From: an uncultured Acidobacteriota bacterium
Lineage (GTDB): Bacteria; Acidobacteriota; Vicinamibacteria; Marinacidobacterales; DATDRI01
DNA length: 64,000 nt
Direction of reading: 5' to 3'
Assembly (NCBI GenBank): GCA_963722765.1
Contig: CAVROO010000014.1
Location: 450,976-514,975 of the forward strand
The notes beneath the pieces were generated by a model. It did no database searches and was not told the origin of the DNA. It saw only the letters and a program-made list of their open reading frames with translations. Position 1 is the first letter of the stretch; every line of letters starts with the position of its first letter. Below, piece after piece: positions 1-64,000 of this stretch. The position numbers and the translations under genes were made by a program.

Positions 1-20
1 GGAACGCTAAGAGTGATAGG

Positions 21-1337
21 ATGGAGATGATGTTGCTCGCCGAGACTGCGAGTCGTGCAGCGAAGGCGGCGTTCGTCTCCGCATGCCTTCTCCTCGACCT
101 GTCCGCCGTGGGCCGTGCTGATTGGCCGCAGTGGCGTGGTCCGGCCCGCAACGGGTCGGTGGAGGGTCACCCAAGAGGAGAAGACTGGCCGGAACGCCCC
201 GTTCTTCTCTGGGAGCGGGAGGTTGGCCAAGGCTACTCGGGCCCGATCGTCGCTCGGAACCGGATTTGGATCCACACGCGAAGGGGCGAACAAGAGGCCG
301 TGAGCAGCCCGGCCCTGGGCGACGGGGAGGAGCTTTGGACTCGACGTTACGGCGCTCCCTTCGAGCAGGACCATACTGCCCTGGCGCACGGGCGCGGTCC
401 GTACGCGACACCGGCTCTTGCCGACAAGCGGGTGATCACACTTGGAATAACGGCGGTGCTCTCGGCGTGGGACGCCGAAGCCGGCACCCTGCTTTGGCGG
501 AAGGACTACTCCGACGAGTTCGACCCGAACCATACCCTCTTCGGAGTCGCTGCCTCACCTCTTGTGTGGGAGGGGTTGTGCTTCGTGCATTTTGGTGGGC
601 CGAAAGAAGGGAAGCTCGGCGTTCCGGGACCGGGCGCCATGGTGGCGCTGAACGTCACGGACGGTCGCGAGAGGTGGCGTTGGATTGGGGACAGTCCCGG
701 CCTCGGGGCCTCACCGGTCATCCAGGTGATCCGCGGGCGGCCGCAGCTCGTGTTCAAGGCGCGAGCGATCATCGTCGGTGCGGACCCTCGCACCGGAAAG
801 GAGCTTTGGCGCATTCCCTTCAAGGTCACCGAGGACAACACCATCGTGACCCCGCTGTTCGTGGACGAGGTCCTCGTGACCTCCGACTACGACAAGGGGA
901 TGTACGCGTGGCGTATCGAGGGGGAAGGCGACTCCTGGAAGGCGCGGGAGCTCTGGCACGGGCGTGAAGCATCGTTGTTCATGAGCTCGCCGGTCGTCTC
1001 CGGAGACCTGGTCATCGGGTTCTCACACTTCAAGATGGGCCAGCTCTTCGGGCTGAATCCCCGTGACGGCCGGGTGGTGTGGCGAGGCCCGGCGAGATGG
1101 GGAGAGCACGCTTCCCTGATCGCCTGGGGTAATCAAGTGCTGGTGTTTCGCGAGGACGGGTCGCTGGTGGTGGGCGAGGTCTCTCAGGAGCAATTCCGAT
1201 TGCTGCGGACGTATCGTCTGGGAGGCGAGAAAATGTTGGGGCATCCGGCCGTGGTTGACGAGCGGATCATCATCAAGGATGGGAACCGTTTAGCCGTCTA
1301 CCGCCTGCAAACGTCCGAGCCTATGGTTCGCGAGTAG
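21..1337 (+). CDS. PQQ-like beta-propeller repeat protein (BamB/YVTN-like), probably secreted
   Basis: Intact 438-aa ORF. It has a hydrophobic N-terminus, then 'DWPQWRGPARNG' typical of PQQ-enzyme-repeat propellers, followed by repeated W/G-rich blade motifs (LLWRKDY, ELWRIPF, VVWRG). Confidence 0.7.
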   Translation: MEMMLLAETASRAAKAAFVSACLLLDLSAVGRADWPQWRGPARNGSVEGHPRGEDWPERPVLLWEREVGQGYSGPIVARNRIWIHTRRGEQEAVSSPALGDGEELWTRRYGAPFEQDHTALAHGRGPYATPALADKRVITLGITAVLSAWDAEAGTLLWRKDYSDEFDPNHTLFGVAASPLVWEGLCFVHFGGPKEGKLGVPGPGAMVALNVTDGRERWRWIGDSPGLGASPVIQVIRGRPQLVFKARAIIVGADPRTGKELWRIPFKVTEDNTIVTPLFVDEVLVTSDYDKGMYAWRIEGEGDSWKARELWHGREASLFMSSPVVSGDLVIGFSHFKMGQLFGLNPRDGRVVWRGPARWGEHASLIAWGNQVLVFREDGSLVVGEVSQEQFRLLRTYRLGGEKMLGHPAVVDERIIIKDGNRLAVYRLQTSEPMVRE

Positions 1338-1392
1338 CCGCGCGGTGCTCGGCATCCGTACTGTCGATCAAATACACATGAGGGCAAAGAAA

Positions 1393-3102
1393 ATGAAAAA
1401 TGGAACGAGTCGCATCGGAACAATCGTCTTTCTTTTCCTGCTTGTTATCATTCCAAGTTCCCTCTTAGCACAGAGCTCACTAGAAGACGTATTGCCCCCG
1501 GACATCATGCCCGTTGTTGTCTTGAGCGGCTCCGATTACGAAATGGGATTTCAGTACGGTCAGCAAGCCGGACATCTAATCGAGCGACTCAAAGACGCGG
1601 AATGGGCTTCAGCCTTGCAGAGAATGAGTCGCGAGGAGATGGACCACGAGATCAAGGCGATTCAGTATTTCATCAAGAAATTTGCCCCGGAAGCTATCGA
1701 TCAAATCAGAGGCATTGCCGACGGTGCGACGGCAGCCGGTTATGCCGTGTCCTACTCCGATGTGTTGCTCTTGAATTGCCGACTGCCCAATCCGGAATCC
1801 GCTTCCTATCCCGCCGAAGCAGAAAAAGAGGCCGTGCCCCCCAAGGGTTGCTCCGTGTGCTCTGCCTGGGGCAGCGCCAGCAAAGACGGCCGTCTGATCG
1901 GGATGGACACACACGACATTGGCGACGCGCTTTATCAACTGGTCATCGTCGCCTTTCCGGACGAAGGGAATCATTACATCTGCGGCGCCCAGGCAGGCGA
2001 AATCGGGGACCATTTCTTGATGAACAACAAGGGGCTGTTTGTGGGAAACAGCGGTGGCGGCGGTTCTCCAAGGGCTGAAGACACCGACTATGGCTTGTCC
2101 TGGTCCGTATCTTTACCTCATCTGGTTCGTTTTTCGAACAACGCCGTTGAGGCACGGGACATGCTTCTCCCCTGGAAAATCAACATTCCGGAGAATTTTC
2201 ATTTCGTCGATATCAAAGGGAATGCCTTCGTCGTGGAAAAAACGTCGGCCATCCAATGTGTGCGCAAATCGGGCGACTTCGAGGAAAAAGATTTTCTCTT
2301 TTCAACGAACAACTACCTCACTGAAAAAATGCGAGTGACCAAGGAAGGAGAATTTATCGGTCAGCATGGCGGCTACGGCGTCATGACGGCGATACCCCGC
2401 AACATGCTGCTTTGGGACATGCTTCATAACTATCACGGTCACGTGGATGCAAGCTTCATAAAAATGATTTTGCGATTTCCGGGCGACGGCCCCCCTCATC
2501 CCCCATCTGGTGGCTGGGAAACCAAGGTTCTGCGGCCATCGAATTCAAGGGTTGCCGTCGTCCTTCCCGATGACGGCGATAAAGGTATGGTGCATATCTG
2601 CACGGGGCCGGCAGGACGCGTCATTCCCGCTACCGTTAACCCGCGAGGAAGGCGGTCCACCTATCCTTATATCAACGGCACACATACGTTTTACAGGTTG
2701 ACCCTTGCGGCTGGACCAAAAGAAGTTGTTGTGGAAGCCCAAAAGGCCGCCAAAGAAGACATTGCCACCGCCTATGCTGAGTTGATGGACATGAATTATA
2801 CCGATACAGGATATGCACCCTTGAATGACCTCTATGCTTTGGCCAATAGGGAGTACTACCAGGGAAATAACTTCTACAGCAAAGCACTATTGTCTAGTGG
2901 GCATGAAGCCAATTTCTATTTTTCAAAGGCGACAACGGCATTTACCAGGTCTCAGGCCCATGCGATGCAGCTATATGAGGCACTGGTTCCGGCTCCCACG
3001 AGCCCATCAGACCTTGGACTAAAACCGTTCGGCGGTGACTGGGCTACTTGGGAGACAAAAGTAGGTCAAGCAAAATATAGCCGTGTCCCCCAGGAAAAAT
3101 GA
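1393..3102 (+). CDS. C45-family (acyl-CoA:6-APA acyltransferase-like) Ntn hydrolase, secreted or anchored
   Basis: ORF 1345..3102. The likely start is ATG 1393 (MKNGTSRIGTIVFLFLLVIIPSSLLA signal/anchor). A Gly-Cys site 'KGCSVCSAWG' fits an autoprocessing nucleophile. The family call comes from remembered motif layout only. Confidence 0.5.
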   Translation: MKNGTSRIGTIVFLFLLVIIPSSLLAQSSLEDVLPPDIMPVVVLSGSDYEMGFQYGQQAGHLIERLKDAEWASALQRMSREEMDHEIKAIQYFIKKFAPEAIDQIRGIADGATAAGYAVSYSDVLLLNCRLPNPESASYPAEAEKEAVPPKGCSVCSAWGSASKDGRLIGMDTHDIGDALYQLVIVAFPDEGNHYICGAQAGEIGDHFLMNNKGLFVGNSGGGGSPRAEDTDYGLSWSVSLPHLVRFSNNAVEARDMLLPWKINIPENFHFVDIKGNAFVVEKTSAIQCVRKSGDFEEKDFLFSTNNYLTEKMRVTKEGEFIGQHGGYGVMTAIPRNMLLWDMLHNYHGHVDASFIKMILRFPGDGPPHPPSGGWETKVLRPSNSRVAVVLPDDGDKGMVHICTGPAGRVIPATVNPRGRRSTYPYINGTHTFYRLTLAAGPKEVVVEAQKAAKEDIATAYAELMDMNYTDTGYAPLNDLYALANREYYQGNNFYSKALLSSGHEANFYFSKATTAFTRSQAHAMQLYEALVPAPTSPSDLGLKPFGGDWATWETKVGQAKYSRVPQEK

Positions 3103-3557
3103 AATCGATTGAACGAGAAGAACGACAATAAAGAATAGCAGGAGTACCATCGACTTTCTTCCAAACAATTTGAACTCGATCGGGTGCCAGGCGTAGACGG
3201 GCTTTCTTTGTCTGCCTCCGACGAAATCTCCCCGGAACTTGTAACTCCACCACTTGCGGATGGTGCCGACGCCACTCAACCCCTCCCTCGAGCGCGGCTG
3301 TGTGTCATCGCTCATAAATACAATCCTTCGTTCTGCGTCGTCGAATGGTACACGTGAAATGACACCGCTTTGCGTTTGGTTGCATATAAGCCCGTCCTCG
3401 GTGATGGTCTCAAGCCCGGGATGATTACCAGCCGTCGGGAGAGCGGTATCAAAGAGGAATGGGATCCCGGGAACGCTAATGTAGACACGGAGATGGAGCT
3501 TCTATGTCCAATATTGAGGTGGAAGTTTTGGTTATAGCTAGTGGGTTGTGCCATCAT
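3019..3557 (-). CDS. hypothetical small protein in an AT-rich island (two frames, probable indel near 3440-3450)
   Basis: Minus-strand ORFs 3312..3557 and 3019..3315, plus an open third frame, join to ...PGIPFLFDTALPTAGNHPGLETITEDGLICNQTQSGVISRVPFDDAERRIVFMSDDTQPRSREGLSGVGTIRKWWSYKFRGD... followed by a TM-like LLLFFIVVLLV. The 3' end overlaps the convergent C45 gene by about 84 nt. I recognise no family. Confidence 0.2.
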
Positions 3558-3586
3558 GTTTCCACGAAGGTTTTTTGGGGGGAAGA

Positions 3587-4622
3587 ATGATCATCGTATT
3601 TGAGACCAACGCAACCGAAGGACAAATCAAAGGGACGGAAGAGGAAATCCGTAAACTGGGACTGGACGTTCACCGATCCGACGGAGCCCAGCACACTATC
3701 TTGGGTGTTGTCGGCGACCGTAGCCGTGTCGACATCATGACGTTCAAGGTGATGCCTGGAATACGGGATGTCGTCCCTGTCTCATCGCCATACAAGCTTG
3801 CGAGCCGGGACTTCCATCCCGAGGATTCCGTCGTCTACGTCAAAGACCTCCCCGTTGGTGGTCGTGAGGTCGTCATGATAGCGGGACCTTGCGCTGTCGA
3901 AAGCCAGGATCAGATTCGATCAAACGGCTCGCTTCGTGGCGGAAAAAGGTGCACGAATACTGCGAGGCGGGGCGTTCAAGCCACGGACTTCGCCGTACTC
4001 TTTTCAAGGTTTGGGCGAGGAAGCGCTGAAGATGCTCCGCCAGCCGCCGATCCTCTCGGCCTCGCGATAGTGACAGAAGTGATGACGATCGAACAGATCG
4101 ATCTTGTTTCCCGAGTATGCGGATTTGCTGCAAGTGGGCGCGCGCAATATGCAGAACTTTCCCCTTCTGACTCGACTCGGTGAAACCAAAAAACCGGTGC
4201 TTCTGAAAAGAGGGCTCGCAGCGACGATCCAGGACTGGTTGATGAGTGCGGAATACATCCTGTCCTCGGGTAACGCCAACGTCATTCTTTGCGAGCGCGG
4301 GATCCGTACGTTCGAGTCGGCCACCCGTAATACGCTCGATCTCTCAGCGGTGCCCGTGATCCGACACCTATCCCACTTACCTATTATCGTTGATCCGAGC
4401 CATGGCGTCGGCGATCGCCGATACGTATCGGCCATGGCGCGGGCGGCCGTCGCAGCGGGTGCCGACGGGGTTATGGTAGAGGTGCATCCCAACCCGGACA
4501 GCGCCAAGTCTGATGGCCCGCAGTCCTTGAATCTAGAACAGTTCGGCGTGCTCATGAATCGCTGCCGCATCATTGCGACCACGCTTGGGAGGCAAATCAC
4601 CAAGGGTAGCCACCGTGGTTGA
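3587..4622 (+). CDS. 3-deoxy-7-phosphoheptulonate (DAHP) synthase, type I-beta with N-terminal ferredoxin-like regulatory domain; 3 frame disruptions
   Basis: The sequence [16 protein letters not shown]...[11 protein letters not shown], then (other frame) [41 protein letters not shown], then [14 protein letters not shown], then [19 protein letters not shown]...[10 protein letters not shown]...DGVMVEVHP matches the Thermotoga-type DAHPS layout. Shifts lie at about 3914, about 4043 and 4110-4112 (CCC run). Confidence 0.85.
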
Positions 4623-5719
4623 AACGAACGTGACGGTCGTTGGCTGCGGGTTGATTGGAGGTTCGATCTGCTTGGCGCTCAAGCGGAGCCACCCCGACTG
4701 GCATATTACGGCGTTGGATCGGGGTGAACGCATCCCAGCGATGGAAGAGGCTGGAATCGCGGATCAGTACGGCTCCTTCGAAGAGGTGGAAACCCATGTA
4801 TCCCGAGAGCTCCATTGTTATCTTGGCCACCCCTGTAGAGGTGATTCTGGAGCAACTCGAACAAATAGCACCTCATCTGCGTGAAGGTACCATTGTTACT
4901 GATGTGGGCAGTGTCAAGTCTCCTATCATGGAGCGCGCGCGGGAGGTTTTGCCCGAGAGCGTATGTTTCATTGGAGGTCATCCGATTGCAGGATCTGAGG
5001 TGTCTGGCGTACAAGCCGCGGATCCGCTCGTCTTCAAGGAGCGGGTCTACGTGCTTTGTCCATTCTACGACACGCCGGCCGAAGCGCTGCTTACCCTCAT
5101 TGAGATGGCAGAAGCTTTGCTGGCATGGCCGGTCACCATTGAGCCGGAGGAGCACGATCGGGTCATGGCCATGGTCTCTCACGTGCCGCAGCTGTTGTCC
5201 GTCGCATTGTTCAAGGCGGCCGTGGATGATGATACCGGTCATGGCATGTTGGACCTTTTGGGGGGGCGGGGATTTCTCGGCCTCACGAGACTGGCTGCTT
5301 CGGACTTCAGAGTGTGGAACGGGATCTTGCAGACCAATCTACCGTATATCCGTCGAGCCTTTGATCGACTGGAGGAGAGTCTGGCGACACTGCGTATCGA
5401 AATGGATCGCGGTGAGCTTGCGAAGCTGTGGGAGCCACTGAGTCAACGTCGTCGAGAGATGGGGCTCGAACGGTTGCCCCGCATGCGGTTGCCGGAATGG
5501 CGCCAACTCATCGATCAATGTGACGAAGAGATCCTGAGGGCCTTGTCACATCGCATTCAGGTGGCGTCGCGGATCGGTGAGCTGAAACGTCACCGAGACT
5601 CTCCAGTATCGGATCCGGACCGGGAAAGGCGGATGATGGCGAAGCGACATCTGTGGGCCAAGACCCTCGATGTGCCGACGGGATTGGTGGACGAGTTGTT
5701 CGACATCATCATGAAATGA
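4615..5719 (+). CDS. tyrA: prephenate dehydrogenase fused to C-terminal chorismate mutase (TyrA-CM); 1 frame disruption
   Basis: The Rossmann motif '[19 protein letters not shown]' lies in frame of ORF 4573. The remainder ([13 protein letters not shown]...TDVGSVK...GGHPIAGSE...SHVPQLL) lies in frame of ORF 4655, with the shift at about 4790-4805. The C-terminal AroQ-like CM segment reads '[28 protein letters not shown]'. The GTG 4615 start overlaps the DAHPS stop. Confidence 0.8.
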
Positions 5720-5767
5720 TTCCAGGCAAACTCAATCGCCACTCGAATTCGATAAACAGGACGTTAG

Positions 5768-5932
5768 CTAGTGCCCTGTGTCAGTAATTCGTCACCTAAA
5801 TCTCGGCCCCTTTTGCGCGCTGACTGCGTTGCGCCTCCTCGAAATATCACGATATATCTTCGTCGGCACGCCTTGCCAGCACACAAAATGACCTCGAGCT
5901 TTATGCAACGATCCACTGATACAGGACACTAG
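5768..5932. repeat. long imperfect palindrome (about 80-nt arms, CTAGTG...CACTAG ends)
   Basis: The left arm ctagtgccctgtgtcagtaattcgtcacctaaatctcggccccttttgcgcgctg aligns with the reverse complement of the right arm ctagtgtcctgtatcagtggatcgttgcataaagctcgaggtcattttgtgtgctg at roughly 70% identity by eye. Confidence 0.5.
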
Positions 5933-6037
5933 CCCTGACGCGGCAGAGCCGCAACCAAAAGGGTTATCGCGGCTTGCCGTCAGCCGTCAGCTCACGGAAG
6001 ATCGTTCACTTTTTGCATTCAATTTCACTCATCAGGA
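5933..6037 (+). repeat. repeat B, copy 1 (TIR-like CCCTGACGCGG start, stem-loop, GTCAG-word arm, ...TTTTTGCATTCAATTTCACTCATCAGG end)
   Basis: About 105 nt, closely similar to 26072..26197. It is preceded by CTAG. Confidence 0.55.
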
Positions 6038-6101
6038 CTGAAGCGACCATTAATGAGCGAAATCAGCTTTGGCAGGCGCAACAAAAGCTATGATAGTCGC
6101 C
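6038..6101 (-). mobile_element. truncated MITE fragment (right-end TIR, inverted orientation)
   Basis: ctgaagcgaccattaatgagcgaaatcagctttggcaggcgcaacaaaagctatgatagtcgcc matches the reverse complement of the right about 65 nt of the full MITE copies. It breaks off just before the GNAT gene stop. Confidence 0.5.
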
Positions 6102-6122
6102 GTTATGGACGGGCGACGAGGA

Positions 6123-6953
6123 CTATCCGTCGCGCACCAGGATCGCTCGCGTGTAGAGCAGGTGGAATCCTTGTCGCTGCGCGTTCTCCTGGGACTTCGA
6201 TCCCGGCTGGGTGGTGACGACCGTAACGTCGCATCCGCCTTCGGTTGCCGCTGCGAGGCGGTGGGCCAGAAGTGCGCTCTGGACGCCCCGTCGGCGGTGT
6301 TCGGGGAGCGTCGCGGCGCCGCATAGCTGAGCGACGCCCTCGAAGAGGCGCATGCTGGCCCCTCCGGCCGGCTCGCCCTCGCGACGGGCGAGATACCGCA
6401 CGAATCCTTCGGCCGAGGCCATGTCCGCCATCACACCCTCCAGAAGCTCGCGAGGGAACTCCTCGTGGGACGGCAGGCCCTGGGCATCGGGATTGGCGAA
6501 GCCGGTCACGACGACGTCGAGCCACGAGGTCAGCTCCTCCGGGGAGCTGACCTCGATCTCGATGCCGTCACCTCGCGGTGGTGGCGTCTCAACCGGCAGT
6601 GATCGTCCGAGGACGTTCTCGAACCCCCGCAGGCGGTACCCTCGCCCGGTAAGGAGTGCGCCGATAGAAGGCTCGGCCAAGCAGGACAGTTCGACCTGTA
6701 CCGGTGATCCGCGTTTGGCGAAGGCCGCTTCGACCGCGGCGAGCTGATCCTCCTCGAGCACGCCGGCGAAGCCGAGCCCCGCCACCTTGTTCGAGGGGAG
6801 ATCCCTCGGTGGTGAACGTTGCCACTCCGCCGGCTATCGGGGTGATGAACGCCGGAGCCTCGGGTGGTGATGTGCTGCCGCTCTTGCGCTGTCCTCGTTC
6901 AGGCGGCTCTCGGCACCCTCGATGCGGGCGACGAGGGACGTGCTTGCGAACAT
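6123..6953 (-). CDS. GNAT family N-acetyltransferase; 1 frame disruption
   Basis: ATG 6953 with a GGAGG RBS gives MFASTSLVARIEGAESRL...GGVATFTTEGSPL. The conserved 'SPLNKVAGLGF' is restored by removing one base at about 6792. The C-terminal acetyl-CoA region reads 'LPEHRRRGVQSALLAHRL'. Confidence 0.7.
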
Positions 6954-7200
6954 TTCCTTACTTGCCTCCGTACAAGACGTTCAACTCCCCTCGAACACGG
7001 ACCGGATCAAAGGTCCGACCTCGCAGCGGAGTCGGACTGCGGACGTGATGGTATCAAGTTTTGTGGAACTGGCAGATGAGTTGGAAGAAAACATGACGGT
7101 CCGCACAATGTCGCGACACAAGCGGTCGAACGGCCAATAAGAGAACCCCTCAATTTGAGAACGGGGTAAATAGAAGGGACAGGCATCGTATTGATAGCCG

Positions 7201-10200
7201 TTATGTGCGGGCGACGACCGATTCACCTTCGGGTTTGATCGTGGCGTGGCGAGACAGGGAGGCGTAGACTGTGGGCGTAACGACGAGCGAAAACAATACC
7301 GACATCACCAGCGCGCCGATCACCGCGATGGCGAGCGGCTTGAGCATGCCCGCCCCGGTGCCCAGACCGTACGCCAGCGGTAGCATGGCGAATCCCGTGG
7401 ACAGCGAGGTCATCAGCACCGGCCGCAGTCGGCGACGTCCCGACCGGACCAGCGCTTCCACCGTCGGCACACCGTCGGCGATGACCTGACCCACCATGTC
7501 CAGCATGAGGATGCCGTTCTTGGCGACCACGCCGAATCCGATGATGGCGCCGAGGTACGAGACGACATTGAGCGAGGTGTCGGTCAGCCACAGCGCCAGA
7601 AGTGTCCCCGACAGTGCAAGGACAGAGCCCGTCGCAATGGCGACGGGTCCGCGAAAAGAACGGAACTCGACGAGCAAGACCGTAAAGACGAGCACGATCG
7701 CCATCGCGAGCACCAGCCCGAGATTGCGGAAGGCGGCCTGCTGCTGCTCGAAGAGGCCCGCATACTCCACCGTCCCCGGCGGGAACGAGAACTTGGATTG
7801 AATCGTCTGCTGAATGTCGCGCATCGCACTCCCGAGGTCGCGACCTTCGAGCCGGGCTGTCACCGAGACGTCCTGTCGTAAATCATCTCGCCTCAGCTCG
7901 ATCTGCCCCGATTCCTCGACGACCCTCACGACCTGGGACAGCTGCACAGCCTGACCGTCCGCCGCCCGGATCGGAAGCCGCGCGAACTCCTTTGCCGTCG
8001 CGATGTGCGCCGGATCGACCTTGACCCGGATCGGTATCAGACGGTCGCCCAGCAGGAGCGCCGATGGCGTGAGCCCTAGCATCGCCCCGCGGGCGGCGAC
8101 CGCGATGTCTTCACCCGTGACACCGACGCGCCGTGCGTCGATCTGGCGCAGGCTAAGTCTCAGCGTGTCTCCGGCATAGTTAAGCCCGTTGAACGTGTCA
8201 ACGACGCCGGGTACCTCCCGGATCGCGGCTTCGATCTCGGGTGCCCGCGCTTTCAGATACGCCAAATCCGTCGAATACAACCGCACCTCGATCGGCTTGG
8301 GCGCCCACATCAGATCGCCGATGAGGTCGTTGAGGATCGCCGGAAACTCCCACTCCACTTCCGGGAACGCGTTCGTATATTGCCGGCGGACGTCTGCAAT
8401 GACTTCCGCGGTTTCGCGCCGGCGATCCGGCCGGAGCTTCACGAGGATGTCACCCGTGTTCGGCGGGGTAACTGCCAGCGCCAGGCGCGCACCCGCCCGA
8501 CGGGAGTAGCTTTCGACCTCAGGGACGGCTTGCAGCAGTGCCTCGGCCTGGAGCAGCATTCGGTTGCTTTCCGTCAGACTGGCGCCGGGCCGCATCCGGT
8601 AGTCGATGACAAACCCGCCGTCATCCATCTCCGGCAGGAAGTCCGTCGCGATGCTTGTGTAGAGAGAGACACTCATGACGATGACGGCGAGGCAAGTGAG
8701 CATGGTGGCCCAGCGCCATCGGAGGGCGCCGAGAAGCAGTGTGTGGTAGGCGCGCGCGACCGACCCGGTCATGGTGGCCCGCTCATGGCGATCTTTGTGG
8801 CTGTTGGCCTCCCCGTCTCGCATCAGCGCATGGACGAGGACGGGTGTGAAGGTGAGAGCGAGGACCAGCGAGGAAAGTAGGGCGACGACCATCGTCAGCG
8901 CCAGCGCGCGAAAGAACGCTCCCGCGATCCCATCCAGAAATGCGAGCGGTACGAAGACCACCACCGGCGTGACCGTGGACGCCAATAGAGGGCGGAGGAT
9001 GTCGGCGATCCCAGAACGCACCGCGTCCAGGCGGCTCAGATCTTGACTGCGCATGGTGTGAATGGCCTCGACCACGACGATGGCGTCGTCGATCACCAGT
9101 CCCACGGCGGCTGCCAATCCACCGAGCGTCATTAGGTTGAACGTCATACCCGCGACTTTCATGATCGCAATCGTGGTCAACAATGTCACCGGGATGACTA
9201 GTGCTGCCGCTAGGGTGGTGCGCCAACTGCGGAGGAAGAGCAGCATGATTCCCACCGACAGCACCAGTCCGATGGAGATCGCTTCCCAGACGGCCCGCAC
9301 CGACTCACGAACGATGAGCGATTGGTCATAGAAGAACGTGAGCTTCATGTCAGGTGGAAGCTCTCGTTCGAGCGCTCGAATCTCGCGCCCCACGTCGCGC
9401 GCGATTTGCAGCGTGGCCCCGTTGGGCTGACTGCGCACGTTGATGAGCACCGCGTCGGCACCCTCTGCGGTCACGCGCGTGAACACCGGCTCCTCACCAC
9501 GTTCGATGCGGGCGACATCCGAGACACGAACCGGCGTGCCATCGGTCATGGCGATCACCACGTCGCCAATCTCCTCGCGGGTTCGAGCGCGGCCGTCCAC
9601 CACGGCCAGATAGAGCGTGTGGTTCTCTTCGTGCATGCCCGCCGGCTCGATTAAGTTGTTTCGGGCGAGGGCATTGCTCACCGCCGGCAGGTCGAGGTTT
9701 CTCGCCAGCAATCTGGCGGGATCCACGATCACGTGGAACTCCGGCGCTCGCCCGCCCACGAGGTCCACGCGGGCGACGCCCGGCACACGCAAGAAACGAG
9801 GTTTGATGGTATAGCGAGCCGTCTCCCAGAGCGTCATCAAATCACGCGACGGGCTCGTGAGACTCACGCCGAGAATCGGGAACGCCGAGAACGTAAGCCG
9901 ATGCACCGTCGTCGTGGCCGTGGACGGCAGTGAGCTTCGCACCTGCGCGAGCCGTCCCAGGACGTAGAGCTCGGCCCGCACCATGTCCGTTGACCAGTCG
10001 AAGAACACGTTGATGTCGGCGGTGCCCTGGCCGGTCTGCGACCGGAGAGTCACCGCGCCCGGCACATCCTTCATCGCTTCCTCGATCGGCCGTGTGATGG
10101 TCGCCATCATCTCGTCGGCCGCGGCGACACCGTTGTCCACGAGAATAACCACGCGTGGAAAATCGGTTGGGGGGAACACCGAGGATGTGAGCGTCCAGGC

Positions 10201-10320
10201 CGAATAGACGCCCGCCACGCACAGGATGATCGACACAAAGACTATCGGCTTCGTGTAGGACACCGCCCAGTCGCCGATTCCGCGCTCGGGCGGATTCTCT
10301 TCCAATGTTTTCACCTTCAA
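7201..10320 (-). CDS. efflux RND transporter permease subunit (AcrB/CzcA superfamily)
   Basis: An intact ORF of about 1040 aa with 12-TM RND architecture and typical segments (GLVIDDAIVVVE, GAIIGFGVVAKNGILM). The probable TTG/GTG start at 10320/10314 abuts the adaptor gene stop at 10322. Confidence 0.9.
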   Translation of the reverse strand: MKVKTLEENPPERGIGDWAVSYTKPIVFVSIILCVAGVYSAWTLTSSVFPPTDFPRVVILVDNGVAAADEMMATITRPIEEAMKDVPGAVTLRSQTGQGTADINVFFDWSTDMVRAELYVLGRLAQVRSSLPSTATTTVHRLTFSAFPILGVSLTSPSRDLMTLWETARYTIKPRFLRVPGVARVDLVGGRAPEFHVIVDPARLLARNLDLPAVSNALARNNLIEPAGMHEENHTLYLAVVDGRARTREEIGDVVIAMTDGTPVRVSDVARIERGEEPVFTRVTAEGADAVLINVRSQPNGATLQIARDVGREIRALERELPPDMKLTFFYDQSLIVRESVRAVWEAISIGLVLSVGIMLLFLRSWRTTLAAALVIPVTLLTTIAIMKVAGMTFNLMTLGGLAAAVGLVIDDAIVVVEAIHTMRSQDLSRLDAVRSGIADILRPLLASTVTPVVVFVPLAFLDGIAGAFFRALALTMVVALLSSLVLALTFTPVLVHALMRDGEANSHKDRHERATMTGSVARAYHTLLLGALRWRWATMLTCLAVIVMSVSLYTSIATDFLPEMDDGGFVIDYRMRPGASLTESNRMLLQAEALLQAVPEVESYSRRAGARLALAVTPPNTGDILVKLRPDRRRETAEVIADVRRQYTNAFPEVEWEFPAILNDLIGDLMWAPKPIEVRLYSTDLAYLKARAPEIEAAIREVPGVVDTFNGLNYAGDTLRLSLRQIDARRVGVTGEDIAVAARGAMLGLTPSALLLGDRLIPIRVKVDPAHIATAKEFARLPIRAADGQAVQLSQVVRVVEESGQIELRRDDLRQDVSVTARLEGRDLGSAMRDIQQTIQSKFSFPPGTVEYAGLFEQQQAAFRNLGLVLAMAIVLVFTVLLVEFRSFRGPVAIATGSVLALSGTLLALWLTDTSLNVVSYLGAIIGFGVVAKNGILMLDMVGQVIADGVPTVEALVRSGRRRLRPVLMTSLSTGFAMLPLAYGLGTGAGMLKPLAIAVIGALVMSVLFSLVVTPTVYASLSRHATIKPEGESVVART

Positions 10321-10321
10321 A

Positions 10322-11450
10322 TTACCGCGACGGCTGTTCTGAATTCCGAATCGAGACCGTCGTCCGTGGGCCGAGGTCGAATGCGCCCTCAACTGCGACC
10401 AGCAGTCCCTCCTGCAAGCCATCGCCTTCGATTTCCCGCAACGCTCCTTCGCGGACGCCCACGGTCACAGGTCGTTTGACGGCCACGTTGCCCTCGACGA
10501 TGGCGATGCTCGGGCCATCCGGGTCGGGCAGCACACTGTCAACAGGCACCGCCAGACGGTCTTGTCTGGTGTTCGACCAGGATCCGCGCCGTCACCAATT
10601 GGCCGGGGCGCAGACCCGACGTTCGGGGCACGGACACGCGCACCACGACCGCGTCGGTCGTCCGATCGACCAGTGTGCCTACGTACACAACCGTACTCGA
10701 CACCGTCGCCGGGATTCCACGAAGAGTGCCGTCCCCGGTCCCGGCTTCGGTAACCAGATCCGCGGTCTGTCCAACCTTGACACGCCCGACATCGGCACTT
10801 CGAATGCCGGCGGAAACGACCAGGCGCCGGAGATCCATGATCTCGGCGAGCACGCGGGCCGGCTCGACCGCGTCGCCCAGTCGTGCGTTGAGGAGCACGA
10901 TTGTGCCGGCAATCGGCGCGCGGACCGTCAGCAGCGACTGTTCGCGCTCTGCGAGCGCCAGCGCGTCGTGTGCCACCTGGACTTGTTGTTGCGCCTCCTC
11001 GTACGCCTTCCGCGAGGTGACTTCTCCCGGCCGCAGTCGTTCCTGGCGGGCCAGTTGCTGCTCGGCGAACCGCAAGGCCGCTCGTGCGCGGTCCACGGCG
11101 ACATCCGCCAAGCGAGCGTCGAGGCGGAACAGCACCGCGCCACGGTCGACTCGCTGGCCTTCGCCTGCCAACACGGTGGCGAGCAGTCCGGCGACGGGCG
11201 ACGCGACCTGCGCGCTGGCCGGCGGATGACCGTCCATGGCCGGCTCGGGCTCCACGTAGCCCCAACCGGTCACAATCTCGTGGAAGGTGGCCTTTACGAT
11301 CGGCGCCACACTCACACTGACCACGGGCTCGTTGTTCTCGTATGTTTCCGAGCCGACGGGGGCTTCACCGATCCGCATGATGATCGCCGCTAGACCAGCG
11401 ACGAGGAAGACAGCGGCGGCGGTAAAAAGGATGGGACGGTATCGCATCAT
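10322..11450 (-). CDS. efflux RND periplasmic adaptor (membrane fusion protein); 1 frame disruption
   Basis: Starts MMRYRPILFTAAAVFLVAGLAAI (11450), with a coiled-coil hairpin region and beta-barrel segments. The C-terminal 75 aa (10322..10549) lie in another frame, with the shift at about 10560. Confidence 0.8.
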
Positions 11451-11638
11451 CGTCTCGCGCCGTTCGGATTCGGCTGGGAGGGAAGGAAGAGGGCGGCCGC
11501 CAGCTCCGGGGTGTCCAGACGACGCGCCTCGTGCGCGCTCTGGGTCGCAGGGGTGAGCGGACAAGGGGTGTTGTATACGCAGCCCAGCGCGGTGAGGAAG
11601 AGCCCGAGGGCGAGTGCCCGTTCAACCCAGGAAGTCAT
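11447..11638 (-). CDS. possible small lipoprotein upstream of the RND operon
   Basis: A 63-aa ORF with MTSWVERALALGLFLTALGC (signal plus Cys). It ends where the adaptor gene starts. No family recognised, and it could be spurious. Confidence 0.2.
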   Translation of the reverse strand: MTSWVERALALGLFLTALGCVYNTPCPLTPATQSAHEARRLDTPELAAALFLPSQPNPNGARR

Positions 11639-11764
11639 CGATCGATCGCTTGCGGCGCGTTACGGTCACGATCGCCGCCTTCTAGAGCCCGGCGAGGGTG
11701 AAGCCGAGCAGTTGCCTCAATGGACAACATCCGGTGCTTTCTGCGGAACTAAACACCCGCTATT

Positions 11765-12334
11765 CTATGGCTGGTTTCTGAAAGAGGCAAAGTCGATCGG
11801 CACTGGACATCGACGCTTCCGCCGGGCCACATCTGCGAGCGTCGTCGCGATGAAGGCGGCGACACCGCAGCCGAAGCCGATGAAGATCGGATCGCGAAAC
11901 CAGGGTTCCTCTAACTCTAATCCGACAATAAACTCAGGGTAAATTTCAGGAAAAACGGGGACAGGTCCCTTTTTGGCAAAGACAACGTTCCACCAAAAAC
12001 GGACCTGTCCCTGTTTTTCCAGTAATTTGCGTAGATTTCGTGAGCTCGGATTAGGGTTCGCCCTGAAGCGAACACGAGCCAACAAAGCCATTGCGTAAAG
12101 ACACATTAGAACTGCTTCATATATGAGTGAATCACAGACCCCCTTCCCAACAATAGCCGCCACTATCATGGCTTTTGTTGCGTCTGCCAAAGCTGATTCG
12201 CTTATTTATTGTCGCTTCAGGGCTAAGTATGCCGGGTAACCTGGGATCGAGCGGAGGGTTCGATACGCTAGAAGAACATTTGTAATTATGTCAGGATGGT
12301 TATCTATTGAAGCCTGGTCATCCACTTGATCCAT
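11765..12334 (-). pseudogene. possible 86-aa membrane-protein ORF split by MITE copy 1
   Basis: Removing 11915..12226 (the MITE plus one CTAA) joins ATG 12334 MDQVDDQASIDNHPDIITNVLLAYRTLRSIPGYPAYL in frame to EEPWFRDPIFIGFGCGVAAFIATTLADVARRKRRCPVPIDFASFRNQP-stop (11765). Confidence 0.3.
11915..12222 (+). mobile_element. MITE copy 1 (308 bp, imperfect 17-bp TIRs, CTAA target duplication)
   Basis: The left end is CTCTAATCCGACAATAA. The right end TTATTGTCGCTTCAGGG reverse-complements to CCCTGAAGCGACAATAA. CTAA lies at 11911-11914 and 12223-12226. An internal 19-bp-arm hairpin spans 11958..12011. Confidence 0.75.
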
Positions 12335-12387
12335 AGTCGTTACTAGGATATCAAGAGCGGTTCGTTCATATTCAAGCGGCACTATTA

Positions 12388-13548
12388 ATGAGTAGCGAAT
12401 CTAAGCACCATTCCACCTCAGAAATGCAACCCTTCCTCCGGGTCCTCACCGTGCTGGGCCTCCTCTTCGTATTTCTTATGGGAGTCAAAGGGCTGGGCGA
12501 CGGCTTCAAGATGCTGGGACGGGATGTATTGGAGTCTTTTTTTGCGGCGACTTCGAATCCCTTCATTGGTCTCATTGTCGGCATTCTGACCACGAGCATC
12601 ATTCAGAGCTCCTCCGTCACGACGTCGATGATCGTGGGCCTCGTGGCCGCGCCAGAGAACCCTCTTCCCTTGGCAAACGCCGTACCTATGGTCATGGGTG
12701 CCAATATCGGAACCACGGTGACTGCTAGCATCGTATCCTTGGCGCATATGGGACGGAAGGCCGAGTTTCGCCGGGCCTTTGCCGTGGCTAACTGCCATGA
12801 TTTCTTCAACTACCTCAGCGTATTGATTTTGCTGCCGTTAGAGCTGGCCACTGGATACTTGAGGAAGACGGCGGGCTTTTTCGCACAACTACTGCAGAGT
12901 GCAGAGGGTTATCAGTACGAGAGTCCACTCAAAGGCGCACTTACCGCCGGCCTCAGTCCTTTCAAAGCGCTTAGTAAATGGATTTTTTCGGCCGAACAAG
13001 TACAGGGCGTGTTTCTGATTGCCGTCAGTGGCGCATTTGTGTTTTTCTCTCTGTTTTTCCTGGTCAAGGTCATGCGCTCGGCTATGCGGGTCAGGGTTGA
13101 AAAGTCTCTCACAAACGTCCTCGGATCGAGTGTCCTCTTGTCTATGGCCGTGGGCACGATCGCTACGATGATGGTACAGTCGAGCTCCATCACGACGTCA
13201 CTACTCGTTCCCTTGGCAGGTGCCGGCATCATTACGTTGGAGCAGGCTTTCCCCGTCACGCTGGGGGCCAACATTGGAACCACTGTTACGGCTCTTTTGG
13301 CGTCTCTTGCGGTGACGGGTCCAAACGCAATACTTGGCATTCAAATCGCTTTGATACATTTCTTTTTCAATCTTAGCGGAACGCTCCTTATCTATCCGGT
13401 CGAACGGATTCGCAACATACCGCTCGCGGCCGCCCGCTGGGTGTCGGATTGGGCGGTGAGGTCGCGCAAAATCGCCATACTTCGCATTGTTATGATGTAT
13501 TTCGTTATTCCTGGAGCTTTGGTTATTTTGTACAATCTATTCCAATAA
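12388..13548 (+). CDS. Na/Pi cotransporter family protein (NptA/YjbB-like)
   Basis: A 386-aa polytopic ORF with the duplicated 'GANIGTTVTA' signature and QSSS(V/I)TTS segments of the Na_Pi_cotrans family. Confidence 0.85.
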   Translation: MSSESKHHSTSEMQPFLRVLTVLGLLFVFLMGVKGLGDGFKMLGRDVLESFFAATSNPFIGLIVGILTTSIIQSSSVTTSMIVGLVAAPENPLPLANAVPMVMGANIGTTVTASIVSLAHMGRKAEFRRAFAVANCHDFFNYLSVLILLPLELATGYLRKTAGFFAQLLQSAEGYQYESPLKGALTAGLSPFKALSKWIFSAEQVQGVFLIAVSGAFVFFSLFFLVKVMRSAMRVRVEKSLTNVLGSSVLLSMAVGTIATMMVQSSSITTSLLVPLAGAGIITLEQAFPVTLGANIGTTVTALLASLAVTGPNAILGIQIALIHFFFNLSGTLLIYPVERIRNIPLAAARWVSDWAVRSRKIAILRIVMMYFVIPGALVILYNLFQ

Positions 13549-13561
13549 AAGGGAGAACGTC

Positions 13562-14275
13562 ATGCTCCGCGAGCTACTTGCCTTCCTACGTTCGAGTGAC
13601 CCGCTCCGTGCCATGCGCGACAATTTCACCAGGATGCTTAGAGTTGCCAATGACATGATCGTGACGGCGGGTGACATCTACTTCGGCGAGAGAACATCCC
13701 CCGCGGAACGTACGCGGATCTATGAACAGGATCAAGAAGTCAATCAACTAGAGCGCACGATACGGAAGCAAGTGGTGGCTCACCTGTCATTCAAAGGGAA
13801 TCTACCCGATATGCCTTACTGCCTGCTCCTGATGAGCTTGGTCAAAGACGTGGAACGATTGGGCGACTACGCCAAGAACCTCTCAGAGGTCATGGATATC
13901 TCGGGTGACCCGATACCCGATGATGAGATCCGTCAAGAGATTCTCGAGATCCGGCACGGAGTAGAAGAGGCGTTTCAATCATCTCACGAAGTCATTTCCA
14001 AGGTTGATGAAGAAAGAGCGCTCAATTTCATCCGGCAAGGCCGCGATATCGCCCATCGTTGCGACGCTCTTCTGCAGAGGATAGCAACTGGGAGCTGTGA
14101 GGCGGGAATCATCGTCGCACAAGTCCTCGGCGCTCGTTACTACAAGCGCATTGGAGGGCACGTATTGAACATTCTTTCCAGCGTCGTTATGCCGCTGCAC
14201 AAGGTAGACTACTACGACGAAGACGAGATCGAAGGGGATCCGTCCGAGGAAGCAGTAGAAAAGAAGGATTCCTGA
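13562..14275 (+). CDS. PhoU-domain protein
   Basis: 237 aa. The motif 'VKDVERLGDYAKNLSEV' resembles the PhoU E(R)xGDxAxNI motif. It lies 13 nt downstream of the Na/Pi transporter gene. Confidence 0.65.
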   Translation: MLRELLAFLRSSDPLRAMRDNFTRMLRVANDMIVTAGDIYFGERTSPAERTRIYEQDQEVNQLERTIRKQVVAHLSFKGNLPDMPYCLLLMSLVKDVERLGDYAKNLSEVMDISGDPIPDDEIRQEILEIRHGVEEAFQSSHEVISKVDEERALNFIRQGRDIAHRCDALLQRIATGSCEAGIIVAQVLGARYYKRIGGHVLNILSSVVMPLHKVDYYDEDEIEGDPSEEAVEKKDS

Positions 14276-14442
14276 GGCCGACGGTCCACAGCCTCCTTTC
14301 ACTTTGTTCAACTGAACGACTTAAGAGACAGTCGTCACCCCCGACAACAGCTTTTCTACCACGTGTACGCAACCATCTTGATCGACGGGGTCCAATAGAA
14401 GCAATCAACTCTCTGTACTAGAATGACTGGCGTGAATCCATA

Positions 14443-16146
14443 GTGAGGTTAGATATGCGCAATTTTTTTGCGATCATAGCTCTGATTGGTAGCATCGTTA
14501 TCCTTTCTTGTACGCCCTCGGAACGTTCGGAACCGGGCTCGGTGACTCTGAGCGTCGTCAATGCCAAAATTTGGACGGGAGACGAATCGCAACTCTGGGC
14601 GGAGGCCCTCGCGGCAAAGGGCGAGCAGATCGTGGCGGTCGGCTCGAACAGTGAAATCAAAGCGCTGGGTGAGGCGGAGCGGGTGGTCGACGCCGGGGGG
14701 CGGTTGTTGGTCCCCGGGTTCATCGATTCCCACGTTCATTTCATCTCCGGCGGTTTTGGACTGTCTTCCGTGCAGCTTCGAGATGCGAAGACACCGGAAG
14801 AGTTTGCGTCTCGCCTCGGAGATTTCGCCGCCACGGTCCCGGCCGGAACCTGGATCACGGGAGGTGACTGGGATCATGAGTTATGGGGAGGTGAGCTTCC
14901 GCGTCGGGATTGGATCGATGAAGTAACGCCGGACCACCCGGTTTTTGTAAGCCGACTGGATGGTCACATGGCGCTTGCCAACAGTGCTGCGATGCGCGCC
15001 GCCGGCTTGGACCACACGGTCGATGATGTTTCCGGTGGAACTATCGTACGGAACGAGGCCGGTGAACCGACGGGCATCTTCAAGGACAACGCCATGGGTC
15101 TCATCGCATCCGCCATCCCAGATCCTTCGTTGGAGCTCAAGGATCGGGCTCTCGCCGCCGCCATGCAATACGTCAATCAGCAGGGTGTGACCTCTGTCCA
15201 TCACGTGGGGAGTTGGGACCACCTGGACACGTTTACCCGCGGTTGGAAGGCGGGCCTCCTCACAACGAGGGTTTATGCCGCCGTACCGCTCGATAGCTGG
15301 GAGCGTTTGCGCGACACCATCGCTGCTGGAACGTACGGTCCCGAAGGCCGAGGTGACGACTGGCTTCGTATCGGCGGCCTCAAGGGATTCGTGGACGGTT
15401 CCATTGGCTCGCACACGGCGGCGTTTCACGAGCCCTTTACCGATGCGCCCGAAGACACGGGTCTCTACGTCAACACGCCGGAAGATCTCTACGAATGGAC
15501 GTCCAAGGCGGACAAAGCCGGAATGCAAATCATCATCCATGCCATTGGAGATCGGGCCAACAACATGCTCCTCGACATCTACGAGCGCGTCTCCAAGGAG
15601 AATGGCGATCGGGACCGCCGTTTTCGAATCGAGCACGCCCAGCATCTTGCGCCTTCCGACATCGCCCGGTTTGGCGCTCTCGATGTCATTCCCAGCATGC
15701 AGCCTTACCATGCCATCGACGACGGCCGGTGGGTGGAAAAAGTCATCGGACCGGAGCGCGTCAAGGGAACGTACGCGTTTCGGTCTCTTTTGGACGCGAA
15801 AGCGAAACTCGCGTTTGGAAGCGATTGGTCGGTGGCTCCCCCGACACCCCTCGAAGGCATCTACGGGGCCGTAACGCGGCGGACGCTCGATGGCAAGAAT
15901 CCCGATGGATGGGTGCCGGAACAAAAGATTACGGTGGAAGAAGCCCTGCGTGCTTATACCCAAACGGCGGCCTATGCTTCTTTTGAAGAAGATCGAAAAG
16001 GTATGCTCACCGTCGGACGCCTCGCCGACTTCGTCCTTCTCTCCCAGGATTTGTTCTCCATTCCGCCCGAAGAGATTCGCGATGTTGATGTCGAGTTGAC
16101 GGTAGTCGGCGGCAAGGTGGTTTACGAGCGTGGAGAAACGAACTGA
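14443..16146 (+). CDS. amidohydrolase family protein (Amidohydro_3/YtcJ-like metal-dependent hydrolase), lipoprotein-like signal
   Basis: 567 aa. It carries the signal 'IALIGSIVILSC', the metal-binding motif 'LLVPGFIDSHVHF', and later 'IIIHAIGD' and 'RIEHAQH'. Confidence 0.85.
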   Translation: MRLDMRNFFAIIALIGSIVILSCTPSERSEPGSVTLSVVNAKIWTGDESQLWAEALAAKGEQIVAVGSNSEIKALGEAERVVDAGGRLLVPGFIDSHVHFISGGFGLSSVQLRDAKTPEEFASRLGDFAATVPAGTWITGGDWDHELWGGELPRRDWIDEVTPDHPVFVSRLDGHMALANSAAMRAAGLDHTVDDVSGGTIVRNEAGEPTGIFKDNAMGLIASAIPDPSLELKDRALAAAMQYVNQQGVTSVHHVGSWDHLDTFTRGWKAGLLTTRVYAAVPLDSWERLRDTIAAGTYGPEGRGDDWLRIGGLKGFVDGSIGSHTAAFHEPFTDAPEDTGLYVNTPEDLYEWTSKADKAGMQIIIHAIGDRANNMLLDIYERVSKENGDRDRRFRIEHAQHLAPSDIARFGALDVIPSMQPYHAIDDGRWVEKVIGPERVKGTYAFRSLLDAKAKLAFGSDWSVAPPTPLEGIYGAVTRRTLDGKNPDGWVPEQKITVEEALRAYTQTAAYASFEEDRKGMLTVGRLADFVLLSQDLFSIPPEEIRDVDVELTVVGGKVVYERGETN

Positions 16147-16295
16147 CAGGTTCCAAAGCTATATCCGAGGGCTACCTGAGATTGAAGGAGGCAACTCCGG
16201 AGAAACTGGCGCCCATCACAATTTGACAAAAGCCTATGGGCCAAAGGAAGATCAGCCCTGCGTGGATCCTATGATCATTCCAAGGGAGGGCTCAA

Positions 16296-17065
16296 ATGTA
16301 TTCATTCGCCTATCGATTCGCGATCCCTTTTCTAGGCCTGTGTGCCTTCGTTTTCGTCTCCTGTGGCGAACAACCCGCCCATGACGCTCAACCGGCGTCG
16401 GAACCGCAGGCGTCGGCGTTGACAGAGCCGATTGCCGAGCACATGGGGGAGCACTATGAGCAAGTTGACGCCGCGCAGAAGGCCCTGATACGCGGCAACC
16501 TCGAAGGTATCAGCGGGCCCGTCACTGGATGGCCGGCCACCAGTCGGTGGTCGGCGCTCCGGAAGGATGGGCACCCCATATTAAGGAGATGCGAGCGGCC
16601 GCGACAAATGCGGCGGAGGCTCAGGACTTGGCGGGAGCAGCGTCCGCCATCGCGGCGATGTCGAGAACCTGCGGTAAGTGTCACGAAACGGTAGATGCCA
16701 AGCCGCGTGTACCGGAACTGGGGACCAAGGGCCTCCCGCCTCCGGACGAAGTCGCTACGGTTCCTCATATGCTCCGACACTACTGGGCGGTACAGAAAAT
16801 GTGGATCGGCATCATCAATCCATCGGAAGATTCATGGAATGAAGGCGTGCAAGCCCTCGAGATTGCGCCGCTCGAACCGCAGAAGATGACGGACAACGCC
16901 GAGATGACGACAAACGTTGGAGAATGGGCTAAATCGGTCCACGGAATTGGCGCCGCATCGGCCCAGGCCAAGGACTGGGATACTCGTTCCGCGATTTACG
17001 GCCAACTGTTGACGACGTGCGCTCAGTGCCATCAAGAGCTGGGGCTCGAGATCAACTTGAACTGA
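16296..17065 (+). CDS. di-haem c-type cytochrome lipoprotein (class II / cytochrome c'-like C-terminus); 1 frame disruption
   Basis: The signal is 'FLGLCAFVFVSCGE'. Two CXXCH sites are present (CGKCH, and CAQCH near the C-terminus). ORFs 16296.. and 16529.. join with a shift at about 16515-16525 (GGGCCC run). Confidence 0.6.
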
Positions 17066-17074
17066 TTTTTCTTC

Positions 17075-19850
17075 TTAGTGGCTCGGCAGCAAGGCTTCGA
17101 TGCCGGCGCGGGTTTCTGCCGACCAGCCTGAAAAGGCGCGCACCACAAGCCCTTGCTCGTCCACTAGGATGGTTAGGGGAACGGTGATCTGTCCGGAGGC
17201 AAAAATCTTCGTCGTGTCTTCCTCATTCAGAATATAATTGCGGTAAGGAACGGACCGCTCTTTCAGATACTCTTGCACTGGTGCCGACTGGTCGAAGTCG
17301 AGGCTTATGCCCACGAGGTCAACGCCCGCTTGGGCGAGCGGTTCATGGAGTTGAGCGAGCTCCGGCATCTCCACCGCACAGGGCGCACACCAGGTGGCCC
17401 AGAAGTTGATGAGTGTTTGCCGGCCCGGCTCGAGGATCGATCGCAGGCTCACGGCCGAGGTCGCCGGAGTGGGCGTGAGGGTAAGCGCCGGCATCCTCTC
17501 ATTTGCGCTAAAAGCCAACGTACGGAAAATGCGATCGGATGTAGTTTCCGGTTCCGGAAGTTTAACGCCCTTTTCCGTAAGTCGTTCAATCTTGCCTTGG
17601 CCTTCTATTAAATGAATGCTCTCGCCGGGGCCTGCGGCTTCAACGGTCTCCACGATCCCGGAAGGCCACGTGACCTCCAAAGCGTATCGTTTTTGCCAGG
17701 CGTCACTTGGACCCAGACCGAAGAGGAGTCTAGGGTCGCTTGCCGACAAGAAGCCACTGCCACCGAGCTTGATTTTAGTTTGTGTCCCAAGGGGTGATTT
17801 CAAACGGACCACGGTGCCGAAGGCGTCCCGACCGGAACGGGTTCCGGTAAGGCCCACGCGAATGAAGCCGTTATCTTGACCGACGTTGTTCTTGAAGAGA
17901 AGGCGGGCCAGCTCTTGCACGGGTGTGATGACGACGTCGGCGTCCCCGTCGTTATCGAAGTCCGCAAACGAACAACCTCGGCCGTCGGTAATCGAATCCA
18001 GTCCTGAGACTCCGGATACCTCGAAGTAGATTCCATCGCCGCGGCTCATGAAGAGGCCGTTCCGCTCGTATCCACTGAAGGACATTCCTTTTTCGAAGAT
18101 CTCCGACATGTGGTGATCTTGATAACCGGAGTTTCCCGCTTCTTCAAGAATGGCCGCCGACGCCACGACGTGGCGCCAAAATAGGCTTCACGTGTCCTTC
18201 ATCGTTTTGCCGGAAACGAAACCGTTGACGGAATACTCGTCCTCCCACCCATCATTGTCGAAATCGAAAAAGCCGCCGCCGAAGGCCCACCCGGCGGACA
18301 AACCTCCCGCCCTTTGTGCCACGTTACGAAAGGTGCCATCGCCCAGGTTCTCGAAAATGGAGTTGCCTGCTGCCAGTTTCTTGAGAACGGCACTATCCGC
18401 CGACGCGCCAGGCATCAAGCGGGCCAGGATTCGATTCCCTGCCGTCGAGGACATGTTGGTAACGTGAATGTCGAGGTCACCATCGTTGTCGAAGTCGCCG
18501 TAGGAAACGCCCATGCCGTTTCCCGGATCGATGACGCCTCGCTCGCGTGCCTCATCTCGAAAACGGTCCCCTTGGTTGATGTAGAGGGCGTTTTCTCCGA
18601 AATCGTTGGCCACGTAGAGATCCTGAAGGCCGTCGCCGCTGACGTCTGCGAAAGCCGCGGCGTAGCTCCAGCGTCCGTCGTTGACGCCCCACTTCTTCGC
18701 TTCCTCGCGAAAGCGACCGTCACCTTGATTGATGAACAGCAAGTTGGGCGTGCCGTTATCCGCCTTGCCCCATGCGTTGGGCATGACACGGCCGTAGCGG
18801 TTGTAAGAGGCGACATAAATATCCGTCCAACCGTCTCGGTTCACATCGGCTGCAACCGCGCTGAAGCCGACGGCCGGCATCTCGACCCCGGCCGGACCGG
18901 AAACATCGATGAAACGAAGAACTCCCTTCGGGTCTCGATTGGTTTTGGAGAAGGATTTGGTTTCCCACCGCCGCCATGAAGATGTCTTGGTCCCCGTCGT
19001 TGTCGTAGTCGAGAAAAAGCGCGCCCGTTCCGGTCCGACTGTATCGAACCAAAGACTCGTCCGAGACATCTCGAAATCGTCCCGTTGCCTCGTTGAGGTA
19101 CAAGCGGCTACCTGTAACACCGCTGGTGAGAAGATCCAGAAGACCATCTTCGTTGACGTCGGCCACCGCTACACCGTGCGCCACGAAACCGTCGTTGGGT
19201 GGTTCCCCGAAGGGCGGAGCTTCTTCCCAAAGACCGGCCGGTGCCGTGATCTCCGAGAATAGGTCCTTCTCTGAGACCAACGAGGACAAGGACTCGATAT
19301 CCCAGTGAGTGATTTGCCAGGGCCCTTCGTTGATGTGTTGAGCTTGCGTTTGGATGGTTCCGCGCACCCATTCTCGTAGCCCGTCTTGATTTCTCCCGAC
19401 CAAAAAGACAAAGACTCGTGCCCGACCGCGAACCGGCCGGTTTGCTTCGAAATCGGCTTGCTTGACCTTGAGACGAAAGTCTTCGATGTCGGTAAAGTGA
19501 GAAAGGAAGCCTTGAAGACTCTGTCTGAATTCGTCTCGATGAATCCGACTTGGAGCTTTCGCTAGGTTCCAATCGCGTCGGCCGAGCCATTTCGTTTCAG
19601 GAACCAAAGGTTTCGGCTGGGATGGAAATGCCGTCCCTTCGATCTCGTCAGCGAAATATTTGGATACCTGTGAAAGGTCTTGACGCCGGAGTGCCACGGA
19701 CAGATCCAAAAGATCGTTGGCCAGCGACTCCGAGTGATCCTCCGCTTGCTCCAGTTTCGATCGGTCGAAGTTAAGTTGCTTTGATTCTTGCACTGTCCCG
19801 CCGGCTGAGATCAGCCCGAGCAGGATAGGAATGATTCCTACGTTATTCAT
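17075..19850 (-). CDS. CRTAC1/ASPIC-UnbV FG-GAP (VCBS) repeat protein fused to a C-terminal TlpA-like thioredoxin domain; 1 frameshift plus 1 in-frame TGA
   Basis: Three consecutive ORFs (19850..18756, 19147..18188, 18166..17075) carry repeated 'DxDxDGxxD' FG-GAP motifs (DYDNDGDQD, DFDNDGDLD, DFDNDGWED, DFDNDGDAD). They are followed by the UnbV_ASPIC segment 'RVGLTGTRSGRDAFGTVVRL...GGSGFLSASDPRLLFGLG' and the thioredoxin motif 'LINFWATWCAPC'. The shift is at about 18961-18970 and the TGA at 18190..18188. Confidence 0.75.
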
Positions 19851-19921
19851 TGAGCCTCACCGCGCAGGCTATTGTAGCTGTGTCTGGCGGTGAGTCCAAA
19901 AAGATCTGCGGCCGTCTACAC

Positions 19922-21287
19922 TCAATCAGGCGACAACCAACCGGTTCGGCCTTTCGGAGTTTCGACATACAGATATTCTCCGTACCGACCGAGTACGAGC
20001 ACTTCCTCGCCCGGTTCGATGCGCTCCATGACTGAAGCTTTTCCGGAAGGTTGGTCGAAGACCGACTGTTCCGCTGATACGGGCTCGCGCTTGAGAGGCT
20101 CGTTGACTGGCTCTACTCCGCGGGCGGTCACGTAACCTGACAGACCGCCGGGGAGACTAACTCGATACATTCCGCCCGTTCCGGCCTGGACCAGAAGCGG
20201 GGTGTGGAGCTCGAGCTCTTTGAATGACGGCTTTCGCCGATCGGGAACGGGTCGCAGAGAAACCTCATCGACGTTGGTTCGAACCCAGTTCCCCAAAACA
20301 TCGAGCGCTGCCCTCACTTCTGGAGGCTTTTGGGCAGGTTGATGAATGAAAGAATAAGGGTCGATGGGGCCTTCGCCTCGCACGTATATGCCGAAGTGAA
20401 GATGCGGCGCCGTGGTCCTGGCGTTTCCGGAGTTGCCAACGGTGCCGATCGTCTCTCCGGGTTCGACCCAACTGTCTTCCTCGACTTGCTGTGTTTCGAG
20501 ATGGGCGTAGTAGATGTGTAACGAGCGTGTTTGATCGTGCAGCCACACGACCCGGCCGCCCAGTTCCCAATTCGTGACACGCCGGACCAAGGCGCGTGAC
20601 GTGGCGACCACGGGAGTATGTCGTGGAGCAAAGATATCGACTCCGTGGTGTTTCCTTCGACCGGCGTCGCGCGGCAAGCCGAAGCCGCTCAAGATGGCTC
20701 CGGAATCGCGACCTTCGACCGGGAACTCGAGCGAAGCCACATTGCGAATGACGACGGAGCATTGTCCACCGCGCAAAAGCTCGGCCTGAAGCCGCAACAC
20801 GTACTCTCTGTCCCTACGCGGCTCGAAGGCGAGTCGCATTTCGTTTTCAGGTCCACTGGCTACATGTACCGGGTTGCCCTCAGCCTCGTTCGACCAGACG
20901 AAAGAGATCGATGAACATCCGGAAAGACCCGGTTTCGTTCAGCTCGATCCGGGCTTCCATTCTCTGGCCGCGGGCGACGTGAAAACGATAGCCCACGGCG
21001 AAGGCCTGGGCGCGGTTGACGAAGAAGGTCTCTCGAAACGGTGTATCTACCCCGATGGCCTCGTTGATCGAGTGGCGGGCGGCCGCGAGCCAGTCCTTCC
21101 CGAGAGCCGTTTCGTCGAGGCCTGCTTGTTCGAGTCCGTGAGCGTAGGCATCGTGCGCCGAAGAAGGAATGTACGGTTCGGGAACGATCTCGTCTTTGCA
21201 GCCGGCAAGGGTAAGCGCCAGTAATGGGGCCGCCAGAAGGTAGATGAGGCCGAATCCATGGTGGTGATTTCTACAGTCCAAATACAC
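19922..21287 (-). CDS. M23 family metallopeptidase lipoprotein with C-terminal SH3-like domain; 1 frame disruption
   Basis: The lipobox is 'LLALTLAGC'. M23 motifs 'HHGVDIFAP' and 'APHLHFGIY' are present. The N-terminal part (to 20880) lies in another frame, with the shift at about 20895. The GTG/TTG start is at about 21287/21281. Confidence 0.75.
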
Positions 21288-21404
21288 TCTCCACGCGGTT
21301 TTGGGCGGGAGAGAGCCCGCCTGGTTCCATTGTAAATGCTCCGGAGGATTGAGGCGAGCATACCTGGAATGCCCCCTCTTTTGTGCAGCGACAGCATCTG
21401 TTAA

Positions 21405-21713
21405 CCCTAATCCGACAATAAACTCAGGGTAAATTGCAGGAAAAACGGGGACAGGTCCCTTTTTGGCAAAGACAACGGTCCACCAAAAACGGACCTGTCC
21501 CTGTTTTTCCAGTAATTTGCGTAGATTTCGTGAGCTCGGATTAGGGTTCGCCCTGAAGCGAACACGAGCCAATAAAGCCATTGCGTAAAGACACATTAGA
21601 ACGGCTTCATAGATGAGTGAATCACAGACCCCTTTCCCAAGAATAGCCGCCACTATCATGGCTTTTGTTGCGTCTGCCAAAGCTGATACGCTTTAATTAT
21701 TGTCGCTTCAGGG
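21405..21713 (+). mobile_element. MITE copy 2 (309 bp, TTAA target duplication)
   Basis: CCCTAATCCGACAATAA...TTATTGTCGCTTCAGGG, flanked by TTAA at 21401-21404 and 21714-21717. It differs from copy 1 by only a few substitutions and is intergenic. Confidence 0.75.
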
Positions 21714-21779
21714 TTAAAATCTCTCAAACGTCAGAATGTTCGACAACCCGTCCAGGCTTTGGAAAGGGAGTGTTTTGCA

Positions 21780-22592
21780 ATGATAGCCAAGCGGTTCATT
21801 ATTTGTCTGTTTGCAATTTCAATACTCGTCTCCACCACGCCGGCCCGTGCGGGGTCGGAGGAATGGCCGGTCCTTCAGCGCATCGTCAAGAGCGGCGAGA
21901 TCCGTGTCGGGATGTCGGGCGCTCAAGCGCCGTTCAATGCTAAAAACCGTCTAGGGGAGCTCATAGGTTTCGAGGTCGATTTGGCGAAAATGATGGCTCA
22001 ATCGATGGGTGTGGAAGTCGAGTTCGTGGTCAAGCCGTTCCCCGAGCTTTTGCCCGCTTTAAAGGCGTCGGAAGTCGATATCGTGATGTCGGGTGTCGCC
22101 ATCACCGCCGAGCGTAGCCTGAATGCCGTGTTTGTGGGCCCGTACATGCTTTCGGGAAAGTCGATTTTGACAAATTCATCCGATCTCGCGGCAGCCGGAT
22201 CGGTCGATGAGCTCGACCACGCCGACATCACAGTCGCGGCGCTTCGGAACTCGACGAGCGAAGCTTTCGTGAAAAATAAACTCCCCAAGGCGAAGCTGGT
22301 CACAACCGAAGATCATGACGCGGCGATTCAAATGGTCATCAAAGACGAAGTTGACGCGCTCGTCGCTGATATGCCGGCTTGCTTGCTCGCGGTCCTCCGC
22401 TATCCGGATCAACTCGAGACGCTTTCAGCGCCCCTGACCGTCGAGCCCATCGGTATCGCGGTTCCGGCCAGCGAGCTACCCTTACAGAGTCTTCTCAAAA
22501 ATTACTTGGATGCTTTCGAAGATTCCGGCATTCTGGAGTTTCTAAGGGTTCAATGGCTGGAAAACGGAGACTGGGTTGCCGAGCTCCCATAG
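21780..22592 (+). CDS. amino-acid ABC transporter substrate-binding protein (family 3 SBP)
   Basis: Starts MIAKRFIICLFAISILVSTTPARAGS (signal). Typical SBP_bac_3 segments follow: 'GEIRVGMSGAQAPFN', 'GFEVDLAKMMA', 'DIVMSGVAIT'. Confidence 0.85.
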   Translation: MIAKRFIICLFAISILVSTTPARAGSEEWPVLQRIVKSGEIRVGMSGAQAPFNAKNRLGELIGFEVDLAKMMAQSMGVEVEFVVKPFPELLPALKASEVDIVMSGVAITAERSLNAVFVGPYMLSGKSILTNSSDLAAAGSVDELDHADITVAALRNSTSEAFVKNKLPKAKLVTTEDHDAAIQMVIKDEVDALVADMPACLLAVLRYPDQLETLSAPLTVEPIGIAVPASELPLQSLLKNYLDAFEDSGILEFLRVQWLENGDWVAELP

Positions 22593-22598
22593 GCTTTC

Positions 22599-24137
22599 TT
22601 ATTGGATTTCCCACTTGGAGAGATCCACGGTTTTCATGAAGGTGTGGACGTCGGCCAGGACGGCGTCGGCGCTGCGCTCTCGGCCTTCCAAGTAAAAGAC
22701 GAAGTCGAACTGTTCGTCCGACGTACCGTACTCAACTTTGAACGCGCGGGCGATTTCGTTGGCCGGAAGCGTGGGCCGGCCTGCCACCCGGATGGGCTCT
22801 AGGTCCAAGCCGGGCTCTTGATTCATGGGACGGTAGCTTCGCCAGACCACCTCGGTACAGACGAGAGTGTTGTCGGTAGCAAAATCAAAATCAAAATCAT
22901 AAGGTCGATCCAGGTACTCGAAAGCACGTGCAATCGCCCGTGCCTTGACCCAGAGAGGAAGCTGGGGTCGGAGCACGGCAAGATGATCGCCGGCGGCGTG
23001 GTAGAGGGAGCTTTGAGAGACGCCTTCGCTCACCGCCTCGATGACGACGAGTGATTCCGCGTCGGTCTCAGAGAGTGAACGCTCTCGCCAGGCCAACGGA
23101 AAGGACTCGGCCAGATAACGTGAGAACGTGGTCTTCCGGCCTGTCTCACTCTCGATCCAATCGAGAACATCCCCATCGTTGTCGTAGGTAGTCGCTAGAT
23201 CTTCGTTGGATCCAACGTATAGGGCTGCATGAGGCCAGAAGCCGGGCAGGCCGATGTTGGACAGGTACCAGTTCTTCCGGCTCAGCATGACATCCCCGGG
23301 AACGAGCTCCGCTGCCATCTCGTTGGTGTGATCCGGTCGGATGAGGTATTTTCCGGCCCTCTTGACTCGGAAATCACCCATCCACTCCGCCACCTGTGCT
23401 TGAACGGGAAAGGTCAGGTGCTTGAGCCGCCGTTTGATGGGTGCGAAATCGGCAGCTACGGACAGCATCGCGATCTCCCGTTTTCGTCGTTTCTCGATAG
23501 AAACGAGAAGTTGCTCGACCTCAATCCACAGCCAGCGGTAGTTGCCGGCAACGGCGTGGTGGTTGGCATCGGCAAGCTTGGTCAGGTAGGACAAGTACTG
23601 CTTGCCGGCCAGAACTCGGGTCAGGTCCGTAATACCGGCAAGTTCTTCGCGAACGAATGCGACGCTGTCGCGCCGGATTCCTTTTTCAGGACGTGCGACG
23701 TTCAGGAACCTGACGACATGAGGATTGCGTTCGAGCAGATCGATGAGCCGGGCGGTCGCGTCATAGAGGGCCAGTTCCGAGGCAAACGTGAGAAGGTAGC
23801 TGCGAATATGCCGGTCCTTTTCCCTGCCGGATAGACCGAAGCGATAGTAGTCTTCGTAGAACCTGCGAATCTGATCGAGAGCGAAGGCGGTTTCGATGTA
23901 GCTCGTCCAGACGTCGAGAACGAGTTGCTCCTCGCTGGGTGTCAGTACTCGCGGATGGGTCGCGTTGAAAATTCCCTCTTCGCCCTCGAGCAGTGCGATC
24001 GTACGCTCGAGATTACGGCGCAGGTCGCGGTAGTGGCTGGCATCGAGTGCATGCGCGCGGAGAAGATCGGCGGGTGCCAAGGAAGTCAGAGCAGTCGGAC
24101 GATTGAGCAACCAAATTGCGACGATGGCCCCAAGCAC
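22599..24137 (-). CDS. membrane-anchored protein with C-terminal YiiX-like permuted NlpC/P60 (papain-like) domain
   Basis: 512 aa with an N-terminal TM segment. The C-terminal 'GDVMLSRKNWYLSNIGLPGFWPHAALYVG ... VIEAVSEGV ... YDFDFDFATDNTLVCTEVVWRSY' resembles the YiiX/permuted papain fold. The call is from memory. Confidence 0.45.
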   Translation of the reverse strand: MLGAIVAIWLLNRPTALTSLAPADLLRAHALDASHYRDLRRNLERTIALLEGEEGIFNATHPRVLTPSEEQLVLDVWTSYIETAFALDQIRRFYEDYYRFGLSGREKDRHIRSYLLTFASELALYDATARLIDLLERNPHVVRFLNVARPEKGIRRDSVAFVREELAGITDLTRVLAGKQYLSYLTKLADANHHAVAGNYRWLWIEVEQLLVSIEKRRKREIAMLSVAADFAPIKRRLKHLTFPVQAQVAEWMGDFRVKRAGKYLIRPDHTNEMAAELVPGDVMLSRKNWYLSNIGLPGFWPHAALYVGSNEDLATTYDNDGDVLDWIESETGRKTTFSRYLAESFPLAWRERSLSETDAESLVVIEAVSEGVSQSSLYHAAGDHLAVLRPQLPLWVKARAIARAFEYLDRPYDFDFDFATDNTLVCTEVVWRSYRPMNQEPGLDLEPIRVAGRPTLPANEIARAFKVEYGTSDEQFDFVFYLEGRERSADAVLADVHTFMKTVDLSKWEIQ

Positions 24138-24215
24138 GAAAGCGATGAAAGTTCCGGCTAGGATCGTTGCGCGTCGGCGAGTCCGGACCCGTCGTATTTG
24201 GATTCTGATTTTCGG

Positions 24216-24671
24216 TCACCTCTTCTCGTCCTTCAATTTCCCCATCAGGCGGTGCAACACGCCTGCCCCTCCATACATCGCGTCTGGAACAATAGGGGGA
24301 CGGAAATCGGGACGCTTGAGTATGGCGCGGAGCTCAACTTTCTGCTCGTCGGATGTTAGAAAATTGACGCCGTGGACGAAAGTGGAGACTCCGATGGCTT
24401 CGGTTTCGTCGCGGCTCCAAATAACCTCCGCTTCGGTGGTGAAAGGCGGTTTGTCGGAATCGATCTCGATCTCGAGAACGAATCGTGAGCCACGTTCGAA
24501 GTGACCGCTGCAGACCACACATGCGCCCGCGTCGGAGATGTTGGCGAGCATTCCGCGTGTTTGCGAGCCACTACAATCGATCGAGACTGCGACCGATCCC
24601 GTGGGCACCAAGCGCGGCCATTGACGTGGCGGAAAGTACTTACCCATTTTTGCTTCCCTCGATTGATCCAA
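24216..24671 (-). CDS. PilZ domain protein (putative c-di-GMP receptor)
   Basis: The RxxxR motif 'PRQWPR' and the D/NxSxxG motif 'ANISDAG' occur at the expected spacing. Confidence 0.7.
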   Translation of the reverse strand: MDQSREAKMGKYFPPRQWPRLVPTGSVAVSIDCSGSQTRGMLANISDAGACVVCSGHFERGSRFVLEIEIDSDKPPFTTEAEVIWSRDETEAIGVSTFVHGVNFLTSDEQKVELRAILKRPDFRPPIVPDAMYGGAGVLHRLMGKLKDEKR

Positions 24672-24878
24672 TCATGATGTCCGATCACGGAATACAGAGC
24701 TTACGCAACTCGCGGGCCAGTTTACCATCTGAGCAGAAAAAACAACTAACCTTTCCTTGACAACGAGTTAGGAAAAGCTCAGGTTGGGGACGGTTTGCCG
24801 CTTGTGGTGGAAAAACCACGCGCCGGAGCACAGAATGATCAGATATGATCCTCTTCTCTTCGTAAAAGGAGGTGCCCC

Positions 24879-26045
24879 ATGACCCGTTGGCCGCGAATGA
24901 CCCTTGCCGGTGGTCCGGTGGAAGCGACGCCCCGGACGCTGCGCGATCAATCTCGCCCGGTGCTCTATCACTACGATCCGGCCTTCATCGATTTTTTTTC
25001 GCACACCTGCGACCTTCTTCAAAAGGTCTATCGCACGAGCAATGACGTCGTCATCATGCAGGGTGAAGCGATTCTGGGACTCGAAGCCGCGGCCGCCAGC
25101 CTGATTGCGCCCGGGGACAAAGTCCTGAATCTGGTTTCCGGCGTCTTCGGAAAATGGTTCGAAGACTTCATTGTTAAATATGGTGGTGTGCCTATCGAAC
25201 TGGCTGTGCCCTACAACGAGTCGATCGATCCCGAGGATGTCCGAAGAGCACTTCGTGACCGGCCGGACATCAAGTTTCTGTCGGTGGTTCATTCCGAGAC
25301 ACCCTCGGCAACAGTCAATCCGGTCCACGAGATTGGCCCAATCGCTAAGGAGCATGGAGTCATCACGTTGGTGGATACGGTCTCTGGACTGGGCGGTGAA
25401 GTCTTGAGTCCGGAAGAATGGGGCATGGATATCGCCGTTGCGGGTCCGCAGAAGTGCCTAGGAGGTCCTCCCGGACTTTCTCTACTCAGTGTCAGCTCGG
25501 ATGCCTGGAAATCGATGGAGCAACATCCCGCGCCGGTTCGCGGCAGCTTCCTATCGATTTTGGACTGGAGGTCCACTTGGATAGAAAAGCGTCGCTTCCC
25601 CTATACGCCTTCGGTCAGCACGGTTTATGCGCTGGAGTCGGTACTCTCCCAAGTTTTGGAAGAGGGTGTAGAACGCTATGCACAAAACCACGCGACGATC
25701 GCCCGCGCCTGTCGAGCCGGTATCAAAGCGCTGGGTTTAGATCTATGGCCGGCTCGAGAAGCCATTGCAGCCACTTGTGTCACCGGTGTCAAGGTGCCGG
25801 ATGGTATGGAAGACGAGGCGCTGCGCGGGCACATGAGGGATCGATACGGGGTTATGATCTCGGGCGGATACGGAGAGCTGGCCGGCCGGCTCTTTCGTCT
25901 CGGGCACATGGGAATGGCTGCGCATCCGACCTGTCTGGCATCCCAACTCGCCATCTTGGAGCGTAGCTTGCTCGACCTCGGTTTTCCGGTAAAACTCGGT
26001 GCCGGTGTCGGAGCCGCCATGGAAGCACTTGGAGATTGGAAATGA
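24879..26045 (+). CDS. class V pyridoxal-phosphate aminotransferase (alanine-glyoxylate / serine-pyruvate type)
   Basis: 388 aa. 'SVVHSETPSATVNP', 'LVDTVSGLGG' and 'DIAVAGPQKCLGGPPGLS' (the PLP-lysine region) are typical of AGXT-like enzymes. Confidence 0.85.
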   Translation: MTRWPRMTLAGGPVEATPRTLRDQSRPVLYHYDPAFIDFFSHTCDLLQKVYRTSNDVVIMQGEAILGLEAAAASLIAPGDKVLNLVSGVFGKWFEDFIVKYGGVPIELAVPYNESIDPEDVRRALRDRPDIKFLSVVHSETPSATVNPVHEIGPIAKEHGVITLVDTVSGLGGEVLSPEEWGMDIAVAGPQKCLGGPPGLSLLSVSSDAWKSMEQHPAPVRGSFLSILDWRSTWIEKRRFPYTPSVSTVYALESVLSQVLEEGVERYAQNHATIARACRAGIKALGLDLWPAREAIAATCVTGVKVPDGMEDEALRGHMRDRYGVMISGGYGELAGRLFRLGHMGMAAHPTCLASQLAILERSLLDLGFPVKLGAGVGAAMEALGDWK

Positions 26046-26071
26046 TCTGACGCCGTCCCGATGACAGTTAG

Positions 26072-26197
26072 CCCTGACGCGGCATAGCCGCAACCAAAGG
26101 GGTGTCGCGGCTCGCCGCGAGCTATCAGCTGTCAGCAATCAGCGGTCAGCTCCCGGAAAATTGTTTACTTTTTGCATTCAATTTCACTCATCAGGGA
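26072..26197 (+). repeat. repeat B, copy 2
   Basis: It shares the same start (CCCTGACGCGGCA) and end (TTTTTGCATTCAATTTCACTCATCAGGGA) as 5933..6037, with a longer CAGC/GTCAG-word arm. It is preceded by TTAG. Confidence 0.55.
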
Positions 26198-26354
26198 CTA
26201 ATCCGACAATAAACTCAGGGTAAATTGCAGGAAAAACGGGGACAGGTCCCTTTTTGGCAAAGACAACGGTCCACCAAAAACGGACCTGTCCCTATTTTTC
26301 CAGTTTAGAACGACTTCATCAAAGCTGATTCGCTTATTTATTGTCGCTTCAGGG
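26198..26354 (+). mobile_element. MITE copy 3 (157 bp, two internal deletions), abutting repeat B
   Basis: CTAATCCGACAATAA, the core hairpin, ...tagaacgacttcat..., then TTATTGTCGCTTCAGGG followed by TTAA. The first 2 nt of the left TIR are replaced by the repeat B junction. Confidence 0.65.
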
Positions 26355-26570
26355 TTAAAGGTAGACATACGAGGTATTTGAGCCATAGACTCGGTCCCCG
26401 ATCTGTTTCCCCAAAAAACTGGTATGCTGGTTGCAAAGGCTTTCCTCACACACACAAAAAACGTCCTGTCGTTTTGGACTCACATTTAGGCTTCGGGCGA
26501 GCGAGAACCGGTTCGTCGAACTCACAGAACCCGTGCGTCCATGTAGCGGCACCTGTTCAAGAATCACGAA

Positions 26571-26878
26571 GTGTGGATAATGAGCGCTACTACGGTCAAG
26601 CCACGTATCGGATCAACGACTATTTCGAAGTCGGGAGCTACTATTCCGTTGATATCGACAATAGGGATGACCGGAAGGGCGAGACCTACGACCCTCCCCA
26701 CTCGGCTTTTCAAAAAGATCTGGCAGCCTGCGTTCGTATTGACCTACTTCGCTACCTGATTTTCAAGGTGGAGTACCACAACGTGGACGGCACTTTGTCG
26801 GTTATGAATTTGGCGAACCTGGAAGGTACCGAGCAGAAATGGCAATACCTGGTGACCAAGGTTACCTTCGCGTTTTGA
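26571..26878 (+). pseudogene. remnant of a porin-like gene (leader fused directly to the last about 100 codons)
   Basis: gaagtgtggat|aatgagcgctactac joins the equivalent of 27751-27761 to the equivalent of about 28686. The C-terminal ERYYGQATYRINDYFEVGSYYSVDIDNRDDRKGETYDPP...VTKVTFAF parallels 28686..28985. Confidence 0.75.
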
Positions 26879-26889
26879 GGGTGATTACC

Positions 26890-27348
26890 ATGATGAGAAA
26901 AGCAATGGCTGACAAAAATCTATCTCGATGGTTGCTTGGCGCTCTGGTCGTGGCGGTGCTTGGGCTCGCTGGTCGCGACGCCGCGGCCGCCATGGCTTCG
27001 ACCGTCGTCATCGCGAACGAGGATGTGTCGGCGAACGAGATCGCGAAAAGAGAGTTGCAGAAGATTTTTCTGGGGCGCTCAACTCAGTTCGGCGGCCAGA
27101 GGTTGGTGGTGGTCACTCTTGGGAACGGATCCTCTCATGAGGCCTTCACTGAAGATTACCTCCAGATGACGCCGCAGCAGTTCACGAACCACTGGAGAAA
27201 GATCGTGTTCTCGGGAACGGGCAAAGAGCCTCGGGCCTTCGACTCGGAGGCGGGACTGGTGGCCTTTGTTGCGAGGACGCCGGGTGCGATTGGCTATATC
27301 AGTTCAGGCGCGTCCCATTCAGGGGTCAAGACTCTCAAAGTGAACTAG
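26890..27348 (+). CDS. small periplasmic PstS/PBP-like half-domain protein, copy 1
   Basis: 152 aa with a signal (LLGALVVAVLGLAGRDAAAA). 'VVIANEDVSANEIAKRELQKIFLGRSTQFGGQRLVVVTL ... TPGAIGYISSG' resembles the C-lobe of phosphate-type periplasmic binding proteins. It is a paralogue of 28998..29447. Confidence 0.6.
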   Translation: MMRKAMADKNLSRWLLGALVVAVLGLAGRDAAAAMASTVVIANEDVSANEIAKRELQKIFLGRSTQFGGQRLVVVTLGNGSSHEAFTEDYLQMTPQQFTNHWRKIVFSGTGKEPRAFDSEAGLVAFVARTPGAIGYISSGASHSGVKTLKVN

Positions 27349-27354
27349 CAGCTT

Positions 27355-27416
27355 GGAAGAATGGAATGGTGGAGTGATGATCCCACCGTTCCACCGTTCC
27401 AATATTCCATCCTTCC
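27355..27416 (+). terminator. GGAATGG-word hairpin downstream of copy 1
   Basis: ggaagaatggaatggtggag...ctccaccgttccaatattccatccttcc, an imperfect inverted repeat 7 nt after the stop. No T-tract, so its function is inferred. Confidence 0.35.
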
Positions 27417-27776
27417 AGTCGTTGGGCGGCTAGTCGATCCTCCTGAGGTTTTTCTACCACAGCAATTTGCGACGTAACATTAAAAAATAAAGTCTCTCCC
27501 TCGATGACCGAAATGTCCTTTCTCCGCGAACAAGTAGGAAGACCTAAATATGAGAGGCATTCGCGTCAGACTCGGTTTGTTACCCACTTTTCGGGCTAAA
27601 ACGGTACGCAGGTTGCAGGACCCAATCCAAACACTAGCAAAACGTCCTGTTGTGTAGGACTCACTCTTGGTTCTCGCGTGAGCGCGAATTCGCTTGCCGA
27701 ACCGTCGAGCTCACAAAAATTCGTGTGTCCTTGAAAGGACGCTATTTCGCGAAGTGTGGATGTGGAGGCCACCGAT

Positions 27777-28985
27777 ATGAGAAACAGAATCGTTTTCGTT
27801 GTATCTCTTGCTCTCCTTTCCGGGTGGGCGGCGACAGGCGCGGCGGAAGAAGAGCAGGATCAAGACCAAGTCGGCAGTTTCTCCGACAAGTTCGAGATCC
27901 ATGGATTCGGGAGTCTCGGTTTCGTTGGTTCGACGGAGAACAACTACCTGACCGAATCCCTGGGAGGAAGCTTGGATTTCGTGGAGGCGGCGATCAATGC
28001 CGGATTCGATATCACAGACGACCTCCGCGTGGGAGCCCAACTTTTCGTCGGCAATTTGGGAGAGTATGGGAACTATGAACCGTTGCTCGATTGGGCTTAT
28101 CTCGATTGGCGGCCCAAAAACTGGGTCGGTGTTCGTGCGGGTAAGTTCAAGAGACCCCTCGGATTCTACAACGAGGTCCGCGACGTCGATGCAGCCAGGA
28201 CGTTCGCTCTCCTGCCGCAGAGCATCTACAACGTCGCCTACCGTGATTTCTTTTTGGCCGCGACGGGTGCTTCCGTCTACGGCAACCTCGAGCTGGGCTC
28301 AGGAGGGGATTTGGACTACCTGGCCTATTATGGGCGAAGCGACATTCGAACCGATGGGTCGCTCGCTCTGTCCTTGAAGGACGATCAGGTCATGTCCATG
28401 ACGGCTGCCGACAATCAGTTCAGCCCGGGATTCGGTCTCGTTTGGCACACTCCACTGGAAGGTTTTCGAACCGGCCTGACCTTGACGACGGTCTTGACCG
28501 ACATTGACGGCGACTTGAGCCCGTTCATGCAAATGCTCGGTATGCCTCCCACCACGAACTTCGCGGTTGATGCCAGGACCTGGGCCTATTCCGCCGAGTA
28601 CAGAGCCGGCTCTTGGGTCGCTACCGGTGAGTACAGTTGGTCGGGGGGACAGGTGAGCAGCCCGTTTTTCGTAAACCCGTTCAACAGTGAGCGGTATTAC
28701 GGTCAGGTGACTTATCGCATCAACCGCTATTTCGAGGTTGGCAGCTACTATTCCGTTGATATCGACAATAGGGATGACCGGAAGGGCGAGACCTACGACC
28801 CTCCCCACTCGGCTTTTCAAAAAGATCTGGCAGCCTGCGTTCGTATTGACCTACTTCGCTACCTGATTTTCAAGGTGGAGTACCACAACGTGGACGGCAC
28901 TTTGTCGGTTATGAATTTGGCGAACCTGGAAGGTACCGAGCAGAAATGGCAATACCTGGTGACCAAGGTTACGTTCGCATTTTGA
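27777..28985 (+). CDS. outer-membrane beta-barrel porin-like protein
   Basis: 402 aa. It has the signal MRNRIVFVVSLALLSGWAATGAAEE, alternating aromatic/polar beta-strand patterns, and a C-terminal 'VTKVTFAF' ending in Phe, as in OM beta-barrels. The specific family is not recognised. Confidence 0.6.
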   Translation: MRNRIVFVVSLALLSGWAATGAAEEEQDQDQVGSFSDKFEIHGFGSLGFVGSTENNYLTESLGGSLDFVEAAINAGFDITDDLRVGAQLFVGNLGEYGNYEPLLDWAYLDWRPKNWVGVRAGKFKRPLGFYNEVRDVDAARTFALLPQSIYNVAYRDFFLAATGASVYGNLELGSGGDLDYLAYYGRSDIRTDGSLALSLKDDQVMSMTAADNQFSPGFGLVWHTPLEGFRTGLTLTTVLTDIDGDLSPFMQMLGMPPTTNFAVDARTWAYSAEYRAGSWVATGEYSWSGGQVSSPFFVNPFNSERYYGQVTYRINRYFEVGSYYSVDIDNRDDRKGETYDPPHSAFQKDLAACVRIDLLRYLIFKVEYHNVDGTLSVMNLANLEGTEQKWQYLVTKVTFAF

Positions 28986-28997
28986 GGGTGGATTACC

Positions 28998-29447
28998 ATG
29001 AGAAGAAAAGCAATGGCTGATAGACGGCGGTCTCGATGGTTGCTCGGCTCTCTTGCCCTGGCGCTGCTCGGACTAGCCGCTCAAAACGCCGTGGCCGCGA
29101 CCGTCGTCATCGCGAATGAGGACGTGTCAGCGGACACGATCGCAAAAAGGGAGTTGCAGAAGATCTTTCTGGGACGCTCGACTCAGTTCGGCGGCCAGAA
29201 GTTGATCGTGGTTACGCTCGGAAACGGCTCCTCTCACGAGGCCTTCACGGAAGATTACCTCCAGATGACGCCCCAGCAGTTCACGAACCATTGGAGAAAG
29301 ATCGTGTTCTCGGGAACGGGCAAAGAGCCTCGGGCCTTTGATTCGGAGGCGGAACTGGTGGCCTTCGTTGCCCGGACGCCGGGTGCGATTGGATACGTCA
29401 GTTCAGGAGAGTCCCATTCAGGGGTCAAAACTCTAAAAGTGAACTAA
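28998..29447 (+). CDS. small periplasmic PstS/PBP-like half-domain protein, copy 2
   Basis: 149 aa, roughly 85-90% identical at nucleotide level by eye to copy 1. Confidence 0.6.
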   Translation: MRRKAMADRRRSRWLLGSLALALLGLAAQNAVAATVVIANEDVSADTIAKRELQKIFLGRSTQFGGQKLIVVTLGNGSSHEAFTEDYLQMTPQQFTNHWRKIVFSGTGKEPRAFDSEAELVAFVARTPGAIGYVSSGESHSGVKTLKVN

Positions 29448-29453
29448 AAGCTT

Positions 29454-29529
29454 GGAAGAATGGAATAAAGGAGTGATGGAATGATGGGGTGACGCCCACC
29501 ATTCCAGTCTTCCATTATTCCACCCTTCC
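29454..29529 (+). terminator. GGAATGG-word hairpin downstream of copy 2
   Basis: ggaagaatggaataaaggagtgatggaatgatgggg...cccaccattccagtcttccattattccacccttcc. It is paralogous to 27355..27416. Confidence 0.35.
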
Positions 29530-29550
29530 AACATTCAACCAGCGTTAGTG

Positions 29551-32377
29551 TTAGTTGACGTTGTTTGTGGCGGCCCCTCCGAGTTGTACCGGTTTGGCTC
29601 CCCCCAGAAAAACTCCGTTAAAAAAGAACTTGAATGTGCCGTGCGACTGGCCGCGGAAGAGAACCTCCGGCCCGTAAAGGAACAGCTTGCCCTTGCCCAC
29701 TTCGGCCACGGCCACGGCCACACCACTATAGAGTCGGTGCTGGCCCCAGGCCCAGCCGCTGCGTAGAGGTTCGTCGCTGTCGTACCACGCCACCGGGGTC
29801 ACGCCTTTTTTGTCGTAATCCGGTTTCAAACGAAGGACGGGACTGTTGTTGAAGAAAACATCGGCACGCTCCGGCATCCCATAGGCCAGAGGGTGGGTGT
29901 TGTTCACGCGAGCCTCGAGCACCGAGCTCGGGATGTAGTACTCCTCCGGCGGTAAGGGTTTTCCGTCGCCGTCGGCCAGGTGATTCACCACCGGAACCCC
30001 GGCGTAAGGAGCCAGGTTGGTGGATGTGCCGATGGTGAGGACCGTCCCACCTTGTTCCATGAACTGAAGCAGCTTGGGAACGGTCTTTTCCGCCGTGACG
30101 CGTCCGAGCCAGCTTCGGTATTTCTCGGGGATGTTCTCGGGCTTCGGCTGGCTACCGCCCCGAGCTCGTGCGTGGGGACTCACGTTCACCTCGCCCGGCG
30201 GAATCGCGTCGGTCACGAAAACGAGCACATCGAACTTCTCGTTGAGATTGCCTGCGTCGAGCGTCTTTGGATAGATTACCTCGAAGGGGAACTCGAACTG
30301 CTCGAGGAGCCACCGAGTCCAACCGGAAGGCATCGAGCCGCCGTACTGGTCCCACAGGCCGACGCGAACCGGTTGGATCTGTAGCGCCGTTCCACCGGGA
30401 GCGGCGCCGAGACCGTCGAAGCTCAATCCGAGCTCGGACGCCATCTTCTCGAGCATCTTGCCGGTGGAGGACGTGGCCTCGATGTAGATCGTTCCGGCGG
30501 GATAGGTCGTACCATTTGTCGTGAGCTCATCCGTGAGCCAGTACACCTTGTGATTTGCCGCCAGGAGTCGATTGGTGGCGATGAAAGCGTCGTTGGCGCG
30601 ATGGCTCGTCAGGAATCCGGCTGCACCACGGGCGCTCGTCACCTTACCGGGCAGAGGTTTGGCGAGACCTTCGATCGGTTCGAGAGGACCGTCGAACCCT
30701 TCGAGAATCCGGTCGAACTCGACACCCATCTGGAAGGCCAGTGTGTAGCCGGCATTGTCGTAAGGCGGGACCGGCGGTCCTCCTTCATAGAGAAAGTCAT
30801 TCGGGTGGTCCTGGGGCTCAAAAAGATCCATCACGTGGGGCCGGAAGGCTTGTGCCGCTTTGACCACATAGGAACCTGCGGGATAGGTCTTTCCAGCCAC
30901 GGAAAACTCCCGCGTGGCACGATGGACGTTGACACCGTTTTTGATAAAGGTGTTCATGAACTTCGTGGCGGTGGGGAAGTCCGCCTGATCGGCCGACAAG
31001 ATGAATCCTCTCGGGTCTCGATTCTCGGGTTTCTTGAAGAGCTCGAGGTACTTTTTGGGTACGCCGTTGCCACGCCTTCGAAAGGAGGGGCGTAGCGCTG
31101 CGGCGGCTTCGGGATCTTCTGCTGCGGCGACTCGGTTGACTTCGTCAACGATCTTCGGGTGAACCGTCCAGTTGTCCCTGCTACCCCGTTCGATGTTGTT
31201 TCGACCCATGAGGTAGCGGTTGTACAGGAGCGTTTCCCTCTGGCGGGAGGCATAGTCCACCACCGCACGGTTCAGCGTGATCGAGTAGTCGATAGCCTCG
31301 CGGAAGTGCCATTCTCCGGGAACGTGCGGAAAAGGCATATCGACTGAGGGGAGCTGCCGGTCGGGCCAAAAGGCGAGCTCCATGGGGGTTGGGTTGCCCT
31401 TGATCTCGGTGAGCAGACCAATCTGGTTATGGAAGTAGCCGGTGGTCCGGACGTTGCCGTTGAACCAGATCGAGTAGTTGGCGCGCGAGCGCATGCCGCT
31501 TCCCGGTTTGCCTTCCGCAACGAGTTCGACTGTGCATCGCCGTGCCGAAGGCCTCGATGCCCAAGATCAACAGAGGGTCGTAGTTGTAGTTGGGCGGATC
31601 GCGGAAGGGTGGCACGAAGACGATGATGTCGTTGGGGCCGGTCTGGTGATGGTTGTACATGACCTGTGGAAACCATTCCCGGTACATGATGCGGTTCAGG
31701 TTCTCCGTTTCCGGCTGGGCAGCCATGTACGAGTCCCGGTTGTTGTCGTGGCCGATGTACTTCTGGTAGAGCCGGGGTATGTCCCCTGAGGTACGTTTCT
31801 TGGGATCCTCGTCGCGCATGTACCAACTGGAAACGAGCTCCATGCCGTCGGGATTGGCGTGGACCGCTAAAATGATCACATCATCGAGGAAGCGCATCGT
31901 TTCCCGGTCCTCGAGGCTCACGATCTGGTACACCATCTCCATGAGTTGGTGTGACCCTACGACTTCGGTGGCGTGGAGACCTCCGTCGATCCACACGATC
32001 GCCTTTCCCTCCTGAGCCAACTTGCGCGCCTCCTGGTCCGTCAGTCCTTCCGCCAGAGCCAGCTTTCGGGAGATGTCTCGGTAGTGTTCCAGTTTCTTGT
32101 GGTTCTGCGGAGACGTAAGGATGGACATATATTGCGGACGCCCTTCGGCGGTCTTGCCGATCTCGACGAGACGCATCCGAGGGGACTCTTTGTCGAGCTT
32201 TTTCCAATACTCCGTGAGTTGGCTATAGGTAATGAGGTGGTAATCGTCACCGATGTTGATACCGAATTGATCCGTCGGCGACGTGACCTTGATTGCAGCA
32301 AGGACCGGCGAGGTCGCGACGAGACTCGTGACGAGTAAGCCGGCGAGTGTAAGCCGTATCGGGAAGCTACTGTTCAT
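29551..32377 (-). CDS. large M14-family zinc carboxypeptidase-like protein, secreted; 1 frame disruption
   Basis: A signal peptide is followed by the Zn motifs 'GGLHATEVVG' (HxxE) and 'AVHANPDG'. ORFs 32377..31427 and 31494..29551 join (...GIEAFGTAMH / VELVAEGKPGSGMRSRANYSIW...), with the shift at about 31528-31535. Confidence 0.75.
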
Positions 32378-32634
32378 GGCGATCCTTCCTTGTTAAATGA
32401 CAGTTCCGGGGACGAGTTAGGCGACTTAGAGTATCGTGAAAAGCTGGTGATCTCTACAGAGTTGTCAATCCTGCCTACACGGCGACAGCGACATTTGTAC
32501 CGCCATGGTGGGTGCCATAAAATGGCGCCGTTCGAGGGGCATCCTGGCTCCGGGGAACGTTCCAGACTCATCCTAATCCATCGAAAGCCAACAGAGATCG
32601 AACCGGCGATGCCCCGCATAAAAAGGAGAGGAGC

Positions 32635-34466
32635 ATGCGCAAACTATTCGTTTTCATTTGTACCTGCCTCATCTGTGTTCTGCCCCTGTCGAGCGCGATG
32701 GGAGGGGGTGACAAGGTTACTCCCTTGGGGAAGTATGATTTCTACCACTACTACGACTACGAAGAGCTGACTCGGTATCTGAAAGACATCAACCAAGCCC
32801 ACCCGCAACTAACTTCGCTCACCTCGCTCGCCAAGTCGGACATGGGACGCGACGTTTGGATGCTCACCATCAACAACCCCGAGACGGGGAAACCCGAGGA
32901 CAAACCGGCGCTTTTGATCGATCAAATCCATGCCGGCGAAGTCATCGCCGCCATGTCCAATCTCTACACGATTTGGTATCTCTTGGATAACTACGGGAAT
33001 GACGACCACGTGACCGACATCGTGGATCGAAACGTTTGGTATATCGTTCCGCGCAACGACGTGGATGGCGCCGAGTCCTACCTGAAAGAAAAACCCGCCG
33101 GAGAGGATCCGGATCCGGTGGACGACGACAAGGACTTCCTCTTCGATGAAGACCCGCCCGAAGACATCGACGGCGACGGCGTCATGGTTCAAATGAGGCA
33201 AGTGGATCCAATGGGGGAGTGGAAAGTCTCGGACAAAGATCCACGGATCATGGTCAAGAAGGCGCCCGACGAGGTCGGAGGAACCTACTACAAGATGTAC
33301 ACCGAAGGGCTGGACAACGACGATGACGGAAAGGTCAACGAAGATTCCTTCGCCCGAGGTTTCCTCTCTAACCGGAACTACCCCGGCAATTGGAAGCCGG
33401 ACTCGATTCAGGGGGGCGGCAAGCGTTACCCCATGCAGGAGAGCATCACTCGGGCCGAGGTGGACTTCGTCGATTCACACCCGAACATTGCCGTGTTCAT
33501 CCAGAGCCATTGCTGCGGCAGGGTTATTCTCCGCCCCCCCACGACCGCCGTGGACAACGAATTTGCCCACAAGGGTGACCTTCGTCTCTACCAGGTGGTG
33601 GCCGCTCGAGCTCTCGAGCGCTCGGGGTGGAACCTTGCTACGTCGGTTTTCGAGTGGATGTACCCACCCGGAACGCCGAACACGAAGCCGACGCAGGTCT
33701 ATCGCGACAAGGAAGGCAATCTGAAGAACTTGCCCGAGGGATTGCGCTCGGAAGAGGACGAGGAACCCGGCTTTTACACATTTTCCGGCGAGGACGAATA
33801 CTACGCCGACCGCGGTTATTTCGCCTGGGGGAGCTCACTCGAGACCATGTACAACATCTTCGGCATTTTTTCCTTTGCGGACGAGCACTGGGCTCACCCC
33901 GACTACAATCGGGACGGAAAGATCACCGAGCGTGAGCGGATGCGGTGGAACGACGAGGACATGGGGGAAAAGCATTCGTCGATTGGCATGCCTACGATCA
34001 CCCCACGCTTGGCAAAGTCGAGGTCGGCGGATGGGTGAGAAACAAGATGAGCCCGCCCGAAGGTGAGCTCATTCAAAAAGAATGCGAAATGGGCAATGCT
34101 TACAAGATCTACATTGGGGGGCTCACGCCCAAGCTCTCCATCGAGAGCGAGACCGAGGACAAAGACAACGGTCTCTTCCAGGTGGATATCACCGTACGAA
34201 ACGAAGGTTTCCTACCCACCGCGTTACAACACGCTCAGCAAATCGGCGCAGCCAAGCCGCTGGTGCTCGAGGTCGAGCCTGACGGTAATCTCGAGATCAT
34301 CCTGGGCGAGGACATGTTGGCTCTCGGGCATATCTTCGGCAACTCGAAGAGTGAAAAGACGACCTACATCGTTCGAAAGAAGGATTCGTCCCGTCGGGCC
34401 GCGCTGACGGCGGTTGTGGCATCGCCGAAGGCGGGCAAAGCGACCGAAACGATCGTTGTCCAGTAG
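32635..34466 (+). CDS. M14-family metallopeptidase, secreted; 1 frame disruption
   Basis: Signal MRKLFVFICTCLICVLPLSSA. 'DQIHAGEVIAAM' (HxxE) and 'VPRNDVDGAE' are present. ORFs 32635.. and 33945.. join within ATGGGGGAAAA (33961-33971). Confidence 0.75.
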
Positions 34467-34475
34467 CTGGACCCT

Positions 34476-34511
34476 CGGGGGTGTGAGCGTGAATCTGAGC
34501 TCACACCCCCG
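34476..34511 (+). terminator. 13-bp GC-rich hairpin after the M14 gene
   Basis: CGGGGGTGTGAGC-gtgaatctga-GCTCACACCCCCG, 10 nt after the stop codon. No clear U-tract. Confidence 0.5.
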
Positions 34512-34785
34512 ACTTGCCGCCCTCCCACCCTACCAGCCCATCTCCCGTCCGGTATTCACACGTGTGATCCAAGCGCCCCTGCATTCATAAGCCACTATTC
34601 ATTGTCCTGTCTTGGATTATCAGATCGTATAAATCTTTTTTTAAGAATCACTTCCACTGTCAGCCCAAATCACGGGAATTGTCAGAGGCCTGCTATGTAT
34701 TTTCATGCCCTTGCTGCATACCGTGTGTACAAGACGACGTCGTCCATGAGCCGCGGCTCCCTTTCAAAAGACGGGAGGGAGAAAA

Positions 34786-35502
34786 ATGACGCTTTTAGGA
34801 CTATCGCAAGGCCATGGAAACCGTACCTATGCGCCCGGGTGTTTGGCAGCTTCGATCTTCTTCTCTGGGCTGATTTTAGCGGAAAACGCGCGGGCGCAAT
34901 CGAGTCCACGCGAGTCGGACCCAAATCAAGGGAACCGCGAGATTTGGGTTGAGCTAACCGATATGACGGCGCTCGATATGGAAAGTCAAGACGTTTTGAA
35001 GAAGGAAGTGGAAGCCATCTATGCAACCGCAAGCGTCGAGGTCCGATGGTTGCCCGCCGGGGCCTCCCATGTCGCTGCCCATTACGCACAAGTGTTTGTT
35101 TTGGAGAAGCTTCCGGGTGCTTTGAGCTCCCGCCTCCGGGCGTTTGGCGGTGGTGAGCCGATGGCACTCATTCTGGGCGACTCGCCGGTCATCTATATAT
35201 CCCGCCGACAAGTTGCAGCGAAGGTCTTGGGGGCGCCGGATTTGGAGCCAGAGCCACAGATGCTCGGCCGGGCCCTTGGCCGAGTTTTGAGCCACGAGCT
35301 CGCGCATCGATTCGTAGATATGCGCCATTCTCGAAGCGGCCTCCTGAAAGCGAATCTTGGCCAAGGTGATCTCACCCGCGAAAGCGCCAAGGACCTCTGC
35401 TTCAATCCTGAGCAAATCGAGAAGCTGCAGCGGGTTGCTTGCCAAGTCGATGAAGGGGTAGGAAGCCAGGTGGCGGCGAAAATTGGAAGGGGGAAGAAAT
35501 GA
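34786..35502 (+). CDS. hypothetical secreted protein with HExxH motif
   Basis: 238 aa with a hydrophobic N-terminus (CLAASIFFSGLILAENARA). 'RVLSHELAHRFVDMRH' is a zinc-metalloprotease-like HExxH. No family recognised. Its stop overlaps the GntR start (ATGA). Confidence 0.4.
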   Translation: MTLLGLSQGHGNRTYAPGCLAASIFFSGLILAENARAQSSPRESDPNQGNREIWVELTDMTALDMESQDVLKKEVEAIYATASVEVRWLPAGASHVAAHYAQVFVLEKLPGALSSRLRAFGGGEPMALILGDSPVIYISRRQVAAKVLGAPDLEPEPQMLGRALGRVLSHELAHRFVDMRHSRSGLLKANLGQGDLTRESAKDLCFNPEQIEKLQRVACQVDEGVGSQVAAKIGRGKK

Positions 35503-36233
35503 GACGGCTCAGGCTCGAATCCCACGAGCTACTCAGCAACGAAGCCCGACGGAAAATTCTTAGATTCATCTTCGACGGGAAACTCATCCCGGGCCGGAGA
35601 ATTATGGAGGTTTCCCTCGCCAACCAGTTCGGGCTGAGCCGCACTCCCCTTCGAGAAGCATTGGCCAGTCTGGAACGGGAGGGTTTTCTCGTCCGAAGGG
35701 GGAGGAAGGGGCTGACGGTGCCTCCTCTCGATACGCGAGAGGTCGAAGAGATCTGCCTTACACTGGGAGCGCTCGAGGGGTTCGCGGTACGTTCCTGTGG
35801 ACTACCCGATGAGGAATCGATGGATGAGCTCGAGCAGTTGACGGATCGAATGTGTCGAGAAACGGACGGATCACGCATGCTCGACTTGGAGGACGATTGG
35901 CACGCGTATCTGTTCGAGGCCTGCTCGAATCGACACCTACTGCGCTCGATAGACGGATATCGCTGCAAGCTTCGACGCTATGAGCTGGCATACTGGCGGG
36001 AGCACGGATGTGCCATAACGACGGTTATGGATCATAAACTCGCGTTCCTTTTCTTCTGCCGAATGAGAAACCTTCCTGAGGCCGCTCGAAGATTCGAAGA
36101 ACATCGGCTGGCGTATGTCCACCCGATGACGACATGGTTGAGAACGATTAGGGTGAGCGAGAAAAGCGGCGTGATCGAGGGGGCTTCGGTCTCGGGCGTG
36201 CAGCGTGACCGGCCGCAATTGGGTCTTAGGTGA
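35499..36233 (+). CDS. GntR family transcriptional regulator (FadR/FCD subfamily)
   Basis: Winged-HTH segment 'SLANQFGLSRTPLREALASLEREGFLVRRGRKGLTV', followed by an all-helical C-terminal domain. Confidence 0.8.
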   Translation: MRRLRLESHELLSNEARRKILRFIFDGKLIPGRRIMEVSLANQFGLSRTPLREALASLEREGFLVRRGRKGLTVPPLDTREVEEICLTLGALEGFAVRSCGLPDEESMDELEQLTDRMCRETDGSRMLDLEDDWHAYLFEACSNRHLLRSIDGYRCKLRRYELAYWREHGCAITTVMDHKLAFLFFCRMRNLPEAARRFEEHRLAYVHPMTTWLRTIRVSEKSGVIEGASVSGVQRDRPQLGLR

Positions 36234-36243
36234 CTATTAAATG

Positions 36244-36350
36244 AAAATCCGGATGGCGACGGCGGCTTGTCCGCCGTAGCCTTGGCGAAGGTGGAAGCCG
36301 TCCTCCTTTTCCATTCCGGGTTCTTGAGTTCTCGAGTTCTGGAGTTCTTT
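36244..36350 (+). repeat. core-plus-word-arm intergenic element R1 (longest core; GAGTTCT arm)
   Basis: AAAATCCGGATGGCGACGGCGG-cttgt-CCGCCGTAGCCTTGGCGAAGGTGGAAGCCGTCCTCCTTTTCCATTCCGG, then GTTCTTGAGTTCTCGAGTTCTGGAGTTCTTT. Confidence 0.6.
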
Positions 36351-36421
36351 AAACACTGGCCTACAAGTCATTCCATATCATGGGGTTGCAGAATTCAAGC
36401 AAGTGAGTCTAGTATTGGGGC

Positions 36422-37243
36422 ATGATTGCGAGCACGAGCGTGGCCGAGGCGGCTGAAATCGCCATTCCTCAACTGTTGGATCGTCACGGCGGACAAATTT
36501 ACGGTTTGGGACTCCGCATGTGCGGTGACCCGGACGAAGCTCAGGATCTCGTCCAGGATGTGTTCCTGCAGGCGTTCCGAAAGTGGGACCAGTTCGAGGG
36601 ACGCTCGAGCCCTTCCACGTGGCTTTATACGATTGCTGCGCGGGTTTGCCAGAGACGGCATCGTCTTCGTGCCGGCGAGCCACGAAATCTAGAGCCCCTC
36701 ACCACGCTTTTGCCCTCTGGTGACGAAGGTGTCCTCGATCTGCCATCGGATGGAGATACTCCTCAGGATGTTCTGGAGCGCAAGGAGACGCGAGACGCCG
36801 TCCAGCGTGCCTTGATCGGGCTTCCCCCCAAGTTCCGGCTGCCGCTGATCCTGAAAGAGCTGATGGACCTTTCGATCACCGAGATCGCGGAAGTGTTGGG
36901 TCTCAAAGAAGCCACGGTCAAGACCCGTCTACACCGAGCTCGTCTGTTTGCCGCAAAGGAGCTGTCGCGCAATTTGCCCAAACGGTCGGCCCCCCATCCC
37001 GATCATGCTCGAACCGTGTGTTTGGACCTTCTCCAGGCCAAGCAAGAGGCGCTCGATCGAGGCGTTCCATTTCCGGTCCCGCAACAGGAGCTCTGCGTGC
37101 GTTGCCAGTCCCTTTTCGCGACCTTGGATCTTACCAGCGACGCCTGCCATCGGTTGGCCGAGGGGGAGCTGCCGGAACCGGTTCGAGAGGCTCTGCTCGA
37201 GCAAATGAAGCGCTCTTCTAAGCCCCGCCGCCCGAAAAGCTGA
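36422..37243 (+). CDS. ECF-type RNA polymerase sigma-70 factor with about 90-aa Cys-containing C-terminal extension
   Basis: Region 2 reads 'DEAQDLVQDVFLQAFRKW...PSTWLYTIAARVCQRR'. Region 4 reads 'LSITEIAEVLGLKEATVKTRLHRARL'. The extension reads 'HPDHARTVCLDLLQAKQEALDRGVPFPVPQQELCVRCQSLFATLDLTSDACHRL'. Confidence 0.8.
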   Translation: MIASTSVAEAAEIAIPQLLDRHGGQIYGLGLRMCGDPDEAQDLVQDVFLQAFRKWDQFEGRSSPSTWLYTIAARVCQRRHRLRAGEPRNLEPLTTLLPSGDEGVLDLPSDGDTPQDVLERKETRDAVQRALIGLPPKFRLPLILKELMDLSITEIAEVLGLKEATVKTRLHRARLFAAKELSRNLPKRSAPHPDHARTVCLDLLQAKQEALDRGVPFPVPQQELCVRCQSLFATLDLTSDACHRLAEGELPEPVREALLEQMKRSSKPRRPKS

Positions 37244-37342
37244 GTCTCTAGGCACAAATACCCAATACTTGATTCAGGTTGTGTAGTTCATCTACACCCC
37301 ACCAGAAACCACAAATCATTGATGCAAACGGACCTTGTCACG

Positions 37343-37371
37343 GGAACCTTTTTCTCGATACTTGGCTCTAA
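37343..37371 (+). promoter_or_regulatory. candidate ECF (RpoE-like) promoter upstream of the TolC-MFP-RND operon
   Basis: GGAACCT-N17-TCTAA (gGGAACCTttttctcgatacttggcTCTAAcc) lies about 90 nt upstream of ATG 37461. It resembles the GGAACTT/TCTRA ECF consensus. This is a pattern match only. Confidence 0.35.
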
Positions 37372-37460
37372 CCAATCGGCAGCCCGAGACGGTCACCAAA
37401 GAGAAACCTCCATAGAGCAAGCCGAGTGAAATGAAAACGGATAGACATAGGAAAGTGGTT

Positions 37461-38879
37461 ATGCATCAGATACGGATCCAACGGCTCCTGAAGATCACGG
37501 GAGCAAAACTCGCTCTGGCGGCAGCCGTCGTTGCACCTCTGGTGCTCGGGTTGCCTGTTTCCGCTGGGGTCGCGGGAGCACAAGAAAGCCCCCTGACCCT
37601 CGATGAGGCCATCGCGAAAGCCCTTGTGCACAATCCCGACGCCGAAGCGGCACAGGAGGCGGCGAAGGTTGGTGAGGCCCGCCACCAGCAGGCGGTGGCT
37701 CGCTTTTTGCCGCGTGTGGACTACATCGAGTCGTGGAACCGCGGCAACAATCCGGTCTATGTCTTCGGGTCACTTCTCAACCAGGGGAGGTTCACCGAGG
37801 AAAACTTCGCCATCGATCGGCTCAATCATCCCGACGCCGTGAGCAACTATCGTTCACAGTTCGTGTTGCAGCAGCCCATCTTTATCGGGGGCCAGAACAT
37901 CCTCGGACTCGATGGGGCGCGAATCGGTCGCGACATGGCGGAAGAAGGACGGAAACTCACCGAAATGCAAGTCATCTTCCACACGCTGCGGACCTATTTC
38001 GGAGTGCAGGTGAGTGCGGAGAACCTGAATGTCATTGGTAAAGCCCTGGCTAGCGCCCAGGAGGACTTGAATCGAGCTCAGGCTCTTTTCGATTCCGGGA
38101 TGGTGACGGAAGTCGATTTGTTGTCCATCAAAGTCCACCTGGCAGGTCTCAAGGAAGAGCAGATCCGTGCAAAAAACGCTCTCGAAGTCATGAAGGCCGA
38201 GCTCAGTCAAACCGTCGGTGAGCCTCTCGACAGCGAGTTCACACTTCTTACCCCGCTCGAATATCGTGAAAAAAAGGAAACCGGCGGCGTCGTGGAAGAT
38301 CTCGTTGTGTCGGCGATGGAGAATCAGCCGGCCGCCAAGATGAAGAGTCTCGAAGTCGAGTCCATGCGGGTGAAGAAAAAAATGTCACACGCCAACTTCC
38401 TGCCGTCGGTGGCGTTACAGGCCGGTTGGCAGTCGGACCGGGAGAGCTTCACCGGCGACGGCGGTTCGAGCTGGGTCTTGGGATTGGCCATGCAAATCAA
38501 TCTTTTCGAAGGGACGGGAAAATTCGCTCGTGCTTCCGAGGCCGCGGCCGGGTTGAGGAAGGCCGAGGCTGAGAAGAGGAAAGCGGATGACACCATCCGT
38601 CTCGAAGTACGTCGTGCGTACCTGGATCAGGCGGCTGCGGCGGAACGTGTCGAGGTGGCTCGAACTGCAGTGGCACAGGCGAGGGAGAGCCACAGAATCA
38701 CTGAAGCTCGTTACGAAGGCGGGCTCTCTAATGTAACCGAGTTGTTGCGGAGCCAGAGCGCTCTGCTCGATGCGGAAGCCAGGTATCTTGGTGCAATTTA
38801 TGGGGGGCGGCTGGCCGAGGCTCGATTGGAGCTTGCAGTCGGGACGCTTCACAAAGAATCAGAGGCGGTAAAGCCGTGA
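37461..38879 (+). CDS. TolC-family outer membrane efflux protein
   Basis: The signal is followed by 'SPLTLDEAIAKALVHNPDAEAA' and two repeats of coiled-coil/beta segments typical of OEP/TolC. Confidence 0.85.
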   Translation: MHQIRIQRLLKITGAKLALAAAVVAPLVLGLPVSAGVAGAQESPLTLDEAIAKALVHNPDAEAAQEAAKVGEARHQQAVARFLPRVDYIESWNRGNNPVYVFGSLLNQGRFTEENFAIDRLNHPDAVSNYRSQFVLQQPIFIGGQNILGLDGARIGRDMAEEGRKLTEMQVIFHTLRTYFGVQVSAENLNVIGKALASAQEDLNRAQALFDSGMVTEVDLLSIKVHLAGLKEEQIRAKNALEVMKAELSQTVGEPLDSEFTLLTPLEYREKKETGGVVEDLVVSAMENQPAAKMKSLEVESMRVKKKMSHANFLPSVALQAGWQSDRESFTGDGGSSWVLGLAMQINLFEGTGKFARASEAAAGLRKAEAEKRKADDTIRLEVRRAYLDQAAAAERVEVARTAVAQARESHRITEARYEGGLSNVTELLRSQSALLDAEARYLGAIYGGRLAEARLELAVGTLHKESEAVKP

Positions 38880-40024
38880 TGAAGTCGAAAAAAACTCTAG
38901 TCTCGATTTTGTTTTTAGTGTTGGGAACCTTCGGCTGCCGTGAGGCAGAAGAGCACGTTGCCGAGGACCGAGGAACTGCAAACGTATCGGTCTTTACCGT
39001 CAGCAGCGGCTCGATGGGTCTAGGTTATATGGCAAGCGGGACGTTGCGGGGAAGTCAGACCGCGGTTTTGACGAGCAAGGCCCCGGGATATGTCCAGGCG
39101 GTCCGTTTCAAGCCGGGAGATCTCGTAAAGGCCGGGCAGGTTCTTTTTGTTCTGGAGGACAACGAGCTCGGCGCCAAGCTTCGCGCCGCAGAGGCTGGAC
39201 TCGAGGAAGCACGCCAAGCGAGGACGGAGGCCGAAAGCGGACTAGTGGCGGCGGAAGCTCAGGCTCGGGTCGCGACGGCGACCTACGAAAGGTTCAAGAC
39301 CCTTCAGGAAAAACGCGCCGTAGCGCCTCAAGAGTTCGACGAGGTCGAAGGCAGCTACAACGCCGCCGTGGCACAAAGGCAAATGGCGGAAGCTCGACTC
39401 GGAAGGATTCGGTCGGGGTTGGCCCGTGCCGAAGCGGAGGTCGAGGCCGTCAAGAGCTACACCCAGATTACGGCACCTTTCTCCGGTCGGGTCACGGAAC
39501 GACGCGTCGATCTCGGGAACCTTGCCGCTCCCGGTGTACCCCTGGGGGTCATCGAGAGCGCCGGAGGGTTACGGGCCAAAGTGTCGATTCCTGAGGCGCA
39601 TGCGGGAAATATCAAGGTGGGTGACAAAGCCGAGATTTGGATCGAGGGAACCGATGAGCCCGTTCCCGGGCGGGTGAGCGAGGTTCAAGGGGTCGATGCC
39701 ATGAGCCGAGCTTTCATGACCGAGGTCGCTCTTCCCGAAGATCTACCCGAGATGCGGCGAGTCCGGCCCGGGATGTTCGTACGGGTTGGTTTCCAAGTGG
39801 GAAACGCCCAAGGTATTTTGATCCCGTCGTCGTCGGTTCTGGAACGGGGACAGCTCGAGATGGTCTATGTTGTGGAAAATGAGCGTGCTCGAACCCGCCT
39901 CGTTACTCTTGGAAATCGACAGGGCGATCAAATCGAAGTCCTTTCCGGCTTGGGGAGCGGCGATGTCGTCGTGGTCAACCCAAGCTCCGACCTGCAAGAA
40001 GGCATGCGGGTGGTGACGCAATGA
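38876..40024 (+). CDS. efflux RND periplasmic adaptor subunit
   Basis: 382 aa with a lipoprotein-like signal 'LGTFGC'. It has an alpha-hairpin ([19 protein letters not shown]...), then '[18 protein letters not shown]' and beta-barrel domains. ATGA overlaps occur on both sides. Confidence 0.85.
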
Positions 40025-43000
40025 ACGGCCAAAAACTGGGATACGCCGGCAGCATCGCCGCGGCGTTTATCAATTCCAAACTCACGCCTCTCTTCTTGTT
40101 CGGTGCGGTGCTTCTGGGGCTCTTCACGCTCTTGATGCTGCCCCGCGAGGAGGAGCCGCAGATCATCGTGCCCATGTTCGACGTCTTCGCGGCCATGCCG
40201 GGCACTTCTGCCAAGGAGATCGAGCAGCGTGTGACGAGCCCCATGGAACAGCTCTTGTTCGAGATCCCCGGCGTGGAGTACATCTATTCCACCTCGAGTC
40301 CCGGCATGAGCATGGCTATTGTTCGCTTTTTCGTGGGCGAAGATGAAGAGGACTCCGCCGTCCGCCTCATGAACAAGCTCCGGGCCAACTTCGATCGGAT
40401 TCCGTCGGGCGCGATGCAGCCTTTGGTCAAGGTCCGTTCCATTGATGACGTTCCCATCCTGGGCTTGACCTTGTGGAGCAAGCGGTACGACCATTTTCAG
40501 CTGCGGCAGGTCGCCGCCGAGCTCGAGACCGCGATCAAGCAGGTGCCCGACGTCAGCGAAGTGACGATCATCGGCGGCGAGCGCCGGCAGGTTCGAGTCC
40601 TTCTCAACCCGTCGGCCATGGTATCCCGAAACCTCTCACCACTCATGATTGCGGGCGCTCTTCAAGCCTCCAATCGGCTCATCGAATCGGGCTCCTTCGC
40701 TTCGAGCAACCAGGAGTTCAAGTTGGATACCGGCGGATGGCTGCGTGATGTCGAAGACGTTGAGAGTGTCGTGGTCGGTGTTTACGAGAACACTCCGGTT
40801 TTCCTGCGAGATGTTGCCGAGATTCGGGACGGTGGCGAAGAACCTTCCAACTACGTGTTATTTGGTGCCGGCGCCGCAGAGGCGGAGCATCTAGACGCCG
40901 AGGGTGCCGAGTGGCCGGCGGTGACCCTCTCGGTCGCCAAGCGCAAGGGCAAGAACGCCGTGGCGGTCAATCATGCCGTCCTTGCGAAAGTCGACTCGCT
41001 CCGGGGCGACATCATACCCGCCGACGTAGAGCTGACCATCACACGGGATTACGGCGAGACGGCAAAGGAAAAAAGCGACGAGCTCCTACTCCATATGCTC
41101 ATCGCCGTCGTCAGTGTGTCGATATTGATCTGGCTCACCCTGGGGCGGCGGGAGTCGATGATCGTCTTGTTGGCTATCCCTGCGACGCTCGCCTTGACGC
41201 TCGCCGTTTTCTACTTCTACGGGTTCACACTCAACCGTATCACTCTCTTCGCTCTCATTTTCTCTATAGGGATCCTCGTCGATGACGCGATCGTGATCGT
41301 GGAGAACATTGCCCGGCATTGCCGTCTGCCGGAGAACAAGGGCCTGAGCACGGCACAAATTGCGGTAAAAGCCGTGGACGAGGTGGGTAACCCGACGATT
41401 CTGGCGACCCTCGCGGTCATCGCCGCCATCTTACCGATGGCCTTTGTGAGCGGTTTGATGGGGCCCTACATGAGACCCATTCCCATCGGAGCAACGGCCG
41501 CCATGGTGTTCTCGTTGATCGTCGCCTTCGTGGTGACACCATGGGCCACGATTCGACTGCTCAAGTGCGAAGGTGGAGAAGAAGACCATCATCATGTGGA
41601 AAGCGCGAGCACCCGCAAGTATCGGCAGGTGATGGGTAAACTGCTCAGTTCCGACAAACACCGGCGGTTTTTCTTGACCGGTGTGGTGGTCCTGCTTCTC
41701 GGATCCATGGCGCTCGTCGGTATCGGATTCGTCGAAGTCAAAATGCTTCCCTTCGATAACAAGAGCGAGTTTCAGGTCATCGTCGATATGCCCGAGGGCA
41801 CGACTCTCGAACAAACCACGCGTGTGACACGAGCTCTCGCCGATGTCGTCGCGAAACAGCCGGAAGTCACCCACTACCAGGTCTATGCCGGAACCTCTGG
41901 TCCCTATAACTTTAACGGGCTGGTACGACACTACTTCTTGCGACAGGGCTCGAACGTGGCCGATATCCAGGTCAACCTCCTCGAAAAGGGGCACCGGAGT
42001 CTCAAGAGTCACGATATTGCCAAACGGCTTCGAGATGAGCTCCTCCCCGTGGCGGAAGAGCATGGTGCCCACATCAAAGTTTCCGAAGTTCCTCCGGGCC
42101 CCCCGGTGCTCCAGACCTTGGTGGCGGAGATTTACGGCCCCAACTACGAGCGGCAGATGGAGATTGCCGGCCTCGTACGGCAGAAAATGGAAGAGCTGGA
42201 CGGCGTCGTTGATGTGGATTGGTACGTGGAAGACGACCAGCTCAAGTACCGTCTCGTTGTGGATCAAGAAAAGGCCGCGCTCAGCGGAGTGCGGCTCGAT
42301 GCGATTGCGCGGACTTTACGGTTGGCCACTTCCGGTGAGACGGCAGGGCTCCTTCACGATGACAAGGAACAAGAGGACATCCCCATCGTGCTGCAGCTCG
42401 ATCGACCGACACGCTCGGATCTGGAACAGCTCCGCGGTCTGCGCGTCATGAGCCGGAGCGGGAACATGATCAGCGTGGGCGACCTGACTCAGGTTGAGGT
42501 CGTACAGCAAGACAAGAGTATCTATCACAAGAACCTTTTGCCGGTGACCTATGTGACCGCCGACGTGGCGGGAGAAATCGAAAGCCCCGTCTATGCCATT
42601 TTGAAGTTGGGCCCCCAGATCGAGGACATGAAGCTGCCGGAAGGCTACTCCATGGTCCAGTACACGGCCAAGGAGCCCTTTTTCACCGACAAATATTCAA
42701 TGAAGTGGGACGGGGAGTGGCACATCACTTATGAAGTCTTTCGCGACCTCGGGCTTGCCTTCGCTGCGGTGCTCATCTTGATCTACATCCTGGTGGTGGC
42801 CTGGTTCCAGTCTTTTCTGGTGCCTTTGGTGATCATGTCCGCCATTCCGTTCTCCTTGGTCGGCATCCTGCCCGCGCACGGCTTCATGGGAGCCTTTTTC
42901 ACCGCAACGTCGATGATCGGTTTCATCGCCGGGGCGGGTATCGTGGTTCGGAACTCCATCATCTTGGTCGATTTCATCGAGCTCCGGTTGAACGAAGGGA

Positions 43001-43248
43001 TGCCGCTGGACGAGGCAGTCGTCGATGCCGGCGCCGTTCGGTTCCGACCGATGGTGCTGACCGCGGCGGCCGTGGTCGTGGCGGCGGCGGTCATACTGTT
43101 CGATCCGATTTTCCAAGGACTGGCGATTGCCTTGATGGCGGGTGAGGTCGCTTCACTCCTTTTGTCCCGTGTCACGGTGCCCGTCGTCTACTTCATGATG
43201 AAACGGAGACAGTTGAGAACGTCCCCGTCCGGAGGAGAAGCAAAATGA
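40021..43248 (+). CDS. efflux RND transporter permease subunit
   Basis: An intact 1075-aa ORF with 12-TM RND layout ('[17 protein letters not shown]', '[20 protein letters not shown]'). Confidence 0.9.
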
Positions 43249-43306
43249 GCGCGTTTCTTCGGAAGAGGATTTTTGTGATACCAAAATTAGAAAATGGAGA
43301 AAAAAA

Positions 43307-43495
43307 ATGAATGTAGATCGTTATCTTCGGATGATTGCTGGTTTTTTCGTCATGCTCTCCGTAGCTTTGGGCTATTGGGTGAGCCCCTATTTTTTCCTAT
43401 TCACGGCTTTTGTGGGATTGAATCTCTTCCAGTCGTCGTTTTCGAACTGGTGTCCCATGATGACGTTCTTGAAAAAGGCAGGGGTAAAAGGGTAA
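43307..43495 (+). CDS. DUF2892 (YgaP-like) small membrane protein
   Basis: 62 aa: 'MNVDRYLRMIAGFFVMLSVALGYW...GLNLFQSSFSNWCPMMTFLKK' matches the NxDRxxR...G...CP pattern of DUF2892. Confidence 0.7.
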   Translation: MNVDRYLRMIAGFFVMLSVALGYWVSPYFFLFTAFVGLNLFQSSFSNWCPMMTFLKKAGVKG

Positions 43496-43503
43496 AAGGG
43501 GAT

Positions 43504-43575
43504 AGAACTCGAGAACTCAAGGACTCGAGAACTCTGAATGAACTGGAGGGCGGCCGAGCCGCCGCCATCAGGAAA
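43504..43575 (-). repeat. intergenic element R2 (arm then core on + strand; short core)
   Basis: AGAACTCGAGAACTCAAGGACTCGAGAACTC, then TGAATGAACTGGAGGGCGGCCGAGCCGCCGCCATCAGGAAA. It is the reverse orientation of R1/R3/R4. Confidence 0.6.
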
Positions 43576-43633
43576 CCAAGTCTATGAAGATGCCGGTAGA
43601 ACTTAGGTATAAGATGAACGTGTAGGGAGAATA

Positions 43634-43843
43634 GTGATGCCGATTTTCGAGTATCAGTGTCAAGACTGTAATGAGGTCTTCGAATCGCTGCAGTTGAGCC
43701 GCAGTCGCGATGTGGAAACGGAATGTCCTCATTGCGGATCGGACCACACGGAACGCATGGTCTCTTCCTTTGCCACGAGCGGAGGAGGAAACGGATTCAA
43801 TGTCGGCTCGAGCTGCGGACCGAGCGGCTCCGGCTTCAGCTGA
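43634..43843 (+). CDS. FmdB-family zinc-ribbon putative regulatory protein
   Basis: 'MPIFEYQCQDCNEVFE...ECPHCGS' is the CxxC...CxxC FmdB signature. The tail is Gly/Ser-rich. Confidence 0.8.
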   Translation: MMPIFEYQCQDCNEVFESLQLSRSRDVETECPHCGSDHTERMVSSFATSGGGNGFNVGSSCGPSGSGFS

Positions 43844-43945
43844 GGCTAGCGAGACTCACCCGTTGGGTGAGAAAGACCTTTCTTGGGCGGCCCTGTCGCT
43901 ACTGTTTGATGGTGCGACACTGCCGCACCCCTTCACGTCTTTTTA

Positions 43946-44020
43946 TTTCCGGATAACGACGGCAAAGCCGTCCGCCGTTCTCCTTCTGAGTTCTTGAGTG
44001 CTCGAGTCCTTGAGTTCTCT
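43946..44020 (+). repeat. intergenic element R3 (core then GAGTTCT arm)
   Basis: ATTTCCGGATAACGACGGCAAAGCCGTCCGCCGTTCTCCTTC, then TGAGTTCTTGAGTGCTCGAGTCCTTGAGTTCTC. Confidence 0.6.
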
Positions 44021-44030
44021 ATTGAGCTGC

Positions 44031-44768
44031 TTACACCTTCCTCGCCACCACAAAAAGCGAGCTTCCCAAGGGCATTGGGATTCCGTGATAGATGAACATG
44101 TTCTCGAGGAAATTGCGGTAGGTGAGAAGCGTGTTCACGCTCTTCGGTAGCGCCTTCAGATCGGATTCGGGTTCCTTGGGAGAAGTGAACCTGGAAAAAA
44201 GCTTCATTAAAACAATCGATGTAAACAGAAAAGGAAGCCGATAGCTCGATACGCCGACCTCGAAACCGGCGTTTTGCAGCTGGCGGCCAAAGGGTTTCTT
44301 TCTGCACCGTCTGACGGTTCGAACGACGATATCGTGGTGCCGTGCCAGCACATCGAAGGCAGGTAGATTCAGGATGAGAATGCCCTTGTTCCTGAGACAG
44401 GAGTGGAATTTTCTTAGAATCGCGTCTACGTCTGGAACCGCTTCGTGGCAAAGGACATCGATGCAGGTGGCGATATCGTAGGTGTTGGATGGAGGTTCCC
44501 AGTCGTTGATATCCTGGATCGTGACATTCTCATGACCGCGCTCGCGGCTGAAACGGATCGCGTCTTCGGAAAAATCGAATCCGGTCACGTCTCCATAGCG
44601 GCTCATGATTGACATGAGCTTTCCGCTCCCGCAGCCCGCGTCAATGATATTCGGGCGAGAGGTCTGAGCTTTGAACCGAACATAGCGTTCGATGAGCTCG
44701 TGAAGACCGCGGTACCACCAGTACTCGTCCTCGAGCTCGAACATGTTGCTGTATTCTTGTTTCCACAT
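44031..44768 (-). CDS. class I SAM-dependent methyltransferase
   Basis: Motif I 'IIDAGCGSGKL', followed by 'VTGFDFSEDAI' and 'YDIATCIDVLCH'. Confidence 0.8.
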   Translation of the reverse strand: MWKQEYSNMFELEDEYWWYRGLHELIERYVRFKAQTSRPNIIDAGCGSGKLMSIMSRYGDVTGFDFSEDAIRFSRERGHENVTIQDINDWEPPSNTYDIATCIDVLCHEAVPDVDAILRKFHSCLRNKGILILNLPAFDVLARHHDIVVRTVRRCRKKPFGRQLQNAGFEVGVSSYRLPFLFTSIVLMKLFSRFTSPKEPESDLKALPKSVNTLLTYRNFLENMFIYHGIPMPLGSSLFVVARKV

Positions 44769-44804
44769 CGTTTCTTCAGCTCGCTGGCAGATCTTCGCGA
44801 CGAT

Positions 44805-46370
44805 TCAGATCCGGCGGTCAACGTCGGGAAAGCTCCGCCACACGGAAACTCCGCAGAATCTGTCCCCCTCGGTACATCGAGGCGAGACCACACCGTTGCG
44901 GACAACGCATGGCGGTCCCATGTGGGCGGCGATTCGCGGGTGGACCCGTCGTACTTGATCGAGCTCCTCCATGGATGCCTGGTAGATTTCTTCTTGGGCA
45001 TTGAAACAGGTTCGCATGGTCCACTTGTGCATGAGATGTATGAGAGAGCCCGATTCGACAAAGCGCAGGGCCTTGGCGTTGGGAAGGACATAGATCGCCC
45101 ACTCGAGCGGTACGCCGAGCGCCAGTAAGCGATTCTTGGCGTTCCAGCTCGCTTCCATGGCTTCACGGAAAACCGAGGACGCCTCATCGTTTCCTGCAAT
45201 CAACATTGGGACCATGTAATCCGGCTGCTCGGTATCGGTCAGCGTCATCAGGGGCCGGGAAGCGGGAACCATGCGATGGCGTTGGTCTTGCGAATCCGCG
45301 GTGTGGCTGACCTTTTTCATGAACGTGTAGTGCGCGTGTTCGAGCGTCCGCATTAGGGGTGAATGCGTCGAAACATTGAGCGTGTCGGTGCGCAAAGGGT
45401 TGAGATGGGCGTCGAGTAGACGGGCCAGGGCGGTCTCAGTGGCTACCTGTTCCCTTGTGACTCCGAGCACCGCTCTCGCGGCTTCGGCGATGATTTCTTC
45501 GGCGCCTTCCGAGGTGTCGATAAGCTTCGAGACCCGCCCTTCCAGTTTTTCGTCGAACTCGCGGCAGAAGTCCTCCGAGTTTTCCTGCACTCCCGGAAAC
45601 GTCCGTTCCGGCAGGTCTTCGCCACCGAGCGGCCGTTCTCCTATTTTTTCGAAGAAGGCCGGGTCCACGGCTCGCACCGCCTTCACCATGGCGTCAACAA
45701 CCCGGGCTGCTTCGTATGGGACGTCGTTCGCCGCCTGCATGCGCCGGAGCCGATGAAGAGTGATTCCAGAGACCGTGTGCACCATCGAAGTGAAAGCAGC
45801 GAGCGGGATGACGTAACGTGCGATCTCGAATGCTTTTTTTTCCGCTTCGCGTTCGATTTTCTTTCGGCGCTTTTTACCTCCGCCGTCACGGAAGTGGCGA
45901 AGCTCGGACAAGATGCGCCAGGTGTCTTTCTTGAGGATATCCGTGAGTCGCCGGTAGGTGTTCCAAGCGCCATGTACGGCCGCTTCGTAAACTTCGAGGG
46001 CCTCCCCTTCGATGGGGGGGACGAAGACCCGTACTTCGTCGAGGCGCACGAATCGCTGTGACGATTGTTCCGAGTTATAAAAAGGATGACTGTGGAGGAG
46101 ACTCCAAACGAGTTGGCGCGAAATATTCTCCAAGCCAAAGGCGAAATGGGCGTGTTGATAGACGGTATGGTGCCCGCCGCCGAAGGTGGCCCGGCTGATG
46201 GAATCGCGTTGCTTGTCCGTGACCTCGGAGGTTTCGACCACGCGCGGCATGTAGCAAGTGCGAGCCGCCGCAATGGAAAGGTCAAAGGCGTCTTCAAAAA
46301 AAGACAGCAATCGAACGCGGGGTCCCTCTCGAACGAGCCGGTCGTGATTTACCATGGTTGAGCGGGCCAA
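44805..46370 (-). CDS. tandem-domain ThyX-like (FAD-dependent thymidylate synthase family) protein
   Basis: 521 aa. The first half has 'ISRQLVWSLLHSHPFYNSEQSSQRFV' (S..S.R retained, RHR replaced by HSH). The second half has 'VSHTADSQDQRHRMVPASRP' (RHR present). Confidence 0.65.
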   Translation of the reverse strand: MARSTMVNHDRLVREGPRVRLLSFFEDAFDLSIAAARTCYMPRVVETSEVTDKQRDSISRATFGGGHHTVYQHAHFAFGLENISRQLVWSLLHSHPFYNSEQSSQRFVRLDEVRVFVPPIEGEALEVYEAAVHGAWNTYRRLTDILKKDTWRILSELRHFRDGGGKKRRKKIEREAEKKAFEIARYVIPLAAFTSMVHTVSGITLHRLRRMQAANDVPYEAARVVDAMVKAVRAVDPAFFEKIGERPLGGEDLPERTFPGVQENSEDFCREFDEKLEGRVSKLIDTSEGAEEIIAEAARAVLGVTREQVATETALARLLDAHLNPLRTDTLNVSTHSPLMRTLEHAHYTFMKKVSHTADSQDQRHRMVPASRPLMTLTDTEQPDYMVPMLIAGNDEASSVFREAMEASWNAKNRLLALGVPLEWAIYVLPNAKALRFVESGSLIHLMHKWTMRTCFNAQEEIYQASMEELDQVRRVHPRIAAHMGPPCVVRNGVVSPRCTEGDRFCGVSVWRSFPDVDRRI

Positions 46371-46470
46371 TCCTACACCAATTTGGGGTCACGTGGGTGA
46401 AAAGGCGAGGAGGCGGGCGCGTTTCAGCCGCCTTGCCATCACGTTATGATGGGCTCCCATGGAGGGAGTT

Positions 46471-48253
46471 ATGAGCCGCCTAAATGTCCTTGTCGTTTTT
46501 CTTTTTCTGGTTACCCAAGGTGTTTCAACCCAGGCCGCGGACGAAGCTGCTTTGCTGCGAGAGGTTCTCCCGCAGGAGCTCGAGCGTCATGCAAAGGAGA
46601 TCGTGAAGCACGTTCGTCCCTCCGGGAGCCCCGGGGAGTTCGCCGCCATCGATTACGTGGTCAAGACGCTCCGCTCCGAGGCTATTCCCGTGGATGTGCA
46701 TGAGTTCTCCGCCTATGTGAGCGATCCCGTCCGAGCCTCGCTTCGGTTGGACGGCGCCGAGCCCAAGGAGTGGCAGGCCTTGACCCAGGCCTTTTCGGTC
46801 TCGACTGGACCGGAGGGTCTCACGGGCGAGCTCGTCGATTGCGGAAAAGGTGGAGCGGAAGACTACGCCCGCTGCGACACGCGGGGAAAGATCGCCTTTT
46901 TGGATGCGCGAGCGGGTCCGGATGAGCTACGAGCCGCACAGTTGGCGGGAGCCGCCGGAGCGGTTTTCGTGTCGAGCTCAGAGCGAATCAACGAGATGAC
47001 CGTGGGGCCGATCTGGGGTACACCTACACACAAGGACTACACCGAGCTTCCCTCGATTCCGAGTGTCGCAGTCGCAAAGGCATCGGGAGCCGAGCTCCGG
47101 AAGCTCATGACCGGAGGACCTTTGTCGGTTCGCCTGGAGACCGAGCTCGATGTGGGCTTGAAGACGCTCCGAGTGACGGTCGCAACGGTTCGTAGTGCCA
47201 AGGATCCCGAGGGATTCGTCCTCGTGGGAGGACATATGGACGCGTGGCATCATGGTGCGACCGACGAGGGAACCTCCAACGCCGCGATGGTGGAACTGGC
47301 CCGGATCTTCTACCGGCATCGGGCCGAGCTCGAACGGGGACTCAAAGTGGCGTGGTGGACGGGCCACTCGAATGGTCGCTACGCCGGCTCCACCTGGTTT
47401 GCCGACAGGTTCTGGACCGAGCTGAAAGACCATGCGTTGGCCTACCTCAATCTGGATGTCATCGGCCAAATCGACGCCAAGATTTATAGTGCGGCTTGCA
47501 CGCCGGAAATGGATGATCTCGCGAAATCCGTGATGAAGGACGTGGTCGGTGTGGACGCGACGACCCGCCGTCCGAGCCGCAATTCCGATCAGTCTTTTTA
47601 CGGTGTGGGTCTACCGCTGCTACAGTTCTATCACGATCGTTTGGAGGAAGATGGCGGCTACTGGTTTTGGCATACTCCCGAGGACACCTACGACAAGATC
47701 GATTTCGACAATCTGACGGCCGAAACGAAGCTCTACGTTGCGGCACTCCATCGCTTGCTGACGAGTCCCTTACCGCCCATGGACCCCGCCGCCACGACCG
47801 CGGAGATCAAGCAATTTTTGGAAGACAAATCGAAAGTTAGCGGTGCTACCGGTTTGTCTTTCGATGCCGCTCTCGAACGAGCGGAGCGCCTTCACAATCT
47901 GGTGGTCAGTCTGCGAGAGCAAGTTCGGCGCAGGTGTGGAAGAGCTGGGAGCGCAAGAAATGTCGAGGCGCTTGGTGCGGCTCGTGCGTCCGGTGCTGCG
48001 GGTGGTCTATCAAGAGAGCGGACCTTATCATCAAGACCCGGCGCTCTCCACCAAGAAAATGCCGGGACTGTCGGCACTGGATGACCTCGGGCTTCTCGAC
48101 CCCGAAAGTAACTTGTATCGGTTCACCGAGACCTATCTGGTGCGTGAGTTGAACCGGATCATCGATCATCTGGACCAGGCGCTCCGAGAAGGGGAGAGTC
48201 TGGCGGGCGATCTGACGGTATCTTTGCCGACGGAGAGCAGCACGCAACACTAG
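46471..48253 (+). CDS. M28-family peptidase with PA and transferrin-receptor-like dimerisation domains; 1 frame disruption
   Basis: A signal peptide is followed by 'VGGHMDAWHHGATDEGTSNAAMVELARIF' and 'WWTGHSNGRYAGSTWF'. The C-terminal 110 aa (frame of ORF 47843..48253) join at about 47905-47920. Confidence 0.75.
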
Positions 48254-48276
48254 TTATCCGGTTAACGCTCGAAAAA

Positions 48277-48330
48277 GGGACAGGTCCGTTTTTGGTGCAC
48301 GTTTCGCTTTGCCAAAAAGGGACCTGTCCC
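48277..48330 (-). repeat. solo copy of the MITE core hairpin (reverse orientation)
   Basis: GGGACAGGTCCGTTTTTGG-tgcacgtttcgctttg-CCAAAAAGGGACCTGTCCC. The 19-bp arms have a single central G.G mismatch. It lies between the convergent M28 and Grx-like genes. Confidence 0.6.
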
Positions 48331-48393
48331 TTTATTCGGGTATCTATAAAATCGAGGACTGATAAAATCCGGCGACCGCCGGACTCAGACCCC

Positions 48394-48609
48394 TCAGGTA
48401 CCGCCGTAGCCGACGGTGACCTTTCCGCCCTCGACGATGACGGGTACTTCACGTCGTCCATTCGTGGCGTCCAGCATCTGCTGCATGCCCTCGGCGTCGT
48501 ACTGCACGTCGATGTATCGAACGTCGTTGCTTTTTTTGGCGTAGTCCGCACGGGCCGCCTCGGTGTGAGGTCAGCCTGCCTTTCCGTAGATCAAGATTTC
48601 TTCTGCCAT
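48394..48609 (-). CDS. glutaredoxin/NrdH-like small redox protein with in-frame TGA at the active-site Cys position (candidate selenoprotein)
   Basis: My own translation, not in the ORF track: ATG 48609 MAEEILIYGKAG-TGA(48573..48571)-PHTEAARADYAKKSNDVRYIDVQYDAEGMQQMLDATNGRREVPVIVEGGKVTVGYGGT-TGA(48396..48394). The layout matches small Grx-like proteins (..LYxKxGCPxC....VPVIVxxGxVxxGFGG). Confidence 0.55.
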
Positions 48610-48671
48610 GCAAGTAATCCTACCAGATAAGGGATACATCTTAGAAACAGCAAAAAGTCCGCTGTCAAATA

Positions 48672-49448
48672 TCAGTCCATCGACTGACCGCCACACAGAT
48701 TGTAGGTTTGGCCGGTGATGCCCGAGGCGTCGTTCGATGACAGGTAGAGAACGAGCTTGGCGACTTCTTCCGGCTCGATGAACCGGCGAATCGGCACTGC
48801 ATCGATGGCCTGTTCACGAAATTCTTCCGGTGTGATCCCCATAACCTCGGCGGTCTCGCGAATACCCTTATCGGCCATATCGGTCGAGACCCATCCCGGG
48901 CTGATGGCATTGACGGTAATACCCCGTGAAACGAGCTCGAGCGCCAGGGCGCGGGTGAGACCGATCACCCCATGTTTAGACGTGCAGTAAGCCGCGTATC
49001 CTGGTACTCCAAAGCGGCCCAAGACCGAGGAAATATTTATGATGCGACCCGAGCCCGAGTTCATCAGCTCGAGGCTCTCCTTGGTAACGTAATAGGCTCC
49101 GGTAAGATTGGTGGACAAGATGTCGTGCCAGAGGTCGTCGGAGGGATCGTCCATCGGGGTTCGCCCTGAAGCACCGGCATTGTTTACTAGAATGTCGAGC
49201 TTGCCCCAGGTGTGGCTCAGCTTTTGAAGGGCCTTTTCGACTTGGTTTTTGGCAGTCACATCACATGGAATGGCAACTGCCCTCCCATCGCCTTGATTCA
49301 TTTCTTTCGCCAGAGCTTCGAGGTTCTCCTGACTGCGGGCGCAAAGGGCTACCCATGCGCCCTCGTCTGCAAACGTCTTGGCGATAGCTCGGCCGATCCC
49401 GCGGCTGGCTCCGGTAACGAGCACGACTTTGCTGATAAAACGCTTCAA
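48672..49448 (-). CDS. SDR family oxidoreductase (FabG-like)
   Basis: 'VVLVTGASRGIGRAIA' (TGxxxGxG), 'NNAG' and the catalytic motif 'YCTSKHG' (YxxxK). Confidence 0.85.
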   Translation of the reverse strand: MKRFISKVVLVTGASRGIGRAIAKTFADEGAWVALCARSQENLEALAKEMNQGDGRAVAIPCDVTAKNQVEKALQKLSHTWGKLDILVNNAGASGRTPMDDPSDDLWHDILSTNLTGAYYVTKESLELMNSGSGRIINISSVLGRFGVPGYAAYCTSKHGVIGLTRALALELVSRGITVNAISPGWVSTDMADKGIRETAEVMGITPEEFREQAIDAVPIRRFIEPEEVAKLVLYLSSNDASGITGQTYNLCGGQSMD

Positions 49449-49476
49449 ATAGTCACTCCCAAATGGTTCCTCTGGT

Positions 49477-50180
49477 TTACCGGCTCAGGCTCAGGCAGGG
49501 GCACGGGCTCGGCAAATCCTGATGCGGACGGCGAAAAGCCCCGGCGAAAGAGGACGCCGTCCTCAAGTTCCCTTCTGTCTTCTGCCTTCTGTATTCTGTA
49601 TTCTGTATTCTTTTTTCCCATCTCCGAGATAGTCTTTCAAGGGCGTCGTGGATGCTGCTGAAGGCCAACTCCTCCCAGGGGATTTCTTCCTTTGTGAAAC
49701 AACGAATTTCCAAGCATTCATCGGCCGCTTCGAGCTCATCGTTCAACAGAGCGGCGGCAAAGACGACGACCACGACGGGTACCCCGGGGTAAGAGTAGAC
49801 TCCAACCACCTCACGAAGCTCGACGTCGGCGTTGACCTCTTCCCTGGCTTCGCGGATGGCCGCTTCCTCGACGGTTTCTCCACGATCGACGAAGCCTCCT
49901 GGAAAGACCCACTTTCCGTACCCGGGATCGATGGCTCGACGCCCAGAACGATTTTGCCTCCGTGCTCGAAGATCGTGCAGGCCGCGACTTTCGGATCGAG
50001 AAAGAAAATGAACCGACATTTTGCACATACGAGTCGTTTCGGCTCATTGGGTTTGACTTGCTCGAGACCGAGCCCTCCTCCGCATTTTGGACAAAACCGA
50101 TATTCCTGGTCGGCTAAGCGAGGGTGTTCGATGAATCGTGTTCGCCACGGGATAACCTGCTTGATTGTTTTGACCGTCAA
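49477..50180 (-). CDS. NUDIX hydrolase with N-terminal zinc ribbon; 1 frame disruption, 3' end uncertain
   Basis: Zn ribbon 'CPKCGG...CAKC'. Nudix box '[22 protein letters not shown]'. The shift is at about 49941-49944 (GGG/CCC run). The reading frame runs on through repeat R5 to 49477, so the true stop is doubtful. Confidence 0.7.
49480..49610 (+). repeat. intergenic element R5 (CCGAGC-type arm, core, TTCTGTA-type arm)
   Basis: ccggctcaggctcaggcaggggcacgggctcgg, then CAAATCCTGATGCGGACGGCG...GCCGTCCTCAAGTTCCCTTC, then tgtcttctgccttctgtattctgtattctgtattc. Confidence 0.6.
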
Positions 50181-50218
50181 TCTACCACCCGTCTCCCGGC
50201 ACTGTCAAAGTATCGCCC

Positions 50219-50674
50219 TCAGGTCTTTTTCTTTTCGATCAACGTCTTGGTCACTTCGTGTCCGTACCGGAGGACGTCGATGATGCGCTCCTCCAATCCG
50301 ATACGTGAGGCCAGTTCGGTAAAGGAGCCCGGTGGAAGCTCGTACTCGACAACATCGATCAGTCGGGTACCGTCGCCGTTTGCTTCGAAGGTGTGGGTAT
50401 GCGCAAAGTGCTGGAAAGGGCCTTCCCGCTGAACATCGATGAAACGACGAGGTGGCGAGTAGTCCGCGATCTCGATCTTCCACTCGAAGCGCAACGGACC
50501 GAGATGGATATTGCATCCAAGGAGAGTGCCCTTGCGAAGCCTGGACGGTGGATCCGCTATTGCGATTCTCAAGTAGGCCGGTAAGATGCGAGTCAAATTG
50601 ATCGGGTCATTGTGGAACGCAAAAACCTCCTCTTGAGATGCATCGACGAGGGTGGAAGTCTTCACTTCTTTCAC
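50219..50674 (-). CDS. SRPBCC (START/cyclase-dehydrase-like) family protein
   Basis: 151 aa. 'STLVDASQEEVFAFHNDPINLTRILP...FEWKIEIADYSPPRRFIDVQREGPFQHFAHTHTFE' is typical of SRPBCC ligand-binding folds. Confidence 0.6.
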   Translation of the reverse strand: MKEVKTSTLVDASQEEVFAFHNDPINLTRILPAYLRIAIADPPSRLRKGTLLGCNIHLGPLRFEWKIEIADYSPPRRFIDVQREGPFQHFAHTHTFEANGDGTRLIDVVEYELPPGSFTELASRIGLEERIIDVLRYGHEVTKTLIEKKKT

Positions 50675-50793
50675 AGTGAACCTATGACTATGGGGCTACT
50701 CTATTCTCGAGATCAATGTGTCACCCGCCAGCGTGACCGTACTATCCTAGACGTCGGTAACATAAAGATCAAAAAATCGAAGTTCCGGTCCTA

Positions 50794-51177
50794 TTACTCG
50801 GGCTCGAGGACCCGACGAAGTCCGTCGGCGGCCTCTCGGAGTCGTGACCGGGCCGCACGGTGCCGCCGTCCTCGGAGCGGGTGCTCGAGAACGACGACCA
50901 AGAGCGCTCGAGGACAGACCTGAGACAGCATGACCGGCGACTCCTCGTCTTGCTCACCGAGGAGAGCCGCCAGAATGTCCTCGTCCGAGCCTTCCGAAGC
51001 CGGAAGCGGATGCGGGAATCGAAACTCCACGTGACCGACGGCGCCGAAGGGGGTGCCCGTTTCATCGATTAAAAATGCGGACCGCAGCGGCAGCTCTTCG
51101 GAGAGTCGGGATAGGCCTTGGCGGAGGTTTCGGAGTGTCGCCGGACGTGCCAATATCTCGTCGGAAAAAGACATCAT
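50794..51177 (-). CDS. hypothetical protein, possibly Roadblock/LC7 (MglB-like) fold
   Basis: 127 aa. 'LSRLSEELPLRSAFLIDETGTPFGAVGH' resembles the roadblock core. The assignment is weak. Confidence 0.3.
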   Translation of the reverse strand: MMSFSDEILARPATLRNLRQGLSRLSEELPLRSAFLIDETGTPFGAVGHVEFRFPHPLPASEGSDEDILAALLGEQDEESPVMLSQVCPRALLVVVLEHPLRGRRHRAARSRLREAADGLRRVLEPE

Positions 51178-51293
51178 CCTGTTTCCGTAGGAAAGTATAT
51201 CTGTAGTATGTTATTAAGTTTACCGGTCATTTACCTTCAAGCCCGCTCGTGGTAGGATGGCCGTAACGCCACGGTGGCGCCGAGGAGTAACAC

Positions 51294-51491
51294 ATGCTTT
51301 TTCCGCTTTTCATCGGTACGCTGGGATTGCCCGAATTACTGATTATTCTCTTCATTTTGTTTCTCATCTTCGGGGCGAGCAAGCTGCCTCAGCTTGGAGC
51401 CGGTCTGGGCGAAGGCATCAAGAACTTCAAGCGTTCCATCAAGGGTGGCGATGAGCTCCCTCCGAAGAGCACAGACGACAAAGACGAGTAG
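51294..51491 (+). CDS. tatA: twin-arginine translocase TatA/E family subunit
   Basis: 65 aa. '[41 protein letters not shown]' is the canonical TatA TM plus amphipathic helix. Confidence 0.9.
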
Positions 51492-51496
51492 CTCGA

Positions 51497-51997
51497 TTAT
51501 TTTGCGACATCCGAAATGATGAGGGTGTTGGTGCGTTCGTCGAACAAGACCTCGCCGCGCGAAGATAAATACTTGCGTATGAGAGGAGCGATCTCCTTTG
51601 CTCGCGCGTAAGCCAAACGGTGATAGGAAGTTCGGCGCGGCGCCGAGAGCTCTCTTTGCTCTTTGTACTTGCGCCTTTCCTCGAGATCTCGGCGAAGCTG
51701 CTCGAGAGGTGCCACCCGAATCAAGTTCTCTCCTAACCGTTCCTGCCCTAAACGACAGGCTCGAAGGGCGGTATCGAGTACCTCGGTCCAGGTGACCGAT
51801 TTCAGGGTGAGCGTCAACTTGCACTCGACTTCCGAATCCGCCACCAAATTGAATTGGCCGACGTCGGCGAGGAGGCGCAGAATGTCGGTCACGTCTGCGT
51901 CCTTCAAGTCGATTTCGATGCGGGTCTCTTCCGATTTCTGGGTAGATTGGATTGCCGCAGTGGTCAGGAATCCTAATAACAGAACCGCTCGAATCAA
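51497..51997 (-). CDS. stand-alone PilQ/secretin N-terminal (N0-N1-like) domain protein
   Basis: TTG 51997 overlaps the MBL stop (TTGA). Signal LIRAVLLLGFLTTAAIQS. 'IEIDLKDADVTDILRLLADVGQFNLVADSEV..KLTLTLKSVTWTEVLDTAL' and 'YHRLAYARAKEIAPLIRKYLSSRGEVLFDERTNTLIISD' match secretin N-domains. No C-terminal secretin domain follows. Confidence 0.5.
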   Translation of the reverse strand: MIRAVLLLGFLTTAAIQSTQKSEETRIEIDLKDADVTDILRLLADVGQFNLVADSEVECKLTLTLKSVTWTEVLDTALRACRLGQERLGENLIRVAPLEQLRRDLEERRKYKEQRELSAPRRTSYHRLAYARAKEIAPLIRKYLSSRGEVLFDERTNTLIISDVAK

Positions 51998-52725
51998 AGG
52001 TGCACCACCTGCCCGTCCTCGGCCAGCTCGAAGGCCAACTCGTCGCGCCGACTCAGAACATCTTCTCCCGCGTGCAACAAGATGGTTCGATTCGCTCGAA
52101 TACGGTCGCGGTGGCCGAGTAGCTCGGTGTGGGACATGTGAAACTCCACCTCGGCGTCGAAGGTCGAGCATTCGCAAATGAACAGGTCCGCTCCTGCGGA
52201 GTGGTGGGCCAATTCGTCCGTCCACTCGGTATCCCCGGAGTAAACGACGATTTTGCCGTCCAGCACTAGACGGAATCCATAAGCGACGGAGTCTGGGAAA
52301 TGTCGGACCCGAAACGGCGTGACTTCGGCGGGACCGAGGAGAGTTGTCTCGGTGGGCAGTTCCCGAAAGGCCACTTTATAGGGTCGCGGCTTGGCATCGA
52401 GGCCTGGAAAGAGCAACGCCGCGAGTCGTGTCACAACGTCCTCCGTGCCGGGCGGTCCCGCAAGGGTAAGGGGACCGCGATTCGGGCTTCTGTACTGATA
52501 CTCCAGCAGGAGGAACGGGACGCCGCAGATGTGGTCACCGTGGTGGTGGCTGATGAGTACGGCGTCTACCGAATTCGGCGAAATACCCGAGTGTTTCATG
52601 TTGGGCAAGATGGAAGCACCGCAATCGAGGAGAAATCCAAAATTATCCCCGCGAACGAAAATGGATGCGGCATGTCGTCCCCCACTCCCAAAGGCATCTC
52701 CCGTCCCCAAGAATGTTACTTGCAT
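51994..52725 (-). CDS. MBL-fold metallo-hydrolase
   Basis: 'VTFLGTGDAFGSGGR' and 'VLISHHHGDHICG' (the HxHxDH motif). Confidence 0.85.
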   Translation of the reverse strand: MQVTFLGTGDAFGSGGRHAASIFVRGDNFGFLLDCGASILPNMKHSGISPNSVDAVLISHHHGDHICGVPFLLLEYQYRSPNRGPLTLAGPPGTEDVVTRLAALLFPGLDAKPRPYKVAFRELPTETTLLGPAEVTPFRVRHFPDSVAYGFRLVLDGKIVVYSGDTEWTDELAHHSAGADLFICECSTFDAEVEFHMSHTELLGHRDRIRANRTILLHAGEDVLSRRDELAFELAEDGQVVHL

Positions 52726-52737
52726 CTCTTCCTCTTA

Positions 52738-52819
52738 CCCCTGCCCGAGCCCGAGCCCGCTTGCCCGCCGTAGCCTTGCGTGAAGGCGGAAGCCAGGCAA
52801 AGGCGGGTGCCCGAGCCCG
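52738..52819. repeat. intergenic element R6 (CCCGAGC arms around the CCGCCGTAGCCTTG...GGAAGCC segment)
   Basis: cccctgcccgagcccgagcccg, then cttgCCCGCCGTAGCCTTGCGTGAAGGCGGAAGCCaggcaaaggcgggtg, then cccgagcccg. It shares the inner segment of R1. Confidence 0.55.
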
Positions 52820-52825
52820 ATATAG

Positions 52826-54235
52826 TCAACGTTTAAAAAGCAGAATCCCATCCGCCGTCTCGCGCTCTCCGAGGGGGTCCGAAGGTCGATTGACGGTGGC
52901 ATCCCCTACGAACATAGTGGTCGAACCGCCCCCATCCAGATTGATCGCGGAAACAGCGCCCAACTCGATAAAGAGGTCCGACAACTCTCGGAGTGACATG
53001 CCCACGCTCCTTTCCGGTTGACGTCCATCTACGGTGACGAACAGCATGGTCCCATCGTCTCGTACTCCGATAGCCGTGCGAGGGTGTCGTGAAAGAAAAA
53101 AAACACGGGAGATGTGCTCGTCTTCCGGGTTTTCGACTCGCTGCCCGCCCCGAAGGAGAAGAGGTCCACCCCCGAGGATGAATCGTGTCCTATCCCACTC
53201 GTCGTCCGAGTCCGGGAACAGTGAGACGAGATTCAAAACCGCTTCGACCTTTCCATCCATCTCGAATCGATGCAGGTGCTCTTGGGCCGGGCCGATTCCG
53301 AGAGAAATGACGAATCCCGTGCGGGGAATGGCGGAGCTTCCCTTTTGTGCCTTTATTGCAATGATCCGATTGTCCCGCACGACGACCTCCGCTCCGTCGG
53401 GATGGGTCAATGTCGTACGGTGGAACTCTGGAGTATAGAGGATGATCTCGTCTCGCCCCCGCCGGCGATTGACTCCGGAAAGCCCGATCGGTTCGTCGTT
53501 TCCCACCTCGATGTGGCCGCGAAGCTCGAGTCGTCCGAGAACCATGTGCGTCTCGCCGTTGCGGTCATAGAAGCCGGCGGCGGCGCGACCGCGGTCCGGC
53601 TCGGAAAGTAGGGCCCCATTGATTTGAAGGACTCCGGCGGAGTCGCCGCGGAGAATCCCTTGGCGTAGGAAGTATCCGCCGTTGACCGCAGCCAAAGCTC
53701 CACGGCGGCGCGCCAAGCTGCTCATCGTTTCGAGCCCGATCGCGGCGTCGTATGCGTGAGCGACCTCGACACGAATCGAGGCGGGATCCGCTTCGAGTAC
53801 GTGAATCACCCAGGGACCGTCCGGATTCGTAATGTCGTGTCCGTATTCCTGGATGGAGAGCTGAGATGAAATGTCGGCGCTCGATATGAGCTCGATCGTC
53901 TTTTCCGCCGCGTCACGGTCGGGCAGTCCGTTGACACTCAAAACATAACGGTTGCCTCGGTAGTAGGGTGTTGCGGGAATCCGGGCCGTTTCGAGTTGCT
54001 CGAGCGTCTCGTCCGCACTGCGCTGAGAATCGAAGGCGCCGATGGTAACCCGGTAGGATTTCGCTGTGGACACCGTACCTCGGAGGATCGTGATGTGGTC
54101 GAGTCCTTGCGCAAGCTGTTGCTTTTCGATTTCGGCGCGGACAGTAAAGACGGACGCAGTCAGAGCGGCGGTGAACGCCGCGGTAAAAACCGCAGTGAAC
54201 GCTGCCAGGAACAGATATCTGCCGGATGATTTCAT
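52826..54235 (-). CDS. phosphodiester glycosidase (NAGPA/DUF2233) family protein with SPOR-like domain
   Basis: A signal/anchor is followed by the SPOR-like segment 'YRVTIGAFDSQRSADETLEQLE' and the C-terminal 'AINLDGGGSTTMFV' hallmark. Confidence 0.75.
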   Translation of the reverse strand: MKSSGRYLFLAAFTAVFTAAFTAALTASVFTVRAEIEKQQLAQGLDHITILRGTVSTAKSYRVTIGAFDSQRSADETLEQLETARIPATPYYRGNRYVLSVNGLPDRDAAEKTIELISSADISSQLSIQEYGHDITNPDGPWVIHVLEADPASIRVEVAHAYDAAIGLETMSSLARRRGALAAVNGGYFLRQGILRGDSAGVLQINGALLSEPDRGRAAAGFYDRNGETHMVLGRLELRGHIEVGNDEPIGLSGVNRRRGRDEIILYTPEFHRTTLTHPDGAEVVVRDNRIIAIKAQKGSSAIPRTGFVISLGIGPAQEHLHRFEMDGKVEAVLNLVSLFPDSDDEWDRTRFILGGGPLLLRGGQRVENPEDEHISRVFFLSRHPRTAIGVRDDGTMLFVTVDGRQPERSVGMSLRELSDLFIELGAVSAINLDGGGSTTMFVGDATVNRPSDPLGERETADGILLFKR

Positions 54236-54279
54236 GGCTCGAAGACGAGCTTACAATAAGAAGGAGAAATGGGAAAGGT

Positions 54280-55170
54280 TCAAGGAATTTTCGTCTGCGG
54301 TGGGAGCGCTTCGTTGAGGCTCCCCGTGCGATAACCTTCGAGGTCCACCGTCACGTAGGTATAGCCGAGATCTTTGAAAGTCTTGACGAGGCGGGGGAGT
54401 GTTTCGGGTTGGAACGCTCGAGAGATTTCTTCCGGAGCGAACTCGAGCCGCGCCACCTCGTTGTGATGGCGGACTCTAAAATGGAGGAATCCCATTTCCC
54501 GAAGCGCCTCCTCTCCCGTTTCCACGGTTTGGAGTTTTTCCACGGTGATGGGTACAAGATAAGGGATGCGGGACGACAGACAGGCCGAAGCCGGTTCTTC
54601 GGCAGTGGGCAACCCGGCGATACGGGACAGGTGGCGAATTTCGTCTTTCGTGAGCTCGGCTTCATCGAGGGGGCTCCTCACACCGAGCTCCTTGGCGGCT
54701 TTTCGGCCCGGTCGATAGTCACCCCGATCGTCCGCGTTAGAGCCGTCTACAACGTGGCTAATGTCGCGCTCGTCTGCGACGCTCCGCAGGCGGACGAAGA
54801 GCTCGTTCTTGCAGTGGTAGCAACGGTTGGCATCATTGGTGCGATAAGCGGCGCTCTCCATTTCGCTCGTCGGCACGGAAATATGGGGAATGCCAAAGTC
54901 CGAAACGATACGTCCTGCCAATCGTCGTTGATAGTCGGGGTAGCTCGGGCTTTCACCGGTGACGGCCAATGCTTGATCTCCCAGAACTCGATGAGCTTCG
55001 AAGGCGAGGAAGGCGCTATCGACACCACCGCTGAAGGCTACCAGGACGGATTTCATTTCTTCCAAAATAGAATCGAGACGAGCCCGTTTTTGTTCCGCTT
55101 GCGAGCCGAGCTCTCCCTTCGTATCGGCGGCGTCACGAGCTCCGAGGTTTTCGCTCAAGCTTCCCCCCAT
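54280..55170 (-). CDS. PP-loop ATP pyrophosphatase, LarE/TIGR00268-like
   Basis: 'VLVAFSGGVDSAFLA' (SGGxDS PP-loop) and 'NRCYHCKNELF'. ATG 55170 overlaps the LysW-like gene by 16 nt. Confidence 0.75.
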   Translation of the reverse strand: MGGSLSENLGARDAADTKGELGSQAEQKRARLDSILEEMKSVLVAFSGGVDSAFLAFEAHRVLGDQALAVTGESPSYPDYQRRLAGRIVSDFGIPHISVPTSEMESAAYRTNDANRCYHCKNELFVRLRSVADERDISHVVDGSNADDRGDYRPGRKAAKELGVRSPLDEAELTKDEIRHLSRIAGLPTAEEPASACLSSRIPYLVPITVEKLQTVETGEEALREMGFLHFRVRHHNEVARLEFAPEEISRAFQPETLPRLVKTFKDLGYTYVTVDLEGYRTGSLNEALPPQTKIP

Positions 55171-55328
55171 TCCGCTTCGTCACCTGTTACCAGCTCCAAC
55201 TCGATGGGAGCTATGCTCAAAACGAGCAGGTCGGCGCCGCACTCCGGACAGCCGATCATCTCGCCTTGGTCGACATCCAGATCGTCGAGCTCGATTTCCA
55301 ACTCGCACGCGGGACAAATCGGTAACAT
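55155..55328 (-). CDS. LysW-like zinc-ribbon amino-group carrier protein homologue
   Basis: 57 aa: MLPICPACELEIELDDLDVDQGEMIGCPECGADLLVLSIAPIELELVTGDEAEWGEA. It parallels Thermus LysW (CPxC..G(E)..C..CG..L.V...P..LE...E.EDWGE). Confidence 0.65.
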   Translation of the reverse strand: MLPICPACELEIELDDLDVDQGEMIGCPECGADLLVLSIAPIELELVTGDEAEWGEA

Positions 55329-55520
55329 AATAGCCTCTTTAGGGAATAGATAATCGTGTAGCGGGAAGGGGGCACTTCTATTACATATCAGGTCCAATAT
55401 AAATGTTGATGTGCTCTTACCCGCTATCAATAACGCTGCCGGATTATAACGCTGGCCGGGAACCGGGGCAAGCTTGCCCAAAAGCGCTCCACAACATAAA
55501 ATCATTACTTCACCGCGGCA

Positions 55521-55943
55521 TTGCGGAAAGGGGATGAAGCTGTGAGCGAGTCCAACGAAGCAGCCCGAGCAGTGGTAGATGCGGCCCAACGCATCGCGGC
55601 GGCCTTTGACAGCCATGATGTGGAGAGTCTTTATGCGGCCCACTATCAAGGTCCGGAGACCACTCTGATCGCTCAAGGCGGGGAACGTGTCATTGGCTGG
55701 GCATTGGTTCAGGACGAGCTCGAAAAGCGAGTCAATGAGTTCGAGGTGATCCGCACGAAAATTGACAAACCCGAAGTGATTCTCTTCGGGAATCTAGCCG
55801 TGTTGACCTATGAGCAACATACCAACAGCCGGCTTCACGATATCGATTTCACGTGGGTGGGGTGGGTCACCGATATGTACATCCAAGTCGAAGGTCGGTG
55901 GCTGAGAATTCATCACCAAGCATCCGACCGCAAAAAATCCTAA
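55521..55943 (+). CDS. NTF2-like (SnoaL/DUF4440) family protein
   Basis: About 135 aa. 'AAFDSHDVESLYAAHY...LAVLTYEQHT...WVGWVTDMYIQVEGRWLRIHHQAS' is a typical cone-fold pattern. The start is uncertain. Confidence 0.55.
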   Translation: MRKGDEAVSESNEAARAVVDAAQRIAAAFDSHDVESLYAAHYQGPETTLIAQGGERVIGWALVQDELEKRVNEFEVIRTKIDKPEVILFGNLAVLTYEQHTNSRLHDIDFTWVGWVTDMYIQVEGRWLRIHHQASDRKKS

Positions 55944-55948
55944 CGATT

Positions 55949-56023
55949 AAATCCTGAAGTTGACGGCGGAGCCGTCTTCCGGTTCCATTCTGAGTTCTTG
56001 AGTTCTCGAGTCCTTGAGTTCTC
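55949..56023 (+). repeat. intergenic element R4 (core then GAGTTCT arm)
   Basis: AAATCCTGAAGTTGACGGCGGAGCCGTCTTCCGGTTCCATTC, then TGAGTTCTTGAGTTCTCGAGTCCTTGAGTTCTC. Confidence 0.6.
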
Positions 56024-56033
56024 TAATCCGCAA

Positions 56034-58589
56034 TCAGGGCGTCAGCACCAGCTTGCCTTCCAAGCTTGCCTCGATGCGTCCCCTGTCGAAGAGCATGGGG
56101 TGAGCCTGGCCCTTTAGCCAATCTTGATTTTGGTCGAAGAAGTGGGAGCTCAGCGGATGGCCTGACGCGCCGGTAGGCAAGACGGCCATACTCTCGTCCG
56201 GGCGGTTCAAGTCCACGACCATCCGGAATGATGTGCCCGCAACGGTCTTGAAAGGTTCGGCGAGCGAGACGCGGGCATTGGCGATGGTGAAGCCCGAGCC
56301 TCCGAAGGGGGCGGGACCTCGATTGAACACCCAGTTGAGTGGTGTTTGTTTCCCGAGCGGGTGCTCGAACTCGACGCCGTGCAGTTGCGCCCAATCCCAG
56401 GCTTCCGGATCTGCCCCTTGAAGCTCGGTCAGCATCGCCACAGCCTCGTTCAAGCTCCTTGCGAATATTGTGTTACGGTCTTCGACGGCCGGCGTCGAGC
56501 GGTCGTCCCACCAGGCGGAACTGGGATCATCGATGACACTATAGAGACCACCCGGGAAACCCAATTCCAAAAACTCGAGTAGTTCTAGATAAAGCTCTTC
56601 TCCCAATTCGTCTTGAAACGTATTCTCGATGAGCTTGATGTAGCACGCCTGGTAGAGGGCCGGAGCACCTCCGTCGCTCATCTGACCGTTCCAGGTTCGC
56701 AAGAGGTCGTGAGCCTGTGCGACCTCCGCCTCTCCCGGGTTGATGGACATCAGATGGCGAAGAACCGGTTCGGTCGATCGGTCGTATCGATCGTTTTGGA
56801 TCTGAAGAAGGTCGATGACTCGAACCTGTCCCGCCGTCGCCAAGAGGGTGTTGATTCGTTCGGCTCGAAACGGAGCGAGTTGGTCCCGTCCCAGGGGATA
56901 CTCGGCGTCGTCCGCAACGACCTTATGGTTCGCACTGACGATGAATCCCTCCTCGGGGTTGAAGTAAAAGGGCTTTGCCTCGTGGGGGATGTAGTTTTGC
57001 CATTCAAATGCTCCCGTTGCACCGTCGGTGGGAACGGAGCCGTCGAATCCGATACGGACGGGTATATCTCCGGAAGGGAACCAACCGATATTGCCATCGA
57101 CATCCGCGTAAACAAAGGCCAGAGGGACATTGCCGAGGGATCGCAGTGCCTCTGAGAACTCGAACCAATTGTTGGCCTGATTGAGACGCAAAAAGGCGAG
57201 CGCGTTATCTCCGTTCCACAGGCCGTCCCACCGAAGAGCCAGCACTTTCCCCTCACGGGGTTCATCGGAAACCACGACGCCATGGTGGGTTCGAAGAACC
57301 TCCACCGTCACCGGATCTCCCCCGGCAACTGTAATGTTCTCGTTGAAGGTTTCGAATTCCATCCATTGCTCGCCGGAGGCGTACTGCCGAGAGTTTTCCG
57401 GGTTGAGGAATTCCACGTAATGATCTTGAACATCCGCGAAGGATGCCGTGATTCCCCAAGCGATCCGCTCGTTGTGGCCAATGAGAACGTAAGGGATACC
57501 GGGCAGCGTGGCTCCCGTTACATTGAGTCCTCCGCCTACAAGATGGATCTCGTACCAGAGCGATGGAATAGGAAGCGGAAGGTGAGGGTCGGAAGCAAGA
57601 AGCGGTCCCCCCGTTGCCGACCGGGTACCCGAAACGACCCAAGCATTGCTGGCGCCGCGGCTCGTTTTGAAGTGATTGAGGGCGGTGCGAGAAGGGAGAT
57701 GCTTCGGAATGAGAGCCGCCTCTTCGGTCGGCGGAGGCTCGAGTCCGGTTAGCGCGTAAGCGGCATCGACTCCGATCTTGTCGGAAAGATGAGCGCGAAG
57801 GATCTCGACCGAACCGTTATAGGAAAGAATATGGGACATCCATTTGCCGATGGCCAGGCTATCGGAGGCCTGCCATGGTTCTGGGACGAGCTCGAGAATT
57901 TGGAACTCGGGAGGGAGGTGATCGAGATGTGTTTCCCGGTAAGTGTTGACACCCTCTGCGTAGAGCTCCAGCAGGCCGCGGACGAAGGGATCCATGGATC
58001 CGAGCTCAACCTGTGCCGCGTGGTGGAGTCCGAGGAGCCGAACCTCACGGTCCATCGGCACGAGCTCAGCTCCGAAGAGGTCTGCCATCCGGCCGGTTCC
58101 AAGTCTTCTAATGAGCTCCATCTGGAAATAGCGATCCTGAGCATGGACGAAGCCGGTGGCGCGAGCCAGGTCCTCGAGGCTCGAGGCGTAGATGTGTGGG
58201 ACCCCGTTTGGGTCGCGCAGCACTTCCACCGGTGCGGCGAGTCCCGGCAGGCGAAGCTCGCCCTCGGTCTGAGGTAAGGATGCACTACCCCGATAGTAGA
58301 TGTACCCACCTGCGGCGGATGCAAGCAAGACAATAGCGAGGAGAAACAGGGAGAACCAAGGTTTCCCCTTGGACTTGGTGCGGGGCGGACGGCGTGGTGG
58401 CCCTCCCCCTCTTCCGTCCCCGACCGGCAGGTCGAGGCGACGATTTGGCTCCCGGGCGAGGAGCGGTTGGCTTCCGGCCCGGAATCGTCGGCCGTTTCCC
58501 CGGCGTCGGAGTTTTCCTTCCTGGTGGGCGGGGCAGGGGCGGACGAGGTCCGCCCAGTAACGGCTCACGACGGTCAATGGCCATGTCAC
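56034..58589 (-). CDS. penicillin acylase family (S45) Ntn hydrolase, membrane-anchored
   Basis: An intact ORF of about 850 aa with a TM segment 'WFSLFLLAIVLLASAAGGYIY'. The processing/nucleophile site is 'RGASNAWVVSG'. The Arg/Pro-rich N-terminus makes the exact start uncertain. Confidence 0.85.
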   Translation of the reverse strand: MTWPLTVVSRYWADLVRPCPAHQEGKLRRRGNGRRFRAGSQPLLAREPNRRLDLPVGDGRGGGPPRRPPRTKSKGKPWFSLFLLAIVLLASAAGGYIYYRGSASLPQTEGELRLPGLAAPVEVLRDPNGVPHIYASSLEDLARATGFVHAQDRYFQMELIRRLGTGRMADLFGAELVPMDREVRLLGLHHAAQVELGSMDPFVRGLLELYAEGVNTYRETHLDHLPPEFQILELVPEPWQASDSLAIGKWMSHILSYNGSVEILRAHLSDKIGVDAAYALTGLEPPPTEEAALIPKHLPSRTALNHFKTSRGASNAWVVSGTRSATGGPLLASDPHLPLPIPSLWYEIHLVGGGLNVTGATLPGIPYVLIGHNERIAWGITASFADVQDHYVEFLNPENSRQYASGEQWMEFETFNENITVAGGDPVTVEVLRTHHGVVVSDEPREGKVLALRWDGLWNGDNALAFLRLNQANNWFEFSEALRSLGNVPLAFVYADVDGNIGWFPSGDIPVRIGFDGSVPTDGATGAFEWQNYIPHEAKPFYFNPEEGFIVSANHKVVADDAEYPLGRDQLAPFRAERINTLLATAGQVRVIDLLQIQNDRYDRSTEPVLRHLMSINPGEAEVAQAHDLLRTWNGQMSDGGAPALYQACYIKLIENTFQDELGEELYLELLEFLELGFPGGLYSVIDDPSSAWWDDRSTPAVEDRNTIFARSLNEAVAMLTELQGADPEAWDWAQLHGVEFEHPLGKQTPLNWVFNRGPAPFGGSGFTIANARVSLAEPFKTVAGTSFRMVVDLNRPDESMAVLPTGASGHPLSSHFFDQNQDWLKGQAHPMLFDRGRIEASLEGKLVLTP

Positions 58590-58609
58590 TCACGGATTGG
58601 TTCTCCCGG

Positions 58610-59107
58610 TCATTTTGAGCCTCCGCGTTTTCGGACGTAAGTCCCGCTTTTGCCTCCGGACTTTCGAATGAGACGGATATCACTAACGACCATGGACCGA
58701 TCGGCCGCTTTGATCATGTCGTAAAGCGTGAGAGCGGCGACGGAGACCGCCGTCAGTGCTTCCATCTCCACCCCGGTTTTGCCCGTGGAAACCGCGCGTG
58801 CTTCGATCTCGAAACCCGTCCCTACGTCCACGATTGCGATATCGACATGGTCCAGGGGCAAGGGATGACACAGTGGGATGAGCTCCGATGTTTTCTTAGC
58901 GGCCATGATCCCCGCCAGTCGTGCCGTCTCAACAACGTTGCCCTTGGCGATTTGACCCGCTCGAACCGTCGCCATCGCGTCCGGCGCAACATGAATCTTA
59001 CCCGCGGCAATGGCCTGTCTCTTTGTGGACGCTTTCCGGCTCACGTCCACCATGCGGGTACGCCCGGTGGACGAAACGTGCGTCAGCTTTGACGTTCGGC
59101 GTGCCAC
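58610..59107 (-). CDS. moaC: cyclic pyranopterin monophosphate synthase MoaC
   Basis: 'THVSSTGRTRMVDVS', 'ELIPLCHPLPL' and 'KTGVEMEALTAVSVAALTLYDM' are MoaC hallmarks. Confidence 0.9.
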   Translation of the reverse strand: MARRTSKLTHVSSTGRTRMVDVSRKASTKRQAIAAGKIHVAPDAMATVRAGQIAKGNVVETARLAGIMAAKKTSELIPLCHPLPLDHVDIAIVDVGTGFEIEARAVSTGKTGVEMEALTAVSVAALTLYDMIKAADRSMVVSDIRLIRKSGGKSGTYVRKRGGSK

Positions 59108-60336
59108 AAGTCCTCTTTGAACAAAAAGCTATCCAACGGGTAGACCCGAGTGATTTGTCCGGCCTCGAGGAGCTCTTTGTCTTCGGGCAGGACGAGTAGT
59201 GCGTTGGCTTTGGAGAAGGCCACCATATCGCCGGAGCCGCGAGTGGTGATGGGATGGGCCGCGGGCAAATCCCCCGTCTTTGTTATCCGGCTCGAGCCAG
59301 CCGGGTAGGTAAGCGCGGCGTGGGCCTCGGCTTGCCAAAGGCCCTTTGAGTACGGCGCGGAGATACGGCCGCCAAGGCCGGTCCGAGCCCGCCATTTTTG
59401 CCAAGCGCCGGTCGAACAAAAAGCTCGAAAGTCACCATCGTCGAGACGGGATTTCCCGGTAGTCCGAATACCGGGGTTCCGTTGGGTGCGATGCCGAACA
59501 CGGTGGGTTTTCCCGGCTTCAAGGCGATCTTGTCGAACAGAATCTTGATGTTGAACGCGGCCAAGACCTCCTTCACGAGGTCGAATAGTCCCATGGAGAC
59601 TCCGCCGGAGAGTATCAGCAAGTCATGGCTGAGACCTTTTTCGATGAGCTCGGTAAGCGACGTTTTATCGTCGGTTGCCACCCCGAGGTCGGTTACGGGC
59701 GCCCCGAGGGCGCGGGCCTGGGCGGCGAGAGAAAAGGTGTTGCTGTTACGTATTTGTCCCGGCTGCGGCTGCTCCGACGGAGAGACGAGCTCGTTTCCGG
59801 TTGCGATGATCGCCACCCGTGGACGAGCGCCCACGCGCAATCGGGTCTTACCGACGGTCGCCGCCACGGCTACCGCAGCTGTATCCAGTGTGGTGCCTTT
59901 CTTGAGCACGCGCTCTCCGCGCCGCACTTCGGCTCCACGAGGGACGATGTTCTCGCCTGCAGGAACCGGCTCCAGGATCTCGACCATTTCATCATGGCTT
60001 TTTGTGCTTTCCACTTTTTGGACCGCGTCCGCGCCGTCAGGAACCGGGGCGCCGGTCATGATCCGCGCGGTTTGCCCGGGTCCGATGCCAAAAGATGGAA
60101 ACGTACCGGCTGGAATAACGCCCGCGATTTGAAGGCGTGTCGTGGGCGTTTTCAAGTCTTCGGACCGCAGAGCGAACCCGTCCATAACGGAGCGTGGAAA
60201 TGGAGGGATATCGATATCCGAGGGGACATCTTCAGCCAAGACTCTACCCTGAGCCTCTCGGAAGTCGACACTCCTCCGTTGGCAAGCGCGGGACGTGCGC
60301 GAGGACGGTATCGAGTGCTTCGTCTACGGGAATCAA
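59083..60336 (-). CDS. moeA: molybdopterin molybdotransferase MoeA; 3 frame disruptions
   Basis: TTG 60336 LIPVDEALDTVLAHVPRLPTEE / VDFREAQGRVLAEDVPSDIDIPPFPRSVMDGFA ... ILSGGVSMG ... KPGKPTVFG / AKMAGSDRPWRPYLRAVL / DLPAAHPITTRGSGDMVAFSKANALLVLPE. Shifts lie at about 60268-60275, 59395-59399 (T5) and 59271-59275 (C5). Confidence 0.8.
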
Positions 60337-60410
60337 TTTATCACCTGAAGATCTTGATCGTATACCGAAGATAACAATAATCGCAACGGGGAGAAGGACT
60401 TGGCGCGGAA

Positions 60411-60478
60411 AGAGACAGAATCAGAACTCAGGAGACAGCAGGAACTCGGAGTGCGGGAGGCGCCATCAGGCGGATCTG
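60411..60478 (-). repeat. intergenic element R7 (mixed GAGTTC/TTCTG arm then short core on + strand)
   Basis: agagacagaatcagaactcaggagacagcaggaactcggag, then tgcgggaggcgccatcaggcggatctg. The reverse complement begins CAGATCCGCCTGATGGCGCC. Confidence 0.5.
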
Positions 60479-60509
60479 TTCGTAGGCCAGGCTGTGCATG
60501 GCAAATTGC

Positions 60510-61555
60510 CTACCTGTCGTCCATCAGGCGGGAGAGTTTTTCTTCCAGCTCTTTGACTTTCTTGCGTAGACGGCCAATGGATCGGATCTCCGCCTGTGCT
60601 CGCAGAACATCCCGGTGGGGGCGGGCCGGGTAGCCCGATACCTTGGCGCGAGGCGGAATGTTACCGATAACGCCGGATTGGGCGATGCAGATTGCTTCGT
60701 CACCGATCTGCAGATGATCGACGAGGCCTACCTGGCCGCCCATCATGACGCGTTTGCCGATAACCGTACTTCCCGAGATCCCGGTCTGGGCCGCCATGAC
60801 CGAGTCCTCACCGACCTGGACGTTGTGCGCGATGTGAACCATGTTGTCCAGTTTCACGCCTCGGCGGATGAGGGTGTGACCGATGGTTCCTCGGTCCACC
60901 GTGGCATTGGCGCCGATCTCCACGTCGTCCTCGATGACCACGATTCCGACGTGACGAAGCTTGATGAACTTGCCGTCGCGACGCGCATAGCCGAATCCGT
61001 CTGCGCCTATGACGGCGCCTGGGTGAATGATCACGCGCGACCCGAGTCGGGATCCCTGACGGATCACGACATTGGGCCAAATGAGACAGTCATCGCCCAG
61101 TTGAACGTCGGATTCGATCTTGACTCCCGGATGGATGGTGGTGCGCTCTCCAATCGATGAGTTTGCCCCGATGTAGGCAAAGGGCATGACTCGAGACGCT
61201 TTGCCGATGCGGGCCGACTCCGCGACAAAAGCCAGAGAGTGGACACCTTCTTCATGGGGAGGGTCATCGGGAGGGTAAAAGAGCCCCATGAGCTCGGCGG
61301 CAGCGAGAAAAGGATCGGGCACGAGGATCTGAGGTACTTCGAGCTCCTGCTGATGTGATGGCGGTAAGGAGCGCGCCGGCGCGAGTTTTGGCTAGCGCGG
61401 CCGCGTAGGCAGGTCCCGGAATAAAAACTGATGTCTTTCGGTCCGGCGTCCACGAGAGACGACAGACCGCTTATCTCGACATCGTTCTCGCCGACCAGCT
61501 CACCCTTCAGACGGGCGGCCAGTTCATCGAGCTTGAATGCGCGCTTGGCCTCCAA
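60510..61555 (-). CDS. lpxD: UDP-3-O-acylglucosamine N-acyltransferase LpxD; 2 frame disruptions
   Basis: N-terminal '[38 protein letters not shown]', then (other frames) '[21 protein letters not shown]' and the left-handed beta-helix hexapeptide region '[38 protein letters not shown]...'. Shifts lie at 61423-61427 (A5) and about 61355-61370. Confidence 0.8.
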
Positions 61556-61639
61556 AACCTTCTCGTCTCTTCTTCTCTACGTGGCGGGAATTCTATGGAA
61601 GGTGGATCGGGAAGTCAATCATGGTGTATAGAGATTCGA

Positions 61640-61716
61640 AGTCAGTCAGCCGGAGATCAGATAGTCAGTCAGGGAATAGTGAGAACGGCTCTCGCCGTTC
61701 GTCTTCTGGATTTGAG
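61640..61716 (-). repeat. intergenic element R8 (GTCAG-word arm then core on + strand)
   Basis: agtcagtcagccggagatcagatagtcagtcaggg, then aatagtgagaacggctctcgccgttcgtcttctggatttgag. The reverse complement begins CTCAAATCCAGAAGACGAACGGCGAGAGCCGTTC. Confidence 0.55.
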
Positions 61717-61736
61717 TCTGCCAGGCACAGCCTGGC

Positions 61737-62770
61737 CTACTGTATATTCGCAAGTTCCCGGCGGGCGAGATCAGCGTTGATGTCTTCCGGCGTCAGCTCG
61801 AGGAAGGTCTCCAGGTAAAGCTTCGATTCGTCGGCCTCACAGGCTACCTTGCGGGCACAGAGCATCCCCAGCATGAGATACACGGGAGCGTAGTCGGGTC
61901 GTTGACGAACGACCTCCTGAAGGACACGGGCTGCGTCTTCGTTTCGTGCCTCGATGAGATAGCACGACCGCCTGGGCCCAAAGATGCTTCGGATTCTCCG
62001 AGAAGGTCGTAGGCTCTGTCTGAAAGCACGGGCCGCTCCTTGGAAGTCGAGCTCCCGTTTTCTTTTCTCTGCATCGGCAAGAAGCTCTCCTGCGACTTTC
62101 ATCTTCCAGAATCTCGAGTCGCTTTCGATACATTTTGGCGGTGTCGGACTCGTCCAATTTTTGGTGGATGTCTACGAGAGCCCGCAGGGCGCGGAATGTT
62201 CTCGTCTTCTTCGGCGAGTACTCTTTCGAAATACGGAACGGCTTCGGCGAAACGACCCTGACCGTAGAGTGCACGCGCGTAGTTGTGAACGAGATCCACA
62301 CCGTCATCGAATCGCATGGCGTGACGCGTGGTCTCGACGGCCAATCCGTACATGCCTTTTTCCACATAGAGCCAAGATAGATGGCGAAGCGTGTCAACGT
62401 CGTTGGGTGCGATCCGACGGGCCGTTTCGAACACTTCGAGCGCTTCGATGTCCCGTCCTTCGCGAAGGAGCAAAGGGCCGAGAACCGAAAGCGTCCGTAG
62501 CGACGGCGGGAAGCTTTCGAGGTAGTCAAAAAGCTCTCGGGTGACCAGGGGGACGAGGTGAGAAGGGTATTCCTCCGGTTTCATGAACGGATCGAAATGC
62601 TCGAACACCGGGATGTCTGCCGACGAGTCCTGATCCGGACTCGCGTAGAGGAGGCTAGAATCATCCAGATAAATCAACTGCGCAACGGACGCGCTCGGCG
62701 TATTCGCGCCCAGGTTTTCTTCCGCGAAATCCCAACTCACCAGTGCAAAATTCGTTTCTGCACTGAACAT
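61737..62770 (-). CDS. tetratricopeptide-repeat protein; several frame disruptions
   Basis: TPR-like helices (ALEVFETARRIAPNDVDTLRHLSWLYVEKGMYGLAVE; YARALYGQGRFAEAVPYFERVL; LRALVDIHQKLDESDTAKMYRKRLEIL; AARVLQEVVRQRPDYAPVYLMLGML) are spread over three frames, with shifts at about 62195, about 62100 and probably about 61990-62040. Confidence 0.6.
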
Positions 62771-64000
62771 TTTCTCGAGCAGGTTATCGGCTTCGTTTCG
62801 TCAAAGCGTGCCAAAGAACCGGGGCTTAGGTCGGAGAATGGCACCAAGTTGGTGTTCCATCTTATTAGACCTCCCACCGCCGGTGTGTTGAAGAGCGTTC
62901 TGGATGGCTCTTGGCTCGCGAGCACATCCACGGAAGACCTGTAGGGGTGATCGGGCCGTTTCCCGAGCGCGCCGGGTGATACCAGAGCCGCGATGGCGGC
63001 GACCAAAACCACAGGACGAGTTAGGAAGGACGGCAGCTTCCGGTACGAAAGAAGATGGCTCGAGAGACATTCGGCTCGAGCGAACGCGCCCCCGGATAGA
63101 CCGCGGCGGCGGCGAAAAAAACGATGAAATGACTGGAGACAACGGTTAGCAGCAATGAAAGCATCAACGTTGATTTCTCGGTCCAACCGTGAGATGTCGG
63201 ACGGCTCGCGAGAATGCCTATAACCAACGCGAAAACAAAAAATGCCGGGTGGTGGGGTAAGGACAAGGAAGACCATTGAGGTATTCCGGTCTCGCTCATG
63301 AGGAGGCCGTAGGAGATGAGATTCTGGAAATTGGCTTTCCCGCCCGGAATGACGAGCAAAACGAGGACAATGGATACGGCCAGAGCCCCGATGAGATAGA
63401 CGATCCGAGGCATCTTCTTCGTGCTGTCGTCGGCGACGCGGCGCCGGGATTCGATGAGACCACCGACTATCGCGAGACCAACGAGTACGAAACCCAGGGT
63501 TGCTTCGCGATTCAGAGTGGGCCACCCGACGAGGAGAGGTGGAATGAGCAAAGCCCACCTGGCAGAGCCTCGTTCGAAGGCCACCAGAACGCAAAGCGTT
63601 CCCGCGATGAGAGGCCAGGAAAAAAGCCAGGTCGAAATATCCCACGAGCCTCGAGCAATGGCGGCTGCTAGGACCGCAAGCAACCACCCCGCTCCTCCGG
63701 GAGACATCAGATAGACAAGAATCGCTCCTCCTGCGCCCAAAACTGCGGCAAACATACGAAGGCCTGTATCGCCTCCCCATTGGCTGGACAAGTAGAGGAG
63801 CCGGCTTCCCAGCCACGCTGTGGGAGGGCTTTTCTTATTGGCTCCGCTGGGAGACAGACCGGCCGAAGGGGAAGCGAGGTCGCCGGTAGAGGCGATACTC
63901 CGACCGTGGGCGAGATCGAGACAACCGAGATCGGTCAAGGGGATACTGGAACCAAGCCAACCGCCCAGCAAAAACACGGCAACCAAGTAGAGGGGGCGTT
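62737..64000 (-). CDS. polytopic membrane protein (possibly O-antigen-ligase/glycosyltransferase-like), 5'-partial at window edge; at least 1 frame disruption
   Basis: Many TM helices (LLAVLAAAIARGSWDISTWLFSWPLIAGTLCVLVAF; ALLIPPLLVGWPTL; IVYLIGALAVSIVLVLLVIPG). The frame is open to position 64000. A second frame carries 'LPSFLTRPVVLVAAIAALVSPG', with the shift at about 63035. It may be fused to the downstream TPR gene. Confidence 0.45.

Follow-up and report, generated by a model that had tools for sequence, protein, structure and literature searches.

What are the short elements that recur at gene boundaries in this 64,000-nt stretch of an uncultured Acidobacteriota genome (hereafter the window), and what keeps them beside genes? 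The earlier note on this DNA had proposed at least eight copies, listed as R1-R8, of one family of intergenic elements, each with a stem-loop core and an arm of short repeated words. A true dispersed family of this design does exist, far beyond chance and much larger than that list suggests: the soil acidobacterial genome (G000, 6.5 Mb) holds about 150-180 copies of a small non-coding unit consisting of a conserved hairpin and a short run of 7-8-base words. We built a covariance model of the core (H1) from 50 genome-wide copies; it gave at least 147 matches among the 150 candidates scored in the genome and was also run on the window with filters off. By nhmmer we counted 176 core loci in the genome, where arms of the word GAGTTCTY (W1) number 169-171. 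Bar a few, the genome-wide H1 units lie outside called genes, and 13 of 171 W1 arrays fall inside called open reading frames.

All eight stretches are present in the window as described (Table 1), but only six of them (R1-R5 and R8) contain the core by the covariance model and can be retained as members, because R6 has no core and R7 went undetected. R6, which has no covariance-model match, belongs to a separate hairpin family, H3 (CCGCCGTAGCCTTGGCGAAGGCGG, 67 copies); the inner segment that it shares with R1 had been recognised correctly. R7, with no match up to E = 10, can at best be a decayed copy. An independent repeat search of the window grouped R1, R3 and R4 (family D5) and returned R2 and R4 as an inverted pair (I23, 24 nt, 100%), the arm of R2 being 100% complementary to that of R4. 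The loop of R1, which is the genome-wide match C14:487220-487291, holds a 31-nt insert in the covariance-model alignment. The arm of R2, reading TAGAACTCGAGAACTCAAGGACTCGAGAACTC on the + strand, lies 7 nt past a TAA (43493-43495) that ends a small + strand gene, and the stop codon of the - strand gene 44031-44768 is found 11 nt beyond the arm of R3. The convergent spacer that R4 fills is 90 nt long and runs from the TAA stop of a + strand gene (55941-55943) to TCA at 56034-56036, the stop of the - strand gene 56034-58577. R5 lies wholly within the open frame of the - strand gene 49477-50019. The arm flavour of R8 also follows other cores elsewhere in the genome.

Table 1. Elements and look-alikes in the window, with their parts and covariance-model results
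Feature	Position	Strand	Parts	Covariance model
R1	36245-36349	+	core 36245-36316; GAGTTCTY arm 36317-36349	match 36253-36310, E = 0.011
R1 core parts			left half AAATCCGGATGGCGACGGC; right half GCCGTCCTCCTTTTCCATTC; nested H3-type hairpin insert 36264-36296	
R2	43503-43576	-	arm 43503-43534; core 43536-43576	match, E = 7e-6
R3	43945-44019	+	core 43945-43986; arm 43988-44019	match, E = 7e-9
R4	55948-56023	+	TAAATCC end 55948; core 55949-55990; arm 55992-56023	match, E = 5e-11
R5	49517-49611	+	core 49517-49575 with 20-nt loop insert	match, E = 1.4e-3
R5 heptamer arm	about 49572-49611		(TTCTGNN)n	
Words left of R5	49480-49512	.	GGCTCAG/GGCTCGG, the reverse complement of the CCGAGCC flavour, read directly	
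R6	52738-52819	.	non-member; H3 hairpin (CCGCCGTAGCCTTGCGTGAAGGCGG) between CCCGAGC words	
R7	60411-60478	-	degenerate look-alike; mixed words and TCCGCCTGATGGCGCC	unsupported as member
R8	61640-61713	-	core 61669-61713; CTGACTG-type arm 61640-61672	match, E = 8e-3
Possible extra decayed core	20915-20962	+	ACATCCGGAA-30 nt-TTCCATTC	E = 0.43

Each unit has three parts: a TAAATCC end, a hairpin GACGGC/GCCGTC and 3-5 tandem words, with a mode of 4-5 words per arm. The core consensus as first given holds. The hairpin is imperfect, with the inner stem followed by a conserved C-C mismatch and then more pairs, and it is kept by compensatory changes: 512 of 546 inner-stem cells are Watson-Crick, stem pairing is 79% (30-48% with the partner slid), and double changes occur at 8 of 13 stem pairs as against 3.5 +/- 1.2 in shuffles (0/500). 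Conservation of the core is position-specific, with 21 of 43 columns conserved at 90% or more, and fits selection on each copy as well as mobility. Since the stems hold G-U-type and A-C-type mismatches in equal measure (30 vs 25), wobble pairs favour no RNA strand. This equality would suit a feature acting at the DNA level, with phased TTCTG/TTCTYGAG words as binding sites for a nucleoid, recombination or roadblock protein and the hairpin as a cruciform or single-stranded DNA site, and so would the word phase, which is fixed at 7-8 bp with an alternating 16-bp unit (166 of 251 alternations, 125 expected). We nevertheless consider such a feature very improbable, as no candidate protein is known and the polarity described below, which follows the direction and stop position of the neighbouring gene, is difficult to reconcile with a double-stranded DNA site.

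The arm flavours had been listed correctly in the earlier note, which took them to be copy-specific; instead, three flavours are tied to core subtypes and are thus subfamily-specific. They are GAGTTCTY octamers (105 loci), TTCTGNN heptamers (W2, 54 loci) and the rare CTGACTG; a CAGAA/CRAGAA core is common to all, and such words dominate the array vocabulary of the genome. Cores ending in CATTC go with W1 arms (62:8) and those ending in CCTTC with W2 arms (34:3), while the loop GAGTCATCGA occurs in 15 of 43 W2 copies and 4 of 79 W1 copies. Core subtype, loop subtype and arm flavour are therefore co-inherited, and this matching indicates that whole units spread together. Mosaic arrangements were found as well: H3 is nested in H1 core loops, REP-B hairpins adjoin arms on the stop side, W1 arms can be joined end to end with W2 arms, and H4 is an alternative stem with the same end and arm.

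A new property of the family, missed so far, is its strong polarity, the arm tending to point to the stop codon of the adjacent gene. In 109 of 155 cases the arm side is turned to a gene 3' end (p = 4.5e-7; 111 of 158 in another count), whereas the core side does so in 81 of 155, which is not significant. The distance from arm to stop is mostly -3 to +20 nt, and the word run usually touches the stop codon. Thirty percent of copies are in reverse orientation or adjoin a 5' end. The polarity tracks local gene direction, not the replichore, and + and - copies alternate along contigs. It is seen in arrays with the H1 core (65:22), with the right half only (12:4) and with no core (34:21). With the arm facing the stop, the predicted transcript reads stop-(AGAACUCR)n-hairpin. 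On the other side, a convergent stop is found -2 to +6 nt from the core end in 15 of 44 cases.

Could the units simply be ordinary transcription terminators, possibly bidirectional, that gene conversion has homogenised and that do not move, in a lineage poor in canonical ones? A GC-rich hairpin directly past stops would fit, as would the enrichment of the elements between convergent genes (53/158) and their depletion between divergent ones (21/158). Read from the core side, moreover, the hairpin has a U-rich arm (CAUUCUGAGUUCU...) behind it, and canonical-like sites are not clearly enriched in the scanned stretch (27 vs 18.6 +/- 4.9 in shuffles). However, in co-directional spacers the majority orientation (58 vs 26) is the poorer one for the upstream gene, with an A-rich array before the hairpin and only GGAUUUA as the tail after it. 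The canonical U-tract is absent at the hairpin, and none of R2-R8 is picked up when 43000-62000 is scanned with a terminator consensus. Fold energies surpass those of shuffles by a modest margin only (z = 0 to -2.6), and the orthologous sites checked in relatives have no equivalent hairpin. Altogether we find this explanation improbable.

Comparison with other genomes shows that the core is restricted to one lineage, a second property that had been missed. Of 60 relatives searched with the covariance model, 59 gave no match and the other, G016, a lone weak one; 652 kb from other genomes with word arrays yielded no convincing core match (best E = 0.44). The spacer orthologous to that of R4 is element-free in two relatives (its length is 42 nt in G001, about 98 nt in G002 and, filled by R4, 90 nt here), and of eight orthologs of array-bearing genes in G002 just one has an element in G000, which argues for insertion rather than a conserved site. 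The flanks of the copies are unrelated, being about 25% identical in the most similar copy pairs. No copies are near-identical, the highest identity being 87%, so nothing shows recent movement. G002 belongs to another genus and lacks the H1 core. It carries the same octamer arrays close to stops, 14 of 16 in the same sense as here: read along AGAACUC, each of these 14 is preceded at -2 to +31 nt by the stop of a long ORF, and no array is credibly so placed in the opposite sense. That the same array is stop-proximal and sense-polar without the H1 hairpin suggests that it may have a role of its own.

The word arrays might instead be functional, a run of 3-5 CAGAA/CRAGAA-containing words just past the stop forming a sense-strand signal in the 3' UTR to which an RNA-binding protein, or else a factor for decay or termination, would bind multivalently. 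The hairpin would be the standard 3'-end partner of this lineage, and per-gene selection, not mobility, would keep the copies. The heptamers of Rehm et al., which have the same placement and four-unit preference and are mostly transcribed (PMC4692102), would be in line with such a signal. So would the G002 arrays, the CAGAA/CRAGAA core common to all flavours, the preference for 4-5 units, a polarity that holds with the H1 core, its right half or no core, and the position-specific conservation of copies that are old. Against it, positions are not kept between genera, the genes seen beside the elements are a functional miscellany, the reversed or 5'-adjacent copies have to be accounted for, and we identified no candidate array-binding protein. 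To our knowledge, the A-rich words also fit no known binding motif (CsrA GGA, Hfq ARN, Rho YC), and on balance we hold a signal of this kind to be unlikely. Its wider version, in which CAGAA/CRAGAA-type sense-strand arrays right after stops would be a widespread, unrecognised and hairpin-independent 3'-UTR signal of soil bacteria, read as soon as translation ends by a multivalent RNA-binding factor and here packaged with a standard hairpin into a spreadable unit, seems to us slightly less likely still.

A lineage-restricted repeat of high copy number might also be a classical MITE, a deletion derivative of an IS that inserts at TA or TAA/TAG, often on stops, and regenerates them with its own end bases (A... 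/ ...Y). The left boundary reads (C/G/T)TAAATCC (T 77%, A 74%), TA frequently follows the arm directly, and stops coincide with both ends, all of which would agree with this. Yet terminal inverted repeats are absent, the ends TAAATCC... and ...GAGTTCTY being unrelated and not complementary. Target-site duplications, for which the earlier note had suggested looking, gave no significant signal in the flanks (5 of 85 triplets match, 3.6 expected, p = 0.26). Insertion at TA in random orientation would, moreover, not yield a 70:30 polarity. In the genome assembly, which is only 73% complete, we found no IS or gene with the element's ends, no genes bracketed by inverted arms except four housekeeping genes, and neither PF13366 nor PF05635; two Y1_Tnp genes (PF01797) are present, neither of them flanked by H1, arms or REP-B. 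At this completeness the absence of a partner enzyme or autonomous copy is weak evidence. Altogether we see little likelihood in a MITE.

The explanation we favour, with a probability of roughly 55%, is that the family is a lineage-specific, non-coding, REP/BIME-like dispersed repeat that incorporates STRR-type word arrays, has multiplied as whole units and occupies the immediate 3' flank of genes. In its preferred orientation the unit has its word array next to the upstream gene's stop codon, which the array often overlaps or provides. The unit would then form the opening stretch of the 3' UTR, stop-(AGAACUCR)n-hairpin-GGAUUUA, and a convergent gene on the far side can take its stop from the TAA of TAAATCC. 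The units may have spread by a copy-and-paste process, ssDNA-hairpin or REP-like, that leaves no duplication, and their orientation was possibly filtered by what transcript and reading frame tolerate. The RNA hairpin might act as a 3'-end barrier or weak terminator. Weighing against this explanation are the missing partner enzyme or autonomous copy (weak evidence in a 73% complete assembly), the lack of near-identical copies, the core conservation that selection on each copy would explain equally well, the stop-proximal G002 arrays that do without the H1 hairpin, and the absent U-tract.

How does this REP/BIME-like family compare with known systems? Its suspected novelty holds with respect to Rfam: no window match reaches the gathering score in Rfam 15, and at E <= 1 the stretch 43400-44100 with R2 and R3 gives only a weak off-target InvR match, mostly outside the elements. 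The design is not without precedent, however, since mosaics of several hairpin modules are the habit of BIMEs. In gamma-proteobacteria, REP hairpins are joined with other motifs into such mosaics and go with RAYT transposases. Like these, our family is a short imperfect palindrome in hundreds of copies, extragenic, mostly after genes and lineage-specific; it forms mosaics with other modules (H3 in the H1 loop, adjoining REP-B, word arms), keeps its hairpin by compensatory change and lacks target duplications. It differs in having no 5' GTAG by the H1 palindrome, whose left end is TAAATCCGGA..., in its one-sided tandem word array and in its strong stop-codon polarity. No RAYT flanked by H1 units was found in the 73% complete genome. 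In contrast to REPINs, the units are single hairpins that only exceptionally form inverted pairs. GTAG is present in the separate REP-B family.

The arms are closest to the tandem heptamers GGGAATC / GGGGAYT (STRR-type) of Xanthomonas and Nostoc (Rehm et al. 2015, PMC4692102), which are stop-proximal and placed on the coding strand. Both are dispersed tandem 7-8-nt words, over-represented outside genes and under-represented between divergent genes, with about four units preferred, stop-proximal placement and no IS link. The words here, however, are A-rich in the sense strand and welded to a conserved, co-inherited hairpin core; GAGTTCTY, TTCTGNN and CTGACTG have no G-tracts on either strand, so the G-quadruplex idea is inapplicable. 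The TAACTGA direct repeats of marine Beggiatoaceae, Cyanobacteria and Bacteroidetes (MacGregor 2015, PMC4679880) are likewise built from a single short word, repeated 2-6 times in tandem at well over a hundred places between genes, with a patchy spread across phyla and no transposon link. Those repeats stand a few nt upstream of start codons (PMC4679880), whereas our arrays are hairpin-joined and lie just downstream of stops. Chthoniobacterales genomes have the same GAGTTCTY words in two inverted arrays around a 35-50-nt centre (loci L048, L064, L084, L092, L094); these foldbacks are symmetric, with the arrays themselves as stems, whereas in the present family a single array stands beside a separate, conserved hairpin. 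In conclusion, the family resembles known but poorly understood bacterial repeats, namely REP/BIME mosaics and STRR-type word arrays.

The best-supported reading of these intergenic elements is a lineage-specific repeat of the REP/BIME kind (extragenic hairpin repeats and their mosaics) that absorbed a word array of the STRR type (short tandem word repeats). The family itself is real, abundant and lineage-specific. Direct reading of R1-R5 and R8 in a common orientation gives TAAATCC-GGA(A/T)GAC-GACGGC-[loop]-GCCGTC-CTCC..TTCC(A/C)TTC followed by tandem words, which bears out the consensus proposed in the earlier note for eight intergenic stretches, R1-R8. A repeat search of the window groups R1, R3 and R4, and R2 is linked to R4 via a 24-nt perfectly complementary arm. 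A covariance model of the core (the conserved hairpin, H1), built on an alignment of 50 short-loop cores and run on the window with filters off, recovers R4, R3, R2, R5, R8 and, with 31 extra nt in its loop, R1, but misses R6 and R7, so that the claim of eight copies holds for R1-R5 and R8 only. Scanned over the genome, as had been suggested, the model finds at least 147 matches among 150 scored candidates in an assembly of 6.5 Mb (46 contigs, 57% GC, 73% complete), in which the window corresponds to C14:450976-514975. An nhmmer census counts 176 core loci, followed by GAGTTCTY octamers at 105, by TTCTGNN heptamers at 54 and otherwise at 17, some of which precede CTGACTG words while some are partial matches on insert-bearing cores. 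Counted from the arms, GAGTTCTY arrays occupy 169-171 separate places, 91 of them preceded by both core halves and 19 by the right half alone. The proposed comparison with related genomes detected no core in 59 of 60 relatives (same family, order and class), with a single weak match in the remaining one; on 652 kb of other genomes carrying the same word arrays the best E is 0.44. Rfam, one of the comparisons proposed, holds no match for the elements, and a phage origin was rejected, a search of 2.9 million viral contigs having given just 5 matches.

The unit, core plus one-sided arm, has a sharp left boundary, (A)(not A)TAAATCC. Inner stem cells are Watson-Crick in 512 of 546 cases, and 8 pairs of the 13-pair structure show changes on both sides, compared with 3.5 ± 1.2 in shuffles (0/500 reach 8). 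Overall, 79% of stem cells pair, against 30-48% with the partners slid, and a C-C mismatch adjoining the inner stem is itself conserved. In a strand test based on wobble pairs, G-T and A-C mismatches are about equal (30 versus 25); hence the stems give no indication as to which strand matters. The fold energy of whole units is unremarkable (z = 0 to -2.6). Arms most often hold 4-5 words, and the eighth base alternates between C and T above chance (166/251 versus 125 expected), so the true arm unit is 16 nt long; it contains CTCGAG palindromes able to form a small second hairpin. All common array words of this genome are variants of CAGAA/CRAGAA in the A-rich strand, and in that sense the consensus unit is free of stop codons in every frame.

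Arm flavour tracks both core and loop subtype, which answers the question of how flavours and cores are paired. Cores ending in CATTC carry octamer rather than heptamer arms by 62:8, those ending in CCTTC heptamer rather than octamer arms by 34:3, and the loop GAGTCATCGA occurs in 15/43 heptamer-arm copies versus 4/79 octamer-arm copies. These associations indicate that core and arm spread as one unit. The most similar copies have unrelated flanks, and a recent burst can be dismissed, since no two copies exceed 87% identity. Conservation nevertheless reaches 90% or more in 21 of the 43 core columns. Together these figures argue that the copies are old and constrained position by position. Such constraint could reflect a function for the host or recognition by a mobilising enzyme.

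The units are strongly oriented with respect to genes. Based on rough gene calls from a codon-usage model, a gene 3' end lies on the arm side for 111 of 158 arms; for loci defined by the core, the figure is 109 of 155 (p = 4.5e-7). The core side has no such preference (81/155). Most arms lie -3 to +20 nt from the stop, and in about 25 cases the stop codon is the start of the first word itself (TAGAACTC). With a convergent gene on the core side, TAAATCC has its TAA coinciding with the stop of that gene, or only a few bases away, in 15/44 cases. Elements are enriched in convergent spacers (53) and infrequent in divergent ones (21). Plus and minus copies alternate along contigs; thus orientation follows the local gene, and a link to the replichore is ruled out. 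Canonical terminators were considered as well and rejected, a terminator scan of window positions 43000-62000 calling none at R2-R8. Several open frames of upstream genes extend into the arm or right through it, in the window and elsewhere in the genome (see table), with tails such as KNSRTQELENS and KNSRTQELENSRTRE. This means either that the element has shifted the stop codons or that gene ends are easily mis-annotated here.

A second genus of the family, which has octamer arrays without the core (Acidobacteriota MAG MFD09964.bin.1.111; 53 pattern matches, against 0 in 39 other relatives), shows the same polarity. For 14 of 16 arrays examined there, the AGAACUC sense has a long upstream ORF (128-508 aa) whose end lies -2 to +31 nt from the array, and the opposite sense of these 16 shows no credible ORF end. 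A stable hairpin follows only about 5 of the 16, so an array followed by a hairpin is not the general rule in that genome, and polarity belongs to the array itself. The chief rival to the repeat reading, that the word array is a functional 3'-UTR signal, is kept alive by this polarity across genera together with the position-specific conservation. Element sites, in turn, are not conserved between the genera. The convergent spacer filled by R4 is 90 nt long here; the orthologous spacers of two relatives (42 nt in G001, ~98 nt in the MAG above) hold no element. Conservation at orthologous genes was likewise rejected, orthologs of the MAG's array-bearing genes having an element in 1/8 cases, no better than chance.

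In a scan of species genomes, octamer arrays turned up in many phyla; among the matches listed are ones in Vicinamibacteria, Planctomycetota, candidate-phyla bacteria, Chthoniobacterales, where they form inverted pairs about a short centre, and, as variants, Bacteroidales. Some of these matches are probably tandem repeats in coding sequence or due to chance. In Chthoniobacterales/Verrucomicrobiae MAGs (loci L048, L064, L084, L092, L094, L033 and L071) we observed foldback elements, inverted (AGAACTCR)n/(GAGTTCTY)n arrays around a 35-50-nt centre, whose words are identical to the octamers studied here but whose design is symmetric.

As to the mode of spread, the proposed search for target-site duplications found none at the element flanks, and units have no terminal inverted repeats. 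Only four housekeeping genes are bracketed by inverted arms. In the 73% complete assembly, neither of the two genes with a Y1_Tnp (RAYT-type transposase) domain is flanked by elements, and no GxxExxY/PDDEXK_3 or 23S-IVP genes were found, nor PDDEXK_3 in the MAG of the second genus. GxxExxY/PDDEXK_3-type genes of another array-bearing genome (G064) are flanked by other words. The MAG 'bacterium isolate 6_bin.52' (L129, L132, L134-L138) has seven PDDEXK_3 (GxxExxY) genes with a common upstream motif, CGGCAACG...CGATAA(C/T)G, most of them lying between word arrays particular to the locus. When empty sites in other strains were looked for, no record elsewhere was found of the small gene that separates R2 from R3, and the one scan of metagenomes yielded nothing closer than distant relatives (≤66% identity).

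Other small repeats share the genome. REP-B (GTAGGCCAGGCTGTGCCTGGC; GTAG plus a palindrome), unrelated to H1, has ~130 copies, its GTAG end facing gene 3' ends in 82/115; in 27 cases the TAG is the upstream gene's own stop codon, as is apparently so for one gene of the window. REP-B, too, is thus lodged on stop codons and contributes their TAG, so that stop codons look like the favoured site of small repeats in this genome. The inner segment said to be common to R1 and R6 proved to be a further hairpin, H3 ((C)TTGTCCGCCGTAGCCTTGGCGAAGGCGGAAGCC; 67 copies), present in both. It stands alone, is flanked by CCCGAGC words, adjoins REP-B or is nested in ~12 H1 core loops, and in 44/57 cases it has a gene 3' end on its 3' side. 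An alternative core, H4 (~10 copies), keeps the TTCC.GAT-type left end and the octamer arm but has another stem, CGAGGCGC-GAAG-GCGCCGAG, as if the stem had been swapped within the H1-type design. In a further family (~100-290 nt), A/T runs border internal GGGACAGGTCCC-type palindromes.

Table. Repeats and gene ends in the window and elsewhere on the contigs (C) of the genome
Feature	Position	Strand	Source
REP-B	window 61720-61740	-	
REP-B	window 60482-60502	+	
H3 (R6)	window 52738-52819		
H3 (inside R1)	window 36264-36296		
H4, among others	C14:286711, C16:161054, C17:74485, C25:138599, C28:103918, C33:44799, C37:19521, C45:20116		
GGGACAGGTCCC-palindrome repeat, three direct copies and one inverted partial	window 11912-12203, 21402-21693, 26198-26304, 48270-48336		
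Tandem duplication, ~700 nt, 2.1 kb apart, 78-95% identity	window 26581-27287 and 28688-29386		repeat search
Gene whose frame crosses all of R5	window 49477-50019	-	gene calls
Gene with stop apparently from REP-B	window 61737-62102		
Frame into or through arm	C10:35713-36096		
Frame into or through arm	C21:258261-259331		
Frame into or through arm	C21:257648-258229		
Frame into or through arm	C28:133184-133804		

Under the best-supported reading, the unit would spread, or would once have spread, without duplications and persist wherever the upstream gene can accommodate it in transcript and reading frame, and the H1 hairpin would probably shape the mRNA 3' end. The family offers three handles on word repeats: the array is physically joined to a conserved hairpin and co-inherited with it, a statistically strong rule places it in the sense strand touching the upstream gene's stop codon, and the same words obey this rule in a second genus without the hairpin. 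If the arrays are read on mRNA, they would be a new kind of 3'-UTR element; if selfish, an example of small repeats settling on stop codons without harm to genes. Gene-end annotation is affected either way, as open frames in some cases continue into the arrays.

The classical case of hairpin modules combined into mosaics is that of the BIMEs. STRR, the Xanthomonas heptamers and the TAACTGA repeats have been known for decades, to our knowledge with no agreed function or mode of spread. A literature search for the word strings gave nothing relevant. Heptamer arrays, with four units preferred, have been described in Xanthomonas and Nostoc (Rehm et al., PMC4692102), and TAACTGA arrays directly upstream of start codons (MacGregor, PMC4679880). 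Unlike these arrays and BIMEs, the present family couples a conserved hairpin with an array on one side only, is without G-tracts and GTAG, and follows a polarity rule common to the hairpin-less arrays of a second genus.

What the first reader, a model, noticed from the sequence alone, without database searches (positions are those of the whole stretch)
48394..48609. Unannotated glutaredoxin-like gene with TGA exactly at the catalytic cysteine position (candidate selenoprotein, U-P-H-T site)
Reading the minus strand from ATG 48609 gives MAEEILIYGKAG, then TGA (48573..48571), then PHTEAARADYAKKSNDVRYIDVQYDAEGMQQMLDATNGRREVPVIVEGGKVTVGYGGT, then a stop.

The whole 71-codon frame looks like a small glutaredoxin/NrdH-type protein: beta1 'ILIYGK', the active site at the start of helix 1, cis-Pro 'VPVIV', and the 'GYGG' end. 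The only break is a TGA where such proteins carry the first Cys of CPxC; here the resolving position is Thr.

Sec replacing the nucleophilic Cys of thioredoxin-fold proteins is the classic pattern for bacterial selenoproteins. The disruption is a substitution-type event, whereas the other defects in this window are indels. The six-frame ORF track shows only a junk 130-aa ORF here.

A GC-rich imperfect stem (GGCG..CGCC with a G/U-containing apex) starts about 12 nt after the UGA. I cannot judge by eye whether it qualifies as a SECIS.
Basis: partly seen in the sequence, partly recalled or inferred. Interest (0 to 1): 0.7.

Follow-up and report, generated by a model that had tools for sequence, protein, structure and literature searches.

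The report
Known double-selenocysteine glutaredoxin-like gene

Summary
On the minus strand, ATG 48609 opens a glutaredoxin-like frame with TGA at codon 13 (48573-48571). The candidate-selenoprotein reading is supported, but it is incomplete. The supposed stop (TGA 48396-48394) is followed by GGG GTC TGA, so the product is 74 aa and ends ...GYGGT-U-G-V-stop. With Cys at both TGAs it matches NCBIfam NF041114, 'UXX-star selenoprotein family 1', over the full model (113 bits, cut-off 72). A 2026 review lists that family with motif UxxT and 2 Sec.

In 74 related loci from at least 8 phyla:
- The active-site codon is TGA in 55 and Cys in 19.
- The C-terminal codon is TGA in 74 of 74.
- A stop follows exactly two codons later, and it is TAA or TAG in 30.

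Each UGA is followed by a SECIS-like hairpin. The one in the 3' UTR is strong (z about -3.8, GGUC loop). The one inside the coding region is weak in this sequence alone, but it is conserved with covariation in Sec forms and absent in Cys forms.

No Sec machinery lies in the window, so decoding in this genome was not shown directly. This is a real feature from an already known family, and its biochemical function is still unknown.

The parts
48385..48609 (-). Complete coding sequence, 74 codons plus stop: MAEEILIYGKAG-U-PHTEAARADYAKKSNDVRYIDVQYDAEGMQQMLDATNGRREVPVIVEGGKVTVGYGGT-U-GV-stop
   Evidence: Translation. With Cys at both TGAs it scores 113.1 bits on NF041114 (cut-off 72) over profile positions 1-70 of 70. 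Against the syntenic relative L001, substitutions between the two TGAs fall 8/5/25 by codon position.
48571..48573 (-). First UGA (codon 13), the predicted active-site selenocysteine of the U-P-H-T motif
   Evidence: In 74 related loci this codon is TGA in 55, TGC in 14 and TGT in 5. It aligns to the first Cys of CPYC/CPHC in the solved glutaredoxins 2klx and 3ic4.
48538..48559 (-). SECIS-like hairpin 1, inside the coding region: GGCG-G-CC-[CGUGC]-GG-ACUA-CGCC. The loop (48552..48548) begins 18 nt after the UGA.
   Evidence: All six pairs form in the window. Across 36 Sec forms 85.2% of cells pair, 0 of 500 shuffles reach that, and pair 15-36 shows GC 21, CG 8, AU 1, UG 1. Across 19 Cys forms 49.1% pair, and 109 of 500 shuffles reach that. 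Third-codon positions 21 and 27 pair in 54 of 55 Sec forms and 6 of 19 Cys forms. Folded alone, the window sequence is no better than shuffles (z -0.04 and -0.08).
48394..48396 (-). Second UGA (codon 72), the predicted C-terminal selenocysteine, three residues from the end (U-G-V-stop)
   Evidence: TGA in 74 of 74 parsed loci, always followed by x-[V/I]-stop. Family NF041114 is listed with 2 Sec (PMC13188914). Adding the CGV tail raises the HMM score from 104.2 to 113.1 bits and completes the profile.
48385..48387 (-). True stop codon (TGA)
   Evidence: A stop sits exactly two codons after the second UGA in 74 of 74 loci: TGA 44, TAA 15, TAG 15. The two codons in between differ from L001 only synonymously (GGG GTC against GGC GTT).
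48366..48385 (-). SECIS-like hairpin 2, in the 3' UTR and overlapping the stop codon: (A)GUCCGGC-[GGUC]-GCCGGAU(U). The loop (48377..48374) begins 16 nt after the second UGA.
   Evidence: dG -12.6 kcal/mol, z -3.88, 0 of 200 shuffles fold as well. An equivalent hairpin is present in 73 loci: median dG -10.4 against -5.7 shuffled, loops starting 15-21 nt after the UGA, 67 of 73 loops containing GG or GU, and only 2 of 73 followed by a U-run. It is 19/20 identical to L001, while the next 40 nt are 7/40 identical.
48618..48624 (-). Possible ribosome-binding site, GGUAGGA, 8 nt before the ATG
   Evidence: Read directly from the sequence. Inferred only.
48314..48333 (-). Terminator-like hairpin AAAGGGACAGGUCCCUUUUU, about 50 nt past the stop
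   Evidence: Read from the sequence. Folds at -10.3 kcal/mol with z -1.3. The consensus terminator scan did not pick it up. Inferred.

Best explanation
Window 48385..48609 (minus strand) encodes a 74-residue glutaredoxin-fold protein of the catalogued 'UXX-star selenoprotein family 1' (NCBIfam NF041114, also called 'distant Grx-like protein 1').

Decoding (inferred from sequence and comparison). Both in-frame UGA codons are read as selenocysteine.
- Codon 13 is Sec in the active-site motif U-P-H-T, at the position of the nucleophilic Cys of CxxC.
- Codon 72 is Sec in the C-terminal tail G-G-T-U-G-V.
- Each UGA has its own SelB-type SECIS hairpin, with its apical loop 16-18 nt downstream. The first lies inside the coding sequence (loop CGUGC). 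The second lies in the 3' UTR just past the real stop (loop GGUC).
- The terminal UGA lies only 6 nt after the second Sec codon. It sits at the foot of the hairpin, too close to be recoded, and so terminates translation.

Protein chemistry (inference, not shown).
- The fold is beta-alpha-beta-alpha-beta-beta, with no third helix and no resolving Cys (Thr instead).
- The flexible C-terminal Sec, which emerges right after strand beta4 next to the active site, is therefore the likely partner of Sec13.
- The pair would cycle between a diselenide and two selenols. In relatives with Cys at position 13 it would be a selenenylsulfide.
- It would act as a small redox carrier, or alternatively as a two-selenolate site that binds a metal or metalloid.
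For: Family membership
- The HMM score is 113.1 bits against a cut-off of 72, over the full profile 1-70 of 70.
- Pfam Glutaredoxin is met.
- The review table lists NF041114 with motif UxxT and 2 Sec.

Both TGAs are family-conserved positions
- Position 13 is TGA in 55 loci and Cys in 19. Position 72 is TGA in 74 of 74.
- A stop falls exactly two codons later in 74 of 74, and it is TAA or TAG in 30. The residue before that stop is always Val or Ile.
- Database entries called under a TGA=Trp code read GWPxT...GGSWGV.

Coding-type evolution on both sides of the UGAs
- Against the syntenic relative L001, substitutions fall 8/5/25 by codon position.
- The two post-UGA codons change only synonymously.
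- The beta1 strand upstream of UGA-13 is conserved across loci.

SECIS 2
- z is -3.9 in the window.
- A hairpin sits at a fixed distance in 73 loci from at least 8 phyla. Stem sequences differ widely, 67 of 73 loops are GG/GU-rich, and only 2 of 73 are followed by a U-run.
- It is an island of conservation against L001, 19/20 identical and then 7/40.

SECIS 1
- Pairing and covariation are found only in Sec forms.

Other points
- The genome uses TGA as its commonest ordinary stop, in 17 of 31 long ORFs.
- An AlphaFold model of the 62%-identical Cys-form homologue P0005 has pLDDT 87. Its best PDB matches are glutaredoxins and NrdH, with TM up to 0.84.
Against: - No selA, selB, selD or tRNA-Sec lies in the 64-kb window (only 20 long ORFs were scanned). 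The capacity of this genome to decode Sec is therefore assumed from the gene itself.
- SECIS 1 in the window is thermodynamically unremarkable when folded alone (z about 0). Its support is comparative only.
- Rfam has no matching family.
- Both flanking genes carry frame-shifting indels, so the assembly or the locus is not pristine.
- The diselenide or metal-binding chemistry is inference. No distance could be measured, because the model lacks the tail and no coordinates were available. No member of the family has been characterised biochemically in the sources I could read.
Confidence: 0.9

Rival explanations
1. This is a single-selenocysteine protein. UGA-13 is Sec, but TGA 48396..48394 is the genuine stop and the protein has 71 residues. 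The downstream hairpin would then be only a transcription terminator.
For: The hairpin in the window is followed by UUUU. The 71-aa version already passes the NF041114 cut-off at 104.2 bits.
Against: - In 74 of 74 loci the TGA is followed by exactly two sense codons, the second always Val or Ile, and then a stop. That stop is TAA or TAG in 30 loci.
- The two codons differ from L001 only at synonymous sites.
- Only 2 of 73 hairpins are followed by a U-run.
- The tail completes the family profile and adds 9 bits.
- The family is catalogued with 2 Sec.
- A separate terminator-like hairpin lies about 50 nt further on.
Confidence: 0.05
2. This is a decaying pseudogene, or an assembly error. On this reading a former Cys codon (TGC/TGT) became TGA by mutation or miscall in a region that also has broken neighbouring genes.
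For: The flanking M28 peptidase and Nudix genes are both frame-shifted. Cys forms of the family exist (19 of 74).
Against: - The same TGA is present in 55 independent loci, including the syntenic relative L001.
- The sequence after it evolves under purifying selection.
- The SECIS-type constraints on synonymous sites are present in the window, with all six pairs formed and the loop CGUGC.
- The defects in the neighbours are indels, not substitutions.
Confidence: 0.03
3. The organism uses a reassigned genetic code in which UGA is a sense codon (Trp or Gly), so no selenocysteine is involved.
For: Some database homologues were translated with W at both positions.
Against: - TGA ends 17 of 31 long ORFs in the window, including the adjacent SDR gene.
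- GC content is about 57%.
- Homologues place Cys, not Trp or Gly, at position 13.
- The W calls are artefacts of gene callers applied to short metagenomic contigs.
Confidence: 0.01

Closest known systems
UXX-star selenoprotein family 1 (NCBIfam NF041114), also called 'Distant Grx-like protein 1' (Zhang & Gladyshev 2008, as tabulated in review PMC13188914)
   Same: The HMM match is full-length and above the cut-off. The length is about 70 aa. The active site is UxxT, the C-terminal Sec sits three residues from the end, and there are two Sec in total.
   Different: Nothing essential. The motif variant UPHT is rare (2 of 74 loci, against UPYT or UPFT in most). The closest database protein is 86% identical.
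UXX-star (seleno)protein families 2 and 3, and the HUGP/GUXX-star fusion selenoprotein (NF041211, NF047338, NF045501)
   Same: They share the small glutaredoxin-like domain that ends in U-x-x-stop. All give partial hits here.
   Different: The scores are far below their cut-offs: 55.7 against 100, 59.4 against 97, and 50.5 against 325. According to the review table, family 2 has one Sec in a GxGU motif.
Clostridial selenoprotein glutaredoxin (Clostridium/Alkaliphilus oremlandii Grx, U-P-Y-C; Kim et al. 2011, cited in PMC13188914)
   Same: It has a glutaredoxin fold with Sec at the nucleophilic position. The cGrx1 and cGrx2 structures are among the best fold matches (7c12, 7c10, 4tr0; TM 0.75-0.80).
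   Different: That protein has a resolving Cys (UxxC), a C-terminal helix with a glutathione site, and one Sec. The protein here has Thr at the resolving position, no third helix, and a second Sec in a C-terminal tail.
Mammalian thioredoxin reductase C-terminal -Gly-Cys-Sec-Gly tail, and its recombinant expression in E. coli with a SECIS placed after the stop codon (own knowledge: Arner and colleagues, 1999)
   Same: A redox-active Sec sits in a short flexible C-terminal tail. The UGA lies a few codons before the stop, and the SECIS hairpin lies in the 3' untranslated region.
   Different: The protein is unrelated (a flavoenzyme), and the partner residue there is the adjacent Cys. Here the arrangement is natural in bacteria, and the likely partner is the N-terminal active-site Sec or Cys. 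That last point is inference.
E. coli fdhF SECIS (own knowledge: a minimal 17-nt hairpin 11 nt after the UGA, apical loop GGUC)
   Same: Hairpin 2 starts 10-11 nt after the UGA and has the same GGUC loop. Hairpin 1 starts 11 nt after its UGA.
   Different: Hairpin 2 is untranslated and overlaps the stop codon. Hairpin 1 has a CGUGC loop and a two-part, weak stem.

Membership tests
[quoted passage not shown] | Whole-protein HMM score at or above the curated cut-off (72 bits), covering the full model | tested here: met
   113.1 bits, profile 1-70 of 70, with Cys substituted at both TGAs.
[quoted passage not shown] | Selenocysteine codon three residues before the C-terminus (U-x-x-stop) | tested here: met
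   TGA GGG GTC TGA at 48396..48385. The same layout is present in 74 of 74 related loci.
[quoted passage not shown] | N-terminal UxxT (or CxxT) active-site motif on a glutaredoxin-like fold, giving two Sec in total | tested here: met
   The motif is G-U-P-H-T at codons 12-16. Pfam PF00462 scores 29.3 against a cut-off of 22.9. The homologue model has a Grx fold. The review table gives 'UxxT, 2'.
Bacterial selenoprotein genes in general | SECIS hairpin a short, fixed distance downstream of each Sec UGA | tested here: met
   Hairpin 2 has z -3.9 and is conserved in 73 loci. Hairpin 1 is conserved with covariation in Sec forms only, but it is not significant when the window sequence is folded alone.
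Bacterial selenoprotein genes in general | The genome encodes selA, selB, selD and tRNA-Sec | not testable with these tools
   None was found in the 64-kb window. The rest of the genome is not available. An exact look-up of a neighbouring protein found no source contig.
Bacterial selenoprotein genes in general | Selenium is actually incorporated at the UGA positions | not testable with these tools
   This needs 75Se labelling or mass spectrometry.
Classical dithiol glutaredoxin / NrdH-redoxin | C-x-x-C active site with a resolving Cys | tested here: not met
   The motif is U-P-H-T, with Thr at the fourth position. That position is T or S in all 74 loci.
Classical dithiol glutaredoxin / NrdH-redoxin | Equivalog HMM scores above cut-off, and a C-terminal helix after beta4 | tested here: not met
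   GRX_bact scores 34.3 against 90, NrdH 14.7 against 85.75, and YruB 35.7 against 88.55. The model ends after beta4 with no third helix.

The most novel reading that the evidence does not exclude
The C-terminal Sec was TGA in all 74 loci, with no Cys variant seen. It may form an intramolecular diselenide with the active-site Sec13, or a selenenylsulfide in the Cys-13 relatives. That would make this a natural bacterial two-selenium redox centre that replaces the CxxC disulfide of the thioredoxin fold. Its chemistry would be something Cys cannot supply, for example a very low redox potential, or capture of a metal or metalloid. A further point is that the same codon, UGA, is read as Sec and then as stop only 6 nt later, purely because of its distance from one hairpin.
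Probability: 0.35. Interest if true: 0.5.

Novelty: already known. Interest (0 to 1): 0.25.

Why it matters
For annotating this genome, a 74-aa double selenoprotein should be called at 48385..48609. Ordinary gene callers produce nothing there, or a spurious 130-aa ORF, or a 55-aa fragment. The gene also marks the organism as a selenium user.

More generally, the locus is a compact natural example of three things:
- Two SECIS elements serve one 225-nt gene, one translated and one in the 3' UTR.
- Sec-UGA and stop-UGA are told apart at 6-nt spacing.
- The C-terminal Sec appears to be obligatory.

The family is already catalogued, so its existence is not news. Its biochemical role remains open.

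Tried and rejected
- Rfam at gathering thresholds found no RNA family in the window, so there is no curated bacterial SECIS model to lean on.
- ARAGORN found no tRNA of any kind, and therefore no tRNA-Sec.
- An NCBIfam scan of 20 long ORFs found no selA, selB or selD.
- Folding SECIS 1 on its own gave no signal (z about 0). The support had to come from the comparison of Sec forms with Cys forms.
- The search for related loci with the whole alignment failed because it had no conserved stretch to search with. The single-protein query worked.
- An exact look-up of the neighbouring SDR protein, meant to locate the source contig, found nothing.
I modelled the 62%-identical Cys-form homologue P0005 instead, which lacks the U-x-x tail. 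The distance between Sec13 and Sec72 therefore could not be assessed.
- A search for a conserved gene neighbourhood across 81 loci (±3 kb) gave only lineage-specific contexts, plus spurious clusters from antisense ORFs in GC-rich DNA. Only L001, L039 and L055 share the window's context of Nudix, SDR, this gene, M28 peptidase and ThyX.
- The paper that named the UXX-star families (Haft & Tolstoy 2025, PMC12013261) is not in the held library. The family description rests on NCBIfam names and the table in the 2026 review.
- The consensus scan found no sigma-70-like promoter and did not flag the minus-strand terminator-like hairpin.
- I considered and rejected three alternative readings: a pseudogene, a sequencing error, and a TGA-reassigned genetic code. 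They are covered under the rival explanations.

Full report
1. THE OBSERVATION

The mechanical ORF list shows only fragments and a 130-aa ORF in another frame here.

It is followed in frame by GGG GTC TGA, so the frame can be read ...GYGGT-U-G-V-stop, ending at 48385.

2. WHAT IT IS

With Cys written at both TGAs, the 74-residue protein matches NCBIfam NF041114, 'UXX-star selenoprotein family 1'. The score is 113.1 bits against a curated cut-off of 72, and it covers the whole profile (1-70 of 70). Without the three-residue tail the score is 104.2 bits and the profile is covered only to position 67.

It also passes the parent model NF041212 (91 bits, cut-off 66) and Pfam Glutaredoxin (29.3 bits, cut-off 22.9). 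It fails every classical glutaredoxin, NrdH and YruB equivalog by a wide margin.

[quoted passage not shown] It traces the family to Zhang & Gladyshev 2008, and the UXX-star families more broadly to Haft & Tolstoy 2025 (PMC13188914). The second of those papers is not in the held library.

3. COMPARATIVE TEST OF BOTH TGAs

A protein search gave 76 homologues. In their alignment:
- Full-length Cys forms carry G-C-P-[YF]-T where the window has G-TGA-P-H-T.
- Entries translated under a TGA=Trp code read GWPxT...GGSWGV.
- The 55-aa entries start just after the first TGA.

I then fetched 80 loci from species-representative genomes and one syntenic metagenomic contig, L001, and read the DNA. The record titles name Methylomirabilota/NC10, Planctomycetota including Brocadiales, Acidobacteriota, Syntrophales and Desulfobacterales, Nitrospirota, Pelotomaculum, Myxococcales and Armatimonadetes. 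Of the 82 sequences (81 loci plus the window), 74 could be parsed automatically:

| Position | Codons found |
|---|---|
| Active site (codon 13 in the window) | TGA 55, TGC 14, TGT 5 |
| C-terminal position (codon 72) | TGA 74 of 74 |
| Terminal stop, exactly two codons later | TGA 44, TAA 15, TAG 15 |

The residue just before the terminal stop is always Val or Ile. The commonest tails are UGV (35 loci) and UEV (19).

The syntenic relative L001 has both TGAs. The comparison of the window with L001 gives the following:
- Between the two TGAs, differences fall 8/5/25 by codon position.
- The two codons after the second TGA differ only synonymously (GGG GTC against GGC GTT).
- The next 20 nt are 19/20 identical, and the following 40 nt are only 7/40 identical.
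- The upstream intergenic 60 nt are 16/60 identical.

Translation therefore passes through both TGAs and ends at 48387..48385.

4. THE RECODING SIGNALS

After the second UGA. The window has UGA-GGGGUCUGAG-UCCGGC-[GGUC]-GCCGGA. The hairpin alone folds at -12.6 kcal/mol (z -3.88). The 45-nt context folds at -23 kcal/mol (z -3.71). No shuffle of 200 reaches either value.

Across 73 loci a hairpin occupies the same place:
- The median dG is -10.4 kcal/mol, against -5.7 for shuffled tails. dG is at or below -10 in 55% of loci, against 20% of shuffles.
- The loops start mostly 15-21 nt after the UGA.
- 67 of 73 loops contain GG or GU. Recurring loops are GGUC, GGU, GGC, CGUGA/CGUGC and GUU.
- Stem sequences differ widely between lineages.
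- Only 2 of 73 hairpins are followed by a U-run, so as a class they are not terminators.

In the window a separate terminator-like hairpin, AAAGGGACAGGUCCCUUUUU, lies about 50 nt further on.

After the first UGA. The 42 nt that follow are codon-aligned without gaps in all loci, so Sec forms and Cys forms can be compared directly.
- In Sec forms, columns 22-26 are always N-G-[G/U]-[G/U]-N: CGUGA 18, AGGUC 17, CGGGA 15, CGUGC 4 (the window's loop), CGUAA 1.
- The flanking third-codon positions 21 and 27 pair in 54 of 55 Sec forms, including three C-G to U-A double changes. They pair in 6 of 19 Cys forms.

Pair counts on the three alignments:

| Alignment | Structure tested | Cells paired | Shuffles reaching it (of 500) | Notable pairs |
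|---|---|---|---|---|
| A2, 36 Sec forms (window's class) | lower stem 15-18/33-36, upper stem 20-21/27-28 | 85.2% | 0 | 15-36: GC 21, CG 8, AU 1, UG 1 |
| A3, 15 Sec forms (AGGUC class) | stem 18-21/27-30 | 98.3% | 0 | 18-30: AU 6, GC 6, UA 2 |
| A4, 19 Cys forms | same structure as for A2 | 49.1% | 109 | none of note |

One caveat applies. Folded alone, the window's first hairpin is no better than shuffles (z -0.04 and -0.08). The shuffle controls also do not correct for relatedness between sequences. Its status as a SECIS therefore rests on the contrast between Sec and Cys forms.

5. ALTERNATIVES

- A reassigned genetic code is excluded. TGA terminates 17 of 31 long ORFs in the window, including the adjacent SDR gene.
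- A nonsense pseudogene or a base-call error is very unlikely, because both TGAs are the family's conserved positions and the matching constraints on synonymous sites are present. Both neighbouring genes do carry frame-shifting indels, however: the M28 peptidase near 47913, and the Nudix gene within 49477..50180.
- The reading with a single Sec and a stop at codon 72 is contradicted by the invariant x-[V/I]-stop tail and by the TAA/TAG stops.

6. FOLD AND LIKELY MECHANISM

No member of the family has a solved structure. The best sequence matches in the PDB are ordinary glutaredoxins at E about 1e-4, and they align the first Cys of CPYC/CPHC to the window's UGA-13.

I therefore modelled P0005, a Cys-form homologue 62% identical to the window protein. 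The AlphaFold model has pLDDT 87.2 and pTM 0.74. Its topology is beta-alpha-beta-alpha-beta-beta with no third helix.

Foldseek finds A. fulgidus Grx-1 (TM 0.84), the Clostridium oremlandii cGrx1/2 structures, E. coli Grx3, NrdH and BC3987.

Shown here: the fold, the position of Sec13 at the nucleophile site, the absence of a resolving Cys (T or S in all 74 loci), and a Sec that emerges three residues after the conserved GG that follows strand beta4.

Inferred:
- In glutaredoxins, the loop after beta4 borders the active site (established structural knowledge).
- The C-terminal Sec is therefore the probable partner of Sec13 or Cys13, forming a diselenide or a selenenylsulfide.
- The other possibility is that the two selenols chelate a metal or metalloid. 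The review raises metal binding as one possibility for UXX-star proteins.

No Cys variant of the C-terminal position was seen in 74 loci, whereas position 13 alternates between Sec and Cys. This suggests that the C-terminal selenium is the indispensable one.

7. CONTEXT

- The gene follows a Nudix gene and an SDR gene on the same strand. It converges on an M28/PA peptidase gene, and a 521-aa ThyX-like gene lies beyond that.
- The same order occurs in the metagenomic contig L001. It occurs in part in two Acidobacteriota MAGs, L039 and L055, so the window may come from that phylum or a neighbouring one.
- Across the family the neighbourhoods are lineage-specific.
- The window contains no tRNA, no Rfam match, and no selA, selB or selD among the 20 long ORFs scanned.

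8. VERDICT

The correct description is a 74-residue protein with two selenocysteines, belonging to the already catalogued UXX-star selenoprotein family 1.
- Confidence in that identification: 0.9.
- Confidence in the proposed diselenide or metal-site chemistry: about 0.35.
- Novelty: already known.
- Interest: low to moderate. It matters for annotation, and as a clean natural example of two SECIS elements and spacing-dependent reading of UGA in a 225-nt gene.

Noticed in passing
window 46459..48253 (+), frame change near 47913: The M28/PA-domain peptidase gene is split by a one-base frame shift. Residues 7-489 of the L001 homologue align in frame 1 and residues 490-596 in frame 2. This is either an assembly indel or a pseudogene.
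   Followed up: partly
window 49477..50180 (-): The Nudix hydrolase gene upstream of the SDR gene is spread over two overlapping frames (ORFs 49743-50180 and 49477-50028). A tblastx comparison with the L039 homologue switches frame. This is a second indel-type defect next to the intact selenoprotein gene.
   Followed up: partly
window 44805..46370 (-): A ThyX-like ORF of 521 aa, about twice the usual ThyX length. It is 72% identical to a 528-aa Pfam Thy1 protein in L001, and a homologue is also adjacent to the selenoprotein gene in the Acidobacteria MAG L055.
   Followed up: no
window 48314..48333 (-) and about 48268..48289 (+): Two nearly identical GGGACAGGTCC hairpins, each with a T-run, lie in opposite orientation between the convergent selenoprotein and peptidase genes. 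They look like back-to-back terminators. The consensus scan did not flag them.
   Followed up: partly
window 17075..18166 (-): A TlpA/ResA-like thioredoxin-fold protein of 363 aa has a weak hit to the selenoprotein family 'ResA-like WAxxUGC motif' (NF041054, 48 bits against a cut-off of 300). The ORF is uninterrupted, so it is presumably a Cys form.
   Followed up: no
loci L002-L081 (family-wide): The hairpin after the first UGA comes in two architectures that follow protein subfamilies. One has the loop AGGUC, encoded by Arg-Ser (AGG UCG), in the short ARSAYG forms. The other has the loop CG[U/G]G[A/C], encoded by Arg-Glu or Arg-Ala, in the long forms. Cys-form relatives of the short subfamily have Leu (CTG or TTG) in place of that Arg.
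   Followed up: partly
loci L002-L081 (family-wide): In 44 of 74 loci the terminal stop is itself UGA, only 6 nt after the Sec-UGA and at the foot of the same hairpin. The same codon is therefore read in two ways within three codons.
   Followed up: no
window 7201..10422 (-) and 37431..43248 (+): The window holds two RND-type efflux systems. One is a permease of 1073 aa. The other is a TolC-like, adaptor and permease operon.
   Followed up: no
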